Shown here: positions 1 to 64,000 of the stretch, in pieces
How positions within the stretch are numbered: position 1 is the stretch's first letter
Layout: every line of letters begins with the position of its first letter
DNA from: a virus
IMG/VR virus record: IMGVR_UViG_3300035645_000269
Length of the DNA stretch: 64,000 nt
Reading direction: 5' to 3' (one strand)
Position numbers and translations under genes: made by a program
The notes under the pieces: model-generated
Databases searched by the model: none
Told to the model about the DNA's origin: nothing
The model's input: the letters and a program-made list of their open reading frames with translations, nothing else

Positions 1-41
1 TAACACAACCGTTAGCAAATTCTTCTACGTTCATATTTTAA

Positions 42-530
42 TTAATACCTTTTAAAAGAGTTATAAAATAGTTCTACAAATTGTTCCGGCGTATTGATTT
101 CGCGTTTTTGAAACCTTACCGCCTTAATATACTCCGGCTTCGACAAAGAGGTACTAACGCCGGGGGCTTCTTCTTTCCATTCCATACCTACCCTAAAGCC
201 GTAACCGTCAAAAATACCAAATACCCGATAAACCTTACCGCCTTCCAGCCATTCCAAAGAGAAAGCCCCGTTTTGCGGGTTCATAGAAATACTGTTAAGC
301 GGTTGCTTCTTAATTACACGCAGAAAATCGCCTTTAAATACCTGCCAGCGACAACGGTTGTACGCTTCATCAAGACGAAGCCCGCCCCATTCGATATTTA
401 CGTGCCCGGCTTCCGCATCTGCATTATTTATCCAATTATCGGCTACCAAACGTTCAGACCAGCCGTTAGCGTTTAAATATTGCTTCTTTTCAGCGTTGGA
501 AATTGCAGTAGATGCTATTATATGCTTCAT
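42..530 (-). CDS. hypothetical phage protein (162 aa)
   Basis: Long ORF in the six-frame track with coding-like composition. No motif recognised. Confidence 0.35.
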   Translation of the reverse strand: MKHIIASTAISNAEKKQYLNANGWSERLVADNWINNADAEAGHVNIEWGGLRLDEAYNRCRWQVFKGDFLRVIKKQPLNSISMNPQNGAFSLEWLEGGKVYRVFGIFDGYGFRVGMEWKEEAPGVSTSLSKPEYIKAVRFQKREINTPEQFVELFYNSFKRY

Positions 531-949
531 CCTTGACTATACTTAGTTTCAACTTCAACATGGGAAATCCGTGTATCGACAATTTCGCCCGTTTCAGATA
601 CATACGGTTGTACCTCTACGCAGCCTTTGAAGATTACGGACGTACAAAACTTAACGGCAAATTCTTTCAGTTGCGCCGTTATAGCAAGTTCTAAATTAGC
701 CTTAGCACTAAAGAAGGCTTCTTCCGGTGTGATTTGTTTTTCTTCCATACAAACAACTATTTATCAGACACAAAAGTAAACCTTAGTTTTGATATATCCA
801 AAATTGCGCACTAAAGGCGGAGACGCAAAAAAGGGGCAATAGCAGCCATACAATAGCAGGCGTTACCGTCCCCAATGGTACAATCATAACCAAACGTTAC
901 CAAGCATTACCAACCGGAAAAAGCAATAGCGAAAAATGCTCAAAACGTA

Positions 950-1201
950 TTACTTTAATTCGTCTTCCTTCTTTCCCGACAACCTACTATCTTCATCAAG
1001 CCAACGCGTCCGGCGTTCAAGCCCGGAAACTTTCAACCGTTGTATAGCAGTATTAACATAGATACGGGTTAGTTCTTCGGCTTTTTCTTTCCTTTTAGCT
1101 CTGTTCCGCCTTGCGCTTGCTATACGAGCCACAAGAACAATAAAAAGAGCCAGTACAAAGCACGCAAGCGCAATAAAGCCCAAAATAGTTTCTACTTCCA
1201 T
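950..1201 (-). CDS. small membrane protein (one TM helix, basic C-terminus)
   Basis: Hydrophobic segment ILGFIALACFVLALFIVLVA followed by an R/K-rich tail. Start overlaps the stop of the upstream lipoprotein gene (ATGA at 1201). Confidence 0.4.
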   Translation of the reverse strand: MEVETILGFIALACFVLALFIVLVARIASARRNRAKRKEKAEELTRIYVNTAIQRLKVSGLERRTRWLDEDSRLSGKKEDELK

Positions 1202-1674
1202 TATTCCACGTCTATTACTTCTACAATACTTTCGACTTCAACCCATTTGTTATGGTCTTTACTTGAAAGGTCAAACGATACACTTAACGTACATTGCCCG
1301 GATTTCTTAGGAGAATATGCGATAGTAAAAGGCTGGGTGGTAGAAATGCCGATTACTTCATTTCCAACGTTGGGTGTGTTTAAGTAGTAGGTAACTTTTT
1401 CAACAGAACCGTTTATAATTTTCATTAATTCAGTGTCAGACAAACAGAACGGCGCAAAATTCACAGAATACGTACGCCCAACATAAACGCTATTCAGTTG
1501 TTCAATACTCCCAACTTCACTAAAAAAGGCAGAAGCCCGGACGGTTGTAGAAAGGTAGTTTGGTTCTTCTTCGGGTTCATTACTTGAGGTTGAGCAACCG
1601 GAAAGTAACAAACCCGGAAGGAGCAGGAAGGAAAGTAATAACTTCTTCATTTTATTTGCTAACTTTGCACCCAC
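1201..1674 (-). CDS. lipoprotein (signal peptide plus lipobox LLSGC)
   Basis: N-terminus MKKLLLSFLLLPGLLLSGCSTSS is a lipoprotein signal. Translationally coupled to the small TM protein downstream. Confidence 0.5.
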   Translation of the reverse strand: MGAKLANKMKKLLLSFLLLPGLLLSGCSTSSNEPEEEPNYLSTTVRASAFFSEVGSIEQLNSVYVGRTYSVNFAPFCLSDTELMKIINGSVEKVTYYLNTPNVGNEVIGISTTQPFTIAYSPKKSGQCTLSVSFDLSSKDHNKWVEVESIVEVIDVE

Positions 1675-1959
1675 CGCCCGAAGCAGATGTTACACTTTAC
1701 TACATAAAGAAAGCGCGGACTATATAGGTTTACATATTTGAGGCATCGCCAAACGCCCAACGAAAATAAACCGTATAGCCGCGCTTAGCCGATATATCAA
1801 GCATGGATATACGACACCAGCGCGTTAAAAGGCTCTTTTCGTTATTTGTTAATTTGGCGATTTTCAAATATAAAGACCTAACGCTTTCCATTCATTACCG
1901 GATTTCTCCCCGATAACAAGCGCAAAGGTATCAAATAATTAGCACAGTGCAAACAAAAA

Positions 1960-2100
1960 CATACAATTAGCCAAAACAACCGAAAACAACCGGGCGGTTG
2001 ATTTTTCAACCGAAACAACCGAAGGGTTGAAAAAACAAGCGAAAACAACCGAAAACAACATTGATATGATATGTAATGATATGATTTAATAATTATCTTT
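1960..2100. repeat. iteron-like direct repeats (GAAAACAACCG x4-5) with short palindromes, in a divergent intergenic region
   Basis: Read directly: ccgaaaacaaccgaaaacaaccgggcggttg...caaccgaaacaaccgaagggttg...gcgaaaacaaccgaaaacaac, followed by gatatgatatgtaatgatatga. Confidence 0.5.
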
Positions 2101-2347
2101 CTCTTCTTCATTGATGGCGTGCGCGCGAGAGAAAACGCAAAGGGAAAATGAAGCGATTTAAGGCACGTCTGTATGACCGGACAATTAAATACACACAAAA
2201 GCAAACAAAATTCAATAGCGGGCAAATGAACGGGCAATGTGGCGGTTTTATACGCCTGTTGCTCACCGCCTATTCTTTTTCAGAATTGGAAGTTTCGGTG
2301 AAGTGTTTGCTTCCTATTTCTTAATCCGTATTACCTTAATACGTTAC

Positions 2348-2355
2348 CTTTGCTT
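2348..2355 (+). promoter_or_regulatory. Bacteroides-type -7 element TAccTTTG upstream of the late operon
   Basis: TAnnTTTG motif (tacctttg) about 20 nt upstream of the ATG at 2375. An established Bacteroides sigma-A consensus. Single motif match only. Confidence 0.3.
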
Positions 2356-2374
2356 CGGTTTAACAAAATAGTTT

Positions 2375-3091
2375 ATGAACGAATTACAAGAACAAATCTT
2401 AGCACTACTTGTGGCAAAGTTCCAAGGCGTGCGCAAAGACGGGTTACAGCATTTGGCAGCCGCTATCGGCTTACAAGTCGCTACCATAGAAGAAGCTAAC
2501 GGAGTTGTAGATAAACTTACCGCCGACAAAGTTAGCCAGTACGTAACAGATTGGCGTAAGGTTGCAGACGCGGAAATAAGCAAGGCAAACCAAACCTACG
2601 AAAACAGCCTTAAAGAAAAGTATGATTTCGTGGAGAAGGGAAAGCCGACCCCGCCGCCGACACCACCAACACCACCTGCACCGGGCGGAGCGATAACGCT
2701 CGACGCGATAAGCAAACTTATTGACGAAAAACTTTCGGGCGTGCAAAGCAGCATTACCGAGATTAACGCTAATAAGGCGGCAACTTCGCGACGTGAACTA
2801 TTTGTAGCGGAATTGGATAACGCGAAGATTGAGGGGAAGACCCGCGAAGTGATGTTAAAGAACTTCGACCGGGCTAACACCTTTGCGAGCGACGAAGATT
2901 TCAACAGCTACCTAACCGAAGCGAAAGGCGACATCGCAGCCTTAGCGCAAGAACGCGCAGACGCAGGACTGCAAGGACACGATAAGCCGATTTTTGGAGC
3001 CGTGAACAAAGAAGGCGTAAGCAGTGGCGTAGCAGACTACATCAAAGCGCAGACCGAGAGTAAGACAGCCTTAACGGGCAAAGAAGTTTAA
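2375..3091 (+). CDS. scaffolding-like protein with Pro/Thr-rich linker
   Basis: 238 aa, helical N and C parts separated by PTPPPTPPTPPAPGG. Position immediately upstream of the capsid genes. Confidence 0.4.
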   Translation: MNELQEQILALLVAKFQGVRKDGLQHLAAAIGLQVATIEEANGVVDKLTADKVSQYVTDWRKVADAEISKANQTYENSLKEKYDFVEKGKPTPPPTPPTPPAPGGAITLDAISKLIDEKLSGVQSSITEINANKAATSRRELFVAELDNAKIEGKTREVMLKNFDRANTFASDEDFNSYLTEAKGDIAALAQERADAGLQGHDKPIFGAVNKEGVSSGVADYIKAQTESKTALTGKEV

Positions 3092-3111
3092 CCGTAAATT
3101 CATTCTTTACA

Positions 3112-3699
3112 ATGGGATTGAAGATAGACAGAAAGCAGGACAAACGTGTAGTACACGCTTGTACGCACATGCTGGCGGACATTCCTAACGGCGTTACCGT
3201 TTGCTCTTCCGAATTGGTTGCGGGCGGTATCTTGCAGGAAGGGACGGTATTAGGCGGCAAAGACGCTGCCGGGCTTTACCACGTAGTAAAGACCGCAAGG
3301 CTTACCGAAACCGCTACCGCCACTACAAAAGCCTACAAGGTGGCGAAAGGACATCATTTCAAAGTAGGCGATTTTATCATGTTGAAAGTAGGCGCAAAGG
3401 CTTACAAGATTACATCTATCAACACGTCAGAAACGCTTTACGACACCATCAACGTAGGCACTACTTTAGGAGAAACCGCCCCAGCAGGCGCAGCCCTTGT
3501 ACTTGCCGCCGCTGAAAGTGCGGACGCTACAAGCGCATTCAAGTACGTGCCTAAAGCCATGACGGGCGACAGCTACGACGTGGAAGCCCTTAACAACCAC
3601 TTTGTAACAGCGGTTACTATCGGGCAGTTCAAAGAGAGTGTTATCCCGGCAGTAAGCGACGACATTAAAGCCGCTTTACCCGGTATCAGTTTAATTTAA
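3112..3699 (+). CDS. capsid-associated protein (possible head decoration or protease-like)
   Basis: 195 aa Ala/Thr/Gly-rich ORF between the scaffold-like gene and the capsid gene. Function assigned by synteny only. Confidence 0.3.
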   Translation: MGLKIDRKQDKRVVHACTHMLADIPNGVTVCSSELVAGGILQEGTVLGGKDAAGLYHVVKTARLTETATATTKAYKVAKGHHFKVGDFIMLKVGAKAYKITSINTSETLYDTINVGTTLGETAPAGAALVLAAAESADATSAFKYVPKAMTGDSYDVEALNNHFVTAVTIGQFKESVIPAVSDDIKAALPGISLI

Positions 3700-3713
3700 T
3701 TGGGCTCTAAGTT

Positions 3714-4817
3714 ATGATTAAGACTTTAATGCGCGGTCTTGTAGAGAAAGACATGCAAGCCGTGATTAATACTTACGATTTGAAGCCCTACTACTATCCT
3801 ACGCTTTTCCCGTTGAAGGAAACCTATACCTTGACATGGAAGGCTTTGGAAGCGCAGGTAGGGCTTAAAATAGCCGCCGACTTGGTGGCACGTGGGGCGA
3901 CCATTGACAAAAAGACCCGCGATGCGATTGCACGTTTACAAGGGGACATCCCGAAGATTGCCGTAAAGCGCACCAAGAACGAAGACGAACTTACGGACTA
4001 CGAAGTAATGTTAGCCATGACTTCGCAGAACCCCGACCTTCGCGCGTTGGTTGAAGCATGGGCAGAAGACACTAATTTCTGCTGGACGGCGGTAGCCGCC
4101 CGTTTGGAATGGATGGCTTTGCAGGAAATCTCTTTAGGTAAGATTACGCTTACCAACGAAAACAACGGTTCAGTAATCAGCGAATACGATGTAGATTACC
4201 AAATCCCAGCCGAAAGAAAGTTAGGCTTCCAAACCGGCTCGGCTTCTTGGGCTACTTCCGCTTCCGCGAAACCTATCTCTAAGGATTTCAAGAACGTTGT
4301 AAAGGCAGCGAAGAAAGAGGGCGTATCTTTGAAATTCGCGTTTATGTCCCTTGACACGTTCGCGACTTTCGCGGAAACCGCAGAAGTACAGAAAATCTGC
4401 GCTTCCTTCGCCGTGAACGCCTTGAACCTCCAGCAAACACCAAGCCTTGAACAAGTAAACAGCGCAATGAAAACGCTTCCCTACTTGAAGGGTTTGCAGC
4501 TTGTTGTGATTGACCAAGATATTACCGTAGAACTTCCCAACGGTGACAGATACACCGGAAACCCGTTTACCGAGAACGTGGTACTGTTCACGGAAAGCAA
4601 AGTATTGGGACAAACCTACTGGAAGAAGCCCGCAGACATGAACGTAAAAGGTTCAGTAGCGATTAAGGCTTTGAACGGTCACACCCTTATAAAGAAGTTC
4701 GCTAACGAAGAACCTTTGGAAGAGGTTACTATGGGTATCGCAAACGCTTTCCCGGCGTGGCTTTCTTCTTCCCGTTCTTGGTTGATGGCTACCGACAGCA
4801 ACACATGGAATCACTAA
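3714..4817 (+). CDS. major capsid protein
   Basis: 367 aa ORF in the canonical position after scaffold and decoration genes, followed by a strong hairpin. Assigned by size and synteny. Confidence 0.5.
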   Translation: MIKTLMRGLVEKDMQAVINTYDLKPYYYPTLFPLKETYTLTWKALEAQVGLKIAADLVARGATIDKKTRDAIARLQGDIPKIAVKRTKNEDELTDYEVMLAMTSQNPDLRALVEAWAEDTNFCWTAVAARLEWMALQEISLGKITLTNENNGSVISEYDVDYQIPAERKLGFQTGSASWATSASAKPISKDFKNVVKAAKKEGVSLKFAFMSLDTFATFAETAEVQKICASFAVNALNLQQTPSLEQVNSAMKTLPYLKGLQLVVIDQDITVELPNGDRYTGNPFTENVVLFTESKVLGQTYWKKPADMNVKGSVAIKALNGHTLIKKFANEEPLEEVTMGIANAFPAWLSSSRSWLMATDSNTWNH

Positions 4818-4821
4818 CCGA

Positions 4822-4853
4822 TACCGGAAAGGCTTAGCGGTCTTTCCGGTTAA
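4822..4853 (+). terminator. hairpin terminator after capsid gene
   Basis: ccggaaaggcttagcggtctttccgg inverted repeat directly after the stop codon. Confidence 0.45.
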
Positions 4854-4864
4854 TAACTTAGCTT

Positions 4865-5176
4865 ATGACGTACAAAGAATGGTTTACCCGGACTACGGCG
4901 CGTTTCGACATTGAAAGCGCGGACGTGGAGCTAATTTTAGCCAACCAGCAGAATACAATCCACGACCCGGAAGAAGCGGTAGATGTAGTAACCGCCAAAC
5001 GTGCACTTTGCGCCGAATTTGGGACTATCATACCACTTGCCAATGTCGGCGAAGGGGGGTATTCCGTAAGTTGGAACTGGGAAGCTATAAAGTTTTGGTA
5101 TAACCAGACTTGCGGCGAATTGGGCATAACCCCAGTTACTACGCCAAAGGTCAGAAACAGAAGTAACAGATGGTAA
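4865..5176 (+). CDS. head-tail connector/adaptor protein (103 aa)
   Basis: Small ORF, position between the capsid gene and the major tail gene. Confidence 0.3.
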   Translation: MTYKEWFTRTTARFDIESADVELILANQQNTIHDPEEAVDVVTAKRALCAEFGTIIPLANVGEGGYSVSWNWEAIKFWYNQTCGELGITPVTTPKVRNRSNRW

Positions 5177-5565
5177 CGGACGTAGCAAGCAGACAATACC
5201 CGCATTACCTATACAAGCGTACAAGCAACGGCGAAGCCGTGCAGGACGCTAACGGTAGTTGGAAGGCTTTCGACGCGGAATGGACGCTACACAGCATTTG
5301 CCGCGAGGAAACCAACGGGAAGGGTACGCAGATACAAGCCGCGAACGGGAAGTTTGTTACGTTCGCTTCGCTAATACAGATACCTAAAGGCGTGCAACGC
5401 ATACCCGAAGGCATGGAAATAGCGGTAGCGGATGAGCCGTTAGAGCCTTCACGGTTGCTTAACCAAGAAACAATGGAAGAAGCTAAGATTTCGGGAATAA
5501 TTAGGATTTCCGGCGTTTGCTTGAAATTCGACAAAGGGCGTTTGCATTGCAGGTTATGGGTTTAG
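5170..5565 (+). CDS. head-tail adaptor protein (131 aa)
   Basis: Small ORF with overlapping start, position between the capsid gene and the major tail gene. Confidence 0.3.
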   Translation: MVTDVASRQYPHYLYKRTSNGEAVQDANGSWKAFDAEWTLHSICREETNGKGTQIQAANGKFVTFASLIQIPKGVQRIPEGMEIAVADEPLEPSRLLNQETMEEAKISGIIRISGVCLKFDKGRLHCRLWV

Positions 5566-6017
5566 AAACGAAATTCACGGGAGATATAGACGGCATGTTT
5601 AAAGCCTTCCTTCTTGAAGTGGAAAGGCAGATAATAGAAAGCCTTTGCCGTATAGGGGAAGAAGCCGTAAGCATGGCGAAGACCATACCCCCGGAACGCG
5701 GTTTTACAGACCGTACCGGAAATTTACGGTCTTCGATTGGCTACGTAGTCTTCAAAGACGGCAAGCCCGTTAATATCGCCTTTGAAGCGGTAAAGGGCGG
5801 TCACGTCGGAGTACACGAAGGACAACGTTTAGCCCAGCAGATCGGCGAAAACTATACCGACGGTTATACGCTGGTTGTAGTAGCCGGAATGAACTACGCC
5901 GTTCACGTAGAAAGCAAGGGGCGCGATGTTCTTACTTCCGCCGAGAAACAAGCCGAAAAAGCCATAGCTAAGGAACTTGCAGATTTAGTTACCAACATTA
6001 AAGACGCGTTCAAATGA
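5517..6017 (+). CDS. head-tail joining protein (166 aa)
   Basis: Small ORF with overlapping start, position between the capsid gene and the major tail gene. Confidence 0.3.
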   Translation: MLEIRQRAFALQVMGLETKFTGDIDGMFKAFLLEVERQIIESLCRIGEEAVSMAKTIPPERGFTDRTGNLRSSIGYVVFKDGKPVNIAFEAVKGGHVGVHEGQRLAQQIGENYTDGYTLVVVAGMNYAVHVESKGRDVLTSAEKQAEKAIAKELADLVTNIKDAFK

Positions 6018-6430
6018 AATATTGCAGCAGTATAGATACAGACGACATTCTTTTTAAGATTGTTTCGGAAGCGGTCACTTCCGGCAAAGTTGTTATAAAC
6101 GGCGGCGTTTTCACACAAGGCGAAAGACCGGACGACAGCGAAGCCGAGGACATCGTGATAAATACCATTACGGTAACGCACGACAAACCGCAAACGGGCA
6201 CTTCCAACGTGAATATTTACGCGAAGGATTTGAAGCTGCGGATTAAGGGCAAAGAGCAGCGCAAAGCCGACCGGGAACGCCTGCGAACCATAGGCAACGC
6301 GCTTGTAGCTTATTTGGACACGCAGAACATTGCAGACCTCGAATATTGGATAGAGAGCGACATCGTAATAAAAGAGCTTGAAGTAAACCAGCATTACCGG
6401 AACATTAGAATAAGTTGGAATATTCATTAA
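6014..6430 (+). CDS. tail completion protein (138 aa)
   Basis: Small ORF with overlapping start, position between the capsid gene and the major tail gene. Confidence 0.3.
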   Translation: MKYCSSIDTDDILFKIVSEAVTSGKVVINGGVFTQGERPDDSEAEDIVINTITVTHDKPQTGTSNVNIYAKDLKLRIKGKEQRKADRERLRTIGNALVAYLDTQNIADLEYWIESDIVIKELEVNQHYRNIRISWNIH

Positions 6431-6442
6431 ATTTTTATCAGT

Positions 6443-6967
6443 ATGGCAACATTAGTAACATTGGGTCTTTCCAAGATTTTAGGTAAGGTGGGAGAACCTA
6501 CGGCTTTAAACTTTACCGAAACTGGCTATACGGCATTCGGACTTACATACGAAGATACCTGCAAGATGTCACAGGAAGACCCGGAAGTAACCGAGTTCTA
6601 CGCAGAGGAAGAAGACGACCCGGTAGAAACCGTAGAGAAGCAAGGTAAAATAACCTTTACCTTCTCAATCATGAACCCCGACCTCCCCGTACTAAAACGG
6701 CTTTTCGGGGGCGAAATAGCTTCCGACATTTGGAGTTATCCCGATGCAGTAAATACCGTAGAGGAATCTATTATCATCCTTCCGAAAAAAGGTTTGAAGT
6801 TCCAAGTTCCACGCATGAAACTTGTAGCCAAAATTAATGGCGAGTTCAGTAAAAAGGGCTTGCTTCTTATCGAGGTTACGGGAACTGTGATGAAACCCAC
6901 AACTTCGGGATTGAAGAAAATGGCGGTAGGCAAAGTTTCAGCTTCTACGGCTTCCGTTTCTTCTTAA
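6443..6967 (+). CDS. major tail protein
   Basis: 174 aa ORF directly upstream of the chaperone and tape measure genes. Strong hairpin plus T-run follows at about 7000-7040. Confidence 0.45.
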   Translation: MATLVTLGLSKILGKVGEPTALNFTETGYTAFGLTYEDTCKMSQEDPEVTEFYAEEEDDPVETVEKQGKITFTFSIMNPDLPVLKRLFGGEIASDIWSYPDAVNTVEESIIILPKKGLKFQVPRMKLVAKINGEFSKKGLLLIEVTGTVMKPTTSGLKKMAVGKVSASTASVSS

Positions 6968-7045
6968 TACCGGATTGATAACATCATTTTCATTAACCGG
7001 AAGCCCCGTTTACTTTGTTTTCGGGGCTTCTTTTATATTCAGACA

Positions 7046-7618
7046 ATGGATTACAACGATAAGTTAGAAGCCTTAGAACGCGAACAAAGCGAATTAAGGC
7101 AGATGATAGGCGAAGGTATAACGTTTGACGTTGAAGTAACCTATACCCGCCGGAAGCCCGGCTTATTGGGCTTCTTCCGTAAACGCGAAAAGATTACCGA
7201 AAAGAAAGTATTCCGGGTTCAAGAGCCTACGCTGGCAACGCTTGACCGACTTAGCGCGCTTTGGCTACAAATGTCGATAGACGAAACCAAATTGAGCGAC
7301 GAAGACTATTTCAAGACCGCAAAGAAAATGGCAGCGCAGGAAGCCCGGAAACTTGCGCAGGTAGTAGCGGTTGCAGTATTGGGCGAAGACTATTACGACG
7401 TAACGGACAAAGGTGGCTATTTGGTACGCAAGCCCAATGAAACCCGCTTAGCCCGGCTTACTTCCCTTTTCCTTCATACCGTAACGCCTTCCCAACTTCT
7501 TACGCTCGCGATATTGATTACCAACGTAAGCAATTTAGGGGATTTTATAAACTCTATAAGATTGATGAGCGCAACGCGCACAAGCGACCCGACACAACTT
7601 ATAGAGCAACCGGGTTAA
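7046..7618 (+). CDS. tail assembly chaperone (G-like)
   Basis: 190 aa ORF between the major tail and tape measure genes. An overlapping -1 frame is open from 7441 to 7833. Confidence 0.5.
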   Translation: MDYNDKLEALEREQSELRQMIGEGITFDVEVTYTRRKPGLLGFFRKREKITEKKVFRVQEPTLATLDRLSALWLQMSIDETKLSDEDYFKTAKKMAAQEARKLAQVVAVAVLGEDYYDVTDKGGYLVRKPNETRLARLTSLFLHTVTPSQLLTLAILITNVSNLGDFINSIRLMSATRTSDPTQLIEQPG

Positions 7619-7833
7619 AAAGCCCACACGGTCGCCGGGGGTCGGTTTGCGCGCACTTCGGCTGGACGTTGGATTACCTTCTACACGGGATTTCGTGGGG
7701 AACGGTTCAGAGAATGATAGTAGATGCACCGGGAGCAGAGGAAGAAGACACGAAACCGGGAACGACGGAAGTAGTGCTTACCGAAGAAAACGCGGGCGAA
7801 GTATTGGACTTAATAAATAAACTTAACCGATAA
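7441..7833 (+). other. open -1 frame overlapping the chaperone 3' end and ending at the tape measure ATG (candidate G/GT-type frameshift extension)
   Basis: I checked codon by codon: frame 1 has no stop from 7441 to the TAA at 7831-7833, which overlaps the tape measure ATG (TAATG). Confidence 0.4.
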
Positions 7834-10800
7834 TGAACATACAAGGTGGCGGTTTGTCCTTTGAGATTTCGGGAAGCAACGATAAGTTGTTATCGGTACT
7901 TAACGAAAGCAAGAAGGCGATACAGAATTTTAGCACGGCGGCAGTTTCCGGCGGAAAGGGCATAGATAGAGCCTTTGAGAACGCAGCCGCCGCTATTGAA
8001 AAAGGCTTTGCAGACATTGACCGGATTGTAGATACGAACAAGGCTTCATTAGCCAAGTTGCAGGAAGAATACAAACGACTAAGTTCGGAAGCTGCAAAGG
8101 CTTTCAGCGAAGCGCGAGATGCGGACTACCGACGTTACATAGAAGCCGCAAAAAACATACAATCGGAAATAACTCTGCGCGAAAAACTGATTAACGAAGC
8201 GCAGGCTTCCGCCGACCAGCTTCTACAAGAAGAAAAGGCTTTAAAGAAGCAGAAGGAAACAGCCGAGAAAAACGTGAGCACGCAGATTTCATTAAGAACC
8301 CAGCTACGCAACGTTCGCGAAGAACTTGCGCTTTTGGAAGCCAACGGACAGCGCGGAACGGAAGCCTTCAAGAAGTTGCAGCAGGAAGCCGGACGGCTTA
8401 CCGACGCGATAGGCGACGCTACGACGCAGGCACGTATATTCTCCCATGACAACCGGGGATTGCAGGGTATGATTTCCGGGCTTAGCGGTGTGGTAGGCGC
8501 GTTCAGTGCGGCACAAGGCGCGGTAGCGTTGTTTGCCGGGGAAAACGAAGACTTACAGAAAGTAATGCTAAAGGTTCAAAGCCTTATGAGTATTACGATA
8601 GGTTTGCAACAAGTGGCGAACACCATAAACAAGGATAGTGCCTTTATGCTTACGACCGTAGCGAAAGCGAAAGAACTGTTAGCGGCGGCAACCAACAAAT
8701 TAACCATAGCTTTAGGCGGTTCAACCATTGCGGCAAAGGCGTTGATGGCTACACTTACTTTGGGGCTTTCCGTCGCTATTACCGTGATTATAGCGGCACT
8801 TTCTAAACTTCAAAGCAAGCAGGCGGAAGCCAAGAAAGCACAAGAAGAATTTAACAAGAAGGTATCAGAAGCAGCCGGGAAACCCGTAGCAGCTTACCGT
8901 GCATTGCAAACGGAATGGATTAGCCTTAGCGGTTCACTGAAAGAACGCGAAAAATGGGTGCAGGACAACGCCGACAATTTCAAAGAATTAGGCTTTTCAG
9001 TCCGTGACGCGAAGGAAGCCGAAGAACTGTTAGTTAGTAATAGTTCCAAATTTGTAGAAGCGATGATGTTGCGGGCTAAAGCCGCCGCTACAAGCGAACT
9101 TGCGATAGAAAAGTACAAGGCAGTAATAGAAGCGCAAAACAAGCTGGACGCAACCCCAAAAGCATACGTTTCCAAAAAAGGTACATATACGGACGGGTAT
9201 GGAGTAAAACGGAAAGGTACGGTATTGGAAAAAAGCGATACATGGAAAGAAGCCGAAGAAGCCTTAACGAAAGCCGAAGCCGAGTATAACAAACTTATCA
9301 ACCTGCAAGTAAGTTTTACCCAGCAGGAGAAGCAGATATTAGCGCAGATAGGCAACCAAGCCGGGAAAATTATAGCCGGAAGCGTGGAAGCCGCCGAAAA
9401 GGAGTTGGCACGGTTGCAGGAACTATACAAGAAGGCAGGTTCAGACAAAGAACGCGCCAGCTTGAAAAAACAGATAGAAGCGCAACAGAAGGAAGTAAAC
9501 CGGATAAGCCTTTCTTCCGGTAGCAAGAAAGAAAAAGACCCGTATTTGGAAATGCTGACGAAGCGAAAAGAAAAGTACGCGGATTATTTGAAATGGGTAA
9601 CAAGCAAGGATGAAACATTGAGAATGGCGGCAAATACCGAGTTTGCCACACTGTTGAAAGAAGGTACAAGCTACCTCGATTATCTGGAAAATAAACGTGC
9701 GGACATTCAAGCGAAAGCAACCAAAACAACAACCGACCTAAAGAACCTTAGCACGCTTAACAATGAGATAGCCAAGACCACGAAGGAAACGGTTATTTCG
9801 GACTTTGACAAAAAGCTGCAAGAAGAATTAGCGGCGTGCCAAACAATAGGCGCACGTTTAGACCTGCTGGAGCAACGAAGGAAGGAACTTAGCGGCGATA
9901 ATTCCGACGTGGATAACGCCAAGAAGGATATTATAGACGACGCCAAGAAAGACACTTTACAGCAAGCTAAGGAAGAAACAAAACAGTTACTAAGAGAGTA
10001 CGCCGGGTATTTGTCCGATAAGCTGGATTTTGAAGAAAGCTATGCATGGAAGAAACAAGCGATTACAGATAAGTTAGCCAAAGCCACCACCAGCAAGGAC
10101 AAACAAGTAGCCGAAGCTGCTTTAGCTGCATTGGAAAAGAAACGGGCGGAATACTCAAAGCTGACCGGAAATGAGCAATACGACCAACTTTTACAACAAT
10201 ACAAAACGTACCAGCAGCAACAAACCGAGATAATGAAGACGTACGCGGCGCAACGTGTTGAAGCCGAAAAGCAGGGAAATATAGCGATGATAGCGCAAAT
10301 AAACGCGAAAGAGCAAGCAGAGTTAAGCAAACTTGCAGCTTCCCGCCTTATGGCTTCCGAAAGCTGGAACCAGCTTTTCAGCGACCTAAGCACGCTTACG
10401 ACTAACACGATAAACAAGCTGATTACCGACATAAACAGCAAGAAGGTATCGCTTTCCGCACAGTTCAACCCGGCAGATCTGAAAGCCATTAACGACCAGT
10501 TGGAGAAGGCGAAGGACGAACTACACGAGCGTAACCCCTTCCTCGCCTTGAAGGACAGCTTAGCGGAACTGCGCGCCGCCATGAAAGCCGACAAACTATT
10601 AGAAAGCGACGACCCGTTTGTTAAGAGTTTGGAAGAAAGAAAAAAGCAGTACCAAGCCTATACGGACACCATAAATAGCGGTGACGAAATATTAGCTGGC
10701 GCGGCAAAAGAAGCGTTCGCGGAACTTCTTAGCGAAGGTTCTTCCTATGTTGATTACCTACGCCGGAAGATAGCCGAACTCAACAAACAGAAAGCCACAA

Positions 10801-12029
10801 TAAAGCTGACCGTAGAAGGCGAAGAACAGTTAGCCGTACTTAACGCCGCATTGTCAAAAGAAGAAGGCACGACGAAAAGCGTTTCAGCGGCTTTTAAAGA
10901 ATCCTTTAAAAGCATAGGAAGCAGCATAGACCTTGTTTCCGGGGCATTTGACAGCGTTGTAAGCGGAATAAAGAAAATGGGCGTTTCAATGGACGAAGAA
11001 ACGGACGCTATTTTAGGTGACATAGGCGGAATGCTTGAAGGCGCGGGACAGTTCGCCGCAGGTTACGCAAGCATGAACCCGGTACAAATGGTGTCCGGTG
11101 CGGTAGGCTTCCTTTCTTCCGCCTTCGACCTGTTCAACACCCGCGACCGGAAAGCCGAGAAGTCCATAAAGAAACACCAAGAAGCCGTAACAAAGTTAGG
11201 CTATGCCTATAACGCATTGGAACACGCCGTAGATAGTGCTTTGGGCGAAACCGTTTATCAGAACCAAAATGCCATGATACAGAATCTGCGTGCCCAGCAG
11301 AACGAGATACAAGGCATGATAAACGATGAAATCAGCAAGAAGAAAACCGATTGGGGCAGAGTGGACGAATTTAGGGAACAATACGCCGAAGCCGGAAGGC
11401 AGATAGAAGACCTCATAAAAGAGATTACCGAAAGCATTACGCAAACTTCGGCTACGGAATTGGCGGACGAATTGGCTAATGCACTGGTAGAAGCCTTTGA
11501 AGGTGGGGAAAACGCGGCTAAGGCATTCGGGGAAGTAGCAAACGACGTGATAAAAAACGCCGTCGTAAACGCCCTAAAATTGCAGTTCTTGGAACAGCCC
11601 TTACAGAAGGCTATAAAGCAGCTTCAAAAGGATATGGGGTTTGATGAAGAAGGGAACGGCTCTTTTAACGGATTGACGGAAACGGAGCAGGCGCGTTTCA
11701 AACAAGCCATACAAGCAGCCGGGGCGAACTTTGCCGCCGCTATGGATATGTACAAAGACCTATTTGAACAGTTGGACGAAGACGACCCCAGTACGTTAAG
11801 CGGCGCGATAAAAGGCGCAAGCCAAGAAAGTATAGACCTTTTGGCAGGACAAACAAACGCGGTACGAGTAAACCAAGTAACATCGCTCCAACTTTTACGG
11901 CAGCAGCTTACACACCTTGCGAACATGGACACCACGTTAGGCGTGATAAGCGGGCGGCTGCTTACCATAATAAACAAGATTACCAATACCCCTACGGATG
12001 ATTTACGTTCGCAGGGCATAACAGATTAA
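7833..12029 (+). CDS. tail tape measure protein
   Basis: 1398 aa, highly coiled-coil (Ala/Glu/Lys/Gln-rich) N half, hydrophobic central segment, follows the chaperone. The minus-strand ORFs inside are antisense shadows. Confidence 0.85.
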   Translation: MNIQGGGLSFEISGSNDKLLSVLNESKKAIQNFSTAAVSGGKGIDRAFENAAAAIEKGFADIDRIVDTNKASLAKLQEEYKRLSSEAAKAFSEARDADYRRYIEAAKNIQSEITLREKLINEAQASADQLLQEEKALKKQKETAEKNVSTQISLRTQLRNVREELALLEANGQRGTEAFKKLQQEAGRLTDAIGDATTQARIFSHDNRGLQGMISGLSGVVGAFSAAQGAVALFAGENEDLQKVMLKVQSLMSITIGLQQVANTINKDSAFMLTTVAKAKELLAAATNKLTIALGGSTIAAKALMATLTLGLSVAITVIIAALSKLQSKQAEAKKAQEEFNKKVSEAAGKPVAAYRALQTEWISLSGSLKEREKWVQDNADNFKELGFSVRDAKEAEELLVSNSSKFVEAMMLRAKAAATSELAIEKYKAVIEAQNKLDATPKAYVSKKGTYTDGYGVKRKGTVLEKSDTWKEAEEALTKAEAEYNKLINLQVSFTQQEKQILAQIGNQAGKIIAGSVEAAEKELARLQELYKKAGSDKERASLKKQIEAQQKEVNRISLSSGSKKEKDPYLEMLTKRKEKYADYLKWVTSKDETLRMAANTEFATLLKEGTSYLDYLENKRADIQAKATKTTTDLKNLSTLNNEIAKTTKETVISDFDKKLQEELAACQTIGARLDLLEQRRKELSGDNSDVDNAKKDIIDDAKKDTLQQAKEETKQLLREYAGYLSDKLDFEESYAWKKQAITDKLAKATTSKDKQVAEAALAALEKKRAEYSKLTGNEQYDQLLQQYKTYQQQQTEIMKTYAAQRVEAEKQGNIAMIAQINAKEQAELSKLAASRLMASESWNQLFSDLSTLTTNTINKLITDINSKKVSLSAQFNPADLKAINDQLEKAKDELHERNPFLALKDSLAELRAAMKADKLLESDDPFVKSLEERKKQYQAYTDTINSGDEILAGAAKEAFAELLSEGSSYVDYLRRKIAELNKQKATIKLTVEGEEQLAVLNAALSKEEGTTKSVSAAFKESFKSIGSSIDLVSGAFDSVVSGIKKMGVSMDEETDAILGDIGGMLEGAGQFAAGYASMNPVQMVSGAVGFLSSAFDLFNTRDRKAEKSIKKHQEAVTKLGYAYNALEHAVDSALGETVYQNQNAMIQNLRAQQNEIQGMINDEISKKKTDWGRVDEFREQYAEAGRQIEDLIKEITESITQTSATELADELANALVEAFEGGENAAKAFGEVANDVIKNAVVNALKLQFLEQPLQKAIKQLQKDMGFDEEGNGSFNGLTETEQARFKQAIQAAGANFAAAMDMYKDLFEQLDEDDPSTLSGAIKGASQESIDLLAGQTNAVRVNQVTSLQLLRQQLTHLANMDTTLGVISGRLLTIINKITNTPTDDLRSQGITD

Positions 12030-12038
12030 CGACGGAAT

Positions 12039-12542
12039 ATGAGTTTTGAAGAATTGAAAAGGGCTTTAGCCGCCGAAGCGCAGGCTAAGGGCATTTGCTC
12101 GGAATGGTACAGCTTCATTCTTCGGGCGACATCAAAAGAAAGGCTTCTTACACTTTTTGTGAAAGGGCTTGATTTCGTTTTTGACCACGATTTTCCCAGT
12201 GCGGAACTGCGTGCGGAGTTCAAAGGCTTGCATGAACATTACGGCGTGTTCATTGACGAACCTTTCAGCGTTACAGAAATGCGCCGTATCGTAGCTTTCG
12301 GAACATCGGAAGGCAAAGCCCGCTTTTCGGGGTTCTGCGCGGCGCAGGTATGGGCGCGAGATGGTACTAAGTTGGTTGTAGAGGTTGAAGATAACGCCTT
12401 TGTCTGCATTGACATAACCGACCGGGCAAAGGTGGAGATAACAGCAAGCGGGGCGGCAAAGGTTACTGTCTTCCAACACGGCGGGGAGTGCATTAACCGG
12501 GCTTCCGGCAACGCGAATATAAAAGTAATTGATAAACGTTAG
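12039..12542 (+). CDS. conserved tail-associated protein (paralogue of 61939..62451)
   Basis: Shares GLDFVFDHDFP / EVEDNAFVCIDITDRAKV with GIDFCIEHDYP / EVEDCAKVFVSVYDRAKL in the other ORF. Both sit immediately after a tape measure gene. Confidence 0.5.
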   Translation: MSFEELKRALAAEAQAKGICSEWYSFILRATSKERLLTLFVKGLDFVFDHDFPSAELRAEFKGLHEHYGVFIDEPFSVTEMRRIVAFGTSEGKARFSGFCAAQVWARDGTKLVVEVEDNAFVCIDITDRAKVEITASGAAKVTVFQHGGECINRASGNANIKVIDKR

Positions 12543-12547
12543 CAGCT

Positions 12548-13765
12548 ATGGCATTAGAACAGAATTTAATTTTAGACTTACCTTTCGACGAAGCGAACGG
12601 TTCTACCGTTGCATACGACTTTGCACAGAACCGCCACGACGCGACCGTAGTAGATTGCAGTTTTGTAGCAGGCAAGCAGGGAAACTGCATAAATTTTGAC
12701 GGCGAAGGATATGCAGACGTAAACTATAACGTTGTGCCCCTATCCGGCAGTTTTACCATATTGGCATGGGTAAAAGCCAATAAATACCCGGACGGCTACA
12801 CGGGCAAAAGAATAGGATTGTTCTGTAACACCGACCAAGTGGATGGCTACCGCACCTTTTGGATAGACGTAGAACCGGATAGCTGGGGCTTCTTCGCTAT
12901 AAAGAAGTCCGGCAACCGAGTTTTGGTATATTTAGACACACAGTTAATAGAAACGATCGTATTGCCTTCCACGCTTACCGGGATAGCGTTAATACAAGAC
13001 ATTTACGGTATTGGTTACGGTTACGCCGATTTAGACAGCGTGAAAGTGTACAACGTCGTATTAAGCGACGCGGAAATAGGCGAAGAACTTAACTCCGTTG
13101 CGCAGCTTGAATATTATTTGGACGGTAAAAACTTCCGCGATTTTGGAATACGCGTAGAAAGTTCTACGGGCGTTCTTGACCTTCCCAAACTGAAAACCCC
13201 GGCTTCCGTTGATTGGGCGGACTATCACGGGAAAGTTATAGACCTTAGCGAAAAGCGATACCAAGAACGCGAAATAACGCTTAATTGTTGGCTAAAGGCT
13301 TCCGGTAAGATGGATTTCGTTGAACGGGTTAATACCTTGTACGACCGTTTCCGGCAGGACGGCACGCAGCGGCTTATGATTTCCATACACCCAACTAAAC
13401 CGCTTGTTTACGAGGTTTATTGCGAAGACGGGGTAGCCCCCTCCAAACGTTGGCACGATGATAAAATGATAGGTACTTTCTCCCTGAAGCTGAAAGAACC
13501 AGACCCGGTTAAGCGCGTCGTAAGACACCAGCGGTTAAACAGCGGTTCGGCTAAGGTAAGCGTGGCGTTCAAATCCGATAAAATGATTAATATTTATTGG
13601 GGTGACGGTACGGTAGATACCGACGTTTACGGGGATTGTACCGGAAAGAACGCCATTAGCCACACCTACACGGATAACGGAATTTATTACATAATTGTAG
13701 CCGGGGTAATTGAAGACATAACGGACTTTGAAACTAACGGTATTGTAGTATGGAACAGATTATAA
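12548..13765 (+). CDS. distal tail protein (Dit-like) with N-terminal lectin/LamG-like domain
   Basis: 405 aa, position after the tape measure gene. C part resembles the 172 aa ORF at 58173..58691. Confidence 0.4.
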   Translation: MALEQNLILDLPFDEANGSTVAYDFAQNRHDATVVDCSFVAGKQGNCINFDGEGYADVNYNVVPLSGSFTILAWVKANKYPDGYTGKRIGLFCNTDQVDGYRTFWIDVEPDSWGFFAIKKSGNRVLVYLDTQLIETIVLPSTLTGIALIQDIYGIGYGYADLDSVKVYNVVLSDAEIGEELNSVAQLEYYLDGKNFRDFGIRVESSTGVLDLPKLKTPASVDWADYHGKVIDLSEKRYQEREITLNCWLKASGKMDFVERVNTLYDRFRQDGTQRLMISIHPTKPLVYEVYCEDGVAPSKRWHDDKMIGTFSLKLKEPDPVKRVVRHQRLNSGSAKVSVAFKSDKMINIYWGDGTVDTDVYGDCTGKNAISHTYTDNGIYYIIVAGVIEDITDFETNGIVVWNRL

Positions 13766-16700
13766 TAAACCATGCCGACGGAAGCAAAACACCGTTATTC
13801 AGCAGGAAGAATATAAGCGCAATAAGCAAGGCGACACAAAAAATCGCCTTGCTTTCCGAGGACGTGGTAAGTATTACCATAACCACCGCTACGCCTTTGG
13901 ATTTGATGATAGGCGATACCACGCTGATATACGGCAAGAAGTACAAACTTAACCAGCTTCCGCAAATAACCAAGAACGGCGAAAGGAACTATACCTACGA
14001 ACTGACCTTAGAAGGGGCGCAATATGACCTTATAGATGTTCAGTACCATTTGCCCGAAGATTGCTACGGCGATACGTTCTACTCGGATTTGGGCGGGCAT
14101 TTGGACGTATTGATGTGGAACATAAGCCGCGTATATCCGGGGCTTTGGAAGCTGGGGAACTATCCCAAAGATACGGAGTACACAAACTTTACAGCCACCG
14201 AAAAGAATTGTTTGGCGGCATTGCAGGAACACTGTACCAACTACGGCGTAGAATTTGAGATAACCAGCGACGGGAAGACCAACACGCTCAACATAAAAGC
14301 CAAAGCGGGAATAACGCATACTTTCACGTTGAAGTACGGGCGCGGGCGTGGTCTGTACCAGCTTAGCCGTACCAACGTGAACAATGCCGGGATAACAAAC
14401 CGCCTTTTCATTTACGGCGGAACGGAGAATTTAGGCAAGAACTACGGGCATACAAAGCTATGCCTTCCCGGAACTACGCGCCTTACTTCCTATTTGGAAG
14501 ATGCGGAATCAATAGCCGCCTACGGGATAAAGGAAAACGAGAAGAACTATACCAACATCAAACCGGGACGTATAGGCACGGTTACGGCATTGGGTACGGA
14601 TAAGATTACCTTCATAGACAATACGATGTTTGACCTTAACGCGAAAGAAGCGGACGGGAAAACGACAAAATATTTGATAGAAGGAACAAACGCGAAGATT
14701 AAGTTTGAAAGCGGGCAACTTGCAGGCTACGAGTTTGACCTGCACAGCTACGAGCATGGAACGCATAAGTTTGTAATAAACAAGTTCCAAGACGAAAACG
14801 GTACGGTATTCCCTTCCGAAACTTCCGGCGCGTTTCAGATAAGCGTAGGCGACAAATACAGCATTTTAGATATTCAGTTACCGCAGGAATACATAACGGA
14901 AGCCGAAAAGGATTTGAAGGAAGCCGGGACAAAGGATTTTGAAACCATGACACAGCCGCAAGTAAGTTACAAACTTGCACTAACCGAAGGCTTCTTTATT
15001 TCGCTTTGGGGTAAAGAAGTGGAAACCGAAATACTGCACGTAGGCGATTTCATACCGATTGAGGACGAACAGATAGGCGTAAATAAGGCGGTAAGGATTA
15101 CTCGCATAGAGCGCGATCTGCTAAAACGGCATAGCTACGACATAACGTTAAGTGACACCGTAACGAAAAGCACTACCGTACGCGTTCTAAACGAAATAGA
15201 GGACTTGAACGAAGTTATTACCATAAACAAGCTGGCAGACCCCGCAAGGGCGCGCCGCCGTTGGCTGGCTACGCAGGAACTTCTAAACATGGTATTCGAC
15301 CCCGAAGGCGACTATTACAGCGAGAAGATAAAGCCGCTTTCCATTGAAACGCAGATGTTAAGCGTTGGGGCTAAAAGCACACAGTTCACACTGCAAAACA
15401 TTACGTTCCAGCCGAACTATGGCGGCAACCCTAATAGCCTTTACGTTTCTTCCGGTACATTGGTTCATTACGCGATAGAACCGGACGCATTGAAGTTGTG
15501 GGGGCTTTCTTCGGCAACATTTACTAACCTAACATCCGCTACGGCGTATTACATCTACGCAAAATGTCCTAAAAACGGGGATAGTGGAACTATTATACTA
15601 TCCGCTACGGCTAAGACGGTAGAAGCGGAAGCGGGCTATTACAATTTCCTTGTAGGGGTTCTTAATTCGGTTGTTACAGATACGAACGGGAAGAACCCCG
15701 GTAGGCTTGTTTCATTGACTTACGGGAGCAGTACCATAAACGGGCGTTTCATCCGTACCGGAAGGATAGAGAGCAGCGGTGGCGGTAAATGCTACTTCGA
15801 CCTCGACAACGACGAAATAGGCGGCGTTATTCACTTTGTAAGCAGCGACGGAACGACAAAGAACGTTTCAGACCTCGACCAGATAGCGAACGAAACAAAG
15901 AACTACATAAATAATACCCTGCCTGGTATTCTGAACGAAATACAAGCGCAATTAGACGGGCAAATAGAGCAGTTCTTTGAAACATACGACCCGACGCTGA
16001 CAAACGCGCCCGCGAAGGATTGGAACACAACCGCGCTGAAAGATGAACATTTAGGCGACCTTTTCTATAACACTTCAACGGGTAAAGTTTTCCGTTTCGT
16101 AAAAAACGGTTCTACTTACAGTTGGCAGGAACTACAAGACAGCGAAGTAGCGCAAGCGTTGGCACTTGCTAACGACGCGTTAAAACTTGCCGGGACAAAA
16201 CGGCGTATTTTCGTGGCACAACCTACAACGCCTTACGACGTGGGCGATTTATGGGTACAAGGCAGTACGGGCGACATCATGCGATGCAAGACCGCCCGCA
16301 CTTCCGGTTCTTATAATTCCGTAGATTGGGTAAAGGCTTCCAAATATACGGACGACACCGGGCTAACCAACTTTATAAACAACAACTTCACGCCAACCGT
16401 AAACGACCTTACAACACAGATAGACGGCAAGATAGAAAGCTGGTTCCAATCTTCCGACCCGGCGGCTAATTGGACGACTACGGCACTAAAGAAGGCGCAC
16501 GTAGGCGATATGTGGTACAGTTCATCAACAAAGTTGTTGAAACGCTATACCGTTTCCGGTTCTACATATTCATGGACTACGATAGAAGACCAAAAGGCGA
16601 TAGACGCATACACGGCAGCAAGCAAGGCACAGGACACAGCGGACGGGAAAAGGCAGGTATTTGTAACCCAGCCAAAACCACCGTATGACATAGGCGACCT

Positions 16701-17775
16701 TTGGCTGACGGGTGGAAAAACAGACGGAATACTAAAACGTTGCATAACTAAACGTACTTCCGGTTCTTACGTCGCTAACGATTGGGTGGAAGCCGTTTAT
16801 TACGATAACACCCAAACCACGATAGACGGTGGCATAGTAACAGCCGGAACGGTTCAGCTTGCAGGTAGCGACGCGAGTATAAAAGCAGGAATAACAGGGG
16901 AAGGCACAGCCGACACAAGCGTAAGGTTTTGGGCTGGAGCAAGCAAGGGAAACCGGGCTACCGCACCTTTCCGCGTACTGCAAGACGGTAGCTTTGTAGC
17001 TACGAAAGGAACTATAACGGGAACAATCAACGCAAACGCCGGAAGTATTGGCGGCTTTGCGATAGCAAGCGGACGAATAGGTGTAGCGGCTTCATCCGGC
17101 GACACAAGCGGAAGCGGTTTAGCATTGCTTAGCAGTTTTATAAAGTTCTCGGACTCTTACCGCTGGGCTTCCATTGGAACGAACGTATTACCAGCTTCTA
17201 CCGGGTTGGTCGGCGTTGGACGTTTTACCAACAAGACACCAAACAGCTATGGAACTAACTACGGGCTACTTATTGAAGCGTCCGGCGCGCTGGTTAATTT
17301 GGGTATAGTGAGCAAAGGCGCGATAGTTTGCGACAGCTACGTAGCGGATTACGGTATATCAAAACTTTTGCCTTCCGTAAATACCTGCCTTACACCGGGC
17401 GACGCTACCAAGCCTACGCTATTCAAGTTAATGCCGCGCTTCATTTACAGTAATAGCGGCATAGGGCTACCTCGCCGCGACTCCATTTGTACGGTGTTAG
17501 GCATTAGTAATTATACAGCCTTTGCCGTAAGGATTACTATTATTTGTGATAGAACGAGCACGCAGACCGGGTATGTTTGCGGGCGTAATACATTCGTAAA
17601 GAACAGTTCCGGCGGCAACGCTATGGATAGCAACTACTACCCGTACCGTATGAACAACAACGCAGGAAACGAAACCGGAAAGTGGAACATGGCGGCGGGC
17701 GACATACGCGAGTTTCTTTTAGTTTGGGACGGAAGCAGCGGATATTACGCCTATTTATTGAACATAAGAGAATAA
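13750..17775 (+). CDS. tail tip / receptor-binding protein (Tal-like) with internal tandem domain duplication
   Basis: 1341 aa. KYGRGRGLYQLSRT matches KYGRGNGLYEIQRT in 55298..58195. Two ~140 aa repeats (NWTTTALK...GSTYSW...PYDxGDLW...RTSGSY). Confidence 0.55.
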   Translation: MEQIIINHADGSKTPLFSRKNISAISKATQKIALLSEDVVSITITTATPLDLMIGDTTLIYGKKYKLNQLPQITKNGERNYTYELTLEGAQYDLIDVQYHLPEDCYGDTFYSDLGGHLDVLMWNISRVYPGLWKLGNYPKDTEYTNFTATEKNCLAALQEHCTNYGVEFEITSDGKTNTLNIKAKAGITHTFTLKYGRGRGLYQLSRTNVNNAGITNRLFIYGGTENLGKNYGHTKLCLPGTTRLTSYLEDAESIAAYGIKENEKNYTNIKPGRIGTVTALGTDKITFIDNTMFDLNAKEADGKTTKYLIEGTNAKIKFESGQLAGYEFDLHSYEHGTHKFVINKFQDENGTVFPSETSGAFQISVGDKYSILDIQLPQEYITEAEKDLKEAGTKDFETMTQPQVSYKLALTEGFFISLWGKEVETEILHVGDFIPIEDEQIGVNKAVRITRIERDLLKRHSYDITLSDTVTKSTTVRVLNEIEDLNEVITINKLADPARARRRWLATQELLNMVFDPEGDYYSEKIKPLSIETQMLSVGAKSTQFTLQNITFQPNYGGNPNSLYVSSGTLVHYAIEPDALKLWGLSSATFTNLTSATAYYIYAKCPKNGDSGTIILSATAKTVEAEAGYYNFLVGVLNSVVTDTNGKNPGRLVSLTYGSSTINGRFIRTGRIESSGGGKCYFDLDNDEIGGVIHFVSSDGTTKNVSDLDQIANETKNYINNTLPGILNEIQAQLDGQIEQFFETYDPTLTNAPAKDWNTTALKDEHLGDLFYNTSTGKVFRFVKNGSTYSWQELQDSEVAQALALANDALKLAGTKRRIFVAQPTTPYDVGDLWVQGSTGDIMRCKTARTSGSYNSVDWVKASKYTDDTGLTNFINNNFTPTVNDLTTQIDGKIESWFQSSDPAANWTTTALKKAHVGDMWYSSSTKLLKRYTVSGSTYSWTTIEDQKAIDAYTAASKAQDTADGKRQVFVTQPKPPYDIGDLWLTGGKTDGILKRCITKRTSGSYVANDWVEAVYYDNTQTTIDGGIVTAGTVQLAGSDASIKAGITGEGTADTSVRFWAGASKGNRATAPFRVLQDGSFVATKGTITGTINANAGSIGGFAIASGRIGVAASSGDTSGSGLALLSSFIKFSDSYRWASIGTNVLPASTGLVGVGRFTNKTPNSYGTNYGLLIEASGALVNLGIVSKGAIVCDSYVADYGISKLLPSVNTCLTPGDATKPTLFKLMPRFIYSNSGIGLPRRDSICTVLGISNYTAFAVRITIICDRTSTQTGYVCGRNTFVKNSSGGNAMDSNYYPYRMNNNAGNETGKWNMAAGDIREFLLVWDGSSGYYAYLLNIRE

Positions 17776-18114
17776 GCCATGCATCACGGCGCAAGGCATT
17801 AAATAGAAGTGTTGTAACGCCGAATTTCACGGCTTCGGCTAAACAAACACTTCACGAGTATTTCACGACGTATTAAACTAATACGATAAGAAAGTATTTT
17901 TGTAACGACTTAAAATTAAGTGTATGGAAAATAGAAACGGCGATTTAGTGAGCGCGCAAATTTCGGTAGCCGGGAACGTGGATTTTTCCGGTGGCAACTT
18001 CCGAATGGACACGCCTTTTTGCTTAAAAAACGATGGCGAAGCGGCGATAGTATTGGAAGTAAACCTTTGGGGAATGCCCGAAGGCGAATTTATAAGCACG
18101 CGCTTTGAAACGGG

Positions 18115-19530
18115 ATGGAACCCCGAAATTATCAGAGAGATAAAAGAAACGAGTTCAGCAACCGCCCTGATTTGGGGCTATTAAAAATTATAACTATGGG
18201 TTTAATTATTGCGGCGGGCAACACAAAGCCCGCGTTTCCTTATGATTACTATTACGGCGTAAAGATTAATATAAACGTGGCAGATACCGCGTTAGAACGC
18301 GTAGGAAGATCGGAACTACATGTTTCGCTCCCGGTTCAATCCCTTATGCGCCGTTGTTTGCTTAACGATGCCGGGCAGGTTGTTACCTACCTTCATCAAA
18401 CCGACAGTACGAAGACGGACACCGGGGCAGCGGCAGACCTTACCGGAGCTTCCGGCATGGTAATGGTAGAAATACCGAAGCACTACCGTAAGTTTGAATT
18501 TGACGGTACTACGTTTACCTGCCTTATATCACAATACCAACTACCGGGCTTTATCGAAGTGCCGAAGATGTACCGGAGCGCATACGAAGCCACGATAGAC
18601 AGAACTTTATCAGCTACGCCCAAACTTGCCAGCGTGGTAAATACTACGGCTGCTTTCCGGGGCGGAAACAATAATACGGCATGGGACGGAACTTATAGAA
18701 CCCTCTTAGGTCGTCCAGCTACACAAACGAGCCTTACCAACTTCCGAAAATACGCACGTAACAGAGGTGCAGCCGGATTGAACAGCGCAGGATGGAACTG
18801 CGATTTATACGCGGCACAAAACGCGACCTATTGGCTTTACGTGATTGAATACGCTAACCTTAACTGCCAGCTTGATTTTAACGCGCAACCTACGAGCGAA
18901 GGGTACAAGCAAGGCGGGTTAGGCGCAGGCGTTACGACGCTTAACAGTACAAAGTGGAACACCTTCAACAGCTACTATCCGTTTGTGCCATGCGGTACTA
19001 CCAATTCATTGGGTAACGCTTCGGGTGTGGTAGAATACACCATGCCGGACGAATACGACACGGGCGTAGTTACCAAAGTAAAAGTACCTTCATACCGAGG
19101 AATAGAAAACCCGTTCGGGCATGTTTGGAGTTGGACGGACGGATGCAAATGCGCCATTGAATCAGACGCGGACGGCGGCATCAGTTCTTTCTATACTTGC
19201 GATAACCCGGCGAACTACCAAGATACAAACTATGACAATTACGTAAAACGTGGCGAACTTCCACGCAAGGAAGGTTATGTTAAGCGCATGATGATAGGCG
19301 AATACGGGGAAAATATGCCTACGGAAGTGGGCGTAGGTTCTACTACCTACTTTGCCGACTACTTCTATACCAACATACCAGCCAGTGGCGTAGCGCAAAG
19401 GGGTGTCTTGTTCGGCGGTGATGCGGATAACGGCGCGGGTGCCGGGCTTTCGTGCGCGTATACGGCTAACGCGGCTTCGTATGCGGGTGCGAATGTCGGC
19501 TCTCGGCTTTGCTTTATCCCCGCCGCGTAA
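18115..19530 (+). CDS. DGR-1 target protein with C-terminal variable region
   Basis: The last ~110 nt (VR1) match TR1 except at TR adenines. Likely true start at the ATG near 18196 (MGLIIAAG) after the 17924..18184 ORF. Confidence 0.75.
   Translation: MEPRNYQRDKRNEFSNRPDLGLLKIITMGLIIAAGNTKPAFPYDYYYGVKININVADTALERVGRSELHVSLPVQSLMRRCLLNDAGQVVTYLHQTDSTKTDTGAAADLTGASGMVMVEIPKHYRKFEFDGTTFTCLISQYQLPGFIEVPKMYRSAYEATIDRTLSATPKLASVVNTTAAFRGGNNNTAWDGTYRTLLGRPATQTSLTNFRKYARNRGAAGLNSAGWNCDLYAAQNATYWLYVIEYANLNCQLDFNAQPTSEGYKQGGLGAGVTTLNSTKWNTFNSYYPFVPCGTTNSLGNASGVVEYTMPDEYDTGVVTKVKVPSYRGIENPFGHVWSWTDGCKCAIESDADGGISSFYTCDNPANYQDTNYDNYVKRGELPRKEGYVKRMMIGEYGENMPTEVGVGSTTYFADYFYTNIPASGVAQRGVLFGGDADNGAGAGLSCAYTANAASYAGANVGSRLCFIPAA
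19401..19512 (+). repeat. DGR-1 variable repeat (VR1)
   Basis: gggtgtcttgttcggcggtGatgcgGataacGgcgcgGGtgcc... versus TR1 ...ggtAatgcgAataacAgcgcgAAtgcc... Every mismatch I could find sits at a TR adenine. Confidence 0.8.
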
Positions 19531-19573
19531 TACGTTACGAAACGAAATGTTTAATAATTAAAAATACAAGAAA

Positions 19574-19918
19574 ATGACTTCAAACAATAATAGCACAGAT
19601 GACGGTAGCCTTTCGTTCTTGAACATCCAGCCGGACGAAGCGAACAAACATTTCAACTGCCCGGAAACCACCCAGCAGAAACTAATCAATTTGCAGTTTT
19701 GGTTAATTGATTTTATCGAAGACGTGAAAACGAAATTCGGTGCGAACCGTTTCCTCGTGAAAATAAAGTTCAAGAAGGACGACCCCGAAAGCGAAGCAAA
19801 GAAGTTCTTCACAAATTCCAGCGAAATAAAATACATTTTGCAGGAAATAAAGAAGCGTAACGCCTTCCCGCGAAAGGTAACTATGCGGGCTTCGGGAACG
19901 CGCTATTATTTTGAGTAG
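19574..19918 (+). CDS. DGR accessory protein (Avd-like, by position)
   Basis: 114 aa ORF between the target gene and TR1. Assigned by synteny only. Confidence 0.35.
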   Translation: MTSNNNSTDDGSLSFLNIQPDEANKHFNCPETTQQKLINLQFWLIDFIEDVKTKFGANRFLVKIKFKKDDPESEAKKFFTNSSEIKYILQEIKKRNAFPRKVTMRASGTRYYFE

Positions 19919-19945
19919 GAAGATTTTCACGGTTGTTTGCCCTTC

Positions 19946-20057
19946 GGGTGTCTTGTTCGGCGGTAATGCGAATAACAGCGCGAATGCCGGGCTTTCGTAC
20001 GCGAATACGAATAACACGGCTACGAATACGAATGCGAATATCGGCTCTCAGCTATAC
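19946..20057 (+). repeat. DGR-1 template repeat (TR1)
   Basis: Adenine-rich (AAT/AAC codons) copy of VR1, non-coding, between the Avd-like ORF and the reverse transcriptase. Confidence 0.8.
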
Positions 20058-20175
20058 TGATTTTTTTGTAAAGCTAATAAGGACAAAGACCGCGCCGGAA
20101 GGCGGAAAATATTAACCATTAACGGGGTTTGGTAGGGAAACCGAAGAACACCATTTAATCAGCAAAGAAATTACT

Positions 20176-21210
20176 ATGAAAAGGTTAGGCAACCTTTACG
20201 ACAAAATAATAAGTTTGGATAATTTGCACCTTGCGGACGAACGCGCCCGCAAGGGCAAACTACATTCCTACGGCGTAAAGTTACACGACCGCAACAAGGA
20301 AGCCAACCTTTTGTCTTTGCACGAAGCACTGAAAGCAGGAACTTACAGAACTTCGGAATATAGTACCTTTACGATATACGAGCCTAAAGAACGCGAGATT
20401 TTCCGTTTGCCATACTTTCCCGACCGGATTGTACATCACGCCGTAATGAACATTTTAGAGCCTATATGGGTGTCTATTTTCACGGCGGACACTTATAGCT
20501 GCATCAAAGGGCGTGGCATACAAGCGGCGGCAAATAAGTTAAGGCACGTTATCGACAGAGATAAGGCAGGCTGCGCGTATTGCTTGAAAATAGACATACG
20601 CAAATTTTACCCTTCCATAGACCACACCGTACTAAAATCCATTGTTCGCCGGAAGATTAAGGACACACGGCTACTCAACCTTTTGGACGAAATTATAGAC
20701 AGTGCGGAAGGCTTACCGATTGGCAACTACCTTAGCCAATATTTAGCAAATCTTGTACTTACCTACTTCGACCATTGGGTAAAGGAAGTAAAGCGGGTAA
20801 GGTACTATTTCAGATACGCCGACGACATTGTAGTATTACATAGCGACAAAAAGACGCTTCACGCTTTGCTGGCAGAGTTTGAAAGCTATTTGGCGGCTAA
20901 CGTAAAGCTGGAAATCAAACAGAACAAACAAGTCTTTCCGGTGGCACGCGACCACCGCGACAGCTTCGGGCGTGGTATTGATTTCTTGGGCTATGTATTC
21001 TATTTGAACGAAACACGGCTTAGGAAGCGTATCAAACAGAACCTTTGCCGTAAGATAGCTAAATTACGGAAACGGAAGAAACCGTTAAGTGAGGATGAAT
21101 TTAAGCAGACGTTAGCCGCGTGGTGGGGTTGGGCTAAATACAGCGACAGCGAATATTTAATTAACAAGTTAAACAAAATTACACCTTATGAAATCAAGTT
21201 CAGACGTTAG
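20176..21210 (+). CDS. DGR reverse transcriptase
   Basis: 344 aa with RT motifs: FPDRIVHHAV, SCIKGRG, YADDIVVL (YxDD) and thumb region GIDFLGYVF. Confidence 0.9.
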   Translation: MKRLGNLYDKIISLDNLHLADERARKGKLHSYGVKLHDRNKEANLLSLHEALKAGTYRTSEYSTFTIYEPKEREIFRLPYFPDRIVHHAVMNILEPIWVSIFTADTYSCIKGRGIQAAANKLRHVIDRDKAGCAYCLKIDIRKFYPSIDHTVLKSIVRRKIKDTRLLNLLDEIIDSAEGLPIGNYLSQYLANLVLTYFDHWVKEVKRVRYYFRYADDIVVLHSDKKTLHALLAEFESYLAANVKLEIKQNKQVFPVARDHRDSFGRGIDFLGYVFYLNETRLRKRIKQNLCRKIAKLRKRKKPLSEDEFKQTLAAWWGWAKYSDSEYLINKLNKITPYEIKFRR

Positions 21211-21560
21211 ACCCGCGATTATTTTACCGTTGGGTAATGGTTCTTACCACTATAACTACAACATAGTGGAAGAAAAGGTAGAAGACCCGGAAACGGGCGA
21301 AAAGACCGTTTACAACTACGATACGGTACAGGTTTGGCAGAAGCCGGACTACGAAAACCTTACACGTGCGGTTATCCGTAGCGAAATAGACGAAACCGAA
21401 GAATTTTCTTTGATTAACGACTATTACGCCGCACAGTTGGGTATAGAAACGGACGAAGACCGCAAAGCGAAAGCAGTAGCGGACTATAAAGCACACCTTA
21501 GCAGGGTTATTGCTATCAAAACTATGGTAAAGAACGATTTATTAACGGAAGGTTACTAAT

Positions 21561-22031
21561 ATGTTGGAATTGATACAGCAAGAAGACTGGCACGGTTTGA
21601 CGGTTTACGTGGCGGTACGTGTAGCCATTGTGCTGATTTGCTGGGTATTCTTGGCGATGGCTACTTTCATAGATATGTACTACGGGCGCAAGGCGGCGAA
21701 GGCGGCAGGGGAAGGACTGCGAAGCAGGAAATACCGCCGGACGTTCAACAAAATCGGGGACTACATACGGGTTATGGTATTCGCCCTCATGTTTGACTTT
21801 TTAGCCGGATTGTTCACGTGGTACGTCGCTCCATTTGCTACCGTTGTCTATACTATCAGCGCGGTATTGATAGAATTTATTTCCGTACGCGAGAAGCTGC
21901 AAAAAATCAAAGTAAACGCGGCGGAAGTACCGGACATAATACGGCAGATTGTGCAGGCGGCAAGCGCAAAGGACGCGGAAAAAATTGTAGAGTTGATAAC
22001 GAATAAACATTCAGAAAATGGCACGGATTGA
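21561..22031 (+). CDS. holin-like membrane protein
   Basis: 156 aa with several TM helices. Paralogue of 47095..47562 ([12 protein letters not shown] versus FKSVREKSWEKAELRK). Immediately upstream of the lysin. Confidence 0.45.
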
Positions 22032-22593
22032 AATATTATCCCCCTTTATTTTAAGTTGGGAAGGTGGATTTACCAACCACCCGGCAGACAAAGGCGGAGC
22101 AACTAACAAAGGGGTAACTATCGCCACTTGGAAAGCCGTAGGGTACGACAAAGACGGTGACGGCGATATAGATGTGGAAGATTTGCGTTTGATAACCGAA
22201 GAAGACGCGGTTAGTCGCGTGATGAAGCCGCACTATTGGGACAGATGGAAGGCAGACCGGATAAAAAGCCAGTCCGTCGCCAACTTGGTAGTGGATTGGG
22301 TTTGGGCTTCGGGAAAGAACGGCATTACCGGGGTACAGCGAATTTTAGGGGTAAGCGTGGACGGCATAGTAGGCGAAAAGACCTTAGCCGCGATGAACGG
22401 AAGGAACGCCCGCGAACTGTTTGCAGACATAAAACGCGCCCGTATTTCCTTTATTGAAGGAATTATAAAGCGCGACCCTTCGCAGATGGTTTTCAAGAAA
22501 GGGTGGTTATCCCGGCTTAATTGTATAAACTACGGAAGCCTTACCCTTAACAAGAAGGGGAAGGACAAAGTTCTAAATTTCACAGACGTATGA
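22018..22593 (+). CDS. endolysin (GH108-like lysozyme N-domain plus peptidoglycan-binding C-domain)
   Basis: [24 protein letters not shown] (GH108-type) and [22 protein letters not shown] (PG_binding_3-type). Confidence 0.7.
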
Positions 22594-23294
22594 GAAGATT
22601 TGTTTTAGCCATGCTTTCCCTATTCTTGCTTCTGTTGGTTTTCGGGTGCGCAAGTACCCGAAGTACCCGTAAGGGAAAGCTGGCGGCGGAAAGCCAGCTA
22701 ACAGCAACTACGGAAGGAAGCCGGAGAACGGAAGACCGGACAACCACCAACACTACGGCTACTACCGGAAGCAACGAGAAGCAAAACATAGTTATAGAGT
22801 TTACAAAAGTTGAGTATTACCCGGAAGGACAAAAGCCGAACCGCTTTGCAGAACAGTTTCAAAAAGCCGACAGCGCGTTTAATGAAGACATGCGTAAGGC
22901 ATTGGAAATGGCAAACGGAGAGCCAACCCGGAAAGCCAGCGAAACGGCAGAAGGGCAATCAGATACCCCCCTGCGGCATAATACGGATTTGTTCCCGGCT
23001 ATTGAAGGATTGAAGAAACCGCCTAACGTAAAGTCGCTGACTACCGGACGCATCGTTATAAACGGCGATAAGCAAAAAAAGACAGAAACAAACGTTACTA
23101 CCGCTACGGAAACGGAAGTTACCGAAACGCAGAAGACGACGGCGGAAGCGGAAACAAAGGAAACCGCGCAGACCGAAGAAGAAAAGTACCCGAAAACGAA
23201 CCCGTTTCTTTGGGTACTTAGCGGGATAGGGTTAGCGGCGGTTCTTGCGGCGGGCTTTTACATTCGCTATAAAATTGTTAAAAATAGAAGGTAA
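22590..23294 (+). CDS. spanin-like lipoprotein with C-terminal TM anchor
   Basis: Lipobox LLLVFGCAS at the N-terminus, Thr/Glu-rich middle, C-terminal TM helix [18 protein letters not shown]. Position after the endolysin. Confidence 0.4.
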
Positions 23295-23324
23295 GCCGAG
23301 AGTTCCGGCAGCAAAACAGACAAA

Positions 23325-23375
23325 AAACACCCGGAAAAGTGAATAACGGGTACTTTTCCGGGTGCTTTTTATAAA
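23325..23375 (+). terminator. rho-independent terminator of the late operon
   Basis: cacccggaaaagt...acttttccgggtg, a 13-bp perfect inverted repeat followed by cttttt. Confidence 0.6.
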
Positions 23376-23828
23376 ACTTCCTTATTATAAGTGTTATACG
23401 CGGTGCGTACGGGACTAACACATTTTGCTATTATACTGATAATCAATAAAATACTTATTAAAAATATATTAATGGTATCATATTTATATCATCTCCGCTT
23501 ATTTTCTTCTATAATTTTATGCAGTGCTTCTATCTGCATCATCGCACCTTCATAAGCTGCTTTGTAGTTGACATTCGCATCAATATCCGTCTCAATCATA
23601 TTCCCTTTGCCAGTACAAAGCCACTTCACATTCAATTCCGGGAACTTATCCACAATACGAGCTATTATATCAGTTCCAATAGCCCCCTTCCCGTTCCTTA
23701 TGGAATTATAAATGTATCTATTTGATAATTCACAATAAGCCTCAAACGAGTTCTCACCTTTGACAACTCCCTTATCACGTGCATACCTTGCAAATTTTCG
23801 TAATCTGTCAATAGCCCTTTCTTCCATA

Positions 23829-24599
23829 TCAAATAATCTTTTGACTTATTATGCGTAATGCTTGCCACATCCCCCTTATTTCTCTTCTCTCGACATCTAA
23901 CTGGCCATGCTTGGGGTTATCAGCCTTTAAAGTCAGCACATTATCCAAGAAAAGACTGTTTTTCAATATCCGCTTGACTGAAAGTGTTTTCCCATACACA
24001 ATACTCACAACTCCTGACGCGCTTTCCCACAAACCTTCTTCTATTTTGCGAGCAAGAATTTTAGCTCCGTCCGGTATAGTTGGCTCCATGCTGTCACCAC
24101 GTACTTGAAAGACCATATAAGAATCATCAAGCACTTCACCTTCTTCCGGCATGACACCATAAGAATCAATTTCATAAGCTGTGTTATATAAGCTTTCGAC
24201 AAATGAAGCCGCAGCATCTATCGGAACATATTTTACTTTTACAAGAATATCTTGAAGATAAGGAGCTACTTTACTAATCGTAGAGTCTGATTGCATTCTC
24301 GCATTTTTCAGAGCATCCCTAATATCCTTCTCCGAAGGTTCTATCTGTCCTGATGGAGTCTTTGCAAACAAACCTTCTCCAGTATATAGCCATGCTCTGC
24401 TCACATCATACTTCTCACAAAAAGCATCAATTGTTTTTTTACTTGGTAACTGAATCCCTTTTTTTATACTGGTAAGAGTTGATTCACTGGATATAATATT
24501 GTCTTTCTTCAATTTATACCCACTCAAACCACAATATGAAATTGCTTGCAAAAACCTTTTTGAGAGATCACTCAATTTTTTATCGTCAACTTCTTGCAT
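23829..24599 (-). CDS. CI/LexA-like repressor (HTH plus S24 peptidase domain)
   Basis: VRGDSMEPTIPDGAKIL (S24 Ser motif) and downstream GKTLSVKRIL (Lys). Divergent from the early operon. Confidence 0.7.
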   Translation of the reverse strand: MQEVDDKKLSDLSKRFLQAISYCGLSGYKLKKDNIISSESTLTSIKKGIQLPSKKTIDAFCEKYDVSRAWLYTGEGLFAKTPSGQIEPSEKDIRDALKNARMQSDSTISKVAPYLQDILVKVKYVPIDAAASFVESLYNTAYEIDSYGVMPEEGEVLDDSYMVFQVRGDSMEPTIPDGAKILARKIEEGLWESASGVVSIVYGKTLSVKRILKNSLFLDNVLTLKADNPKHGQLDVERREIRGMWQALRIISQKII

Positions 24600-25573
24600 A
24601 CTTCATAAATTAAGTAGTATATTTGCATCCGTAATAGTAGCAGTATTACCACATAAATTGATTAAACATCCTATTTGGAGTTTATATATAGAAATCCGTA
24701 AATAGCTGCTACCTATTTGCGGATTTTCTTTTTCTCCACATTGTGTAATCGGCGGTAGGCCGCATAGCGGAGAGACAGAGGGTTACACTCTTACAACTCA
24801 ATACTGCGAAAGGCGTGCGATATTGAGAGGCAAACGAAACCGGGATGCCTGCACAGCTACAAGTAAGCGAAAAATCCGGGAAGTCGGGTAACTTGTTAAT
24901 GCCCGGCCAGCTAAGAACGGCGTACTTATACGAACGAGACATTTCTTATGCTGCATATAGCAAAAACGGGAAACCGTCTAAGGGCTAACTATGCAGCAAT
25001 CCAGCACCTTACCGAATGAGATCGTCTTTTACTTCTTCAATTATTACAATAACAATAGAACGACATTACTTTTTTCAAAAAGCTTTCTTTTTACGCGAGC
25101 CTTACCTATATAACATTTTATAAACCAACAACTTGCATCAAAACATGTTTTATAACATACAAAGTACTACAAATTTTATGAAGTATTTTATTGCACTTCT
25201 GAAAATATGAAGTATATTTGCAACGTCAAACAAACAAAGAGTGTAAGCTTGAACAATAAGAAAGCTGGCGACTTCAAAAGCCACTTACTACATATCTCAT
25301 TGGCAAATGTAGTTGTTAGCTTTCTTTTATGCAAATTTTTTGTGGAAAATTTAAGTATAAAATAGAAAATAATATGAAAGTAACAAAGAAAGATATTCTA
25401 AGCATTAAAGCTGGTTCTTCCAAAGTAATGCAGCTGGATTCTTACAAGGATTGCGTCAATGCAAGAAGCTACGCCTATCAATTAGCTTTTACTGATCCCC
25501 GTGAAGACGTTGAAAGATATTCAATATCCATCGACAAAGATAAAAATCAGATAACCATCGAAGCGATAAAGAA

Positions 25574-25825
25574 ATGAACCGTTCAGATGCCAAAATGATT
25601 GCAGAAGAACTGCACAAGTTTATTCGCAATGATGTGAGAAAGGTTGTAACTGAAATGGCGACTGCTGAAACCGAAGAGTATTTGAATGCCAAACAAGCTG
25701 CTGTATTTCTCGGATGGAAGTTGCAAACCTTATACAATCGAATACATGATATTCCTCACACCAAAAATGGCAAGAGTCTCATTTTTACCAAATCAGCTTT
25801 GATAAAATTCATGGAAAGAAAATAA
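25574..25825 (+). CDS. small HTH DNA-binding protein (excisionase/AlpA-like)
   Basis: 83 aa with LNAKQAAVFLGWKLQTLYNRI, an HTH-like segment. Confidence 0.35.
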   Translation: MNRSDAKMIAEELHKFIRNDVRKVVTEMATAETEEYLNAKQAAVFLGWKLQTLYNRIHDIPHTKNGKSLIFTKSALIKFMERK

Positions 25826-26982
25826 TCCCGGACGGATTTGGCCGTCTTTCCGGGAACTAACAAAACGTTCTTTGACATATTGTATAGTCTGAACAAATAA
25901 AGACTTAAAACAAGGTTTACTGCTTATCTAAAGGGCGAAATAGACCGACAAAGTAGCCAAAGCGGATTAGTGAAAAGAGTGTGAATACGGACTGCCAATA
26001 AGAAGATGCAGCACACGAATCACTAAGTTATCAAAAACAACTTATATTATGACAAAGTAAACGTAGGGCGTTTATAAATACATTCTTAACTGAATAGATA
26101 CTTTAAATGATATATATACCCGTGCTTCGCAAGAAGCGGTCACCGCTAAAAAGCTACGGCCAACAATCCATCGGAACGCGGACGGGAACACATTTTAAAT
26201 GCTAAAAGTATGAAAGGAATTACAGAAATGACCGAGCAAGAGATTCTTGCGTTAACGGAGGAAGATGTACAGAAAATGATTAAACTTCGCATGATGGAGG
26301 AAGGTATCAAAATCATGGATAAACCCAAAATTCCCGAATTATTTGAAATTGAGCCTGCTGATATTCAGTACTTCTCTATTCCGCTTTTGGATGGTTTTGC
26401 GTTTACTGACATTAATGAAGCGACTAAGGTTGCTGAAATTCTGAAAAGCGCGAAGTCATTGCGAAAGGTTGATTACGATTGGAATAAACTTGGGAGTGAT
26501 TACAAGTTCCTTAAAAAGAGTGAGAGATACAAGTTTAATGGGAACTCTGATTTTGACATCATTTCAGGATGGGCTTATTCGGATGAACTATATGCTAAGA
26601 TTTCAAACTTTGCCGCACAGAACAAGGTTATGAAAGAACAAGCAGCAAAAGACCAAAAGGAATATGACGAAAAGATGCAAGAAGCGTCCGGCATCATCTC
26701 GGAGATAAGCGGATGGGTTAAGGAGGTCAAAGTTAAGTATGAGCGATTGAATAGGCTTACTTACAAATTCGCTACTGACTATTATCCCCTTTCCGATCAC
26801 AACGAGGATATGGCAATGAAATTTATGGCTAAAGCCTATTCTTTTACAGATGAAGAAAAAGAATACATATTACAGAATTACAAAGAATTACTATCCACAA
26901 GTGATGAATAAGTTTTTTAGTTAGTTATTGGCTCCTTGCTTGCGAAAGTAGGGAGTTTTTTGTAAAACTCTAAATTCATTAT

Positions 26983-27951
26983 ATGAGTAATATAGAAGAT
27001 ACAATTTACGATCTGCCAAATGAAGAATACCACCGTGGAGAAAGATTCAAAGATTTCCTAAGTAGTACGCAGATTAAAGATTATATGGTGTCCCCAAAGT
27101 TTGCCCGATACAAGGCGTTGCACCCGGAATTATTTGAGATAAGTATTGAAGCCTCTGAAAAAGGTTCACTGTACCATGATGCAATGGAAAGCCTTGTTAA
27201 TACTGGAAAACTTGACAAGTGGCGAAATAACCTTCTTGTATTTGAGCCGCCTATAAATCCTAAAACCGGCTGTCCGTATGGACGAGATACCCAAAAATAT
27301 CAGATTGCACTAATAGAGGCCAAAGAGTCAAATCCGGGTAAAACGTTGACAAGCACAACCGATATACAATTGGTTGAAACAATGGTTTATGAGCTTCTTA
27401 ATAATTGCCGGGACACCTCCAAACAGATCAGGCAGATATTAAAATGGGGAAAAGCCGAAGTCAGCCATTTCGTTGAATACGAAGGATGCAAGTTCAAATA
27501 TCGCCCTGATGTGGAAACGGCCAAAAAAATTGTTGACTGGAAAACATTGGCGGTTGATGATCTTCATGAAGAAACAGTTAACCGGACTATTGCCAAATTT
27601 CATTATGGTATTTCGGCAGCTTTCTATCAGTTTTTTGAACATGAACGTACTGGAGTATGGAAGGAGTTCTACTGGGTTATGCAACAAAAGACAGCTCCCT
27701 ATGACGCAGTATTTGTCAGTGCAGCTAACTGGGCTTTCCATTTGGAAGACGGAATTGTGAAAATGGGGGCAAGCGCATTGGCATTCAAGAAATTGTTAGA
27801 CCAGCATGTTTACTGTACACAAAACAATGATTTTGACGGTGCACAGATATTTATTCAGCCGGGATTCAAAGGACGAAGAATAATGGTGCCGGACACACCT
27901 GCATTTGAAAAGAACAAGATGTTTAACTTTTATAATAATCAAGAACAATGA
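26983..27951 (+). CDS. PD-(D/E)XK family exonuclease (likely RecT partner)
   Basis: KFKYRPDVE...IVDWKT fits the D...(D/E)xK motif. Directly upstream of, and overlapping, the RecT-like gene. Confidence 0.45.
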   Translation: MSNIEDTIYDLPNEEYHRGERFKDFLSSTQIKDYMVSPKFARYKALHPELFEISIEASEKGSLYHDAMESLVNTGKLDKWRNNLLVFEPPINPKTGCPYGRDTQKYQIALIEAKESNPGKTLTSTTDIQLVETMVYELLNNCRDTSKQIRQILKWGKAEVSHFVEYEGCKFKYRPDVETAKKIVDWKTLAVDDLHEETVNRTIAKFHYGISAAFYQFFEHERTGVWKEFYWVMQQKTAPYDAVFVSAANWAFHLEDGIVKMGASALAFKKLLDQHVYCTQNNDFDGAQIFIQPGFKGRRIMVPDTPAFEKNKMFNFYNNQEQ

Positions 27952-28856
27952 GTAAAACAGAGAATCAATCCCCCCAACAAGGGAACTTGGGAATGGAACA
28001 ACACAATGCTCCTTCACCAACAAAAACAGAACCGGTCTCCCCAACACCTTCCACACCACAACCGCCCGTTCCTTCTGCCCCACCAGCCTTTCCAGTACAA
28101 CTGAAAGGATTGGAAAGCTGTTTTATCTCCCCTAAAAAGGCATTTATAGCAGCTGGTGGCACAGAACAGCAATTTGCCCGTGAAGTCAATTTCGCTATGC
28201 AGGCAATGTTGAATAATCCTTATTTGATTGACTGTGCCCGGCAATATCCCGATCATCTTGTCGAAGCAATCAAAAACGTTTCTCTTACCGGTCTGACGCT
28301 CAATCCTGAACTAAGATTGGGGTATCTTGTACCGTACAAAGGCAAAGTGAAGTTCCAAGCTTCATACATGGGGAAAGTTGATATTTTGATCCGCACTGGT
28401 GTTGTAAAGGATATTTATTCTGATTTGGTTTATGCTAATGACGAGTTCTGTATGACAAAAGGTACCGGCGGCACTATCATCCACAAACCTAATGTATTCG
28501 GAGAACGTGGTGATCTTCTTGGAGGCTACTATTTCGCTGTCTTGACTTCCGGTGTTGTAAAATTCGATGCAATGCCCAAAGCCCGTATTGAAGAAATAAA
28601 AAGTCGTAGTGAGGCTGTCAAGAAAGGCAAGCAATCTCCGTGGGACACAGACTTTGAAGAAATGGCTCGAAAAACAATCGTGAACTGGGCTTTCAAATTC
28701 CTGCCCAAAACCGGCATTTCAGATTCCATGATTAAAGTTCTTGAAACAGAGAGCCAGTTGGATGATGAAATGTTTGAAGACTGGAAAAAGGCACAAGGTC
28801 AGAAACCGGACGATTTTGAGGAAGACGATACTCCATACGCAGAAGAAGTCAAGTAA
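27948..28856 (+). CDS. RecT-family single-strand annealing protein
   Basis: LGYLVPYKGKVKFQASYMGKVDILIRTGVVKDIYSDLVYANDEF and WDTDFEEMARKTIVNWAFKFLP fit RecT conserved blocks. Confidence 0.6.
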   Translation: MSKTENQSPQQGNLGMEQHNAPSPTKTEPVSPTPSTPQPPVPSAPPAFPVQLKGLESCFISPKKAFIAAGGTEQQFAREVNFAMQAMLNNPYLIDCARQYPDHLVEAIKNVSLTGLTLNPELRLGYLVPYKGKVKFQASYMGKVDILIRTGVVKDIYSDLVYANDEFCMTKGTGGTIIHKPNVFGERGDLLGGYYFAVLTSGVVKFDAMPKARIEEIKSRSEAVKKGKQSPWDTDFEEMARKTIVNWAFKFLPKTGISDSMIKVLETESQLDDEMFEDWKKAQGQKPDDFEEDDTPYAEEVK

Positions 28857-29076
28857 TGGATTCATGTGAAAAAATTAGTAACAGTATCACAGCGGCTAAA
28901 GAACTGATCGAAAATGAAACACGTTCTTTGGCTGCTTTACATAAAGCAAAACAGCTTGAAAAAGAGCTTCATAAATCCGGCAAGTTGTTTCGTATTCCTA
29001 CAATGAACGGAATTATAGAAACAACCTGCCCGGAAAAATACATAGAATACAATAACCAGTTTAAAATCAAATTAAA

Positions 29077-29691
29077 ATGAGAACAGTAACAGTTGAAGTG
29101 CCCGAAGGACACATGGTAAAAATCGTGAAAGAAGAAAGTATGCAACCTACTCAAAAAGTTACGGGGGGGGGTAAATTTGAATTTGAGGGTGAGACATTCA
29201 TCCCCGGTGACGTAATTATCAATCCGAATCGCGGAGGGGGCAGCATGATGATTCTCTCTGAAATTAGAGAAGAAAGGCCACTCTCTTTTTTACCGGCAAT
29301 TAAAGTACCTTTCGGCCTTGTCGCCTATGTTCCTTCCAATGATGAAGGTGACAGAGTTTTTGTAAGACTCACACCCGAAGCTGGTATCGGAGGCATGAAG
29401 GGATTCCGTAAAGCTACGGAAGAGGAAAAGGCAAAGATGCTTGCCGCCATGAAGGAAGAAAAACATTACTCCTTCAATTTTGAGAAGTTACAGCCTGAAT
29501 ATATCCCGACTGTCGGCGATGTTGTTATTGTATGGGATGATAATAGCAAAGAAAATGCGGTAGTCGGTGTTATGAATGAAATGGATAAAACAGTCAGGCC
29601 ATACAAGATAAATGATGGTACTTGGTATGGGAACTGCGACAAGTTCGTTTCAGAAGAACAATATAAAAATTTGATTGATGGGAAAGAGTAA
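29077..29691 (+). CDS. hypothetical protein containing an in-frame G9 tract
   Basis: 204 aa. The poly-G at about 29163-29171 encodes TGGG. Confidence 0.35.
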   Translation: MRTVTVEVPEGHMVKIVKEESMQPTQKVTGGGKFEFEGETFIPGDVIINPNRGGGSMMILSEIREERPLSFLPAIKVPFGLVAYVPSNDEGDRVFVRLTPEAGIGGMKGFRKATEEEKAKMLAAMKEEKHYSFNFEKLQPEYIPTVGDVVIVWDDNSKENAVVGVMNEMDKTVRPYKINDGTWYGNCDKFVSEEQYKNLIDGKE

Positions 29692-30410
29692 ATCTAAATC
29701 GGGGGGGGCGAGAAATTACACTCCCCTTCTCACAGCTCGCCCAAAGGGAATGAGCTACCAAGAATATCGTGAACGCAGAGCCTATCAGAACGCATGGTTG
29801 AAAGAGCGACTGAAAGGCTTTATTTGTTATGTATCGTCTGAACTGGTTGTATATGACAAAATAACGGGATTACCCCGATTATTCAATCATCGTACAGATG
29901 ATATACACAAAGCAAACATAAGGACTAACCCACAGCCATTTGTCGGTTCTGCCCGATATGGCTTAAAACCTTTATGATATGGATAAAGAACTATTTAAAG
30001 ATAAGAATCCATTGCTTCGCAGACAAATGTTGGAAGACAATTGCGCAGCAGTTGAAAGAATTACCTATACTTCTCCTTTCAGCGAGGAAGAAATGGGTGA
30101 ACGGAAAACGGAGTTGGCAAATATTGACCTTGACATGGCCGCACTGGAAGAAGAAAAGAAAGCTTTCATGCAAGCATACAAGGACAAACTGAAACCTAAA
30201 AAGGAACGTAAAAAAACGTTGCTTACCGATATAAAACGTGGTTATGAGGAAATTACGGATGAATGCTTTAAGTTTATGGATCGTAGCACCCGTACCACCG
30301 GATATTACAATGGTAATGGCGATTTGGTTAAAGAACGTCCGATGGAGGCACAAGAGATGCAAAAAACGGTCTTCGAGGACATTGAATCTACTGGTACGGA
30401 GGGATAAGCC

Positions 30411-30689
30411 ATGAGAAAAGAAGAACTTATCAAGCAAGTAGCCGAATCAACCGGTATTGCTATTTGCGAAGTCCGAACAGTTATAGAAGCAGCATTGAAG
30501 GAAACCGTGGATGCAGTAGCTAATGGAAGAACTCTTTATATCAGAGGTTTTGGTACACTGTCACCCAAACACTATAAACGAAAAGTTGCTCGTAACATAC
30601 ACAAAAACGAGACTATTGTCATAGCGGAGCATTATACTCCACACTTCAAACCAGCCAAATCATTTAAAAACAGAACTAAAAATTTGTAG
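30411..30689 (+). CDS. HU/IHF-family DNA-binding protein
   Basis: GFGTLSPKHYKRKVARNIHKNETIVIAEHYTPHFKPAKSFK fits the HU beta-arm pattern. Confidence 0.7.
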   Translation: MRKEELIKQVAESTGIAICEVRTVIEAALKETVDAVANGRTLYIRGFGTLSPKHYKRKVARNIHKNETIVIAEHYTPHFKPAKSFKNRTKNL

Positions 30690-31598
30690 AACAACATGGA
30701 AAACGAAAAGATGCAAGTGAACTTTGCTCCGGGTGTGACCGAAGCAACCCTTAGAGTTATTGAACTTCACGAAGAAAATGAGTTACCGGTACTGGAGCCT
30801 GATAAGGTAGAATTAGCCGGAACAATTGGAAGTGTTCATGAATTTCTCTTGAAAAGAATCTCTGAAAAAGAGCAGATCAATCAGAAACGTTGCTATATTC
30901 TTGTTGATCGGGAGAAAATGACACTTAAACTTGTCACCAATGAAACTGACAGTAGGAATAAAGCTACTGTAAGAGGTGAGTTGAAATACTATCCCAAGTT
31001 TCTTGAATTTGGTATTAACACAAGCAAGACATGGGAACCGGTGCAGCTTTCAAAGTTCTTCAAAATGAATCGTGCCTTCTTCAAGGATGCACAATACAAC
31101 ATGGAACTGGTAACAGTCTTGAAGAACTTCAAAGCCAGCATTGACTCAAAAGTGGAAAACTCCCGACAAGACAACGGTAGTCGCACTGACAATTACAGCC
31201 AAGTTGTCAACTCCAATCTTCCGGCCTCATTCAATCTTATTGTCCCGATTTTCAAAGGTCGCCCTGCAGAAGAGATTGAAGTGGAAATCATTGCAGATGT
31301 GGACGGGCGTAATATTCGATTGTCCCTTTGCTCCCCTGGTGCAGAAGTGATAGTGGAAGAGGAACGCAACAAGGCCATTGACGAGCAATTATTGTTGATC
31401 CGTAAATTGGCACCGGATATTGCCATTATCGAACAATAACAATGAAGACTGTAAAGAAATACTGGAAGCCGGTACTTGTCGTATCGGCTTTCTTCATTGG
31501 CAACCGCGTATTCAATCACATAAATGCGTGGTTGGGAATTTCAATAATTATGCTGACAGTAGCATTTATAGTTTATAATATCATTAAAAAAGTAGAAA

Positions 31599-32408
31599 AT
31601 GAAAAGAAAGATTGATTTTTTGATTGTGGCACTATTTGCCGTTGTTTTGTTTGCTTCATGCGAAAGAGTTGCTCCCAATTATGCCGGTGTCCTTATGGAG
31701 AACTACGGCAAACAAGGGAAAGAAGATTTTAAAATCGTTGCCGGTAAGGTATCTACATGGGAATTAGGCACAGAGCTTTTTCAAGTTCCGCTATTCGATC
31801 AGCGTGGAGAATTTTCTGATCCAGTCACACTAAAAGCAGCCGACAATACAGAGTTTACAGCCCGGCCAACTTACTCTTATAAAGTAATGAAAAACAGGGC
31901 TATTGATATTGTATTTGATAACAAGCATATTGATAAGGCTGACACCCCATCGGGAAAAGATGGCTTTATGCAATCATTAGAAGATAATATTTTGGAGCCA
32001 CGTATATATGATCTTATCAAAGAAGAAAGTCGCAAACATAAAACAGACAGTCTGATGGCTGACGGTGGTTCATTGGTATTTGAAAAGAGACTGGAACAGA
32101 TCGTTGATAAAGAATTTGAGAAACGGGGATTGCAGTTATTGACCTTCTCCGCACAATTGGAATTTTCAAGAGCTGTCCGCGATAAAATAGATAGCCGTAA
32201 CGAGGTAAACACTAATATTTCGGTACTTGATCAGAAGATTGAAGAACAAAAGAAGCAAAACGAACTGGAGCAACTAAAAACAGAACAAGCTTTAATTGCG
32301 TCCCGTGGACTCACCCGTGAGATTTTATATAAACAATTTATAGACAAGTGGGACGGGAAGACACCTCTATATGGCATTGCTCCTGAATTTTTAAAAATGA
32401 CAAAATAA
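31599..32408 (+). CDS. SPFH/band-7-like lipoprotein
   Basis: Lipoprotein signal LFASCE, then a region with coiled-coil C-terminus (EEQKKQNELEQLKTEQ). Confidence 0.35.
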   Translation: MKRKIDFLIVALFAVVLFASCERVAPNYAGVLMENYGKQGKEDFKIVAGKVSTWELGTELFQVPLFDQRGEFSDPVTLKAADNTEFTARPTYSYKVMKNRAIDIVFDNKHIDKADTPSGKDGFMQSLEDNILEPRIYDLIKEESRKHKTDSLMADGGSLVFEKRLEQIVDKEFEKRGLQLLTFSAQLEFSRAVRDKIDSRNEVNTNISVLDQKIEEQKKQNELEQLKTEQALIASRGLTREILYKQFIDKWDGKTPLYGIAPEFLKMTK

Positions 32409-33155
32409 TATGCTGACATTTCAACAAAGAAGAGATACGATATTGTCTCAATTTGCACAAGCAAAAGCCGATTTGGAAACACTTAATAGTGATATTGATG
32501 CAGAAATCGAAAAGAATAAATCTGTTATTTCTACACTAACTTCTAAAAATACAGAATTGGCCTCTTTAAAAAGTAATAATGAAGGCTCAATCAAGACTTT
32601 TGCTAAATTCCTAAAATAATAATTATCAACCCGATTAATAATCAGCTTCTCCCGGTGTGGCTTGACCGCCTATCCGGGAACTATCATGCCTCACCTTTTT
32701 TCTTCTCTTTGCAAGTCGAGTCGAGTACGCTGCATACGCTCCACGGCGGTAGATACTACAAAGAGTCTTTTTGTTCATGTAAAATGCCTCTATTGTAGAG
32801 GCAAACGGATAAGTGGCGAAATCGGAAGACGCTTAGTTTCTGTGGTAAAAATGCACGAATAGCATCACGAGTCAGGTAATATGCTATTAACACTTGACAT
32901 ACGTACAAACGGAAGCAGAAACGAAAATCCTGATTGCAACAGTTCCCGGTTCGAGTCCGGGCTTATCCACATAAATCAATCATTATGAAAGTTGAAATCC
33001 CCGACTATTTCCTAAAATCCTTTATCCGACATTTTGAAAGGATAACCGAGAATTGTAAAGCTTCACCTTCTGACATCAAGACCAGTGAAGCACTAAGGCT
33101 TGGAAAGAAAGATGTAATTAAGCTCAAAAGATTTATAAACAAAAAAGTATAATTT

Positions 33156-33611
33156 ATGAAACGAAGGATCATAGGTATAGATGTTGGCAAAAACGGTGGA
33201 ATTGTAGTGTACGACACCGAGAATAACAAATTATTGGAGTGTATCAAAATGCCACCAACTCCCAAAGACTTATTAGATTTTCTCTCCATATACAAAGAAA
33301 ATAGCGTTTGTTATTTGGAACGAGTGAATGGCATGACCGGACAAAGTGCTTCTGCCTCTTTTGTTTTTGGAGAAGGTTACGGACAGCTGACTATGGGATT
33401 GATAGCTTGTGGGATTCCGACAGTAACAGTATCTCCACAAACTTGGCAAAAAACTATAGGATTACGAAATACAGACAAATTGGGTAAGACAGAATGGAAA
33501 AACATCTTAAAGAAGAAAGCCCAACAGCTGTTCCCGTATGCAAAAGTTACATTGGCAACTTCGGATGCCTTACTAATATGTGAATATGGTAGAATTAAAG
33601 AAAAGGAATAA
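33156..33611 (+). CDS. RuvC-like Holliday junction resolvase
   Basis: N-terminal IIGIDVGKNGGIVVYD (RNase H-fold catalytic Asp), 151 aa. Confidence 0.5.
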   Translation: MKRRIIGIDVGKNGGIVVYDTENNKLLECIKMPPTPKDLLDFLSIYKENSVCYLERVNGMTGQSASASFVFGEGYGQLTMGLIACGIPTVTVSPQTWQKTIGLRNTDKLGKTEWKNILKKKAQQLFPYAKVTLATSDALLICEYGRIKEKE

Positions 33612-33886
33612 TGGAAAAATTAAAAAAATGTAGCAAATGTGGCCGGGAACTTCCGGTCAGTGAGTTTTGGAAAAATGCTTCAACCGAAGATGGATTGCAG
33701 ACATATTGTAAAGAGTGCGGTAATGTTTATGCCAGAAACCGTAAGAAAACTCCGGGGGGGGGGAATTTGAAGAAAATATATTCCAATCCTGAATTGGCAA
33801 AATTTTCTCCACGGGAACTTATCGCAGAATTGAAAGCACGTGGATATACCGGAGAATTGAAATACACCCAAACAATATCATTATAA
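33611..33886 (+). CDS. zinc-ribbon protein containing an in-frame G10 tract
   Basis: CSKCG...CKECG. The G10 at about 33754-33763 encodes PGGG. Confidence 0.35.
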   Translation: MEKLKKCSKCGRELPVSEFWKNASTEDGLQTYCKECGNVYARNRKKTPGGGNLKKIYSNPELAKFSPRELIAELKARGYTGELKYTQTISL

Positions 33887-34423
33887 ATGGAAAAGTTACG
33901 TCTATTGGTTACAACCAAATGTCCGAACAAATGTCCTATGTGTTGCAACAACTCATGGGATTTTTCAAAATTACCAGTTGTTGAGCACTTTAATTACAAA
34001 GAGATCATGATAACTGGTGGAGAACCACTTTTGTTTCCTGAAAAACTGGCAAATTTGGCTGAAAGTATCAAAACCGTTCAAAAATTGGCCTATGGTAATA
34101 AAGGAAAATTATTTCTATATACGGCACTGGCTGATATGCTCCCCAATTATATCAGATACTTCGATGGAGTTGTTTACACTCCACATTCTGTTAATGATGT
34201 TCATAGTTTATTGGAGGCCAATAATTTTTTGTTGGATTACAAAGATGAACTTATGGAAAGTAAATCTCTTCGGCTCAATCTTTTTCCTGATATTAAAAAG
34301 CATATTCCTGACAACACAGACCTTTCGTTATGGAAAGTAAAAGATATGCAATGGATCAAAGATTGCCCGGTTCCGGCTGATGAAGAGTTCAAAAGAGTAG
34401 CTGAATTATGGGAGGTGGAATGA
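33887..34423 (+). CDS. radical SAM-like protein (QueE/NrdG-like)
   Basis: CPNKCPMC (CX3CX2C) and ITGGEPLL glycine motif. Confidence 0.45.
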   Translation: MEKLRLLVTTKCPNKCPMCCNNSWDFSKLPVVEHFNYKEIMITGGEPLLFPEKLANLAESIKTVQKLAYGNKGKLFLYTALADMLPNYIRYFDGVVYTPHSVNDVHSLLEANNFLLDYKDELMESKSLRLNLFPDIKKHIPDNTDLSLWKVKDMQWIKDCPVPADEEFKRVAELWEVE

Positions 34424-34550
34424 TGAAAGATGTAATTACCCCCCCCATACACAACATCTCTATCCTTATCGCTGGTCTTTAGAAGATGCTGTTTTTACTA
34501 AAGATAAAGGAAAGGTATTTTCTTGTTTTGCATGTGGCGGTGGCTCTACT

Positions 34551-35513
34551 ATGGGTTACAAAATAGCAGGTTACGATGTTATTGGCTGTAATGAGATTGA
34601 TCCACGAATGATGAAATGCTATGAAACAAACCATCATCCCCAGTATAGTTATTTGGAAGATATTCGTGATTTAGTGAAAAGGAATAATCTTCCCGAAGAA
34701 CTGTACCATTTAGATATATTGGACGGATCACCACCTTGCAGTACATTTAGCATGTCGGGATTACGTGAAGATGCGTGGGGTAAAGAAAAGAAATTCAAAG
34801 AAGGTCAAAAGACACAAGTTTTAGACACGCTCTTTTTTGATTTTATTGCACTTGCCAAACGCTTAAAACCTAAAGTCGTTATTGCTGAAAATGTGAAAGG
34901 ACTTCTTTTAGGGAATGCGATTGATTATGTCAGACGTATATACAAAGACTTTGAGGAAGCTGGTTATTATTGTCAGCATTTTCTTCTTGATGCTTCTAAA
35001 ATGGGAGTACCTCAAAAAAGAGAACGTGTATTCTTTATATGTATCAGGCATGATTTGGGAGTCCATTTCCTAAAAGTTTCAGACCTCTTCAATGTTGAGC
35101 CATACATCGACATGGAATTTAATGAATCGGAAATATATTATGGGGAATATGCGGATTACAAGGGAAAGCCTATTGGTGTAAAAATGAGAAAGTTATTTGA
35201 GCAGAGAGTGGCAGGAGATATTGCTTTGGCAGAGGCCTATAAGAAACAAACTGGAAAACGAGGCTTTTTTAATCAACAATATCTATATGAGAACAAAGTA
35301 AGCTACACCCTAACAACTCATGCAGACTCAATTATTCCTTTTAAGCAGCCTATATATTTATCACGGTCAGAAGTATGTAATATATCCACATTTCCACAAG
35401 ATTATCATTTCCTCAACCAATCCCCACATTATATCTGTGGAATGAGTGTACCACCCGTTATGATGGCGCACGTAGCCTCACGAATATGGAAATATTGGTT
35501 ATCTAAATTATAA
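34551..35513 (+). CDS. C5-cytosine DNA methyltransferase, N-terminus displaced into another frame by a poly-C tract
   Basis: Motif IV GSPPCSTFSMSG and motif VI VIAENVKGLL. Motif I (VFSCFACGGGSTMG) is encoded in-frame upstream of the annotated Met, but the only upstream ATGs (34420/34423) are in another frame across a C8 tract at about 34439-34446. Confidence 0.75.
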   Translation: MGYKIAGYDVIGCNEIDPRMMKCYETNHHPQYSYLEDIRDLVKRNNLPEELYHLDILDGSPPCSTFSMSGLREDAWGKEKKFKEGQKTQVLDTLFFDFIALAKRLKPKVVIAENVKGLLLGNAIDYVRRIYKDFEEAGYYCQHFLLDASKMGVPQKRERVFFICIRHDLGVHFLKVSDLFNVEPYIDMEFNESEIYYGEYADYKGKPIGVKMRKLFEQRVAGDIALAEAYKKQTGKRGFFNQQYLYENKVSYTLTTHADSIIPFKQPIYLSRSEVCNISTFPQDYHFLNQSPHYICGMSVPPVMMAHVASRIWKYWLSKL

Positions 35514-37178
35514 ATCAAATGAAATCAGAAGAATTAGCAACCCAGTGGTGTCAGGATCATCCTGATGCAACATTGGAACAAGCATTCATGGCCGGATTAG
35601 GCCATAAGATGAATATGAATAAGGATTCTCTTTCTGCAAGGAAAGACAAATTCAGAAGTGAAGTCCTCATGTATAGAGGGAAATATCCTGATGATATGTT
35701 GAAGGACTTTTTCGAGTATTGGACTGAATGCGGAGGACGGAAAATGCGCTTTGAGAAGGAACGTACATTTGAAGTTTCCAAACGTTTAGTCAGATGGTCT
35801 AATAATGATTTTAACAAGTATGGGAAACAACTTAATTCAAGTCAACAGCAATCTCCCGGCAACCGAAAAGAAAGCGTTGAAAGACTTGCTGACCTTGCAA
35901 GCGGAGTATTACAAGGGATTGCACGTAAGTTCGATTAAAGAAGCTGTTCTCAACACTCCTAACCTACCACTCTCCGTTATAAGAAAAGAAATCACATTGG
36001 CTGGCGCAAGAGCCATACTGGTAATTGCGATTAACGAGCTTGTGTCTTTTTTCAATGTTGGAAAAACGATGAATGATGTTCAAGTGGCACTTACCGCTGA
36101 TCTAATAATAGACAGATTCTATTATCTCAAATTGGAGGAAATCAAATTGTGTTTCCGTAATGCTATGGCTTCCGGTAAGATTTACGATAGACTGGACGGT
36201 AATATCATTCTCGGCTGGTTAAATGAATACGATGCACAGCGTGATGAAATTGTTTCTTCTCTTTCAATTAATGAAGCCCATGAACAAAATAATAACAGCA
36301 CTGGAATGTTCTACGGAGAATATATCAAACATCTAACTGAAAGATCGGAAAATGGAGATGAAGAGGCCAAAGAATTATTGGAATCCCATCAATCATTCAT
36401 ACAAAGGATGAAATCAAATGATAAAGAAGCCGCTTTCAAAAAATGGAAAGAAGAATATTATGGAAGAACTAAGAGACAAACTACTTGACTGGGCGAAACA
36501 ATTTGAAACACCTGATTTTATAAAAGATGATCCTATATTTTTTCCACATAAGTACAATGATAAAAAGGACATAGAAATCAGTGCCTTTCTTACTTCATGG
36601 ATAGCTTTCGGGAATCGCAAACTGATAATGCAGCAAGCAGAAATTTTGGATAATCTAATGGGTAATTCTCCTTATGCCTTCATTATGAACAAAGTATGGG
36701 AACAATACAAAGAAAATACAAATACCTTCTACCGTATGTTCACCTACCATGACTTCTTCTGCATTTGCCAGCGGTTGTACAACATATATCAGGAATGGGA
36801 TGATTTGGAAGTATTTTATGAGGGTTACAACAATGTTATCCGTGAAATACAAACAGATTTTGGTGGCGTAAAAGGTATTCCAAAATTGGAGCGTGATTCT
36901 CCATGCAAGCGTATTTGTCTGTTTCTACGGTGGGTAGTACGAAAATCGCCGGTGGATTTAGGTATTTGGAATATTATTCACCCGACAGAATTATACATAC
37001 CATTGGATGCACATGTTGCAAAAATGGCACACCAGCTTGGGATAACAACACGCAAAACAGAGGACTGGAAAATGGTTCAACAAGTAACCAATTACATGAA
37101 AACAATTTTCCCGGATGATCCGTGCCGGGGAGATTTTGCATTATTCGGATATAGTATTAACAATAAATAATTTACATT

Positions 37179-37763
37179 ATGTCAGAACTTAAAATCACAC
37201 AAGAAAAGGTAACAGCCGCTTTTAGTGAAGCAAACGACTGTCCTAAAGCAATTAGTATTCTAACAGCCCTATTCGGAAAGCAAAAGCCGGATTATACAGA
37301 TTATCACAATATTAAAACCTACGAAGATGCTTGTGAAGCAATAGGTGTAAAACCTATTGTTCGCCTACTTGTTGAGGATGAAGACGGACACAAAGAAGAA
37401 GTGGCTGATATTGCACACCTCGCCTACATCAAACTATGCACAATTGCTCGTGCATTGAACAACGATCCTGATTTTCCACGATTTACTAAAGATGAATACC
37501 GTTATACGCCGTGGTTTTATCTTTATAATCAGAAAGAAATTGATGAAATGGACGAAGAGGATCGTAATCAGCTGGTTCTTTGGGGCGGTAGTGCGGATAA
37601 CGGTGCGTATTGCGGCCTCGCTTATGCGGACTCGAATCTCGTTTGGTCGACCTCGTTTGCGTCTGTCGGCTCTCGCCTTGCTGTAAAATCAAGTGAAATC
37701 GCAATTTACTTTGGAGAACAATTCAAAGAATTGTGGAAAGACTTTCTGATTGGAAAAAAGTAA
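37179..37763 (+). CDS. remote DGR-2 target protein (small, C-terminal VR)
   Basis: The C-terminal ~107 nt match TR2 (51284..51391, minus strand) except at TR adenines. Encodes ...LVLWGGSADNGAYCGLAYADSNLVWSTSFASVGSRLA. Confidence 0.6.
   Translation: MSELKITQEKVTAAFSEANDCPKAISILTALFGKQKPDYTDYHNIKTYEDACEAIGVKPIVRLLVEDEDGHKEEVADIAHLAYIKLCTIARALNNDPDFPRFTKDEYRYTPWFYLYNQKEIDEMDEEDRNQLVLWGGSADNGAYCGLAYADSNLVWSTSFASVGSRLAVKSSEIAIYFGEQFKELWKDFLIGKK
37571..37677 (+). repeat. DGR variable repeat (VR2), cognate to TR2
   Basis: gctggttctttggggcggtaGtgcgGataacggtgcgTattgcggcctcgcttatgcgGactcgaatCTcgTttggtcgaCctcgTTtgcgTCtGtcggctctcgcc. Capital letters mark differences from TR2, all at TR2 adenines. Confidence 0.7.
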
Positions 37764-38627
37764 TCACACTGGGGAGGCCGCATCAAAGCGGCCTTTTCCA
37801 TACCTTTTAAATCTATGACTCCAAAAGAATTTTTCGACAAAGTGGTGGAAATGCGCCGTTGCCAAAAAGAATATTTCAAAAATAAGAGACAGATAGATTT
37901 ACGAATAAGTAAACAAATTGAGCGTGAAGTAGATGAAGAAATTGAACGTGTTCAAAAAATCCTTCACGACAAACAGAATCCGCAACTCTTTTAGACTATG
38001 GTTAATATGAAAATCCTTGACCTGCCATTAAAAGCAAAATGGTATGAAATGATCGAATCCGGAAATAAGAAAGAAGAATACAGAGAGATCAAGAAATACT
38101 GGATCGGAAGATTAGCAAAATGTGGAGGTCGCAATTCCTATGAAAAGACTGGTTTCTATTGTAAGAAAGCTATTTGTTTTTCTTGTATTACACGTGGAAA
38201 CGGCTTTCACCCCAAAGAATACACTCATGTTTGCTTCCGTTTTGGCTACACCAAACGGACAATGCTTTTTGAACTTGAATCTATAACCATCGGAGTTGGT
38301 AACACCAATTGGGGAGCACCGGATAACGAATGTGTATTTATACTTAAACTGGGAAAATGTATCAAAAAAAATGAAAGTAAGGACTCAACAGAATTTCAAC
38401 CGAAAAACTCGTGAAACAGTATTCGGTATCAGCATCATGCCTGACGGTGGCAGAAGATATTGTAAATACCCAATAGGCCACCAAGAATACAAAGACTATA
38501 CCCAAGCACACCAAGCTATGAAAGATGTACAAAAGATATTGGATAATGGAGGCCGATTAGTGTATTCTCCCAAAGGTAGTGCCGGGATTAATAAAAATGA
38601 ATATGTAAAAATTGAAATGACATAAAA

Positions 38628-39478
38628 ATGAAAATATTAGTAAGTTTTTCAGGTGGTAAGGATTCACAAGCATGTTTGATCCAAGCCTTCAAACAATATG
38701 GGGGGGGGATTTAATCGCTGTGTTTTGTGACACCGGCTGGGAACACCCTGACACATATAAACATGTGAATGATGTTTGTCTGCAAATGGGAGTAAGACTT
38801 ATAACTCTCAAATCAAAATACGATTTTGTGTCTTTGGCAGTTCACAAGAAAAGATTTCCTTCCACGAATGCACGGTTTTGTACCAGTGAACTAAAAATGA
38901 AGCCAATGATTGATTATGTACTTTCTTTGAAAGAAAGCTGCATTATTATACAAGGTATCAGAGCCGGAGAAAGTACAGCACGTGCGGCAATGGAAGAGGA
39001 ATGTATGTACTTCAAATCGTATTTTCAACCTAATAAGAAAGGAAGAACTGAAAACTACCGAAGTAAGGATGTCAAAGAATGGTGTTCCCAATTTGACGCT
39101 TCTGTTCTAAGACCGATCTTCAAATGGAGTGCACAGCAAGTTATAGATTGCATACTGGATGCAGGGCAGAAACCGAATCCATTGTATTATCGTGGATTCT
39201 CACGTGTTGGATGTTTCCCGTGTATCATGTGTCGGCATAAAGAAATTGAACTTATAGCCAAAAATGATCCTGAAATGTGTCAACGTCTGATTCAAGCAGA
39301 GAAAAACGTGGGACATTCCTTCTTTCCTCCATCATACATACCTCAAAGATTCTGTAAAAACAAACAATATCCTTATGTAGAGGAAGTTTTGGAGTACGTT
39401 AAAGAACATACCCCTGATATGTTCGAGCCGGAAAGTGGATATGCCTGCATGAGCCTGTTTCATGGACTATGCGAATAA
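38628..39478 (+). CDS. PAPS reductase-family (PP-loop) protein, split by a poly-G tract
   Basis: The upstream ATG gives MKILVSFSGGKDSQACLIQAFKQYGGG (PP-loop SGGKDS) and stops just after the G tract at about 38700-38708. ORF 38672..39478 continues in another frame with GIRAGESTARAAMEE. Confidence 0.55.
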
Positions 39479-39626
39479 ATAAAAATATTATGAAGAAAAT
39501 ACTACTTATCTTTACACTCCTTGTTTTGTTAACTGGATGTACTGCACCAAGAGTTTATAAAAAGAACCGCTTCACAAAACAGTTTCAAGAAGCAGATTCA
39601 ATGTTTACTCAAAAACATTTATTAGA

Positions 39627-40079
39627 ATGAAGACATTAGACGAAAAGGCTGCCGAATATGCAGCAGGGGTTGTAGCTGAGTTCCCTGAACTTGCAAGCTA
39701 CAAAGGAACTATTGAAACCATTTACGGACAAGGGGCAATGGAATGTGAATTACTTGGAGAAGAAACGGGAACCTTTGGGCAAGCACTTGAATCTCTCAAA
39801 CGAGGGCATCTCGTTACTCGTAAAGGATGGAACGGTAAGGGTATGTTCATATTCATGCGTCCTGAAGATTGTTTATCAACGGAAAAGGTTGTTAATCATG
39901 TTAAATCACTTCCCGAATCATTCAAAAAATGGATAGCCAACAATTATGGAGATTCGGAAATTGATAAAATCAAATTTACTGCATACTTATGTATGAAAGC
40001 TGCCGATGGCACCGTTGTAAATGGTTGGCTTGCATCACAGACAGATATGCTTGCTAACGATTGGATGATAGTTAAATAA
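39627..40079 (+). CDS. DUF2829-like phage protein
   Basis: KGWNGKGMFIFMRP...LCMKAADGTVVNGWLASQTDMLANDWMIV. Confidence 0.35.
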   Translation: MKTLDEKAAEYAAGVVAEFPELASYKGTIETIYGQGAMECELLGEETGTFGQALESLKRGHLVTRKGWNGKGMFIFMRPEDCLSTEKVVNHVKSLPESFKKWIANNYGDSEIDKIKFTAYLCMKAADGTVVNGWLASQTDMLANDWMIVK

Positions 40080-40609
40080 GTGTATGTCATACGGCTGTTA
40101 AATGTCTGCCGTATGACGCATTCTATACAATTATAAAGCAAACGACTAAGTTATGAAATGTGAAGAGCACGTAGATAAAGGAAAAACAAGAATAAGAGGC
40201 TGGCACAATTTTACTCCATGTAAAAATACTGCTAAATACAAAGTTACATACCCAAGTGGCAATGTTCTATTTTTATGTGGAGTCCATTATAATAGATTGA
40301 AAAGACTTGGATATAACGTTAAAGCCGAAGAAATCAGAAAATAATATTAGTAGAAAAATCTTTATATTACTTCCATATATTCAAAATCATGTATGAAGGA
40401 TTAAAAATAAATTTCAGACTATGGCATATTGTAGGCGGTATTTACGAATACAAAACATTGATAAGACTTCCTCGAAAGCAAAAGAAAGCATTAAAGAAAA
40501 GTCTTTTGCAGGATATTTTTACGATTGATAGGAACTACCTAAAAGAGTGCCCAAAGCCTAAAAAAATGCCAATATTTAGTTATAAACAAGAATAAAAAGG
40601 ATATAAATA

Positions 40610-40849
40610 ATGCCGATAAGCGAAGTATATAACATGGACTGTATGGAATACATGAAGGGGATTCCTGATAAGTTCTTTGATTTAGCGATAGTCGATCCCC
40701 AGTATGGCATAGACATAATGCACAAGGGTGGGATGCCGAAGCATTTAGGCTTTAAGCAGTATAAACGCAAGGATTGGGACAAGAAACCACCTGGCAAAAG
40801 ATATTTTCAGGAGTTATTTAGAGTGAGTAAGAATCAAAATATGTTTTAG
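40610..40849 (+). pseudogene. truncated N4/N6 DNA methyltransferase fragment (DPPY-type)
   Basis: MDCMEYMKGIPDKFFDLAIVDPQYG is an N-terminal methylase block, but the ORF stops after 79 aa. Confidence 0.4.
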
Positions 40850-41151
40850 GTGAGCATACCAAAGGCTATAAAGAAGGATTTGATACTGGAATTAAACAGT
40901 GCATTAAGATACTTGATAGAAATTGCTACTCTAAAGAAATAAATAATGATGAAACAGTACAGAATCAATAAAACGACTACCTTCGTAGAAGATAATTGCA
41001 GCGGAAACAGAGAGAAATACCTCCTTCTTGATTACAAAGTACAAGTTAAATTTGCAGGGATTTGGATAACAGTCAAGTCCTTTCATGATGAAGATGAAGA
41101 ATACGCAAAGAACTGTGCGAATGAACTTCTTGAAAAACTTAACGAAAAGAT

Positions 41152-42423
41152 TTGATTATGATTGAATTACAAGGAAAATTCGGCAAAGATTGTAAAATAT
41201 TTACAAATGCAATAGAAAATGAAGCTATTGGAACGATACAAAACATTTTGAACAATCCGGTTACGACTGGTGTTCCGGTTCGTATTATGCCTGATACCCA
41301 TCAGGGAGTAGATATAGTGATTGGATTCACCATGCCAGTTACAGATCGTGTCAACCCCAATCATATCGGAGTGGATATTGGTTGTGGAATGTTGTGTGTA
41401 GAAATTGAAAATGCAATAACAGAAGAGTCTTTCCCGGACATTAATCATGCAATCCGTTCCATCATACCTATGGGATTTGAGATTAACCAACAACCCTTAT
41501 CCAAACAAGAAAAGGAAGATTTGTTTACCTTCTTATCTATCAGAATGGATCAGTTCTGCTCTAAATACCAACTAACCAAACCAGTTATTAATGAAGAATA
41601 TGTATCACAACTTTGTAAGAAGGTGGGGATAAATGAAGGCACATTCTACAACTCTTTAGGTACATTGGGAGGTGGAAACCACTTTATAGAACTGGGGCGT
41701 GCCGAGTCAACCAATAATATATTTCTTACAATACATACCGGATCGCGCAACTTTGGTGTGAAGGTCTGTAAATACCATGCAGAAATAGCAAAATTTGATA
41801 AAAAGGCTTTTTCTAATGAAATTCAACGCTTGAAGTCCACTGTTGAGCCACAATTCATGCAAACTGAAATACTACGTTTGAAGGAAAAATTTGCCGAATA
41901 TTCCGGGTATCTCACAAATGAAGCAATGCTCCACTATTTATGTGACATGGTGATCGCACAAGGATATGCCGCATTCAACCGCAAGTTGATTATACAGCGT
42001 ATAATCAGAACTTTGAGCTGGAACGCTACAATATCCGTTGAGACAGTCCATAACTATATCAGCTTTGATGATATGATAATCCGTAAAGGGGCTATTGCCG
42101 CATACGCCAATGATTACGTTGTGATTCCTATGAATATGGCAGACGGTATTCTTCTTTGTCGTGGTAAGGGAAACAAAGACTGGAACTATTCTGCACCACA
42201 TGGTGCAGGACGCTTATACTCCCGTTCCGAAGCTAAAGAAAGATTATCAATGGACGCATTCAAAACCCAAATGAGCAAAGTGTATTCCACTTCCGTATGT
42301 GAAGGGACATTGGATGAAAGTCCTATGGCATACAAAAATGTTCAGGAAATAAAAGAGCTTATAGAACCTACGGTAGAAATTATTGATACAATTGTGCCAC
42401 TAATCAATATCAAAGCTGTATGA
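41152..42423 (+). CDS. rtcB: RtcB-family RNA ligase
   Basis: GGGNHFIELG, HTGSRNFG and SAPHGAGR match RtcB catalytic blocks. Confidence 0.8.
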   Translation: MIMIELQGKFGKDCKIFTNAIENEAIGTIQNILNNPVTTGVPVRIMPDTHQGVDIVIGFTMPVTDRVNPNHIGVDIGCGMLCVEIENAITEESFPDINHAIRSIIPMGFEINQQPLSKQEKEDLFTFLSIRMDQFCSKYQLTKPVINEEYVSQLCKKVGINEGTFYNSLGTLGGGNHFIELGRAESTNNIFLTIHTGSRNFGVKVCKYHAEIAKFDKKAFSNEIQRLKSTVEPQFMQTEILRLKEKFAEYSGYLTNEAMLHYLCDMVIAQGYAAFNRKLIIQRIIRTLSWNATISVETVHNYISFDDMIIRKGAIAAYANDYVVIPMNMADGILLCRGKGNKDWNYSAPHGAGRLYSRSEAKERLSMDAFKTQMSKVYSTSVCEGTLDESPMAYKNVQEIKELIEPTVEIIDTIVPLINIKAV

Positions 42424-43719
42424 TAGAAAAGACAGACTTCCCATATACTCTTGGCGGCTATGTTGAACAGCAAAATTATAAAGGTTTCGACATAGCCGTT
42501 TCCATTCGTAGATACAAAGGAATATCAGCTTATGTCATTTCCTCGGAGAAAAGGCTGATCCGTGAAGAATCTGCCACCTTTGCCGACAAAGAAGACATGT
42601 TCCGTTGGGGACGAGAAGCGGTTGACCGATATTTGGAACAGCAAGAACGTAGAAAAGAAGAAAATACGATCAAACGGGCAGACTATTATAAGAAGAAAGC
42701 TCGTGTGGCAGCATTGAAAGCCTTTAATGCCGCTATGTATTTCTCTGATATAAAGGACGGACTTTATGATAAGGCAAAAGGATTTTTTGAGTATGAACTG
42801 GATAAGGAACATGGAAAGATCAAATGAAAACACTTGATATTATACAAGGCTTTTGCGATCATGTTTTTCGTGATAAAAAAGGAAACCGCATCTTTCCCAA
42901 TATTTTTGTCGGGAAATGGGAAGCTGACTTATTGGAAGTTACCCGGTCACGCCTGACTTATGAATATGAAGTAAAAGTAAGCAGATGTGATTTCCATAAG
43001 GATAAAAAGAAAAGTGATAAATATGGCAAGAACAAGTTTGATGTTGTCACTTCCGGCCAACGTACCAATTATTTTTATTATATAGTACCAAAAAGTTTGA
43101 TAAAGCCCGATGAAGTCCCTGATTTTGCCGGGCTTATTTATGCTTATGAAGGATCAGTGCAATGTTATTCTCTTGAAAAGGGAAGGTATGCGGTAAAGAG
43201 AATTTTCTTTGAGGTAGTCAAGCCTGCCCAAAAAGTTTCTGACATGAAAGCGGATGATAATTTCATTCGTAAACTCGACTTATCCATGTACTATCGCTAT
43301 CACCAAATGAGAAGAGATAATTACAAAAATAAGGAATAATATGGAATTAAGATTAGACCCTGAAATACCGGTCACACGGGTTGTCAACGGACATAATGTT
43401 TTCAATAAAGGCTATCACCACGGATTAAGAGGAAAAACCTATGAAGAATACTATGGCAAAGAGAGAGCTGTTGAAATAAGAAAAAGACACAGCGAGGCTT
43501 TGAAAGGACATAGATATTGGTCTAATGGAAACGCCCATGCCTTTGCGTGTATCGCAATCACTCCCGAAGGCAAATGGTATAGATTCGATTCAATAACCCA
43601 AGCCGCCCAAAAGCTAAATCTGAATTATGCCACAGTTCGCCGGTATATAAAACGAAAAATCAAGCCCCAAAATGGCTGGCAATGGTTTTTGGAGAAAGAT
43701 AATAACTGGATAAAACATA

Positions 43720-44019
43720 TTGATAATGGGAAAATTAAATGAGATCGCGCAGAAAGCTTATGAATGTGCCGTAAGACGTGGAAAGATTGATCCCGACAAT
43801 GATAGCAACAACAATCTTCACCGCGATCTGCTTGAAGAAGTTGCCGAAGTCTTTGAGTGTACGGGTGAGAAATCTCCACATATTAAAGAGTATTTAGATG
43901 TAGAAGAAGAACTGGCAGATGTAATCATTGTTGCCCTAAGTACACTACATCATTTCAAATGTGACATTGATTCACTCATTGAAGCCAAAATGAATTATAA
44001 TAAAAACAGAATGGATTGA
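43720..44019 (+). CDS. MazG-like nucleotide pyrophosphohydrolase (small phage type)
   Basis: DLLEEVAEVFE and VEEELADVIIVAL, acidic EExxE-type helices. Confidence 0.45.
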   Translation: MIMGKLNEIAQKAYECAVRRGKIDPDNDSNNNLHRDLLEEVAEVFECTGEKSPHIKEYLDVEEELADVIIVALSTLHHFKCDIDSLIEAKMNYNKNRMD

Positions 44020-44961
44020 TATAGGAACCGGACAATTAATAAAGTTGATTGTTGAGACGTTTGTCCTTATCTTTGCACTACCATGTGTCTATAAAGATTT
44101 CATGAACTTATGGAAAGAAAAATAGGTGATATAAAAGACAAGAAGTTAAAAGCTGAAAATATCACACTGGCAGCAATATATAACATATTGTTCACCAATG
44201 ACATAGTTTGTTCCTTAATTGTAGAAATGTTAAGTGAATTACGTAAATCAAGGCTTTGTCGTTTCCGCGTAAAGCAGCAAGGAAATAAACTGGAACAGTT
44301 GATGCTTCAATATGAAAAGAAAATCAATAAAATAGCTGGACACCGGGCTTTTTTCATGGCTGATGCTAACCAGTATATTGCAGATGAAGTACAACCTGAT
44401 CTGCTTAAAATGGAATACTCCATTAAACTGGAATTTGACAAATGCCGGATTGAAAACAGTGCCTTACTTGCCAAAGTAGAACTTACAAGATGTATGGCAG
44501 AGCTTGCTTGTCTATCCCTTGACAAACGGATAGAAGAAGTCCGTCCATACAACAAAGAAGTAACCGGAATAACATATCTCCGGCTCACTGACACACTTAA
44601 AGTATTGGACGAACTTTCTGATATTTTATATAAGGGAGGGTATTGTGACCTCAATCAAAGTGATAATTGCAAAAGGGGGATGGCTATCATACAACGAAAA
44701 CTTACTGATTGTGATATTATCAGCCGCGCAATCAATGAGTCAGACAAGTTAAATCCGGCTGGGGATGATGAATAAAAATGGCAAAATATCGTATAGGAAT
44801 ATCCGAGAATCTATTAGGAGACAAACGCTATCAGTGTCAGATTAAAAGATTTGGCATTTGGTGGAATGATGAAAGTTTCAGCACTAAAGAAAGAATGTTA
44901 GATTATGCCCGTAAACTTGAAAAGGCCGGGCATATAGTGTTTAACTATTTATAAGCGAACA

Positions 44962-45363
44962 ATGAAATTAGAAGGAAAAATTATTGTGGCACAACCGATA
45001 CAATCGGGTGTCTCAAAAAATGGTAACAACTGGCAAAGACAAGATTTCGTTTTGGAAATTCCCGGCCAATACCCTAAAAAAGTCGCTTTTTCAGTAATGA
45101 ATAGCAATATTCAGAATTTTGGATTAGCAGTCGGGCAAGACGTTGATATTGAAATAGATATTAATGCGAATGAATGGCAAGGAAAATGGTTTAACTCCAT
45201 TACTTGCTGGAAAGCAACACTCCGTAATCCAGGACAGCCTACCGCAGCGCAACAGCCCCAAACTTATTATCAGGGGGCATCATCCACCGCGGCACCCGTA
45301 CAAACTGCCATACCTCAACCGCCAGTGGATTTTGGGGAACAAAAAGACGATTTGCCTTTCTAA
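44962..45363 (+). CDS. DUF3127-like OB-fold protein
   Basis: 133 aa, NGNNWQRQDFVLEIP, Gln/Pro-rich tail. Confidence 0.35.
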   Translation: MKLEGKIIVAQPIQSGVSKNGNNWQRQDFVLEIPGQYPKKVAFSVMNSNIQNFGLAVGQDVDIEIDINANEWQGKWFNSITCWKATLRNPGQPTAAQQPQTYYQGASSTAAPVQTAIPQPPVDFGEQKDDLPF

Positions 45364-45369
45364 AGAAAA

Positions 45370-45400
45370 AGGAGAAGGGAGCATTTCGGCTCCCTTCTTA
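45370..45400. terminator. bidirectional terminator at the junction of convergent modules
   Basis: gaagggagcatttcggctcccttc inverted repeat between the stops of 44962..45363 (+) and 45405..45968 (-). Confidence 0.5.
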
Positions 45401-46700
45401 TTAATTAATGTTCCACCTTTACAATTTCATTATAAACGATTTTGCTTCGTGGGTTATGATTGACTATCGTTTGTTTATACCCCTTTGTCCCCCATCTCCA
45501 CCATAGGAACCTGTGTTTATATATCCGGCTTATCGCACTTGAAAGACTGTCTCTCACTTCATAAGTAAATGTGCTGTCAGGAATATTTGCATAAAAATCC
45601 ACCCATTTATCTGAATAATTGAAACAGCTGTCTTTCAGAACAAATACAATACTGTCTTTAGTGACAACTTTTGTGGTTGTGATATATTCGACTTCTTTTG
45701 GACGCAGATTCAATTCTTTTATTAGTTTTGCATCCGCACTCCGCAGCTCTTTCAATTCTTCTATGTTAAGCCGTAAAACATGGTTTTCAACCACATTTAG
45801 ACTATCCCTAATCTTATATTCTTCAAGCCCAGTACAGAGACTTTTCATATTATCTGAAAGTCGGGCACTTTCCTTCTTCTCTTCCTGCCACAACCGGTAC
45901 ATCAAAAAGGTTGCCGCAAGGAGTAACACAAAGATTACTCCTATACCTATCTTCAATCTCATAATCAATCTGTATATACATTTTTACCAACTTCCGCAAT
46001 AACTACCCATGCACCATTACAGAAACCATATATCTTACCGTCATTCTCCGGCATTTCAGGTATTGTATTAAGTTTTGTTTCATTGGCAGTGGCTTTGCTA
46101 AGAGCTGTTTGAGCTGTACTTTTTGCAGCATCAGCCGTTGTTTGTGCGGTCACGGCCTTTCCATCAGTAACAGCCAACATTCCAGTCAGAGTTTTTTCAT
46201 TGGTTACTCCTGCAAGGAAGGTTTCAATTTCATTGAAGGTGTCAATGGCCGTAGTCGCATCAACAGTACCAACCAATTCATCCAAAGCGGTCTTCACCGC
46301 ATTTATGGACTGTTCCAGTTGGGACTCTGCCAGTTGAGCACGTCCGCTTTCTGCTAAAATATCCGATTTGCTCGCACTGCTGCTACCATCAGAACTTTCC
46401 AAAAATGAAGATGAAATAGGAAGTTCATTACATCCTACCATAACATATTGTCCGGCTATCAACCCGTCGACATTCATATCACAGAACTCTCCAACCCCAA
46501 GTGCTGTTTTGTAAGGTACATAATCCTTTCCATTAGAACTTTTGTACACAACAACTCTGTTGTTTGCTGCATCTCCAAAATTGATGCTAATAGCAAATTT
46601 CCCAGTAGATAACTGTATAGGTTGGCTTTCGTACCAATCCTCTTCTTTAAGAGTAAAATTCAAGTTTGCCATATCTTCTATGTGTTTATATGTTTGTTTC

Positions 46701-47147
46701 CTATATCAACTCCCAACCTTTCCTTACCTCATCCATGTTTGCAGGAACACCATTCTCAACATAACTCATTGCAGCCACCACCGCAATAAGTTGTTCCCGG
46801 TTGTTTCTGTTCAGAATTGTATGACGAGATATGCCTGAACGCTTTTCGACTGTGGTAATATACACTTCAGTATTGTTCTCACATGGCGGTGCCCATCGCA
46901 TAATAACATCTTCAAGTTCATTGGCCGTGCCGTCTTTGTCAGTATCATACTTATTAAGAATATAAGTTTGAAGAGTTTTAAAAGCAGCACGATAACCGTA
47001 TGCCATAGTTTTAAACTGAAAGAAACTTTTATCTGTCTGTGTTGCAGACAACCCCTGCCATTTCGTATTATTTCTCCGTATATTTAACGGATTATTATTC
47101 CGTAGTCCCCGTGTCATTTTTATCCTCCTTTTCTTTTTGTGTTTCAA
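46701..47147 (-). CDS. lysin-like protein (NNPLNIR motif)
   Basis: RGLRNNNPLNIRRNNTKWQGL. Adjacent to the holin paralogue. Confidence 0.35.
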   Translation of the reverse strand: MKHKKKRRIKMTRGLRNNNPLNIRRNNTKWQGLSATQTDKSFFQFKTMAYGYRAAFKTLQTYILNKYDTDKDGTANELEDVIMRWAPPCENNTEVYITTVEKRSGISRHTILNRNNREQLIAVVAAMSYVENGVPANMDEVRKGWELI

Positions 47148-47562
47148 ACAATATTTGTGCGGCCAGTCGTGCTATATCGTCCTTATTCTCAATGATTATA
47201 CTCATGGTCTTTTCCGCTTTCCGAAGCTCGGCCTTTTCCCATGATTTCTCACGTACCGATTTGAACTCACAGAAAACGCAATAAACCGCCCATAACATAG
47301 CGAATACTGGAAATGGAATGACGATGCAACATATAAGGTCAATCATAACCAGTGTCAGAAACGGATTAAAATATTTCTTCGCTTTTGTCGCTGTCATTTT
47401 GTACTTCTTCGAGGTACGAAGTTCCCCACGCTGTTTGGCCTTCTGAATCCCCGAAATAAAATCTATCCCCATTGCGATTATGATAGCTGTCATACTTACC
47501 GCTATCAAAACCAAATGTAAAAACAAATGGTCGTGAATGAATGTTTCAATAATGTCGTTCAT
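47095..47562 (-). CDS. holin-like membrane protein (paralogue of 21561..22031)
   Basis: TM helices and a shared KxxGELRxxKYxxT...VREK block with the other holin. Confidence 0.45.
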   Translation of the reverse strand: MNDIIETFIHDHLFLHLVLIAVSMTAIIIAMGIDFISGIQKAKQRGELRTSKKYKMTATKAKKYFNPFLTLVMIDLICCIVIPFPVFAMLWAVYCVFCEFKSVREKSWEKAELRKAEKTMSIIIENKDDIARLAAQILFETQKEKEDKNDTGTTE

Positions 47563-47855
47563 ATCCTTTTGTGTTTGCGTTTATTATTTTTATTCCAATA
47601 GTAATTTGTTGATAGCATCAATAAAGGCTGGGGAACATAAACTTGCGTATTCCTTAATCATATTACACTCTTCATCGTTATACTCAATTTCTCCATTGGA
47701 GTTGAATATTTTAAATGCGAGGGCATGAGCCTCTATTCCCCTGCCAAGTTGATAAATGATATTGGCAAAATCCTTCTTGTAGTTCTCAACGGAACATCTC
47801 GTCTTATCAATATCAACAAATATCTCAATTCTTTCAAAATTTATCCTTTTCATAA

Positions 47856-49031
47856 TCACTTCCAATCATTATCATTTGAAGCACCGAACATCAGTCCTCT
47901 TCCCAACCTGTCAGAGTTCGGTGACGGATACATAAAATCCACCAACTGCATACAATGGTGCATGGAACCGCCATTCAATGTTTGCTTTGTTCCATTCGCA
48001 TATATCTGAACATTATTATAATTGTCATTTGCATTAACCACGAATATCCTTTGGGTGACGGCAAGACTCAAAAGATAACGGTAGGTTACATTCGATGTTA
48101 TTCTAAATATAACCGTATCAACTGGAAAACCCGAAGTTTCACCGTTATAATCGTATCTTGGCGAATAGCAAGGAACTGTATAATAAGTTTCGTTAGCAGA
48201 GGAAGTCCCGGAAGTCAAAGGTATATAAGTACCGGTTTTATCAGCACCTTTTGTGTACACATAGGCATAGGAGCCGTAAACTACCATAATGCTTCTTTCC
48301 CTTGCGCCAAACACGCCTCTACACCATAAGTCAGAAGTGCAGAAACGTAATGACCGGTTATCCTTAGTACCTTGATGATACATATCACCATCAAACCACA
48401 TTCTTCCATCACTTCCAAAGCTGATTCCTCCAACCGCATCACCAGCAGCATTCACGCAATTCAACCTTGTAAAAGAGCCTGATACACCTTTCAATGTACC
48501 TTCAAAAGTGCTGTCACCTGAAATAACCGCACCAGCCGCATAGAGTTTCCCTGCTATACTCACCTTATATGGCGCATCAGTCGGTGTTGTAGCTCCAACC
48601 CATAACGGATAGTCACCACCAACAAGACCTGCTGCAACCGTTTTATTATCGCCCTTCATTATCAAAAGCTGATTACCCTGCATGAACCGTAGAATAGCAT
48701 TTTGAGCCATGATAAGCGGAGTGTACACTGGCACCAAAGAATTAAACTTCTGCCAATAAGTTGTATTTGTCACCGGAATGGAATCACTGGACGTATGAGT
48801 TTTCAGACATTTATACGCATTAAACGTATTAGCACCGGTAGTCACAATTGCAATATCCAAGTACCGGGTACCGGAAGTCAAAGCCTCGTCATTGCGATAC
48901 TCTATGCCTTTAGCCCATTCGGATTGCCGGAGAATACAGCCTTGCAGCCCGTTTTTCCCCGGTTCCCCATTAGTACCGTCAATTCCATTTTTGGCCTTTC
49001 TTCGTATTAATATATGCCCTTGCGCCTCCAT
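47856..49031 (-). CDS. tail fiber protein with collagen-like N-terminal repeat
   Basis: NGIDGTNGEPGKNGLQG (G-x-x repeats), Gly/Ser/Thr-rich remainder. Confidence 0.45.
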   Translation of the reverse strand: MEAQGHILIRRKAKNGIDGTNGEPGKNGLQGCILRQSEWAKGIEYRNDEALTSGTRYLDIAIVTTGANTFNAYKCLKTHTSSDSIPVTNTTYWQKFNSLVPVYTPLIMAQNAILRFMQGNQLLIMKGDNKTVAAGLVGGDYPLWVGATTPTDAPYKVSIAGKLYAAGAVISGDSTFEGTLKGVSGSFTRLNCVNAAGDAVGGISFGSDGRMWFDGDMYHQGTKDNRSLRFCTSDLWCRGVFGARERSIMVVYGSYAYVYTKGADKTGTYIPLTSGTSSANETYYTVPCYSPRYDYNGETSGFPVDTVIFRITSNVTYRYLLSLAVTQRIFVVNANDNYNNVQIYANGTKQTLNGGSMHHCMQLVDFMYPSPNSDRLGRGLMFGASNDNDWK

Positions 49032-49454
49032 ACCGGATTACTTCAATTTTGCTAATACTTCTTTTGCGATCTCCTTAGCCTTGATACGATAACTCTGATA
49101 ATCAGTGTATTCTTTCAGATATTCGGCACGCTTACCTTCGTCAAGTTCCGAAGCCATATCACGTGCCATTTCCAAGTTGGCGAAAATGGCATCACGTTTA
49201 TTCGCATCATAACGTTCCATGATAATGGCACTTACAATACTGTCATAATCATGTTCCCCTTCAACATCCACGTTTTCACAGACATACTGGTCTTCAACCA
49301 CCACATCTTCCGAACCGGCCTTTTGAACAGCTTCTCTTCTCTCAAAGTCGAAGTAAATGCGTAGCAACGCACCTTCAACTACAAATTCAATACCAGTCGG
49401 CAGTTCTCCTACAAGAGTTCCATAACTTTTCATAAATTACCTCCATTTTTATAA

Positions 49455-50998
49455 TTATTCTTCAAAATAATAAGCACTCTTCCCGTCACCTAACGAACGC
49501 CGCTTGACAATCACATTTTCCACTGGAAAAATCTTCTGACCGTTATTCTCCGCTTCGCGAGCCTGATCCAACACATCTTTCAGATTGTAACAGTTCGTTA
49601 TGAATTTGCTACGTTGTCCGTTCTGTTCAAAAAGAACACAATATCTACCTTCACCTTGCTTTGTCTTCACATTCGTTTCAAAGTCCACCACTGTTATAGG
49701 GACATTGAGAATATCCATCAATCTTGTCTCTTTTACATCGAAGAACTTCTTTCCGTCCTTTGTTCTACCACTCTGTTTGATACCTTTATCTGCAAAACTC
49801 ATATCATTATTTGTTATTGTTCTCCATAAATTCTTACAATCTCCCCACTTACACCAGCCCCAGTATGAAGCTCGTATCTCGCGGTTACGTTTCCGGCTTT
49901 TTATTCGTTTCACCTTTCGGGCAAAGTTCTTTTTCATATTTTTACGCATCCGAACATTATCTTTCGTGAAGCAATAGCCCAAAAAGTTAATCCTTCTTCC
50001 TCTTACTACGTTTTCGCTTTCTATGCTTTTTGTTCCCATTTTTTGTTTCTGTTCCTATCGGAGCAATACAACTGTTTGCTTTAACTACCAACCCAACTTT
50101 TGCACTTTCCCGTTCATACGCACGAATAAGAAACAACGCTTCGGCCTTAGAACGAGCCAGCATAACATTATCATCGCAATATCTATGCAGGCATTTGACA
50201 CGATATTTCTCCTTCATTGTATGATCTATCCGGCTTGCCGCAAAATTCCCGATAGGTTGGCTTGTAAATGCTCCAATCGGAACACCTCTTCTTCCGTTCA
50301 ACTTCATTCTCCAATACGTCAACTAACTCTGTTCCGCTGTCATACGATAAAACAGCTATCTCGATCAATTTAATAAATCGTTCATCTTTGAATTTCCTTC
50401 TCAATGCAGCAACAATAAGCTCATGAAGAATACTTTGATAGAACTTTTTGAAATCAGTCTTTACGAACCATTTGTATTCCGGGTACCGGTGAAGAAAACG
50501 TTTCATTCTCCTTACTCCAAAATGTAATCCCTTTCCCTTGATACACGCACTTGTATCATAAATCAAATTTCTATAAACATCTTCTTCAATCACCCTCATA
50601 ATTGCATGGTGCAATATACGCCACGGGAAATATTTCTGTTTGACAATATCTCGAACCTTTCCTGCATCACTTTTTACTCTCATTACGCTATAATCCGGTG
50701 CCGGAAAATCCAATGTCAGGATCATCAACTGCAAAGCTCGGAGGTCTTCTTCCGGGTGTAGATTATGCCGCCTGATAAAGCGGTTTTTCTTAACCTTCCC
50801 ATCTTGTGCTTCTTTGTCCGCTTCACGTAAATTATTTATCTCTGCTATACGTTCAAGAATATACCCGGCTCTTTTAGATTTCTTTCCACCGTTTGCTTCT
50901 ATCCGTTTATTGTCAGCCTCTATCCTTTCCGCTATAATTCTATCAATTTCATTATGCGATAGACTCTTCCAATCAATATCACTTCTTCCAATATTCAC
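49455..50998 (-). pseudogene. second DGR reverse transcriptase, split across three overlapping frames
   Basis: 50183..50998 has FPWRILHHAIM and ACIKGKG. 49987..50322 has YCDDNVMLA (YxDD). 49455..50039 has INFLGYCF and SYWGWCKWGD. All are collinear with RT-1 motifs but in three frames. Confidence 0.6.
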
Positions 50999-51283
50999 TG
51001 CTGCTTTGTTTTAAAATTTACACCATACTTCCAATTTTGTCTTGTTCAGACTATTTTAATTATTCCGATAACTGCAAGCTGTTTTTACTTGCTTGAATAA
51101 TTCGCCCGGAGCTTTCGAGAACCAACCTACTAACACCGCTTGTTGCCTTTCGCAAATTGGGCAACCTTTCCGCATTCTTGATTTTCTGACATCGTAACCA
51201 ATTGATTACTACGTTGCAACGATATAAATCCTGCAAGGTCATGGCTCGGAGAACTCGCAGATTACTCTACGATAAATAAGTAT

Positions 51284-51391
51284 GGCGAGAGCCGATATTC
51301 GCATTCGAGTTCGACCAATCGTTATTCGAGTTCGCATAAGCGAGGCCGCAATTCGCACCGTTATTCGCATTACCGCCCCAAAGAACCAGCT
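51284..51391 (-). repeat. DGR-2 template repeat (TR2)
   Basis: Minus strand reads agctggttctttggggcggtaatgcgaataacggtgcgaattgcggcctcgcttatgcgaactcgaataacgattggtcgaactcgaatgcgaatatcggctctcgcc. About 75-80% identical to TR1 and adenine-rich. Confidence 0.75.
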
Positions 51392-51514
51392 CTTGTTCCC
51401 CTCTGCCAACCGTCCACGCCTTTCGGCTTTCGTCCCGTTATCCGTTGCCGTAAAACGAGAAGGTGGACGGGTTTTAATTAATTGAAATTCAAAGAACTAA
51501 TATTTCAAAATCTA

Positions 51515-52834
51515 TTATGCAGCCATCAAAGATGCACCGCTAACAAATGTTAAATTCCCAAAATACGCAAGGCGAGAGCCGATACCCGCATACGAGAGCG
51601 ACCAATCGTTAGACGAGGTCGCACAAGCGAGGCCGCAATTCGCACCGTCATACGCAAGACCGCCCCAAAGAACCAGCTGCCCAGTAGTGTTTGCCCATGA
51701 ATAATCAGCCCAATAAGAAGTGCTGTTTCCACCAATCTTTTTCGGGAAAATATCAAAATGCTCCCCAAGAATTATTTCCTGCACTTGACCGGAAGCTGTC
51801 TGACGGGTAGCTTGTCTGTATTCACCATTTGGATGCGCAGCTAATTCAGCAGTAGTCGGTAAACGGTTTCCTTTGTAAATGAAAATTTCCGTTCCACTTT
51901 GAGCACTATTGTTGGAACTACCGCAAAATACTCCTTGCAGAAATTCCCACTGCCACCCATAAGGATCTTCTATACCCATCATGTTCACCCGTGAACAATC
52001 CACTCCAGTATTACTTCCATTCACCACAGAAATAGCTATTTTGCCCCAATTGTCACCGAGACTCTTTGTTGCGCCAGTTTGCAATGCTGCCGCAGCAGCC
52101 CACAAGTCTTTACTGGAGCTACCACCCACACCATAACCAAGTTTGGCTTGAATATTGGTATCTCCGTACTGGGACAGCCCCAACATCATAATAAGCTTTC
52201 TCTGATCGTAATCGGTCAGTCCCCATTCCTTACCGTTCACTTGTGCAGCATTCCAAAATGCGTTGATTGTCTTGCTGCCTGCCGGTGCAACTCCTGAACG
52301 TGAAACAAGTGCGCTACCTGACATGGAGCCTTTGTATGCACCGATACAGTTATACATTCCACCATTTGCCCCACCAATAAACTCACCGCCAATAGGTAGC
52401 ATCGAGAGCCATAAGACTGGTACACCACTCACACTGTCAGTCTGTACACGATAATACAAACGTGGCCCTATCCACATCACATGCCCTTTGGTTTCATCCA
52501 CCGCAGTACCATCAGCAAACACCGCACTATTGGTAGGGGACATTTTAGCAGCCCTTCCATCATTCGTTACGAGATAACGGCCACAATACAACTTGTATTC
52601 TGTCCATGCGGCTGTATTACCTATCACACCATAGTTCGTGCTACTTTGGGTTGATTGTTTGATTGGAATCCCCCAAGCCACCTGCCTCAACATTTGTTCG
52701 TCACCATTATTAATAGCATTCATGAAGTTTTCCACGGTAATGCGTCTGACACTACCACCAACTTCCACCAATACTGTATTGGAACGCAGAATGGAGGTCA
52801 CCAATGTTTCATTTCCTAATCCTTTAGTTGCCAT
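51515..52834 (-). CDS. DGR-2 target protein with C-terminal VR
   Basis: 439 aa. C-terminus ...QLVLWGGLAYDGANCGLACATSSNDWSLSYAGIGSRLAY is encoded by VR3. Confidence 0.7.
   Translation of the reverse strand: MATKGLGNETLVTSILRSNTVLVEVGGSVRRITVENFMNAINNGDEQMLRQVAWGIPIKQSTQSSTNYGVIGNTAAWTEYKLYCGRYLVTNDGRAAKMSPTNSAVFADGTAVDETKGHVMWIGPRLYYRVQTDSVSGVPVLWLSMLPIGGEFIGGANGGMYNCIGAYKGSMSGSALVSRSGVAPAGSKTINAFWNAAQVNGKEWGLTDYDQRKLIMMLGLSQYGDTNIQAKLGYGVGGSSSKDLWAAAAALQTGATKSLGDNWGKIAISVVNGSNTGVDCSRVNMMGIEDPYGWQWEFLQGVFCGSSNNSAQSGTEIFIYKGNRLPTTAELAAHPNGEYRQATRQTASGQVQEIILGEHFDIFPKKIGGNSTSYWADYSWANTTGQLVLWGGLAYDGANCGLACATSSNDWSLSYAGIGSRLAYFGNLTFVSGASLMAA
51560..51667 (-). repeat. DGR-2 variable repeat (VR3)
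   Basis: Identical to TR2 over about 108 nt except about 12 positions, all at TR2 adenines (aat to ctt, gaataac to gtatgac, ttatgcgaactcgaataac to ttgtgcgacctcgtctaac, and so on). Confidence 0.8.
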
Positions 52835-52854
52835 AATATTATTTTGTTTTTATG

Positions 52855-53877
52855 TTAATTAAAATGACATTCTGCCAAAACATCAACATCATATTGAGTC
52901 CCGTTTCTGTCAGTTTCCGTTGTTGTTACAGATATAGAATTTGTTGTAGAATGTTTCAAACTCTTCCAGTTTTCCTTATCCATCACATCCATAGTCCACG
53001 ATGCGGAAGTAGGAGTATAAGTTGACCCCGTAGTCATATTTACAATCTTGGCACTTACTGTAACGGGTTGTCCGGTATCAACCTCTTTGTTGGAAGAAGT
53101 TATATAACATACAATTTGAAATTCATCTGCCGTATCAATGATACGTACCCCGGCACGTGCTATCGGTTGTGAAGCACTTGAAGACTGATAAACTTCTGCT
53201 ATGAATAACTGGGTACCGTCCACATCACCACGGGTAACAGTTACACTTTTCTGTCCGTTCTTATCAGTCCAAGCCGCCGTGTCCTTATACCATTTTATAT
53301 AGTAATCGGTAATGGCATTGGCACCGGCATACAGCTTGGTAGTCAGAGTACAACTTGTTACTTTGCTTGTTAACTGTTCGGTACTTGCAAGAATAGCAAG
53401 ATAGTAAGAGCTGGCTCCCATATTCTGAATGGCAATAGGCAGTTCCCCGGTCAAATTATACTCAACACCTGCCGTAGAAGCGACACATGAATAAGTCAAT
53501 GTATCTCCTGCAATATTCGTTTTGCTTGCCAAGTTTCCGACAATTTTAATGGCACCGGTACTGGTATTCAAAGAGAATTTGCCCGTACTGTCTTTTTTCC
53601 AACCTCCACTTTCCGCACCGTTAAAATTTAAAGCCACTCCATTGTAAGCCCAACTATGACCAGACAAACTGACCGCCAACCCACGTGCCGAAGTTACTTT
53701 GGGTGTCCGTACCGGCTGATTCGCAGCTATACTCCAATCAGGAGAGACAGCCCCACTTTCTTCATCTACGGCCTGAAACAATGGAATGCCATTATTTTCA
53801 AAAGTCAGCATCAGGCTGTCATTGGAACGAAGACGTTTAATCGTGATGCTATTTTGGGCACTATAATTTTCTGCCAT
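52855..53877 (-). CDS. tail/baseplate-associated protein
   Basis: 340 aa Thr/Ser/Gly-rich ORF between the Tal-like gene and the DGR target. Synteny only. Confidence 0.3.
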   Translation of the reverse strand: MAENYSAQNSITIKRLRSNDSLMLTFENNGIPLFQAVDEESGAVSPDWSIAANQPVRTPKVTSARGLAVSLSGHSWAYNGVALNFNGAESGGWKKDSTGKFSLNTSTGAIKIVGNLASKTNIAGDTLTYSCVASTAGVEYNLTGELPIAIQNMGASSYYLAILASTEQLTSKVTSCTLTTKLYAGANAITDYYIKWYKDTAAWTDKNGQKSVTVTRGDVDGTQLFIAEVYQSSSASQPIARAGVRIIDTADEFQIVCYITSSNKEVDTGQPVTVSAKIVNMTTGSTYTPTSASWTMDVMDKENWKSLKHSTTNSISVTTTETDRNGTQYDVDVLAECHFN

Positions 53878-54095
53878 ATTCCCAACCTCCTTCTGATATA
53901 ATTTGATTCATGCTTGTATTAGTATAAACGATACCGTCCAACAACAGTATTCTATCTTCCAGTTCTCCATCAAGAGAAGGCAGGCACATTACCTCCTTTT
54001 CATTCAAGATGATGGATTCTCCCTTTACCAAGTGCCCCAACAACAGAACCCCGGCATCCAAAGCCTTTTCCTTATTTGCTACAACATACCTCATA

Positions 54096-55301
54096 TCAAT
54101 TATTTATATATATGTTCCCGTTACTGTCCGTATATTCATTTGTCCCATCAGTCAATACAGAGAAAGCCTTTTTTTGCTCGGCCTTAATGTACACGTCCAA
54201 CCAATCGTCAAGATAAGTTTCACCAATACCGGTTCCATCCAACATTATCACAGTTTTTTCCCCCTCCTGCCATTGTACCCCGGTCTTATTTGCACTGTCC
54301 GTAAACCATACCATGCGGATAATCGGTGCCGGTATCGGCACAATTTCTCCATTCCACTGTACCATAGCTATATTCCTATGCAGGATTTCATCAGGATTGA
54401 TGGAAGCCTGACTTGCCGGTATGCACGTAAATTTTGGATAAACACGATTGACGGAGAATTGCTGTCTTGCAACCTCCTTTCCACCAACCTTCACCAACAG
54501 CAAGTAATCCCCCTTCTCGACCAAACGCAAGTCCATTATCAGGCTGGTTAAGGACAAAGCCACTATTTCATGGTTTGCGGTAGTCAGCATTGTTTGACTT
54601 GATATGCTGTTCACCTGATAAAGTTCAATTGTATATCCGGTAGTTATTTTATTCACTCCCTTTGTTACCATAAGTGGAATGGTGCGCTCGTATGAATTTT
54701 CATCCAAAGCTGCATTCCTATTGGCCGTAGATGCGGAAATCAAATTGTTGGCTACCTTGTAATCATACAACAAAAGCTTGTCAAGAAATGGATTGTACTG
54801 GATTATCTGACTATCCCCAATAGACAAACCGTAGGTATCTTCACTCTTATCTACCGTTGTCAACATGATAGAGTCAGTCTTAACGGGAATATTCACCCCA
54901 AGCCGGGTATCAGCTATCAGACCTTCAAAATACAACTCAAAACTTTCACCCGGAGCCACATTTCTGCTTATGGTAATGGCACCGCGTGTATCTCCAACCG
55001 TATCTATACTGTACTTCCCATTCCATGAACTGATTGCAGAAATATTCTCTCCATTAGCAAACCAGTTCATTTCTGCCAACAAAGAATTAACATAAGGCAT
55101 ATCCCAGCTACCGTCAGCGGCATTCGCTATGACTTCCGGTAAAATCACCAGTGGAGTAACCCCACGGTCAGGATCATATTCATTTGCCACCGGATTATAG
55201 ACCTGATTGGCCGGACTGTTCGGTGTCATTATCTTCAAGCTTACTGCAATCGTAAGCGGTTGAAACTCTTTTCTGATTCTTTTCTTTTCACTCTCTATCA
55301 T
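54096..55301 (-). CDS. tail/baseplate-associated protein
   Basis: 401 aa Thr/Ser/Gly-rich ORF between the Tal-like gene and the DGR target. Synteny only. Confidence 0.3.
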   Translation of the reverse strand: MIESEKKRIRKEFQPLTIAVSLKIMTPNSPANQVYNPVANEYDPDRGVTPLVILPEVIANAADGSWDMPYVNSLLAEMNWFANGENISAISSWNGKYSIDTVGDTRGAITISRNVAPGESFELYFEGLIADTRLGVNIPVKTDSIMLTTVDKSEDTYGLSIGDSQIIQYNPFLDKLLLYDYKVANNLISASTANRNAALDENSYERTIPLMVTKGVNKITTGYTIELYQVNSISSQTMLTTANHEIVALSLTSLIMDLRLVEKGDYLLLVKVGGKEVARQQFSVNRVYPKFTCIPASQASINPDEILHRNIAMVQWNGEIVPIPAPIIRMVWFTDSANKTGVQWQEGEKTVIMLDGTGIGETYLDDWLDVYIKAEQKKAFSVLTDGTNEYTDSNGNIYINN

Positions 55302-58195
55302 ATCGTCACAATTGCTTCTACTGATGCAGTATCATTTGTTGCCGTTATGGTAAACAAGGTACTTACCACTGTTACTGAATTATTTCCTAAATCACTAATT
55401 TCCTTTGTGTTATGTATCGTTATTGAACCGTTGAAATCCTTATGCTTGATATTCCAAGCTTCATCATCGGCGGTATCTCCACTATCCCTTCGGATAGCCC
55501 ATTGTCTAACTGTGTCTGTAATATCCTCCCAACCTTTAAAGACCTTGCAAGTAATTTCCATTGATTCACCATAAGCAAGAAAATTGTCACCTTGCGTATC
55601 AATCTCAATGCGTACCGGTGCATCTATCTGTAACTGTTCGATTGTGCCGGTCATATAAATGTTATTCAGATAAGCAGAATAACCGGTCATATCCAACCCG
55701 AAGATGTTGAGATTGCTCAAATCCCCATCCTGCATTGCAACCATACTCTTTGTAAACTCCCAGTCATTTACCCCTACCAAGAAACGGCGGTATGTCCTCG
55801 TCTCATAAGCGGAAGTCTGGCGTTCCTTGTTTGTAAAGTTGCCATAAGCGACAAAATGCAAAGCCTCACACGGATGGAAAGAATATTGCCAACGATCAGA
55901 AACACCACGAAGCACATAGCGAAACCTTTTGTTTGTTCCGGCATCCAATATTTCTGTAATACGAAAATAGATTGTACAGAAACCGGCAAACATACGGTTG
56001 CCACGGCTATCATCTATATCAGATACCGCATTATTCCCCGGCGTTTCATAGTCATGGAAATACCCCATGCAAATATCATCCACAGCCACAGCACCTATTT
56101 CACCGTCTTGTAATTTCAAACTTATTGTCCCGGAACGTAGCAAGTTACCATCAGCATCATAATCAGGCTCAACACTCTCTATAATTCCAGCACCGGGAGA
56201 ACGCCATTTGTCACCAAGCACAATTTCAGCACGGTTAAAACGCAATTCCGGCACCTCTAAAAACCTGCGTAACGTGAGGCTTTCCATATACCCACGTCCC
56301 ATGCTGTCTATTTTCGCCCCAAAGCCGGTCAAACCCTCTGCAAAACCGCTTGCACCAAAGATAGCACCGGCTAAGAAGCCGATAAGCCCAGCTGCCGTAT
56401 CATTGTGGGTGCGCGAAAGAAAAAGCTGATTGCCCAGTGAACGGATGATAGACTGTATCTGTTGGGTATTCAAGCCGCCGGTTCCCTGCCCACCACCTGC
56501 AATAGAGTCTATCTGATTTTGGATTTTTTCAAGCGATCCAACAGCCTTTTCCTCCCGAAGTGTCATAGTGTACTTCGGTATCATATCTTCTCCCTCTTTG
56601 ATAATAAGGGTATCAATAATGATGCTGCCTTCAATACCAAGATCGCTATCAGTGAATAGCATCAAGTCCCCTTCTTTCAAAGTATCATGTATGCTTGCTT
56701 CCCCCCTTGCAACAGCCTCATCATGTTGGCGTGCCATGAAAATATCATCCACCTTCGGTTCATACGAATAGCGCACATAGTCATTCTTTGCAAGATATTT
56801 TTTCGCGGTAGCAAGCAACCGTTGTGAAGCGGCCTGAATATAAACGTCCGGCATATCAATATAAAGCAGGACAAACTTGTCACCGGACTTTATATTGTAA
56901 TCCTTGTATGGGAAATATAATTTCAGACTTTCATCATATACACGGTTACAAGTCAGCACATATTTATTGCCCTTCTTCTCACATTTGGTTATTTCAAAAT
57001 CCCGGCCACCACACATGCCGTTTTTCATGCTAATGGTGGCTGTTTCAGAAGTCAGGTAATCGTTTATATTGAAACCAACATCTTTTAGCGTTATTGTAAA
57101 AGGTGGGACATCTTCACCTTCCTTCAGGCTATCCATTGTACCATCATCTGTCAGTTGTTCGGCATCAGCCACTTCGTCAAGATTGCCATTATCCCCGGCA
57201 TCCAATGATACATAAATACCTGCATCTTTCAACTGTTCGGCGGTCATACCTTCCATTGAAGGACATATTTCTTCCAAATCACCGGTACCGTCAAAATAAA
57301 CACTCCCTTCCCGAATGCCAAGCACAGCAATATTCTTGCTGTCAATATATGGATCAAGCGTTGTCTTAGGAAAATCAGGTAACATCAGATTTTCCACGGC
57401 CATGTTATTCGGCAAATAATTGGTAAGAGAACTGTTTGAGAGCTTATTATAATACCGGTTAGGCATATTTCTTGTACTACCGTATGCACGCAATCGCGTA
57501 ATAATCTGTTGATCCGCATCGGCTGTACGTTGAATTTCGTACAAACCGTTTCCACGTCCATACTTGAAAATATTGCCCACAGCAATACCGGCAGTACCGA
57601 TTGTTATTGTTCGGCCACGAATAACAAAGTTCGCACCAAATTTTGAATTGAACAACTCCAATGCACCCCATACCTTTATATTGTTCACATCAATGTTTAC
57701 ATTGGTAGTGCTCACATATTCAGGGTGTACGGCAACCGTCCATTTTTGTGCTCCAGTATATATACGGTCAAGATTTACTTGAACACGGTCTGCCAAATCT
57801 TGTATAGACGAAGCGAAGAAACTGAACTTAGGCAAAGAAGTGAAGTGTATCTGATTATCACTTTTCACATAATCAAGAAAATCACATCGCGTCAATTCAT
57901 CTCCCGGCCAGTTGAACTTTACGTTATCATAGACAAACGCTTCTCCCGAAGTTTTTCTTGCCGCCTTTTTTAATGCCGTAGGATCATAGTTTATCTCAAA
58001 CTTCTCACCACGGTACATAACATAGTCACCTATCTCAAAAAGAATGGGTACGGCACTTTTCAGAGTGCTTGTCACAAAACATGCACCCATCCATGTACCA
58101 TTATACTCCAAACCTTTCAGTGTACAACGTACCGTATTGCCAGTTTTATCATAAACCTTCCATGCCATACAGCTATACTTTTTCAACCAATGCAA
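55298..58195 (-). CDS. tail tip protein (Tal-like), paralogue of 13750..17775
   Basis: 965 aa. KYGRGNGLYEIQRT block shared with the other Tal-like gene. Confidence 0.5.
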   Translation of the reverse strand: MHWLKKYSCMAWKVYDKTGNTVRCTLKGLEYNGTWMGACFVTSTLKSAVPILFEIGDYVMYRGEKFEINYDPTALKKAARKTSGEAFVYDNVKFNWPGDELTRCDFLDYVKSDNQIHFTSLPKFSFFASSIQDLADRVQVNLDRIYTGAQKWTVAVHPEYVSTTNVNIDVNNIKVWGALELFNSKFGANFVIRGRTITIGTAGIAVGNIFKYGRGNGLYEIQRTADADQQIITRLRAYGSTRNMPNRYYNKLSNSSLTNYLPNNMAVENLMLPDFPKTTLDPYIDSKNIAVLGIREGSVYFDGTGDLEEICPSMEGMTAEQLKDAGIYVSLDAGDNGNLDEVADAEQLTDDGTMDSLKEGEDVPPFTITLKDVGFNINDYLTSETATISMKNGMCGGRDFEITKCEKKGNKYVLTCNRVYDESLKLYFPYKDYNIKSGDKFVLLYIDMPDVYIQAASQRLLATAKKYLAKNDYVRYSYEPKVDDIFMARQHDEAVARGEASIHDTLKEGDLMLFTDSDLGIEGSIIIDTLIIKEGEDMIPKYTMTLREEKAVGSLEKIQNQIDSIAGGGQGTGGLNTQQIQSIIRSLGNQLFLSRTHNDTAAGLIGFLAGAIFGASGFAEGLTGFGAKIDSMGRGYMESLTLRRFLEVPELRFNRAEIVLGDKWRSPGAGIIESVEPDYDADGNLLRSGTISLKLQDGEIGAVAVDDICMGYFHDYETPGNNAVSDIDDSRGNRMFAGFCTIYFRITEILDAGTNKRFRYVLRGVSDRWQYSFHPCEALHFVAYGNFTNKERQTSAYETRTYRRFLVGVNDWEFTKSMVAMQDGDLSNLNIFGLDMTGYSAYLNNIYMTGTIEQLQIDAPVRIEIDTQGDNFLAYGESMEITCKVFKGWEDITDTVRQWAIRRDSGDTADDEAWNIKHKDFNGSITIHNTKEISDLGNNSVTVVSTLFTITATNDTASVEAIVTI

Positions 58196-58691
58196 CTATC
58201 TTTGTCGGTTCCGCAACACTATACGAGGGGATTATTTGAGTTCGAGGATCAGTTACTCTGAATTTTACCGGGAAGGTCAAGACTTCATCCATATTGGACT
58301 TATTAAATTCAAAATCTCCAACCTCCAGTAAGTAAAGTCCTTGCCGCCCGATACCCGTGTGCGAGTTATATATTTTCAAGGTGGCACCGTCACCATTTTC
58401 TCCCGTGAGATAGTTTTGAAAGGCCATAATTTTATCGTATGCAGTACCCAAATCTCCCTTATAGCACATCTCGGCTTCCAAGTCGTATGCCTTTAATAGC
58501 AGCTTATCGGGTATGTAAGTATCTTCACCGTCTTCATCCGGCCAATCCCGTTTGGGTAAATCTTTCGTTTCCCCACCCGGCTTGAACGGAAATTCTGTGC
58601 ACACAATTCCAAAATGCGCCAAGCTGTCTTTGACTGGAGCATTCTCGGTAGTTTTCTGCATCAAAATAGAATACGGTTCGTTCATATACAT
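58173..58691 (-). CDS. distal tail protein (Dit-like)
   Basis: 172 aa. Position upstream of the Tal-like gene and resemblance to the C part of 12548..13765. Confidence 0.4.
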   Translation of the reverse strand: MYMNEPYSILMQKTTENAPVKDSLAHFGIVCTEFPFKPGGETKDLPKRDWPDEDGEDTYIPDKLLLKAYDLEAEMCYKGDLGTAYDKIMAFQNYLTGENGDGATLKIYNSHTGIGRQGLYLLEVGDFEFNKSNMDEVLTFPVKFRVTDPRTQIIPSYSVAEPTKIVALVEKV

Positions 58692-58953
58692 ATATTAAAA
58701 AAGAGCTTGCCGCAGAGATATTTAGTCTCCACAACAAGCTCTATGGCCTTATACTTTAATCTTATTTCAACGCAAATATAATTGTATTTTCTATATAATC
58801 ATAGAAAATAATGCCATAAAAGCATTTTTTAGTAGATTATTATACTCAACCCCTAACTTGCTTCCACGTGTATGTTGAAAAACATAAAAAATATCATTTG
58901 TCATAATTTTATTTATTAATACTTTTGTATTTAATTATAAAAGAGGTTATTAT

Positions 58954-59160
58954 ATGTTAGGAGTTTTAGTTTGGATAGTAGTGATTCTTCTGATCTGCTT
59001 TAGTGTTACTGGGTGGCATTGGATTATATTTTATGTAGTCATACTACCATTTTCAACATGGCTATTTTTCTTCTATGTCGATTTTCCCGAAAATCGTTTT
59101 AATATAAAAAGATTCAAGAATGACATAAAATATTTATTAAATAAATTACATAAGAAATGA
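58954..59160 (+). CDS. small two-TM membrane protein in the AT-rich insertion
   Basis: VWIVVILLICFSV and IIFYVVILPFSTWLFFFYV hydrophobic helices. Very AT-rich flank. Confidence 0.3.
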   Translation: MLGVLVWIVVILLICFSVTGWHWIIFYVVILPFSTWLFFFYVDFPENRFNIKRFKNDIKYLLNKLHKK

Positions 59161-59738
59161 AAAAAAATATATTATTCTTTTTGCTTTATACTATTATGTG
59201 TTTTACTTCCTATTCGCAGAACAAACAGATTAGTTATTCATCTGTAAATGGGCTTGTAACTTACGACAATGGTTCAGGTACGAAAGCCGATATTGGTGCA
59301 AAATTATATATTATACCATGTAAATATTTCAAACAAGATATTGAATTAAAAAATGACTCTATACAAATGGGGTATGAATCTTTGTTACAATACATCAAAT
59401 GGAAAGAACTTGTTGGGCAAGAACAAGCAATAGCCAAATTAAAAGAATATGACTTTTACATTTCCGCTGAAGAACAAATTAGGAGAGAAGGTGAATTAGC
59501 TATATGTTTGGTTGATATTCTCAAATCAAATAAAGTAAAATATAGTTGTACGATTGACAATACGGGAAAATATAAAACTACAATCCCTTATGGTAATTAT
59601 TATTTTATATTTAAATCCGCAAATAAAAGCGTAGATAAGTCTATACTTAATGGTCGTGGAACATATAATATTTATAAAATCAAATTATATTCTAAATATA
59701 AAGATATTAGTACGTCTTTTAACGCTGACTACCATTAA
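59157..59738 (+). CDS. secreted protein (signal peptide) in the AT-rich insertion
   Basis: N-terminus MKKNILFFLLYTIMCFTSYSQ is signal-peptide-like. Asn/Lys/Tyr-rich, low-GC codons. Confidence 0.35.
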   Translation: MKKNILFFLLYTIMCFTSYSQNKQISYSSVNGLVTYDNGSGTKADIGAKLYIIPCKYFKQDIELKNDSIQMGYESLLQYIKWKELVGQEQAIAKLKEYDFYISAEEQIRREGELAICLVDILKSNKVKYSCTIDNTGKYKTTIPYGNYYFIFKSANKSVDKSILNGRGTYNIYKIKLYSKYKDISTSFNADYH

Positions 59739-60292
59739 ATATTGAGCTAACATAATCTGGCTAATGTTTTCGCGTATAAATTATAATTAGGCTGGCTCCA
59801 AAGTCAGCCCAATTTTATTTTGTGCATTTTGCCACTCTTAGCCAAAAGTATTCAGCTTTCGAGATATTTGTTAAGCGCATCTCTCAATTTACGAATTTCA
59901 TCATTTGAAGATACTATTTCGGATATTTCATCTTCACATGCGCAATCGCACATTGAAATAAGCATACCTTTTATGCCACCTCCCTTTTCTATTTTAGCAT
60001 CTTTTGAGAACATTTCTATCGGGAGAAACTCGACTACCCCTCCGCTGTCAAAACTTACCGAAGCCGCAGCGTTTTTCTTTTCCCATTCCTCCACCTCACT
60101 ACATGACATATAAGCCGTTTGACAATTTTCTAATTCTGGCTTCTTTTGCTCTATCATATCTAAATAGAACTGTATAGCCATTAAACCTTTCTCTGTTACC
60201 GTATTGTCTTTTGCAATAAGACCATTTACTTTGAATGTTTCTACAACGCATTCTTTGTTGCTCATAAATTCTACTAATTCCATATTGATTTA

Positions 60293-61018
60293 TTATTTAT
60301 AGTGGATAAAATTTGTATTTTCTTGCTGTAATTGGAACACGGCAGGATAGTTCCTTTTTGAATATTGTTTTCTAAGGTATGATATTAAATTATCGAAGTT
60401 GGTAATGAATCCCTCGTTGATTAAATCAGCCACCTTCTTTTCAAGCTGCCACAGTTCGCGTTGTTTGCTTTCATCACCCTGCTTGTTGCGAAGCATTTTC
60501 TCATGTGAGTTAAACACAACCCAATTCAATGCTTCCCCAACCTTTTGCATTGCTTTCGGCATAAACTCTTTAGGAACTATCTTCTGAACGGCAGAGCCAA
60601 GTTCTTTGTAAGCATCCCCGGCATCGTTTCGATAGCGAATCATTTCATCGTACACAAACCGTAATACTTTGACTTCAAAAGCCGGATTTATCCACATAGC
60701 AAATTTGATAAACAGAAGCGGATTCATCCAAACTTTATCGGGTGTTTTGCCTTCTTTCGTATTTCTACCCTTAACTTTTATAAGTAGTTGATTTTCACCA
60801 ATGAGCATTTTTGCTCTATGGCTTTCATCCTCTGCAAGAGCTTTCAAAAACTCTGATGTATTATCAGATTCTAAGAATTTACTCATTTGCCTTCTCGGAT
60901 TCCCTTCTACATTATTCCACTGCCGAAGCAATTCAGTTCCGTCAAAATAACCATCACTCGTGCGCTGAACCACAGAAAAACTATCAATGTATCGCACCAT
61001 TTCTTGATTTGTTTTCAT
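60293..61018 (-). CDS. KilA-N domain protein
   Basis: WMNPLLFIKFAMWINPAFEVKV resembles the KilA-N C-terminal block. Confidence 0.5.
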   Translation of the reverse strand: MKTNQEMVRYIDSFSVVQRTSDGYFDGTELLRQWNNVEGNPRRQMSKFLESDNTSEFLKALAEDESHRAKMLIGENQLLIKVKGRNTKEGKTPDKVWMNPLLFIKFAMWINPAFEVKVLRFVYDEMIRYRNDAGDAYKELGSAVQKIVPKEFMPKAMQKVGEALNWVVFNSHEKMLRNKQGDESKQRELWQLEKKVADLINEGFITNFDNLISYLRKQYSKRNYPAVFQLQQENTNFIHYK

Positions 61019-61027
61019 ATTATAAAT

Positions 61028-61399
61028 TTAGATTTTACTTAACAAAGATTTCTCCCTTTTACGGGAAAGTTCACGCTTGTTTTCTTCAAGTTCTTCCCAA
61101 CGATTAATAATTTTGGCTCGTAAGTTTGCATCATAACCACTTGCGAGAAGAAGACAATCCTTTTTGGTGAGAATGTAACAAGACACTTCTTTGCTTCCAC
61201 CGTTTGGCATAGGTTGAGGTCTTGATGATAATTCAAAACTGAATTGTCGTCTATCTTCCAGTTGTTCAAGGATATTGCGAATATCTCGCATTACATTTGA
61301 ATGAGTTTTGCCCGTAATTTCTGCAATCTGTAAGGAGGTCATTGTTCTTTTTTTACCTTTTCCCTCATCAATAGGTATTAACTGATTAAAATTTTCCAT
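61028..61399 (-). CDS. Rha-family phage regulatory protein
   Basis: TMTSLQIAEITGKTHSNVMRDIRNIL matches the Rha N-terminal block. Confidence 0.55.
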   Translation of the reverse strand: MENFNQLIPIDEGKGKKRTMTSLQIAEITGKTHSNVMRDIRNILEQLEDRRQFSFELSSRPQPMPNGGSKEVSCYILTKKDCLLLASGYDANLRAKIINRWEELEENKRELSRKREKSLLSKI

Positions 61400-61464
61400 A
61401 TCTTTGCACTATAAAGTTAATGTTTTCCCCATCAGCGGCTCGGACATCTCCGCTTTTGGGGAAT

Positions 61465-61520
61465 TATTTTGTCCGATCTTGTAGTAGGCAGGGAATCGAA
61501 CCCCAATACGCCATTACTCG
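61465..61520 (-). other. tRNA 3'-end-like fragment (T-arm GGGGTTCGATTCCCT plus acceptor strand), possible att remnant
   Basis: Minus strand reads ...agtaggtacgagtaatggcgtattggggttcgattccctgcctacta. I could not find a D-arm or anticodon arm upstream. Confidence 0.3.
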
Positions 61521-61938
61521 TACCTACTGAACCCTCCTTAATATAATAGTCACGCTTGACATAATAATAAAGAGAAAGGGCAAATCCCGATGAAGCCTAA
61601 TGTGGTTGCCTGCCTCAAAGAGAATGCCCTATAATATTTTATTCCAGTTCATGACAACCACGAAATGAACCTAACAGCATTGTTTCCGACACAAATATAG
61701 AAACGATATTTTCACCATACAACAACCTAAAAATCAATAAAATAAATTCGGTAAACATCAGTAACAAACGGTAAGAATCGGTAAATAAAAACAGTTATAT
61801 TTACTCTAAAATTTAGACATAATATAAATAATGCACGTATCTACCGTATTGTGACGAGATATTGGTTACAATTTATGATACCGTTCAAATAATTTAGAAA
61901 TATAAAAGACTGTAAATAAATATATTGCAGAAAACGTG

Positions 61939-62451
61939 TTAGTCCCCATTCTTTTTATATCTTACCATAACATTGCCTTCGGATTCTATTTTACAGTTTC
62001 CACCATGAACATATACATAAACTTTAGCCACATCGCTTTGCCTTACATGTAGTTTAGCCCGATCATATACACTCACAAAAACTTTGGCGCAATCTTCCAC
62101 TTCAAGAGTCAATTCACTATCATGGCGCAAATGGAGAGTAGCGGCTGTAAATTTACCGAAAGAAAGCTTGCCTGAACATTTACCGTTCAGTACATATACA
62201 CCATTGTTGCCTCCGGTCACTGGTTCATCAACAAAAATAAGGTTTTGATGAAGCAGGCTCCGGTCAAAATTACCTTTTATATATTCCACCGTCGGATAAT
62301 CGTGTTCAATACAAAAATCAATGCCCCGTATATACATTCCGATCAATTCTTGCTGGCTTTTATTGTTTTGCCAGTCACCTTGCCATTGTGTGCAGAGGCC
62401 ATACGATACGGCATGACCTCTCAATTCACTATTCAATCTGTTCATAATCAT
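61939..62451 (-). CDS. conserved tail-associated protein (paralogue of 12039..12542)
   Basis: Motif sharing described under 12039..12542. Immediately follows the second tape measure gene. Confidence 0.5.
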   Translation of the reverse strand: MIMNRLNSELRGHAVSYGLCTQWQGDWQNNKSQQELIGMYIRGIDFCIEHDYPTVEYIKGNFDRSLLHQNLIFVDEPVTGGNNGVYVLNGKCSGKLSFGKFTAATLHLRHDSELTLEVEDCAKVFVSVYDRAKLHVRQSDVAKVYVYVHGGNCKIESEGNVMVRYKKNGD

Positions 62452-64000
62452 ATATTAAACTTGTTTACACCGTTTATATTCCTATGTAGTATATCCCTGA
62501 TTTCTTCCACAAATTCCACATTCTTTGCTGTATTTATCTGTATCATTGTCAGTTGTTGTAATTGTGCTTGTGCTATTACATTATAGGCCGGGAACAATTC
62601 TTCAACCAATCTGCGCACATACTCCCGTTTAACACTCACGTCAGCCCGGATTGCATTTATATAAGAAGCCAAAAGGTTAGCGGTATTTTCAGTAACATTC
62701 TGTATGCCTTTAGATAAACCACTTCCACTGTCTTCTTCCTCTTCCTTCATACTGATACCATATTTCTTTTCCATATAGTTATTCAGTTTGTCAAGCATGG
62801 AATAGTAATCATCGGTTTTCTCACTTACCCCCATTAGATAGTCCGCAATACTTTCCAACTCCTTTTCGTCAAGAGAGAAATCCTTGCCGAAATAACCACT
62901 CATTCCATCCTCACCAAAAAGCATCTTTTGAAGCTGTTGCATGGCCGGTTCCAAAATACTTATTTTGAGAATGGAGTTCATAACATCACCCATAATGTCG
63001 GCAACCTTATTTTTGAAAGCTTCGGCACCATCCTCGCCTTTCTGCCATGCCTCATACAAGGCATCTCCCAGCTGTGAAGCCCAGTCTTTCAAATTAATGC
63101 CATAAAGAGATTCAGCCGTTTCTTCGGCAAAATCCTTTATTTGCTGTTTCATCTCCGCAATCTGATTCTCATAATCAGCCACCTTGCTATCATCCGTCTT
63201 CTTCTTGTCAATTTCGGCTTGCCGTTGTTTCTCCAATTCTGAAAGTTGTTCTTGCATCAAGGCACGTTGATACCCGTATGCACCACCTTCATCGTATGCC
63301 GAAACACGTTTTTGAAGTTTTTCCGCTTCCTGCTTATATTTCTGCAAAGACATCAAATCGAAGATGTTGATCTTTCCCTTATTGCGTATTGCACCAATCT
63401 GATTATTTAATTGATTCAACCGGGTACGGTCATTTTCTGCATCTACAAGTTTTAGTTCCGTGCCACTGCCCAAAAAACGTTCAAGAATACCGTCAATTTG
63501 TTCGTATATATATTGCAACTGTTGAGCACGAAGTTTACTCTTTTCAATAGCCTTATCGAGTTTCTTATCATGCGCTTGTGCTATCTTCCCAATCCAATTT
63601 ACAGCTTCACCAGCAGCGGCAGCAATACCACCAACGATTCCACCTTTGGCGAATCCCTGCCCGATATTGCTTATAGAAGACATGGCATCCTGCACATTAC
63701 CCATCGTGTCGGCCATACCCTCATTGCCCAAAGCATCGAACATGGAAGACATCTGTCCTGCAAAATTGCCGACAAGATCAGCACTTTCAGCGGCACTTTC
63801 TCCCAACCGTCCGATTTTCTTTTCCAGTTTGTCGCTGTCTTTTTCAGAAGTAAAAAGTTCTTTTACATTCTTCGCTAAGGTTTTGAATGGATTTACAGCC
63901 AACTGTGCATCTTGCAACTGGGGGATGGCTTTTATCAATTTATCCAACAAAGAATAAGCACCCTTAACATTTTCAATACTACCATCATCTTTCGTAAAAA
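62448..64000 (-). CDS. second tape measure protein (C-terminal part; gene continues beyond the window)
   Basis: Coiled-coil rich (QQLQYIYEQIDG, KQRQAEIDKKKTDD, AEMKQQIKDFAEE), followed by the 12039-type paralogue exactly as in the + strand module. Confidence 0.6.
   Translation of the reverse strand, partial: FTKDDGSIENVKGAYSLLDKLIKAIPQLQDAQLAVNPFKTLAKNVKELFTSEKDSDKLEKKIGRLGESAAESADLVGNFAGQMSSMFDALGNEGMADTMGNVQDAMSSISNIGQGFAKGGIVGGIAAAAGEAVNWIGKIAQAHDKKLDKAIEKSKLRAQQLQYIYEQIDGILERFLGSGTELKLVDAENDRTRLNQLNNQIGAIRNKGKINIFDLMSLQKYKQEAEKLQKRVSAYDEGGAYGYQRALMQEQLSELEKQRQAEIDKKKTDDSKVADYENQIAEMKQQIKDFAEETAESLYGINLKDWASQLGDALYEAWQKGEDGAEAFKNKVADIMGDVMNSILKISILEPAMQQLQKMLFGEDGMSGYFGKDFSLDEKELESIADYLMGVSEKTDDYYSMLDKLNNYMEKKYGISMKEEEEDSGSGLSKGIQNVTENTANLLASYINAIRADVSVKREYVRRLVEELFPAYNVIAQAQLQQLTMIQINTAKNVEFVEEIRDILHRNINGVNKFNI

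Follow-up and report, generated by a model that had tools for sequence, protein, structure and literature searches.

The window, i.e., the whole 64,000-nt stretch of DNA analysed here, appears to hold two separate prophages, and the "second, inverted copy" of a tail-tip, DGR and lysis module described in a first-pass annotation reads as the tail, DGR and lysis arm of LoVEphage/Quimbyvirus. We are confident that the stretch comes from a chromosome of Bacteroidaceae and that the 3′ end of its tRNA-Asp(GTC) gene is occupied by two different temperate phages, arranged head-to-tail. LoVEphage is integrated directly beside a different prophage at the same tRNA-Asp, and hence the arrangement is, very probably, tandem lysogeny of the ordinary kind, two prophages in one tRNA-Asp gene, with no duplication involved.

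The left-hand element, here prophage A, is a very common Bacteroides prophage. It is of siphovirus type, belongs to Bacteroidaceae hosts, and measures about 50 kb at a GC content of about 0.47. Its left half was observed in other contigs, with upstream genes in L014-L016 and the integrase and attL in L057. The following features were assigned:
left of the window: left half of prophage A (integrase, early genes, TerS, TerL, portal)
1-23398, +: late (right) half of prophage A
42-2237, -: low-GC island of small opposite-strand ORFs between the portal-side and head genes
3714-4817, +: major capsid protein, MCP (Pfam Phage_cap_E, from the identical L014 gene)
7833-12029, +: tape measure protein, TMP (phrog_21917, phrog_9959)
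12039-12542, +: post-TMP protein, 167 aa, homologue of 61939-62451 (phrog_10156)
12548-13765, +: distal tail protein, Dit, with lectin-like insertion (Pfam Laminin_G_3 and Sipho_tail)
13750-17775, +: Tal-like tail-tip protein (phrog_19846 and others, common to 55298-58195)
18115-19530, +: tail-fibre-type DGR target, VR at 19401-19513
19574-19918, +: DGR accessory ORF, 114 aa (phrog_19665; not Avd-like)
19946-20058, +: template repeat, TR
20176-21210, +: DGR RT, single ORF, 344 aa (phrog_1423, E 1.6e-127; Pfam RVT_1 on identical genes)
21188-21559, +: 123-aa protein, homologue of 49038-49433 (phrog_11557 in both)
21561-22031, +: holin-like protein (phrog_20732, common to 47095-47562)
22018-22593, +: GH108 endolysin (Pfam Glyco_hydro_108 and PG_binding_3)
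22590-23294, +: last gene, 234 aa
about 23323-23371: hairpin terminator after the last gene, read from the sequence

Exact prophage A proteins occur in 7,000-10,000 assembly blocks, and the last gene in more than 10,000. A search of 50,697 phage records returned no close (megablast-level) match; for the head and tail genes, the nearest relatives on record are Porphyromonas phages phage005a/b_ATCC49417 (BK068088, PP754928), with 58.6% amino acid identity in the MCP (to that of phage005) and patchy DNA similarity at 67% identity, but with another host genus and no near-identity.

From position 23399 to its end the window is 99-100% identical to MW660583, OY731444, PQ571265 and PQ571302, and the homology begins sharply at 23399 in all alignments (six records). 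GC steps from 0.47 in prophage A (1-23398) to 0.37-0.43, about 40%, in the LoVEphage part. LoVEphage is an independent circular phage genome of 71.5 kb (MW660583; Van Espen et al. 2021, PMC8525569), temperate and inducible (PMC8525569, PMC12629997), and its equivalent is 'Quimbyvirus' of the proposed 'Quimbyviridae' (Benler et al. 2021, PMC8008677). The phage itself, its three-frame RT and its second distal VR were already known. The features of this part are:
23399-64000: LoVEphage prophage, from the attL end to partway into the TMP gene
23399-23416, -: attachment core CGCGGTGCGTACGGGACT, a hybrid of prophage A attR and LoVEphage attL
23489-23827, -: CI-type repressor (MW660583 annotation)
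23829-24599, -: S24/LexA-like protein (MW660583 annotation; Pfam Peptidase_S24 on identical genes)
26210-45363, +: early/metabolic arm, including exonuclease, RecT, methyltransferases, PAPS reductase, RtcB and single-strand DNA-binding protein (annotations of MW660583 and BI-TP1)
37179-37763, +: second, distal DGR target (phrog_11581), VR2 at 37570-37682
45373-45398, no strand: GC-rich hairpin where the early and late arms converge
45405-47562, -: lysis end with DUF6549 protein, 235-aa protein, endolysin and holin
46701-47147, -: endolysin (phrog_873)
47095-47562, -: holin (phrog_20732)
49455-50998, -: DGR RT in three frames, read from the sequence, with C-terminal phrog_19665 domain
51274-51391, -: TR
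51515-52834, -: tail-side DGR target, VR1 at 51561-51678
55298-58195, -: Tal-like protein (phrog_19846)
58173-58691, -: minimal Dit, assigned from predicted fold only
59157-61399: insert in the tail module with KilA-N, Rha/antirepressor-type and other genes, without counterpart in prophage A
61939-62451, -: post-TMP protein, 170 aa (phrog_10156)
62448-64000, -: C-terminal part of TMP (about 517 aa), the 5.5-kb gene being cut by the window end
right of the window (expected): remaining 31 kb or so of LoVEphage, then intact tRNA-Asp

The right end of LoVEphage, with the expected integrase, attR and intact tRNA-Asp, lies beyond the window. The first-pass annotation rightly saw no head genes with the right-hand module; this is an effect of the window edge, as capsid, terminase and portal are encoded directly past the TMP gene in MW660583. 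It had also let the two modules meet at a bidirectional terminator at 45.38 kb. A hairpin between convergent genes is indeed present there, but it is separated from the end of the left module, at 23294, by 22 kb of LoVEphage early genes. The border between the phages is the att core at 23399-23416, and the 45.38-kb hairpin is the LoVEphage-internal point of early/late convergence.

Reverse-complemented, the core CGCGGTGCGTACGGGACT gives the final 17-18 nt of tRNA-Asp(GTC). A 13-nt core, GCGGTGCGTACGG, is found at the prophage A attL in L057, L058, L061 and L062, so that the crossover cores are nested, that of prophage A inside the 17-18 nt of LoVEphage. The tyrosine integrases of the two phages, both with three domains, are distinct (26% mutual identity). 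At least 10 other contigs have prophage A by itself next to tRNA-Asp, and an intact tRNA-Asp follows it in 10/10 of those inspected, in several distinct host neighbourhoods. Likewise, in 10/10 other LoVEphage lysogens, whose host flanks differ, the tRNA-Asp 3′ fragment seen in the window is present at attL; the core adjoins the repressor side in these 10 and in the circular phage genome, where attP lies between integrase and repressor.

An assembly chimera, in which two tRNA-Asp genes or two strains were joined via the shared tRNA-Asp 3′ end, is in our view very unlikely. Some genomes (L006, L023) do have two tRNA-Asp genes, and searches of three large collections (species-representative genomes, IMG/VR and JGI metagenome contigs) did not return the exact 38-nt junction in the order seen in the window. 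Yet the contexts share just 13-18 nt, below usual assembly k-mers, and an independent metagenome contig of 1073 nt (L115) begins exactly at the identical junction, with 8 nt of prophage A flank leading through the core into LoVEphage; this single short contig is the support for the window's order. IMG/VR contig 3300045988_116788 independently has the two phages in reverse tandem order, running from the integrase end of LoVEphage through the core into that of prophage A, which indicates that co-occupation of the site is real biology.

The paralogue pairs listed in the first-pass annotation largely withstood alignment: five of the six entries were recovered by blastp within the window, with PHROG families in common. 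Identities were 28% over 236 aa for TMP (E 1e-17; families 21917/9959), 33% over 165 aa for the post-TMP protein (E 1e-30; 10156), 23.5% over 540 aa for the Tal-like proteins (E 4e-20; 19846), 30% over 182 aa for the DGR targets (E 5e-16; 5302), 30-37% for the prophage A RT against the three ORFs in 49455-50998 (1423), and 30% over 98 aa for the holins (E 3e-7; 20732). Two additional pairs were seen, 19574-19918 with the C-terminal half of 49455-50039 (phrog_19665) and 21188-21559 with 49038-49433 (phrog_11557); the latter two genes each lie immediately downstream of their own RT. The exception was the Dit pair, for which sequence comparison gave no support (blastp E 3, hhalign E 0.055). The left Dit has Pfam Sipho_tail, and the AlphaFold model of the right one (pLDDT 85.8) has Dit proteins as best PDB matches, including SPP1 Dit 2x8k, 80alpha, Bxb1 and monocin; the pair thus probably stands, by predicted fold and position only.

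The pairs lie in mirrored order, as had been described, and tblastx gave one anti-diagonal chain from 11145/63569 to 21081/49887. This order, with its six to eight homologous protein pairs, is what a single phage genome or mosaic element with an internal inverted duplication of the module would present. We regard such an element as extremely improbable. The sequence from 23399 onward belongs to a complete, independently circular 71.5-kb phage that is inducible (PMC12629997), whereas 1-23398 occurs without LoVEphage in thousands of assemblies, ending at tRNA-Asp; the idea of a mosaic or duplicated copy therefore falls, the right module being that of LoVEphage and the phage of the left module being found alone. 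GC differs between the halves, and a joint genome of about 120 kb would be larger than the genome size of either capsid. Identity within the main pairs is about 23-33%, and the sole DNA-level similarity between the modules is TR vs. TR (80% over 106 nt, blastn). The pairing of the tail modules is best read as ancient homology, not a recent copy.

Of the description "two related prophages" the number holds, and the relatedness only in part: judged from their genes, the phages appear related only from the TMP C-terminus via tail tip and DGR to the holin. Comparison of MCP, portal, TerL, endolysin and integrase across both phages gave absent or only generic similarity, none being found for MCP, portal and TerL, and the endolysins belong to different families. 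This restriction, together with co-residence at one site in either order, would fit a cassette exchanged between the lineages by recombination during tandem or co-residence rather than vertical descent, a reading to which we give a small but real chance. Many further phages carry these PHROG families, so a donor role of either phage for the other is not required, and no recombinant junction with raised identity is visible; at about 23-33% identity, any exchange would be ancient.

Each phage directs its own active DGR at its own tail-fibre-type target, and LoVEphage diversifies the distal target as well. The prophage A TR/VR pair was found as a repeat with mismatches at TR adenines, and the variable columns of its VR among 11 genomes comprise 25 at TR adenines and 2 elsewhere. 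VR2 forms an inverted repeat with the LoVEphage TR, again with mismatches at TR adenines. Both systems are active: between near-identical genomes the TRs are constant, and VR differences are confined almost entirely to TR adenines. The three-frame RT, two VRs and tRNA-Asp integration of Quimbyvirus have been published (PMC8008677); the same RT frame interruptions are present in three other genomes and are kept in relatives down to 47-60% identity. The 114-aa accessory ORF of prophage A is homologous to the LoVEphage RT C-terminus, and its model is a beta-barrel with weak OB-fold matches.

The reference DGR is that of Bordetella phage BPP-1 (Mtd/Avd/TR/Brt). Both cassettes resemble it in the C-terminal VR of a tail-fibre-type target, the TR upstream of the RT and the adenine-specific TR-to-VR differences. 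They differ from it in the accessory protein, which is not Avd-like; phrog_19665 is a predicted beta-barrel, free in prophage A and RT-fused in LoVEphage. In addition, two frame changes are required for the LoVEphage RT, whose second target is non-structural.

The LoVEphage of the window shares with MW660583 tRNA-Asp integration, convergent early and late arms, the three-frame RT and two VRs, one by the tail genes and the other distal, encoded on the other strand close to methyltransferases and RtcB. It differs in the VR sequences, as expected of an active DGR, and in a few early-region indels, nothing essential; its attL adjoins another prophage, not host DNA.

Taken together, the map is built as follows. 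The late half of prophage A ends in tail tip, DGR, lysis genes, terminator and att core, where LoVEphage starts with its repressor; its early genes run rightward to 45363, and from there on lie, in this order, lysis, DGR, tail-tip and TMP genes, which make up the late arm and are transcribed leftward toward the same convergence point. The mirrored gene order is accounted for by this convergent architecture and the orientation of LoVEphage at the site. LoVEphage was most likely the second arrival, into the tRNA-Asp copy regenerated by prophage A; alternatively, prophage A may have entered the 17-nt remnant at the LoVEphage attL, which would give an identical map.

Tandem or poly-lysogeny at a single tRNA attB is a general phenomenon, and the present case resembles it in that two site-specific temperate phages use one tRNA 3′ end, each regenerating the tRNA. 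Polylysogeny is reported to be common among Bacteroidota isolates (PMC12629997). In the literature searched we found no description of the pairing of prophage A with LoVEphage, with its nested cores and its occurrence in either order. The tail-tip/DGR/holin cassette is widespread in Bacteroidota siphoviruses, and what the two modules have in common goes back to old homology. Each prophage probably retains both of its phage arms and should thus be able to excise by itself.

All-against-all blastp of the ORFs of the window recovered the mirrored pairs of tape measure protein (TMP), post-TMP protein, tail-tip protein Tal, target and reverse transcriptase (RT) of the diversity-generating retroelement (DGR), and holin that the first-pass annotation had listed between the two halves, and in each of the six pairs both members belong to a common PHROG family.

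Mirrored protein pairs within the window (blastp identity, aligned length and E-value)
7833-12029 and 62448-64000, TMP: 28% over 236 aa, E 1e-17
12039-12542 and 61939-62451, post-TMP protein: 33% over 165 aa, E 1e-30
13750-17775 and 55298-58195, Tal-like protein: 23.5% over 540 aa, E 4e-20
18115-19530 and 51515-52834, DGR target: 30% over the C-terminal 182 aa, E 5e-16
20176-21210 and three ORFs in 49455-50998, RT: 30-37%
21561-22031 and 47095-47562, putative holin: 30% over 98 aa, E 3e-7

Two further pairs were absent from that list: ORF 19574-19918 with the C-terminal half of 49455-50039 (phrog_19665), and ORF 21188-21559 with 49038-49433 (phrog_11557). The protein-level self-comparison suggested as a check gave by tblastx a single anti-diagonal chain from 11145/63569 to 21081/49887. 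At the DNA level, the only blastn match between the halves was that of the two DGR template repeats (TR), with 80% identity over 106 nt. The mirrored homology is real, far above chance and old; a recent duplication or inversion is ruled out by the lack of DNA similarity beyond the TR-TR match.

The remaining listed pair, that of the distal tail protein Dit, was retained by fold and position and not by sequence (blastp E 3, hhalign E 0.055). The left protein (12548-13765) has Pfam Laminin_G_3 and Sipho_tail domains, the latter with an E-value of 1.4e-5, over the curated cutoff. PHROG and Pfam profile searches assigned no family to the right protein (58173-58691, 172 aa), yet the top PDB matches of its AlphaFold model (pLDDT 85.8) in Foldseek were Dit chains with E-values between 7e-5 and 2e-3, namely those of the monocin tip, Bxb1, 80alpha and SPP1 (2x8k). 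Both proteins qualify as siphovirus Dit, the right one by predicted fold, and both genes lie between TMP and Tal, directly upstream of the latter; the Dit pair thus stands by predicted fold and gene position. Both putative holins belong to phrog_20732, a family without assigned function; the right one also matches the holin family phrog_199 (E 9e-5), and each gene overlaps or abuts an endolysin gene.

The right-hand part of the window was identified by megablast against 50,697 phage records. Window 39001-64000 aligned to LoVEphage (Bacteroides phage MW660583, also known as 'Quimbyvirus') with 99.8% identity over 93% of the query, and 23399-25000 aligned to six LoVEphage-type records with 99-100% identity, all alignments beginning exactly at 23399. 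Under a species limit of 95% or more nucleotide identity across the greater part of the aligned genome, the window's LoVEphage belongs to that species. LoVEphage is temperate and has a circular genome of 71.5 kb (PMC8525569); its induction from B. thetaiotaomicron, P. dorei and P. vulgatus has been reported (PMC12629997). Projected onto the circular genome, 23399 falls between the genes for the integrase and the CI-type repressor, where attP lies. The early and metabolic arm runs rightward (26210-45363, 22 kb) and encodes an exonuclease, RecT, methyltransferases, PAPS reductase and RtcB, and the leftward genes of the late arm extend from 45405 on. Since both arms are LoVEphage, the hairpin at 45373-45398 is a convergence point inside one phage, between its own early and late arms, and not the meeting point of two modules assumed at about 45.38 kb. 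Likewise, the right-hand module is without head genes inside the window, as had been noted, but these are not truly missing: they lie just past the window edge in MW660583, where the TMP gene (5.5 kb) is followed by tail and neck genes, a capsid gene, a tRNA cluster, terminase and portal.

Several differences from related phages were seen along the LoVEphage part. Between the post-TMP gene and Dit, 59157-61399 carries KilA-N, Rha/antirepressor-type and other genes on mixed strands; the GC content of this insert drops to 0.33-0.36, prophage A (see below) has no counterpart, and BI-TP1 has different genes at the same place. The window's LoVEphage also falls about 1.7 kb short of the reference in the methyltransferase/radical-SAM region of the early arm (window 39001-45000 vs. 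MW660583 35437-43500), and PV4-TP1 has an IS256-type transposase within the matched region (window 39001-63803). The shortfall and the transposase together indicate that the early arm is the plastic part of LoVEphage.

The left-hand part, 1-23398, has a GC content of about 0.47 (vs. 0.37-0.43 to the right), and megablast of the same 50,697 phage records returned no close match for it. It is the late half of a prophage of about 50 kb in total, here named prophage A, whose nearest relatives are Porphyromonas phage005a/b (major capsid protein 58.6% identical). Proteins identical to the product of its last gene (234 aa) were found in 10,711 assembly blocks, and those identical to another ORF in 7,490; NCBI labels the capsid protein as multispecies Bacteroidales, and the RT and last-gene product as multispecies Bacteroidaceae. 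Prophage A is an uncatalogued but very common phage. In related contigs, its genes for a 755-aa protein, an SPP1-type portal, TerL, TerS and a methylase were found left of the window, and IMG/VR contigs extend it further through early genes and a 435-aa three-domain tyrosine integrase (Arm-DNA-bind_5, SAM_5, Phage_integrase) to the left junction. The Mu-like transposable Hankyphage, considered for its prevalence and DGR, was rejected, as prophage A is always found at tRNA-Asp and has a tyrosine integrase. In prophage A, the late operon is broken between its portal-side and its scaffold/capsid genes by a stretch of small minus-strand ORFs with a lower GC content of 0.41 (42-2237).

The two parts meet at a tRNA-Asp attachment site. 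In 10 of 10 other contigs, prophage A ends as in the window and is followed by an intact tRNA-Asp(GTC) on the minus strand, 105 nt past the stop codon of the last gene, while the host neighbourhoods vary. The window matches those contigs exactly up to 23416, beyond which LoVEphage DNA takes the place of the remaining tRNA. The core at 23399-23416, CGCGGTGCGTACGGGACT, represents the final 17-18 nt of tRNA-Asp and is directly followed by the LoVEphage repressor gene, as at attP. Scanning the window for tRNAs gave no hit, because only this 18-nt fragment is present. Ten other LoVEphage lysogens have the same tRNA fragment at attL, joined to ten different host flanks, in agreement with the published integration of Quimbyvirus at tRNA-Asp (PMC8008677). 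Of the integrase and att sites that the first-pass annotation had proposed to look for, the LoVEphage attP was found in its circular genome, and the integrase and attL of prophage A in related contigs, outside the window's genome. Four of these contigs read flank, GCGGTGCGTACGG, CTCTAAG at the left junction of prophage A; GCGGTGCGTACGG is present as a direct repeat at its attL and attR, so that its core comprises 13 nt and is nested in the 17-18-nt core of LoVEphage. The integrases of the two phages are only 26% identical.

The opposite order was observed in IMG/VR contig 3300045988_116788, where the integrase end of LoVEphage is joined through the core to the integrase end of prophage A; its LoVEphage part is 98.9% identical to that phage, and its prophage A part is 95-96% identical to the window and to L014, a related contig stretch covering prophage A just left of the window. 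A second contig stretch, L114, lends the reverse-order junction partial support, as its LoVEphage-like sequence is limited to 107 nt. The window-order junction had no match as a 38-mer in species-representative genomes, IMG/VR and JGI contigs, and one 1073-nt metagenome contig opens with 8 nt of prophage A flank followed by the core and LoVEphage, as in the window. An assembly chimera is unlikely, because the contexts have just 13-18 nt in common. The window is a tandem occupation of a single attB by two prophages. At what appears to be the same site, contig stretch L038 (IMGVR_UViG_3300045988_138049) has at 10800-11937 an 82% relative of the last gene of prophage A and, past the core GCGGTGCGTACGGGA, unrelated DNA encoding a 141-aa protein, with no tRNA-Asp and no integrase or attP region; it may represent a third element stacked at tRNA-Asp.

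These results show that the two prophages are site-specific and independent of each other. Each has an integrase, a repressor or early region, a tail module, a DGR and lysis genes of its own. Of the readings offered earlier, that of two prophages is therefore upheld, and those of a second copy or a mosaic are not, LoVEphage (from 23399 on) and prophage A being separate phages whose homology is old. Most likely, LoVEphage integrated second, into the tRNA-Asp copy that would have been regenerated at the attR of prophage A. Integration of prophage A as the second element, into the 17-nt attL remnant of LoVEphage, would give the same map, but is less likely, as the tRNA-side arm is missing at that remnant. 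The hybrid site retains the phage-side arm of each element, so that each prophage should still be able to excise alone, by analogy with the mechanism of lambda-type integrases.

Outside the mirrored region, tblastn of the head, portal, TerL, TerS and methylase proteins of prophage A against the rest of LoVEphage found no match, except for a weak similarity (25%) of the 755-aa protein to the LoVEphage minor capsid protein. The endolysins are from different families, GH108 with PG_binding_3 (22018-22593) vs. the phrog_873 type (46701-47147). As the head, TerL and portal proteins are dissimilar and the endolysin families differ, the phages have in common only a cassette from the TMP C-terminus through the tail tip and DGR to the putative holin. 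Such restricted sharing fits the modular evolution usual in tailed phages. Within this otherwise syntenic cassette, homologous putative holins adjoin unrelated endolysins, a case of non-orthologous replacement.

Both cassettes contain a DGR-type RT beside a TR; that of prophage A matches phrog_1423 with an E-value of 1.6e-127, the three pieces of the LoVEphage RT match the same family, and the piece in frame +1 contains RYCDD. Both DGR targets belong to phrog_5302 ('tail protein'), and C-type lectin domains have been reported in those of Quimbyvirus (PMC8008677).

DGR repeats in the window (VR, variable repeat)
19401-19513, VR of prophage A
19946-20058, TR of prophage A
51274-51391, TR of LoVEphage
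51561-51678, VR1 of LoVEphage
37570-37682, VR2 of LoVEphage, on the strand opposite to its TR

In the repeat cores of both phages, TR/VR mismatches fall at TR adenines. Among 11 genomes, the VR of prophage A varies at 25 TR-adenine and 2 other columns, and its TR core is invariant. Between LoVEphage genomes with 99.6-100% identity across the RT region, VR1 and VR2 differ at 12-17 positions, nearly all of them adenines, and the TRs are identical or nearly so. This variation at TR adenines over constant TRs, as read from sequence comparison, indicates that both DGRs are active. Cross-templating left no trace: each VR fits its own TR at the non-adenine positions, about 20 of which set it apart from the TR of the other phage. 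VR2 lies in a second, distal LoVEphage target gene (37179-37763; 194 aa, phrog_11581), which is separated from the TR by 13.6 kb, is encoded on the other strand and lies among methyltransferase and PAPS-reductase genes; VR2 varies between isolates at TR adenines. For Quimbyvirus, a distal second VR close to methyltransferase and tRNA ligase genes has been published (PMC8008677), and distal second VRs are also mentioned elsewhere (PMC12629997).

Avd, the four-helix-bundle accessory protein, is not universal among DGRs. The 114-aa ORF at 19574-19918 is without a Pfam match, and its AlphaFold model (pLDDT 80) is not of the four-helix-bundle type but mostly beta, with a small beta-barrel; the PDB matches of the model are weak (E at least 0.18) and mostly OB folds, such as SSB, PriB and the B subunits of AB5 toxins. 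It consists of a phrog_19665 domain of about 100 aa, which in prophage A stands alone between the target gene and the TR, and in LoVEphage (49455-49770) and relatives with unsplit RTs is fused to the RT C-terminus. The element is a DGR accessory other than Avd.

The LoVEphage RT (49455-50998, minus strand) is encoded by overlapping ORFs in three frames and serves two VRs. Both shifts are +1 and occur at the purine-rich motifs AAGAAGAGG and AAGAGGAAGAAGG. Three overlapping frames with two programmed frameshifts were proposed for Quimbyvirus (PMC8008677). Going beyond that report, we found the interruptions to be conserved in relatives, at site 1 with 60-99% identity (P0035, P0040, P0037, P0072, P0118) and at site 2 down to 47-49% (P0049, P0070). 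A dead pseudogene was rejected, as the interruptions are common to genomes in which the VRs later diverged at adenines, and relatives with 47-84% identity have kept them. In the window, the downstream piece has at either site a +1-frame ATG a few codons ahead of the conserved motif, and such an ATG is present at site 1 in P0005 and P0034, the two relatives called from that point. Unsplit relatives with 41-53% identity (P0002, P0007-P0018) are without the polybasic insert, and rare variants, P0004 and P0003, are in frame at site 1. The internal ATGs and the unsplit relatives lacking the insert make an RT of three subunits an alternative to the two programmed frameshifts.

On the LoVEphage side, the convergent arms, tRNA-Asp site, three-frame RT and distal VR were all published for Quimbyvirus (PMC8008677), which aligns, as does LoVEphage, to the same prophage of B. 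dorei CP011531. A literature search yielded no description of prophage A, or of its sharing of tRNA-Asp with LoVEphage in both orders. The biology is that of ordinary tandem polylysogeny by one known phage and one uncatalogued, very common phage. As the two have unrelated heads and integrases, yet a common attB and a homologous tail-tip, DGR and holin cassette, tandem residence at tRNA-Asp might conceivably serve as an arena for swapping host-range cassettes, including the DGR, or for one DGR to act occasionally on the 80%-identical repeats of the other; we consider this improbable. The window is an example of how adjacent prophages can mimic an inverted duplication, and of how they can be separated. 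It pins down the att cores of two Bacteroidaceae prophages that rank among the most prevalent, with 13 nt (prophage A) inside 17-18 nt of tRNA-Asp (LoVEphage), a single site contested or shared by both phages in both orders. It also draws attention to prophage A, which has identical proteins in more than 7,000 assembly blocks and an active DGR, but lacks a close match in the searched phage records. These findings bear on how prophage boundaries are called, how polylysogens are studied by induction and how DGR phages are used to engineer host range.

Follow-up and report, generated by a model that had tools for sequence, protein, structure and literature searches.

Organization of the locus

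The DGR at 49455-52834 of the window (the whole 64,000-nt stretch of DNA analysed, IMG/VR record IMGVR_UViG_3300035645_000269) is native to LoVEphage and active. A DGR with a template repeat (TR) of its own had been predicted here; it is complete, and a pair of TR and variable repeat (VR), a reverse transcriptase (RT) and a target ORF could all be found, together with a remote VR and its target:

51515..52834, minus strand: proximal DGR target gene for a tail-associated protein of 439 aa, carrying the VR at the 3' end; phrog_5302 'tail protein', E 1e-41
51567..51678, minus strand: proximal VR; 15/15 differences from TR2 at TR adenines
51280..51391, minus strand: template repeat TR2, 112 nt; invariant among LoVEphage genomes
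51104..51286, minus strand: conserved structured RNA, the DGR RNA 'spacer' domain, directly 3' of TR2; covariation across 25 diverged loci
50183..50998, minus strand: RT ORF1, GTG start at 50998, 271 aa; N-terminal extension and fingers/palm motifs 1-3; phrog_1423 Reverse transcriptase, E 5e-36
49987..50307, minus strand: RT ORF2, from the conserved ATG at 50307 (MKLNGRRGVPIGAFTSQ...YCDD...); palm motifs 4-6 and a conserved basic tail, NKKHRKRKRSKRKKD
49455..50039, minus strand: RT ORF3, ATG at 50039, 194 aa; motif 7 (INFLGY), thumb and C-terminal accessory domain
49458..49802, minus strand: C-terminal accessory-type domain of ORF3, 115 aa; phrog_19665; OB/SSB-like beta-barrel
37179..37763, plus strand: remote DGR target, 194 aa; phrog_11581
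37570..37681, plus strand: remote VR templated by TR2; 86/86 non-A positions match TR2

The RT is distributed exactly as originally predicted over the frames 50183-50998, 49987-50322 and 49455-50039, with collinear motifs (FPWRILHHAIM and TDFKKFY in frame 1, RGVPIGAFTSQ and YCDD in frame 2, INFLGY and SYWGW in frame 3). ORF2 lies in the +1 frame relative to ORF1, and ORF3 in the +1 frame relative to ORF2. ORF1 covers positions 14-93 of the RVT_1 profile and is conserved up to ...ENEVERKK (~50288), its last 33 aa being read-through of ORF2 sequence. ORF2, whose full open frame spans 49987-50322, covers profile positions 116-187 and contains RGVPIGAFTSQPIGN, matching the motif-4 signature of DGR-clade RTs, [LIV]GxxxSQ. 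For the AF2 model of the intact sister RT P0004, the best PDB match is the BPP-1 bRT (8ub7_A, E 5e-19, TM 0.87).

Template repeat, variable repeats and targets

A repeat search aligned 51274-51391 with 51561-51678 (118 nt, 86% identity), and base-by-base comparison on the minus strand yielded a clean 112-nt core, TR 51391..51280 against VR 51678..51567. The predicted TR/VR pair and the restriction of its differences to TR adenines were borne out, while the mismatch count of about 12 and the VR boundaries of 51560-51667 had to be corrected to 15 and 51567-51678. As predicted from the target ORF 51515-52834, the proximal VR lies at the 3' end of the 439-aa ORF, and the remote VR likewise at the 3' end of its own. 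The remote VR at 37570-37681 was absent from the original prediction; lying on the opposite strand, it is missed by a direct-mode repeat search and was found by scanning non-A positions.

Each of the two VRs has a different sequence in every LoVEphage genome, and the RT region is identical across genomes. The proximal VR occurs in 18 distinct versions among 21 near-identical LoVE-type contigs, in which 364 of 373 TR-to-VR differences fall at A; in an alignment of six sequences (the window and five GenBank records), 21% of the VR columns vary versus 0% in the TR. Near-identical genomes therefore carry a hypervariable VR beside a constant TR, as expected of a DGR. The remote VR is different in each of 5 genomes, with 11-18 differences per genome over 112 nt, all of them at A sites, and 23/112 columns varying. 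At the 3' end, TR2 reads ...GGCTCTCGCCATAC and both VRs ...GGCTCTCGCCTTGC in all genomes; two fixed positions differ, which may represent an IMH*/IMH-type boundary.

The proximal target is labelled tail protein or tail collar fibre in LoVEphage records, and hints to its fold come from the phrog 'tail protein' match and a depositor's structural note, 'Mtd_N'. The remote target is neighboured by methyltransferase and tRNA-ligase genes. A C-type-lectin-type or Ig-like fold is expected of DGR targets. Benler et al. (PMC8008677) called both target proteins C-type lectin.

Identity of the phage and previous work

LoVEphage is very likely the same phage as 'Quimbyvirus', both being ~95% identical to the B. 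dorei CP011531 prophage. The Quimbyvirus DGR described by Benler et al. 2021 (Microbiome 9:78, PMC8008677; accession OMAC01000147.1) is almost certainly the TR2 DGR, and both show A-specific variation among near-identical genomes. The three-frame RT of LoVEphage/Quimbyvirus was already published in 2021, with two programmed frameshifts proposed and the analysis confined to this one phage. As far as we found, that report does not deal with the conservation of the layout across the clade, dN/dS of the RT pieces, the start codons conserved within the RT, the basic tail that overlaps ORF3, the accessory domain fused to the RT or the structured spacer RNA. A literature search for 'split reverse transcriptase' with DGR, or for Quimbyvirus follow-ups, returned nothing besides Benler et al. 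2021, and the RT frames are not taken up in the paper on PV4-TP1 and BI-TP1. LoVEphage/Quimbyvirus is among the most prevalent temperate human-gut phages, found in ~8% of 1,241 viromes, and its induction has been recorded from several Bacteroides and Phocaeicola species.

Accessory functions and structured RNA

An Avd ORF had been reported missing from its canonical place, with only a 60-aa ORF at 51060-51242, and our ORF list agrees. A Pfam search for Avd in this ORF, in a 114-aa ORF and in neighbouring ORFs gave no Avd and no matches. Avd is common in DGRs, but not universal. The OB-like domain at the RT C-terminus takes the place of a separate accessory gene, which explains the 'missing Avd', and together with the basic tail of ORF2 it may replace Avd in RNA and cDNA handling.

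Directly 3' of TR2, where a DGR is expected to carry a structured RNA, one was indeed found at 51104-51286. RNAalifold on the 25-locus alignment gave 30 pairs, 21 of them with compensatory changes. Within the alignment, 95.1% of cells are paired, compared to 80.1% after shuffling and 32-42% after sliding, and double-change cells number 114 as opposed to 31, the observed count being reached in 0/500 shuffles. The structure is revealed only by the alignment of 25 relatives, since single-sequence folding of the TR-RT spacer gave no signal (z = -0.9), and an Rfam scan of 49000-53000 at E<=1 returned no match. The 60-aa ORF, which lies inside this structured RNA, is spurious; no conserved ORF was found in the spacer of relatives. 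A role of the spacer RNA in priming appears plausible.

Conservation and selection of the RT pieces

The three-frame layout was observed in 6 GenBank LoVEphage genomes and ~75 IMG/VR contigs, down to ~45-50% protein identity. With tblastn of the three RT segments, the order of +1 followed by +1 was recovered, with few exceptions, throughout a set of 86 loci whose identity goes as low as 44-55%, and the two shifts are common to ~34 distinct lineages. Relatives beyond LoVEphage were taken from IMG/VR; among GenBank phages, the three-frame RT was found in LoVEphage-type records only. When each segment is read in its own frame, dN/dS amounts to 0.02-0.19 (at least 12 pairs), with 0.06-0.17 for ORF1, 0.02-0.19 for ORF2 and 0.03-0.14 for ORF3. 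In addition, ~70 loci each proved to be a DGR, having a TR/VR pair 105-124 nt in length whose 9-25 mismatches fall almost exclusively at TR adenines. We are highly confident that the RT is functional and its three-frame layout selected, and the layout is an old, selected architecture of a large clade of Bacteroidota-phage DGRs.

The split RTs group together beside the intact sister P0004, which has the same gene neighbourhood; P0007 and others are further relatives with an intact single-ORF RT. A single origin of the split clade is not firmly established, because the bootstrap for monophyly of the three-ORF clade is only 38/100. One lineage (L097) has a two-ORF RT.

For the broken RT, recent decay, homopolymer sequencing errors or servicing of TR2 in trans by RT-1 had originally been offered as explanations, and none of these agrees with the data. 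A pseudogene would show dN/dS near 1 and lineage-specific lesions; instead, all three pieces are under purifying selection, and both shifts are shared by all of the ~34 diverged lineages, in many independent assemblies. The homopolymer runs noted near the 50039 junction do exist (A6 and A5), but the same three frames are present in 6 GenBank genomes and in ~24 near-identical IMG/VR contigs, the stretch 50899-49717 shows zero differences across 6 independent GenBank genomes, induced isolates included, and LoVEphage junction 1 (GGAAGAAGAGG) lacks a homopolymer run. As for service in trans, RT-1 is intact in the window, and TR1 and TR2 are ~70% alike with nearly identical 3' ends. However, RT-1 and DGR-1 sit in window region 1-23398, which matches no LoVEphage record, tblastn of the complete 72-kb PV4-TP1 (LoVEphage) found no second RT besides the three-frame one, and both VRs still differ per genome. 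Comparison of the flanks moreover showed that the spacers 3' of TR1 and TR2 are unalignable past the TR end. The label of a 'second DGR' of one phage is misleading, since the two DGRs sit in separate phage modules. Dead versions of the RT do occur in single contigs, with an 11-nt deletion of YCDD (L039/L052), a 122-nt deletion (L014) and core deletions in P0001/P0003 and L076/L078. Taken as a whole, an RT2 pseudogene arising from recent decay or assembly error, with a different RT, for instance RT-1, making the copies of TR2 in trans, is already contradicted by the data, and we give it next to no credence.

Expression of the three-frame RT

The start codon of ORF2 is located 4-8 codons upstream of RG.PIG in 34/34 lineages (ATG in 30, TTG in 4), and that of ORF3 is ATG in 33 lineages and GTG in one. 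By background chance alone, a window of 10 codons would contain a +1-frame ATG with a probability of 0.34. The upstream-frame codon over the internal ATG is NAT in 30/30 cases for ORF2 and 33/33 for ORF3, the background frequency of T being 0.59; at junction 2, this codon may specify N, Y, D or H. The frame-2 motif [KR][KRW]R[QKM]R[GSM] is present downstream of the ORF3 ATG in 34/34 lineages with all six Arg codons in use, while translation of these bases in frame 3 yields a variable sequence. Junction 2 is dual-coding. As expected of a split gene, each piece has a conserved start of its own and is under purifying selection.

We favour separate initiation of three polypeptides, because the downstream starts are conserved, the basic tail overlaps ORF3 and a conserved slippery site is lacking. 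ORF1-3 would each be translated from their own start, at GTG 50998, ATG 50307 and ATG 50039, and the three products would assemble into one naturally split RT, a reading that we consider somewhat probable. By our account of the element as a whole, TR2 and the structured RNA 3' of it are transcribed, and the element's own RT copies TR2 to cDNA with misincorporation opposite adenines. The cDNA then replaces the two VRs, in the tail-associated protein (51567-51678) and in the small anti-defence-region protein (37570-37681). For the wider proposition, in which the RT of the LoVEphage clade is naturally split and maintained so by selection though a one-base deletion fuses frames, with Avd replaced by the OB-like domain and the basic tail, we see the chances as about even. 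Both the separateness and the assembly of the polypeptides are deduced from the sequences. We know of no precedent for a three-piece RT, and several observations fit a split RT less well. ORF1 would run on out of frame for a variable ~5-115 aa, the length of the ORF2 tail would likewise vary, and the bootstrap for a single origin of the clade is weak. Furthermore, frame fusion appears tolerated, since the natural fused-frame variants L087 (A5 -> A4), P0023 and L009 (A6 -> A8) exist.

The published reading, in which two programmed +1 ribosomal frameshifts yield one RT of ~510 aa (Benler et al. 2021, PMC8008677, for Quimbyvirus), is possible, though we hold it to be rather unlikely. Products of unshifted translation would then be regulators or by-products, with RT levels held down by inefficient shifting. 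As this reading predicts, the upstream part of one protein is conserved in frame 0 and its downstream part in frame +1, each of the two conserved junctions is a +1 shift, and the conserved sequence of ORF1 ends exactly where that of ORF2 starts (…RK directly followed by RG.PIG). It also accommodates the intact single-ORF relatives, the 1-nt deletion variant L087, which reads in-frame ...ELRK-RGVPIG..., and the rare-type Arg codons (AGG/CGG) that recur at junction 1 in most lineages and can promote +1 shifts in other systems. However, the junction sequences differ widely, and no slippery motif is shared at junction 1 or 2 across the 34 lineages; junction 1 reads AAG AAG AGG, GCG CGG, TGT GCG AGG, AAT CAG AGG etc., with no conserved slippery heptamer or hungry-codon motif. 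The +1-frame Arg codon (AGA/CGC/CGA/CGT) is itself conserved there, so that the shift must fall upstream of AGG/CGG, where there is no hungry codon. At junction 2, the room left for a shift is a stretch of 2-8 unconserved codons between RKRQRG and GR.IDFLGY. The 0-frame stop distances are very variable, very little product is expected from two successive unassisted +1 shifts, and the conserved downstream-frame starts and the NAT bias are left unexplained. Restoration of the frame by indels in A-runs, either through transcriptional slippage or population-level phase variation, with the RT switched on in a minority of transcripts or genomes, seems quite improbable. Many lineages have AAAAAGA GG at junction 1 and A5-A6 runs at junction 2, and the changes in the single contigs L087 (two assemblies from one sample) and L009 each fuse two frames. 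The extra As of L009, from an early IMG metagenome data set (2065487001), could be a homopolymer error if pyrosequenced. Moreover, no run is found at junction 1 of LoVEphage or of several other lineages, run positions are not conserved, and 4-6 A are few for efficient slippage. Two independent events would be required per molecule, and the conserved ATGs would again have no explanation.

Implications

Separately translated RT subunits, if confirmed, would constitute the first known split RT, within a DGR in which Avd is replaced by a fused OB-like domain and a basic tail. Such an RT would offer a natural design for dividing an RT at two loops and an example of a DGR working without Avd, both of use to engineers of DGR targeted mutagenesis. 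The LoVEphage DGR diversifies a tail protein and an anti-defence-region protein, and RT production consequently bears on host-range switching in the gut. In every GenBank LoVEphage record, the RT annotation is fragmented or 'hypothetical', and gene-calling and DGR-finding programs will give the same picture. The clade as a whole should not be scored as defective.

Comparison with known systems

The BPP-1 DGR has a single-ORF RT and a separate Avd, a basic helical-bundle pentamer. The LoVEphage DGR resembles this system (bRT-Avd-TR/Sp RNA; PDB 8ub7) in the order of target with VR, TR, structured RNA and RT, in its adenine-specific differences, in a VR at the C-terminus of a tail-associated protein and in fixed TR/VR differences at the 3' end. 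In contrast to BPP-1, it lacks Avd, its RT lies in three frames and carries a fused OB-like domain, ORF2 bears a basic tail, and a second, remote VR is present. DGR-1 (18115-21210), whose RT-1 is 45-57% identical to RTs of crAss-like phages, and the DGRs of these phages share the same general cassette with the TR2 DGR. Unlike the TR2 DGR, DGR-1 features a single RT ORF of 344 aa, a separate accessory protein and a short spacer (118 nt); the C-terminal domain of RT2 has a homologue in the small accessory ORF of DGR-1, 19574-19918 (phrog_19665).

Programmed +1 frameshift sites are found in bacterial prfB and in yeast Ty1 (CUU-AGG-C) and Ty3 (GCG-AGU-U), and may be compared with retroviral gag-pol recoding. 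The LoVEphage-type RT is similar to these in that the polymerase frame is displaced by +1 and conserved, with GCG AGG or GCG CGG at junction 1 in some lineages. It differs in having no conserved shift site but conserved starts in the downstream frames, and, if read as a frameshift, it would need two shifts within the catalytic domain, unlike these systems. Naturally split polymerases are represented by archaeal family-B and phage DNA polymerases, which are encoded by separate, non-overlapping genes. The likeness to these lies in a catalytic domain cut at loops between conserved motifs, with the pieces separately encoded, while the LoVEphage-type enzyme, a putative split polymerase, is distinguished by being an RT laid out in three overlapping frames.

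Results

The minus-strand diversity-generating retroelement (DGR) of LoVEphage type, with template repeat (TR) TR2, is a real, active DGR, and the three-frame layout of its reverse transcriptase (RT) is old and under selection and does not reflect damage. The original prediction had the TR/variable repeat (VR) pair and the three-frame RT right, with coordinates and mismatch count slightly off. TR2 and the proximal VR differ at 15 positions, 15/15 of them TR adenines, and each RT frame is +1 relative to the preceding one.

Features of the two DGRs
52834..51515, minus: proximal target ORF, 439 aa, with the VR at its end
51678..51567, minus: proximal VR, end of the 439-aa ORF
51391..51280, minus: TR2, 112 nt, 287 nt downstream of the VR
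50998..50183, minus: RT frame 1 (ORF1), RT motifs 1-3
50322..49987, minus: RT frame 2 (ORF2), RGVPIGAFTSQ...YCDD
50039..49455, minus: RT frame 3 (ORF3), INFLGY and thumb
37570-37681, plus: remote VR of TR2, C-terminus of ORF 37179-37763
19574-19918, plus: stand-alone ORF of the other DGR (DGR-1), 114 aa, phrog_19665 (E 5e-34), between VR1 and TR1, the usual avd position

Among 21 LoVE-type contigs we found 18 different proximal VRs next to an essentially invariant TR, with 364/373 TR-to-VR differences at adenines. The remote VR is identical to TR2 at 86/86 non-A positions, while its A-site differences are distinct in each of five genomes. Service of TR2 in trans by RT-1, the intact RT of DGR-1, had been considered; this is contradicted by the location of RT-1 outside the LoVEphage genome and by the complete PV4-TP1 genome (72,163 bp), which contains no RT-like sequence besides the three-frame RT, while VRs still vary. 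We additionally observed an in-frame 3-nt deletion within the proximal VR of OY731444, at window ~51648-51650, and a T to G substitution outside the A sites of the VR in another LoVEphage genome (L004).

Window 23399-64000 shares 97-100% identity with six GenBank records for Bacteroides phage LoVEphage, namely MW660583, three with OY accessions, and two isolates obtained by induction (PV4-TP1 and BI-TP1). Window 1-23398 matches none of these six records and carries another phage's genes for the major head protein, tape measure, tail proteins, holin and endolysin, together with DGR-1 and its intact RT-1, so that the two DGRs belong to two different phage modules. Their abutment could mean that two prophages lie in tandem, that the phage is a recombinant or that the contig is chimeric. 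At the boundary (~23399) the foreign structural/lysis module adjoins the repressor region of LoVEphage, at the place that the integrase occupies in free genomes of this phage; no tRNA genes were found anywhere in the window. The tail-gene region of PV4-TP1 contains an IS256-family transposase gene (PQ571302.1 12946-14160).

The same split of the RT gene is present in all six GenBank records and, with two exceptions, in ~24 near-identical IMG/VR contigs, which contradicts the earlier suspicion of homopolymer sequencing errors. A 7-way alignment displayed zero differences across the RT region 50899..49717, with a different VR in every genome. One exception, locus L009, has A6 extended to A8 at junction 2, the ORF2-to-ORF3 transition (L009:1310-1330), fusing the frames; its source is one of the early IMG metagenomes (data set id 2065487001), and a homopolymer error could account for the added As if this set was pyrosequenced. 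The other exception, L014, has a 122-nt deletion.

Using the conceptually joined RT protein as query, we obtained ~60 diverged clusters, in which ORF1 ends in the same out-of-frame read-through of RG.PIG..TSQ. Mapping of the three RT segments by tblastn on 80 IMG/VR loci placed segment 2 at +1 relative to segment 1 and segment 3 at +1 relative to segment 2 in virtually all loci, down to 44-55% identity. Each segment evolves with a dN/dS of 0.02-0.19 in its own frame (Nei-Gojobori, every pair with unsaturated dS), and ~70 loci each carry a TR/VR pair of their own, with mismatches nearly all at TR adenines. Taken together, the shared layout, the low dN/dS and the A-mutated pairs refute recent decay of the RT. 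In NJ trees the three-ORF RTs group beside the intact 477-aa relative P0004, which has the same gene neighbourhood, with a bootstrap for monophyly of only 38/100. Clearly inactivated RTs do occur: L039 and L052 have lost YCDD through an 11-nt deletion (~4700), L014 has the 122-nt deletion named above, and in L076/L078 and proteins P0001/P0003 the whole RT core is gone, leaving ORF1 fused to the C-terminal domain. L039/L052 and L076/L078 still have TR/VR pairs whose differences are of the A type.

ORF1 of LoVEphage starts with GTG and has a ~40-aa N-terminal extension (window 50879-50998, minus strand; IDW.SL..EID.I...R......I...GGK..KR), which is common to much of the three-ORF clade, mostly with an ATG start, and is missing from the intact sister P0004. 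Blocks within the TR-to-RT spacer hardly vary among lineages with saturated synonymous sites, and its supported structure comprises 30 pairs; compensatory changes are seen in 21 of these (paired cells 95%, vs 80% shuffled and 32-42% slid). The 60-aa ORF lies inside this structured spacer RNA and shows no conservation as a reading frame.

No Avd had been seen in the canonical place. A separate accessory ORF is indeed missing, but the accessory domain is present, fused to the RT C-terminus: phrog_19665 includes both the C-terminal 115 aa of ORF3 and, in the avd position of DGR-1, the stand-alone ORF 19574-19918, a homologue of the C-terminal domain of these RTs. ORF 19574-19918 has no Pfam match, and the accessory domain gives a confident model (pLDDT 87.6) with a beta-barrel and a helix; this ORF appears to represent a class of DGR accessory protein that is OB-like and distinct from Avd.

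Discussion

How three frames yield an RT can be approached from both junctions in 34 representative lineages. At junction 2, a frame-3 ATG lies 14-23 codons upstream of GR.IDFLGY in 33/34 lineages, with GTG in 1/34. The overlapping frame-2 codon is NAT in 33/33 (background T fraction 0.59), encoding N (10), Y (9), D (8) or H (6); since NAT is constant while the frame-2 residue varies, the ATG itself is conserved. Downstream of it, the frame-2 basic motif [KR][KRW]R[QKM]R[GSM] recurs in all 34 lineages, written with any of the six Arg codons, while the peptide read from these bases in frame 3 varies; the overlap is real dual coding. At junction 1 (ORF1 to ORF2), 30/34 lineages have a frame-2 ATG 4-8 codons upstream of RG.PIG, against a background probability of 0.34 for an ATG within a 10-codon window, and the ORF1 codon over it is NAT in 30/30; the remaining four have TTG, formed by CTT-GAA. 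Retention of the +1-frame Arg of RG.PIG via AGA/CGN swaps indicates that reading in the second frame is already under way before the recurring AGG/CGG codon, and no conserved slippery sequence was found at this junction among the 34 lineages.

Joining of the frames by two +1 frameshifts, as published, would agree with the exact abutment of the conserved parts of neighbouring ORFs and with the existence of fused variants: in L087/L088 (P0006; two assemblies of one sample) A5 is shortened to A4 at junction 1, which fuses the frames there, and in P0023 an upstream indel fuses one junction in frame in an L080-type RT. However, given the internal starts, the dual coding and the absent slippery site, three separately initiated overlapping ORFs fit better. 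Since a one-base deletion can fuse frames and does occur, the clade-wide persistence of the shifted layout suggests selection on the layout itself. A distant lineage of ~43% identity (L097:5001-6600, P0070, ENA k141_2634922; and L098) has a two-ORF RT, with junction 1 in frame and the same +1 shift at junction 2, the same RKRKRS basic tail and an ATG start for the thumb/OB piece. Its TR/VR pair has 21/22 mismatches at A, and it falls outside several intact lineages in the NJ tree.

LoVEphage shares ~95% identity with the B. dorei CP011531 prophage, as does the 'Quimbyvirus' of Benler et al. 2021 (PMC8008677). They describe its three-frame RT, for which they propose two programmed frameshifts, place one VR close to tail genes and a second, remote VR beside methyltransferases and a tRNA ligase, and report A-specific variation among near-identical genomes. 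The core observation is therefore already known, and the three-frame DGR of LoVEphage is already described. A 2025 Nature paper gives references 9 and 10 for LoVEphage; reference 9 is also its source for 1,241 gut viromes and remote second VRs, both found in Benler et al., and reference 10 is probably the LoVEphage paper. Later work on how the three-frame RT is made was not found in the literature. VR and TR carry a fixed difference at their boundary: CGCCTTGC forms the 3' end of both VRs and CGCCATAC the corresponding TR end in all genomes, resembling IMH/IMH*. Compared with the published proposal of two frameshifts, which we regard as rather unlikely, our analysis shifts the balance towards an RT that would, judging from its sequence, probably be a split, three-subunit enzyme.
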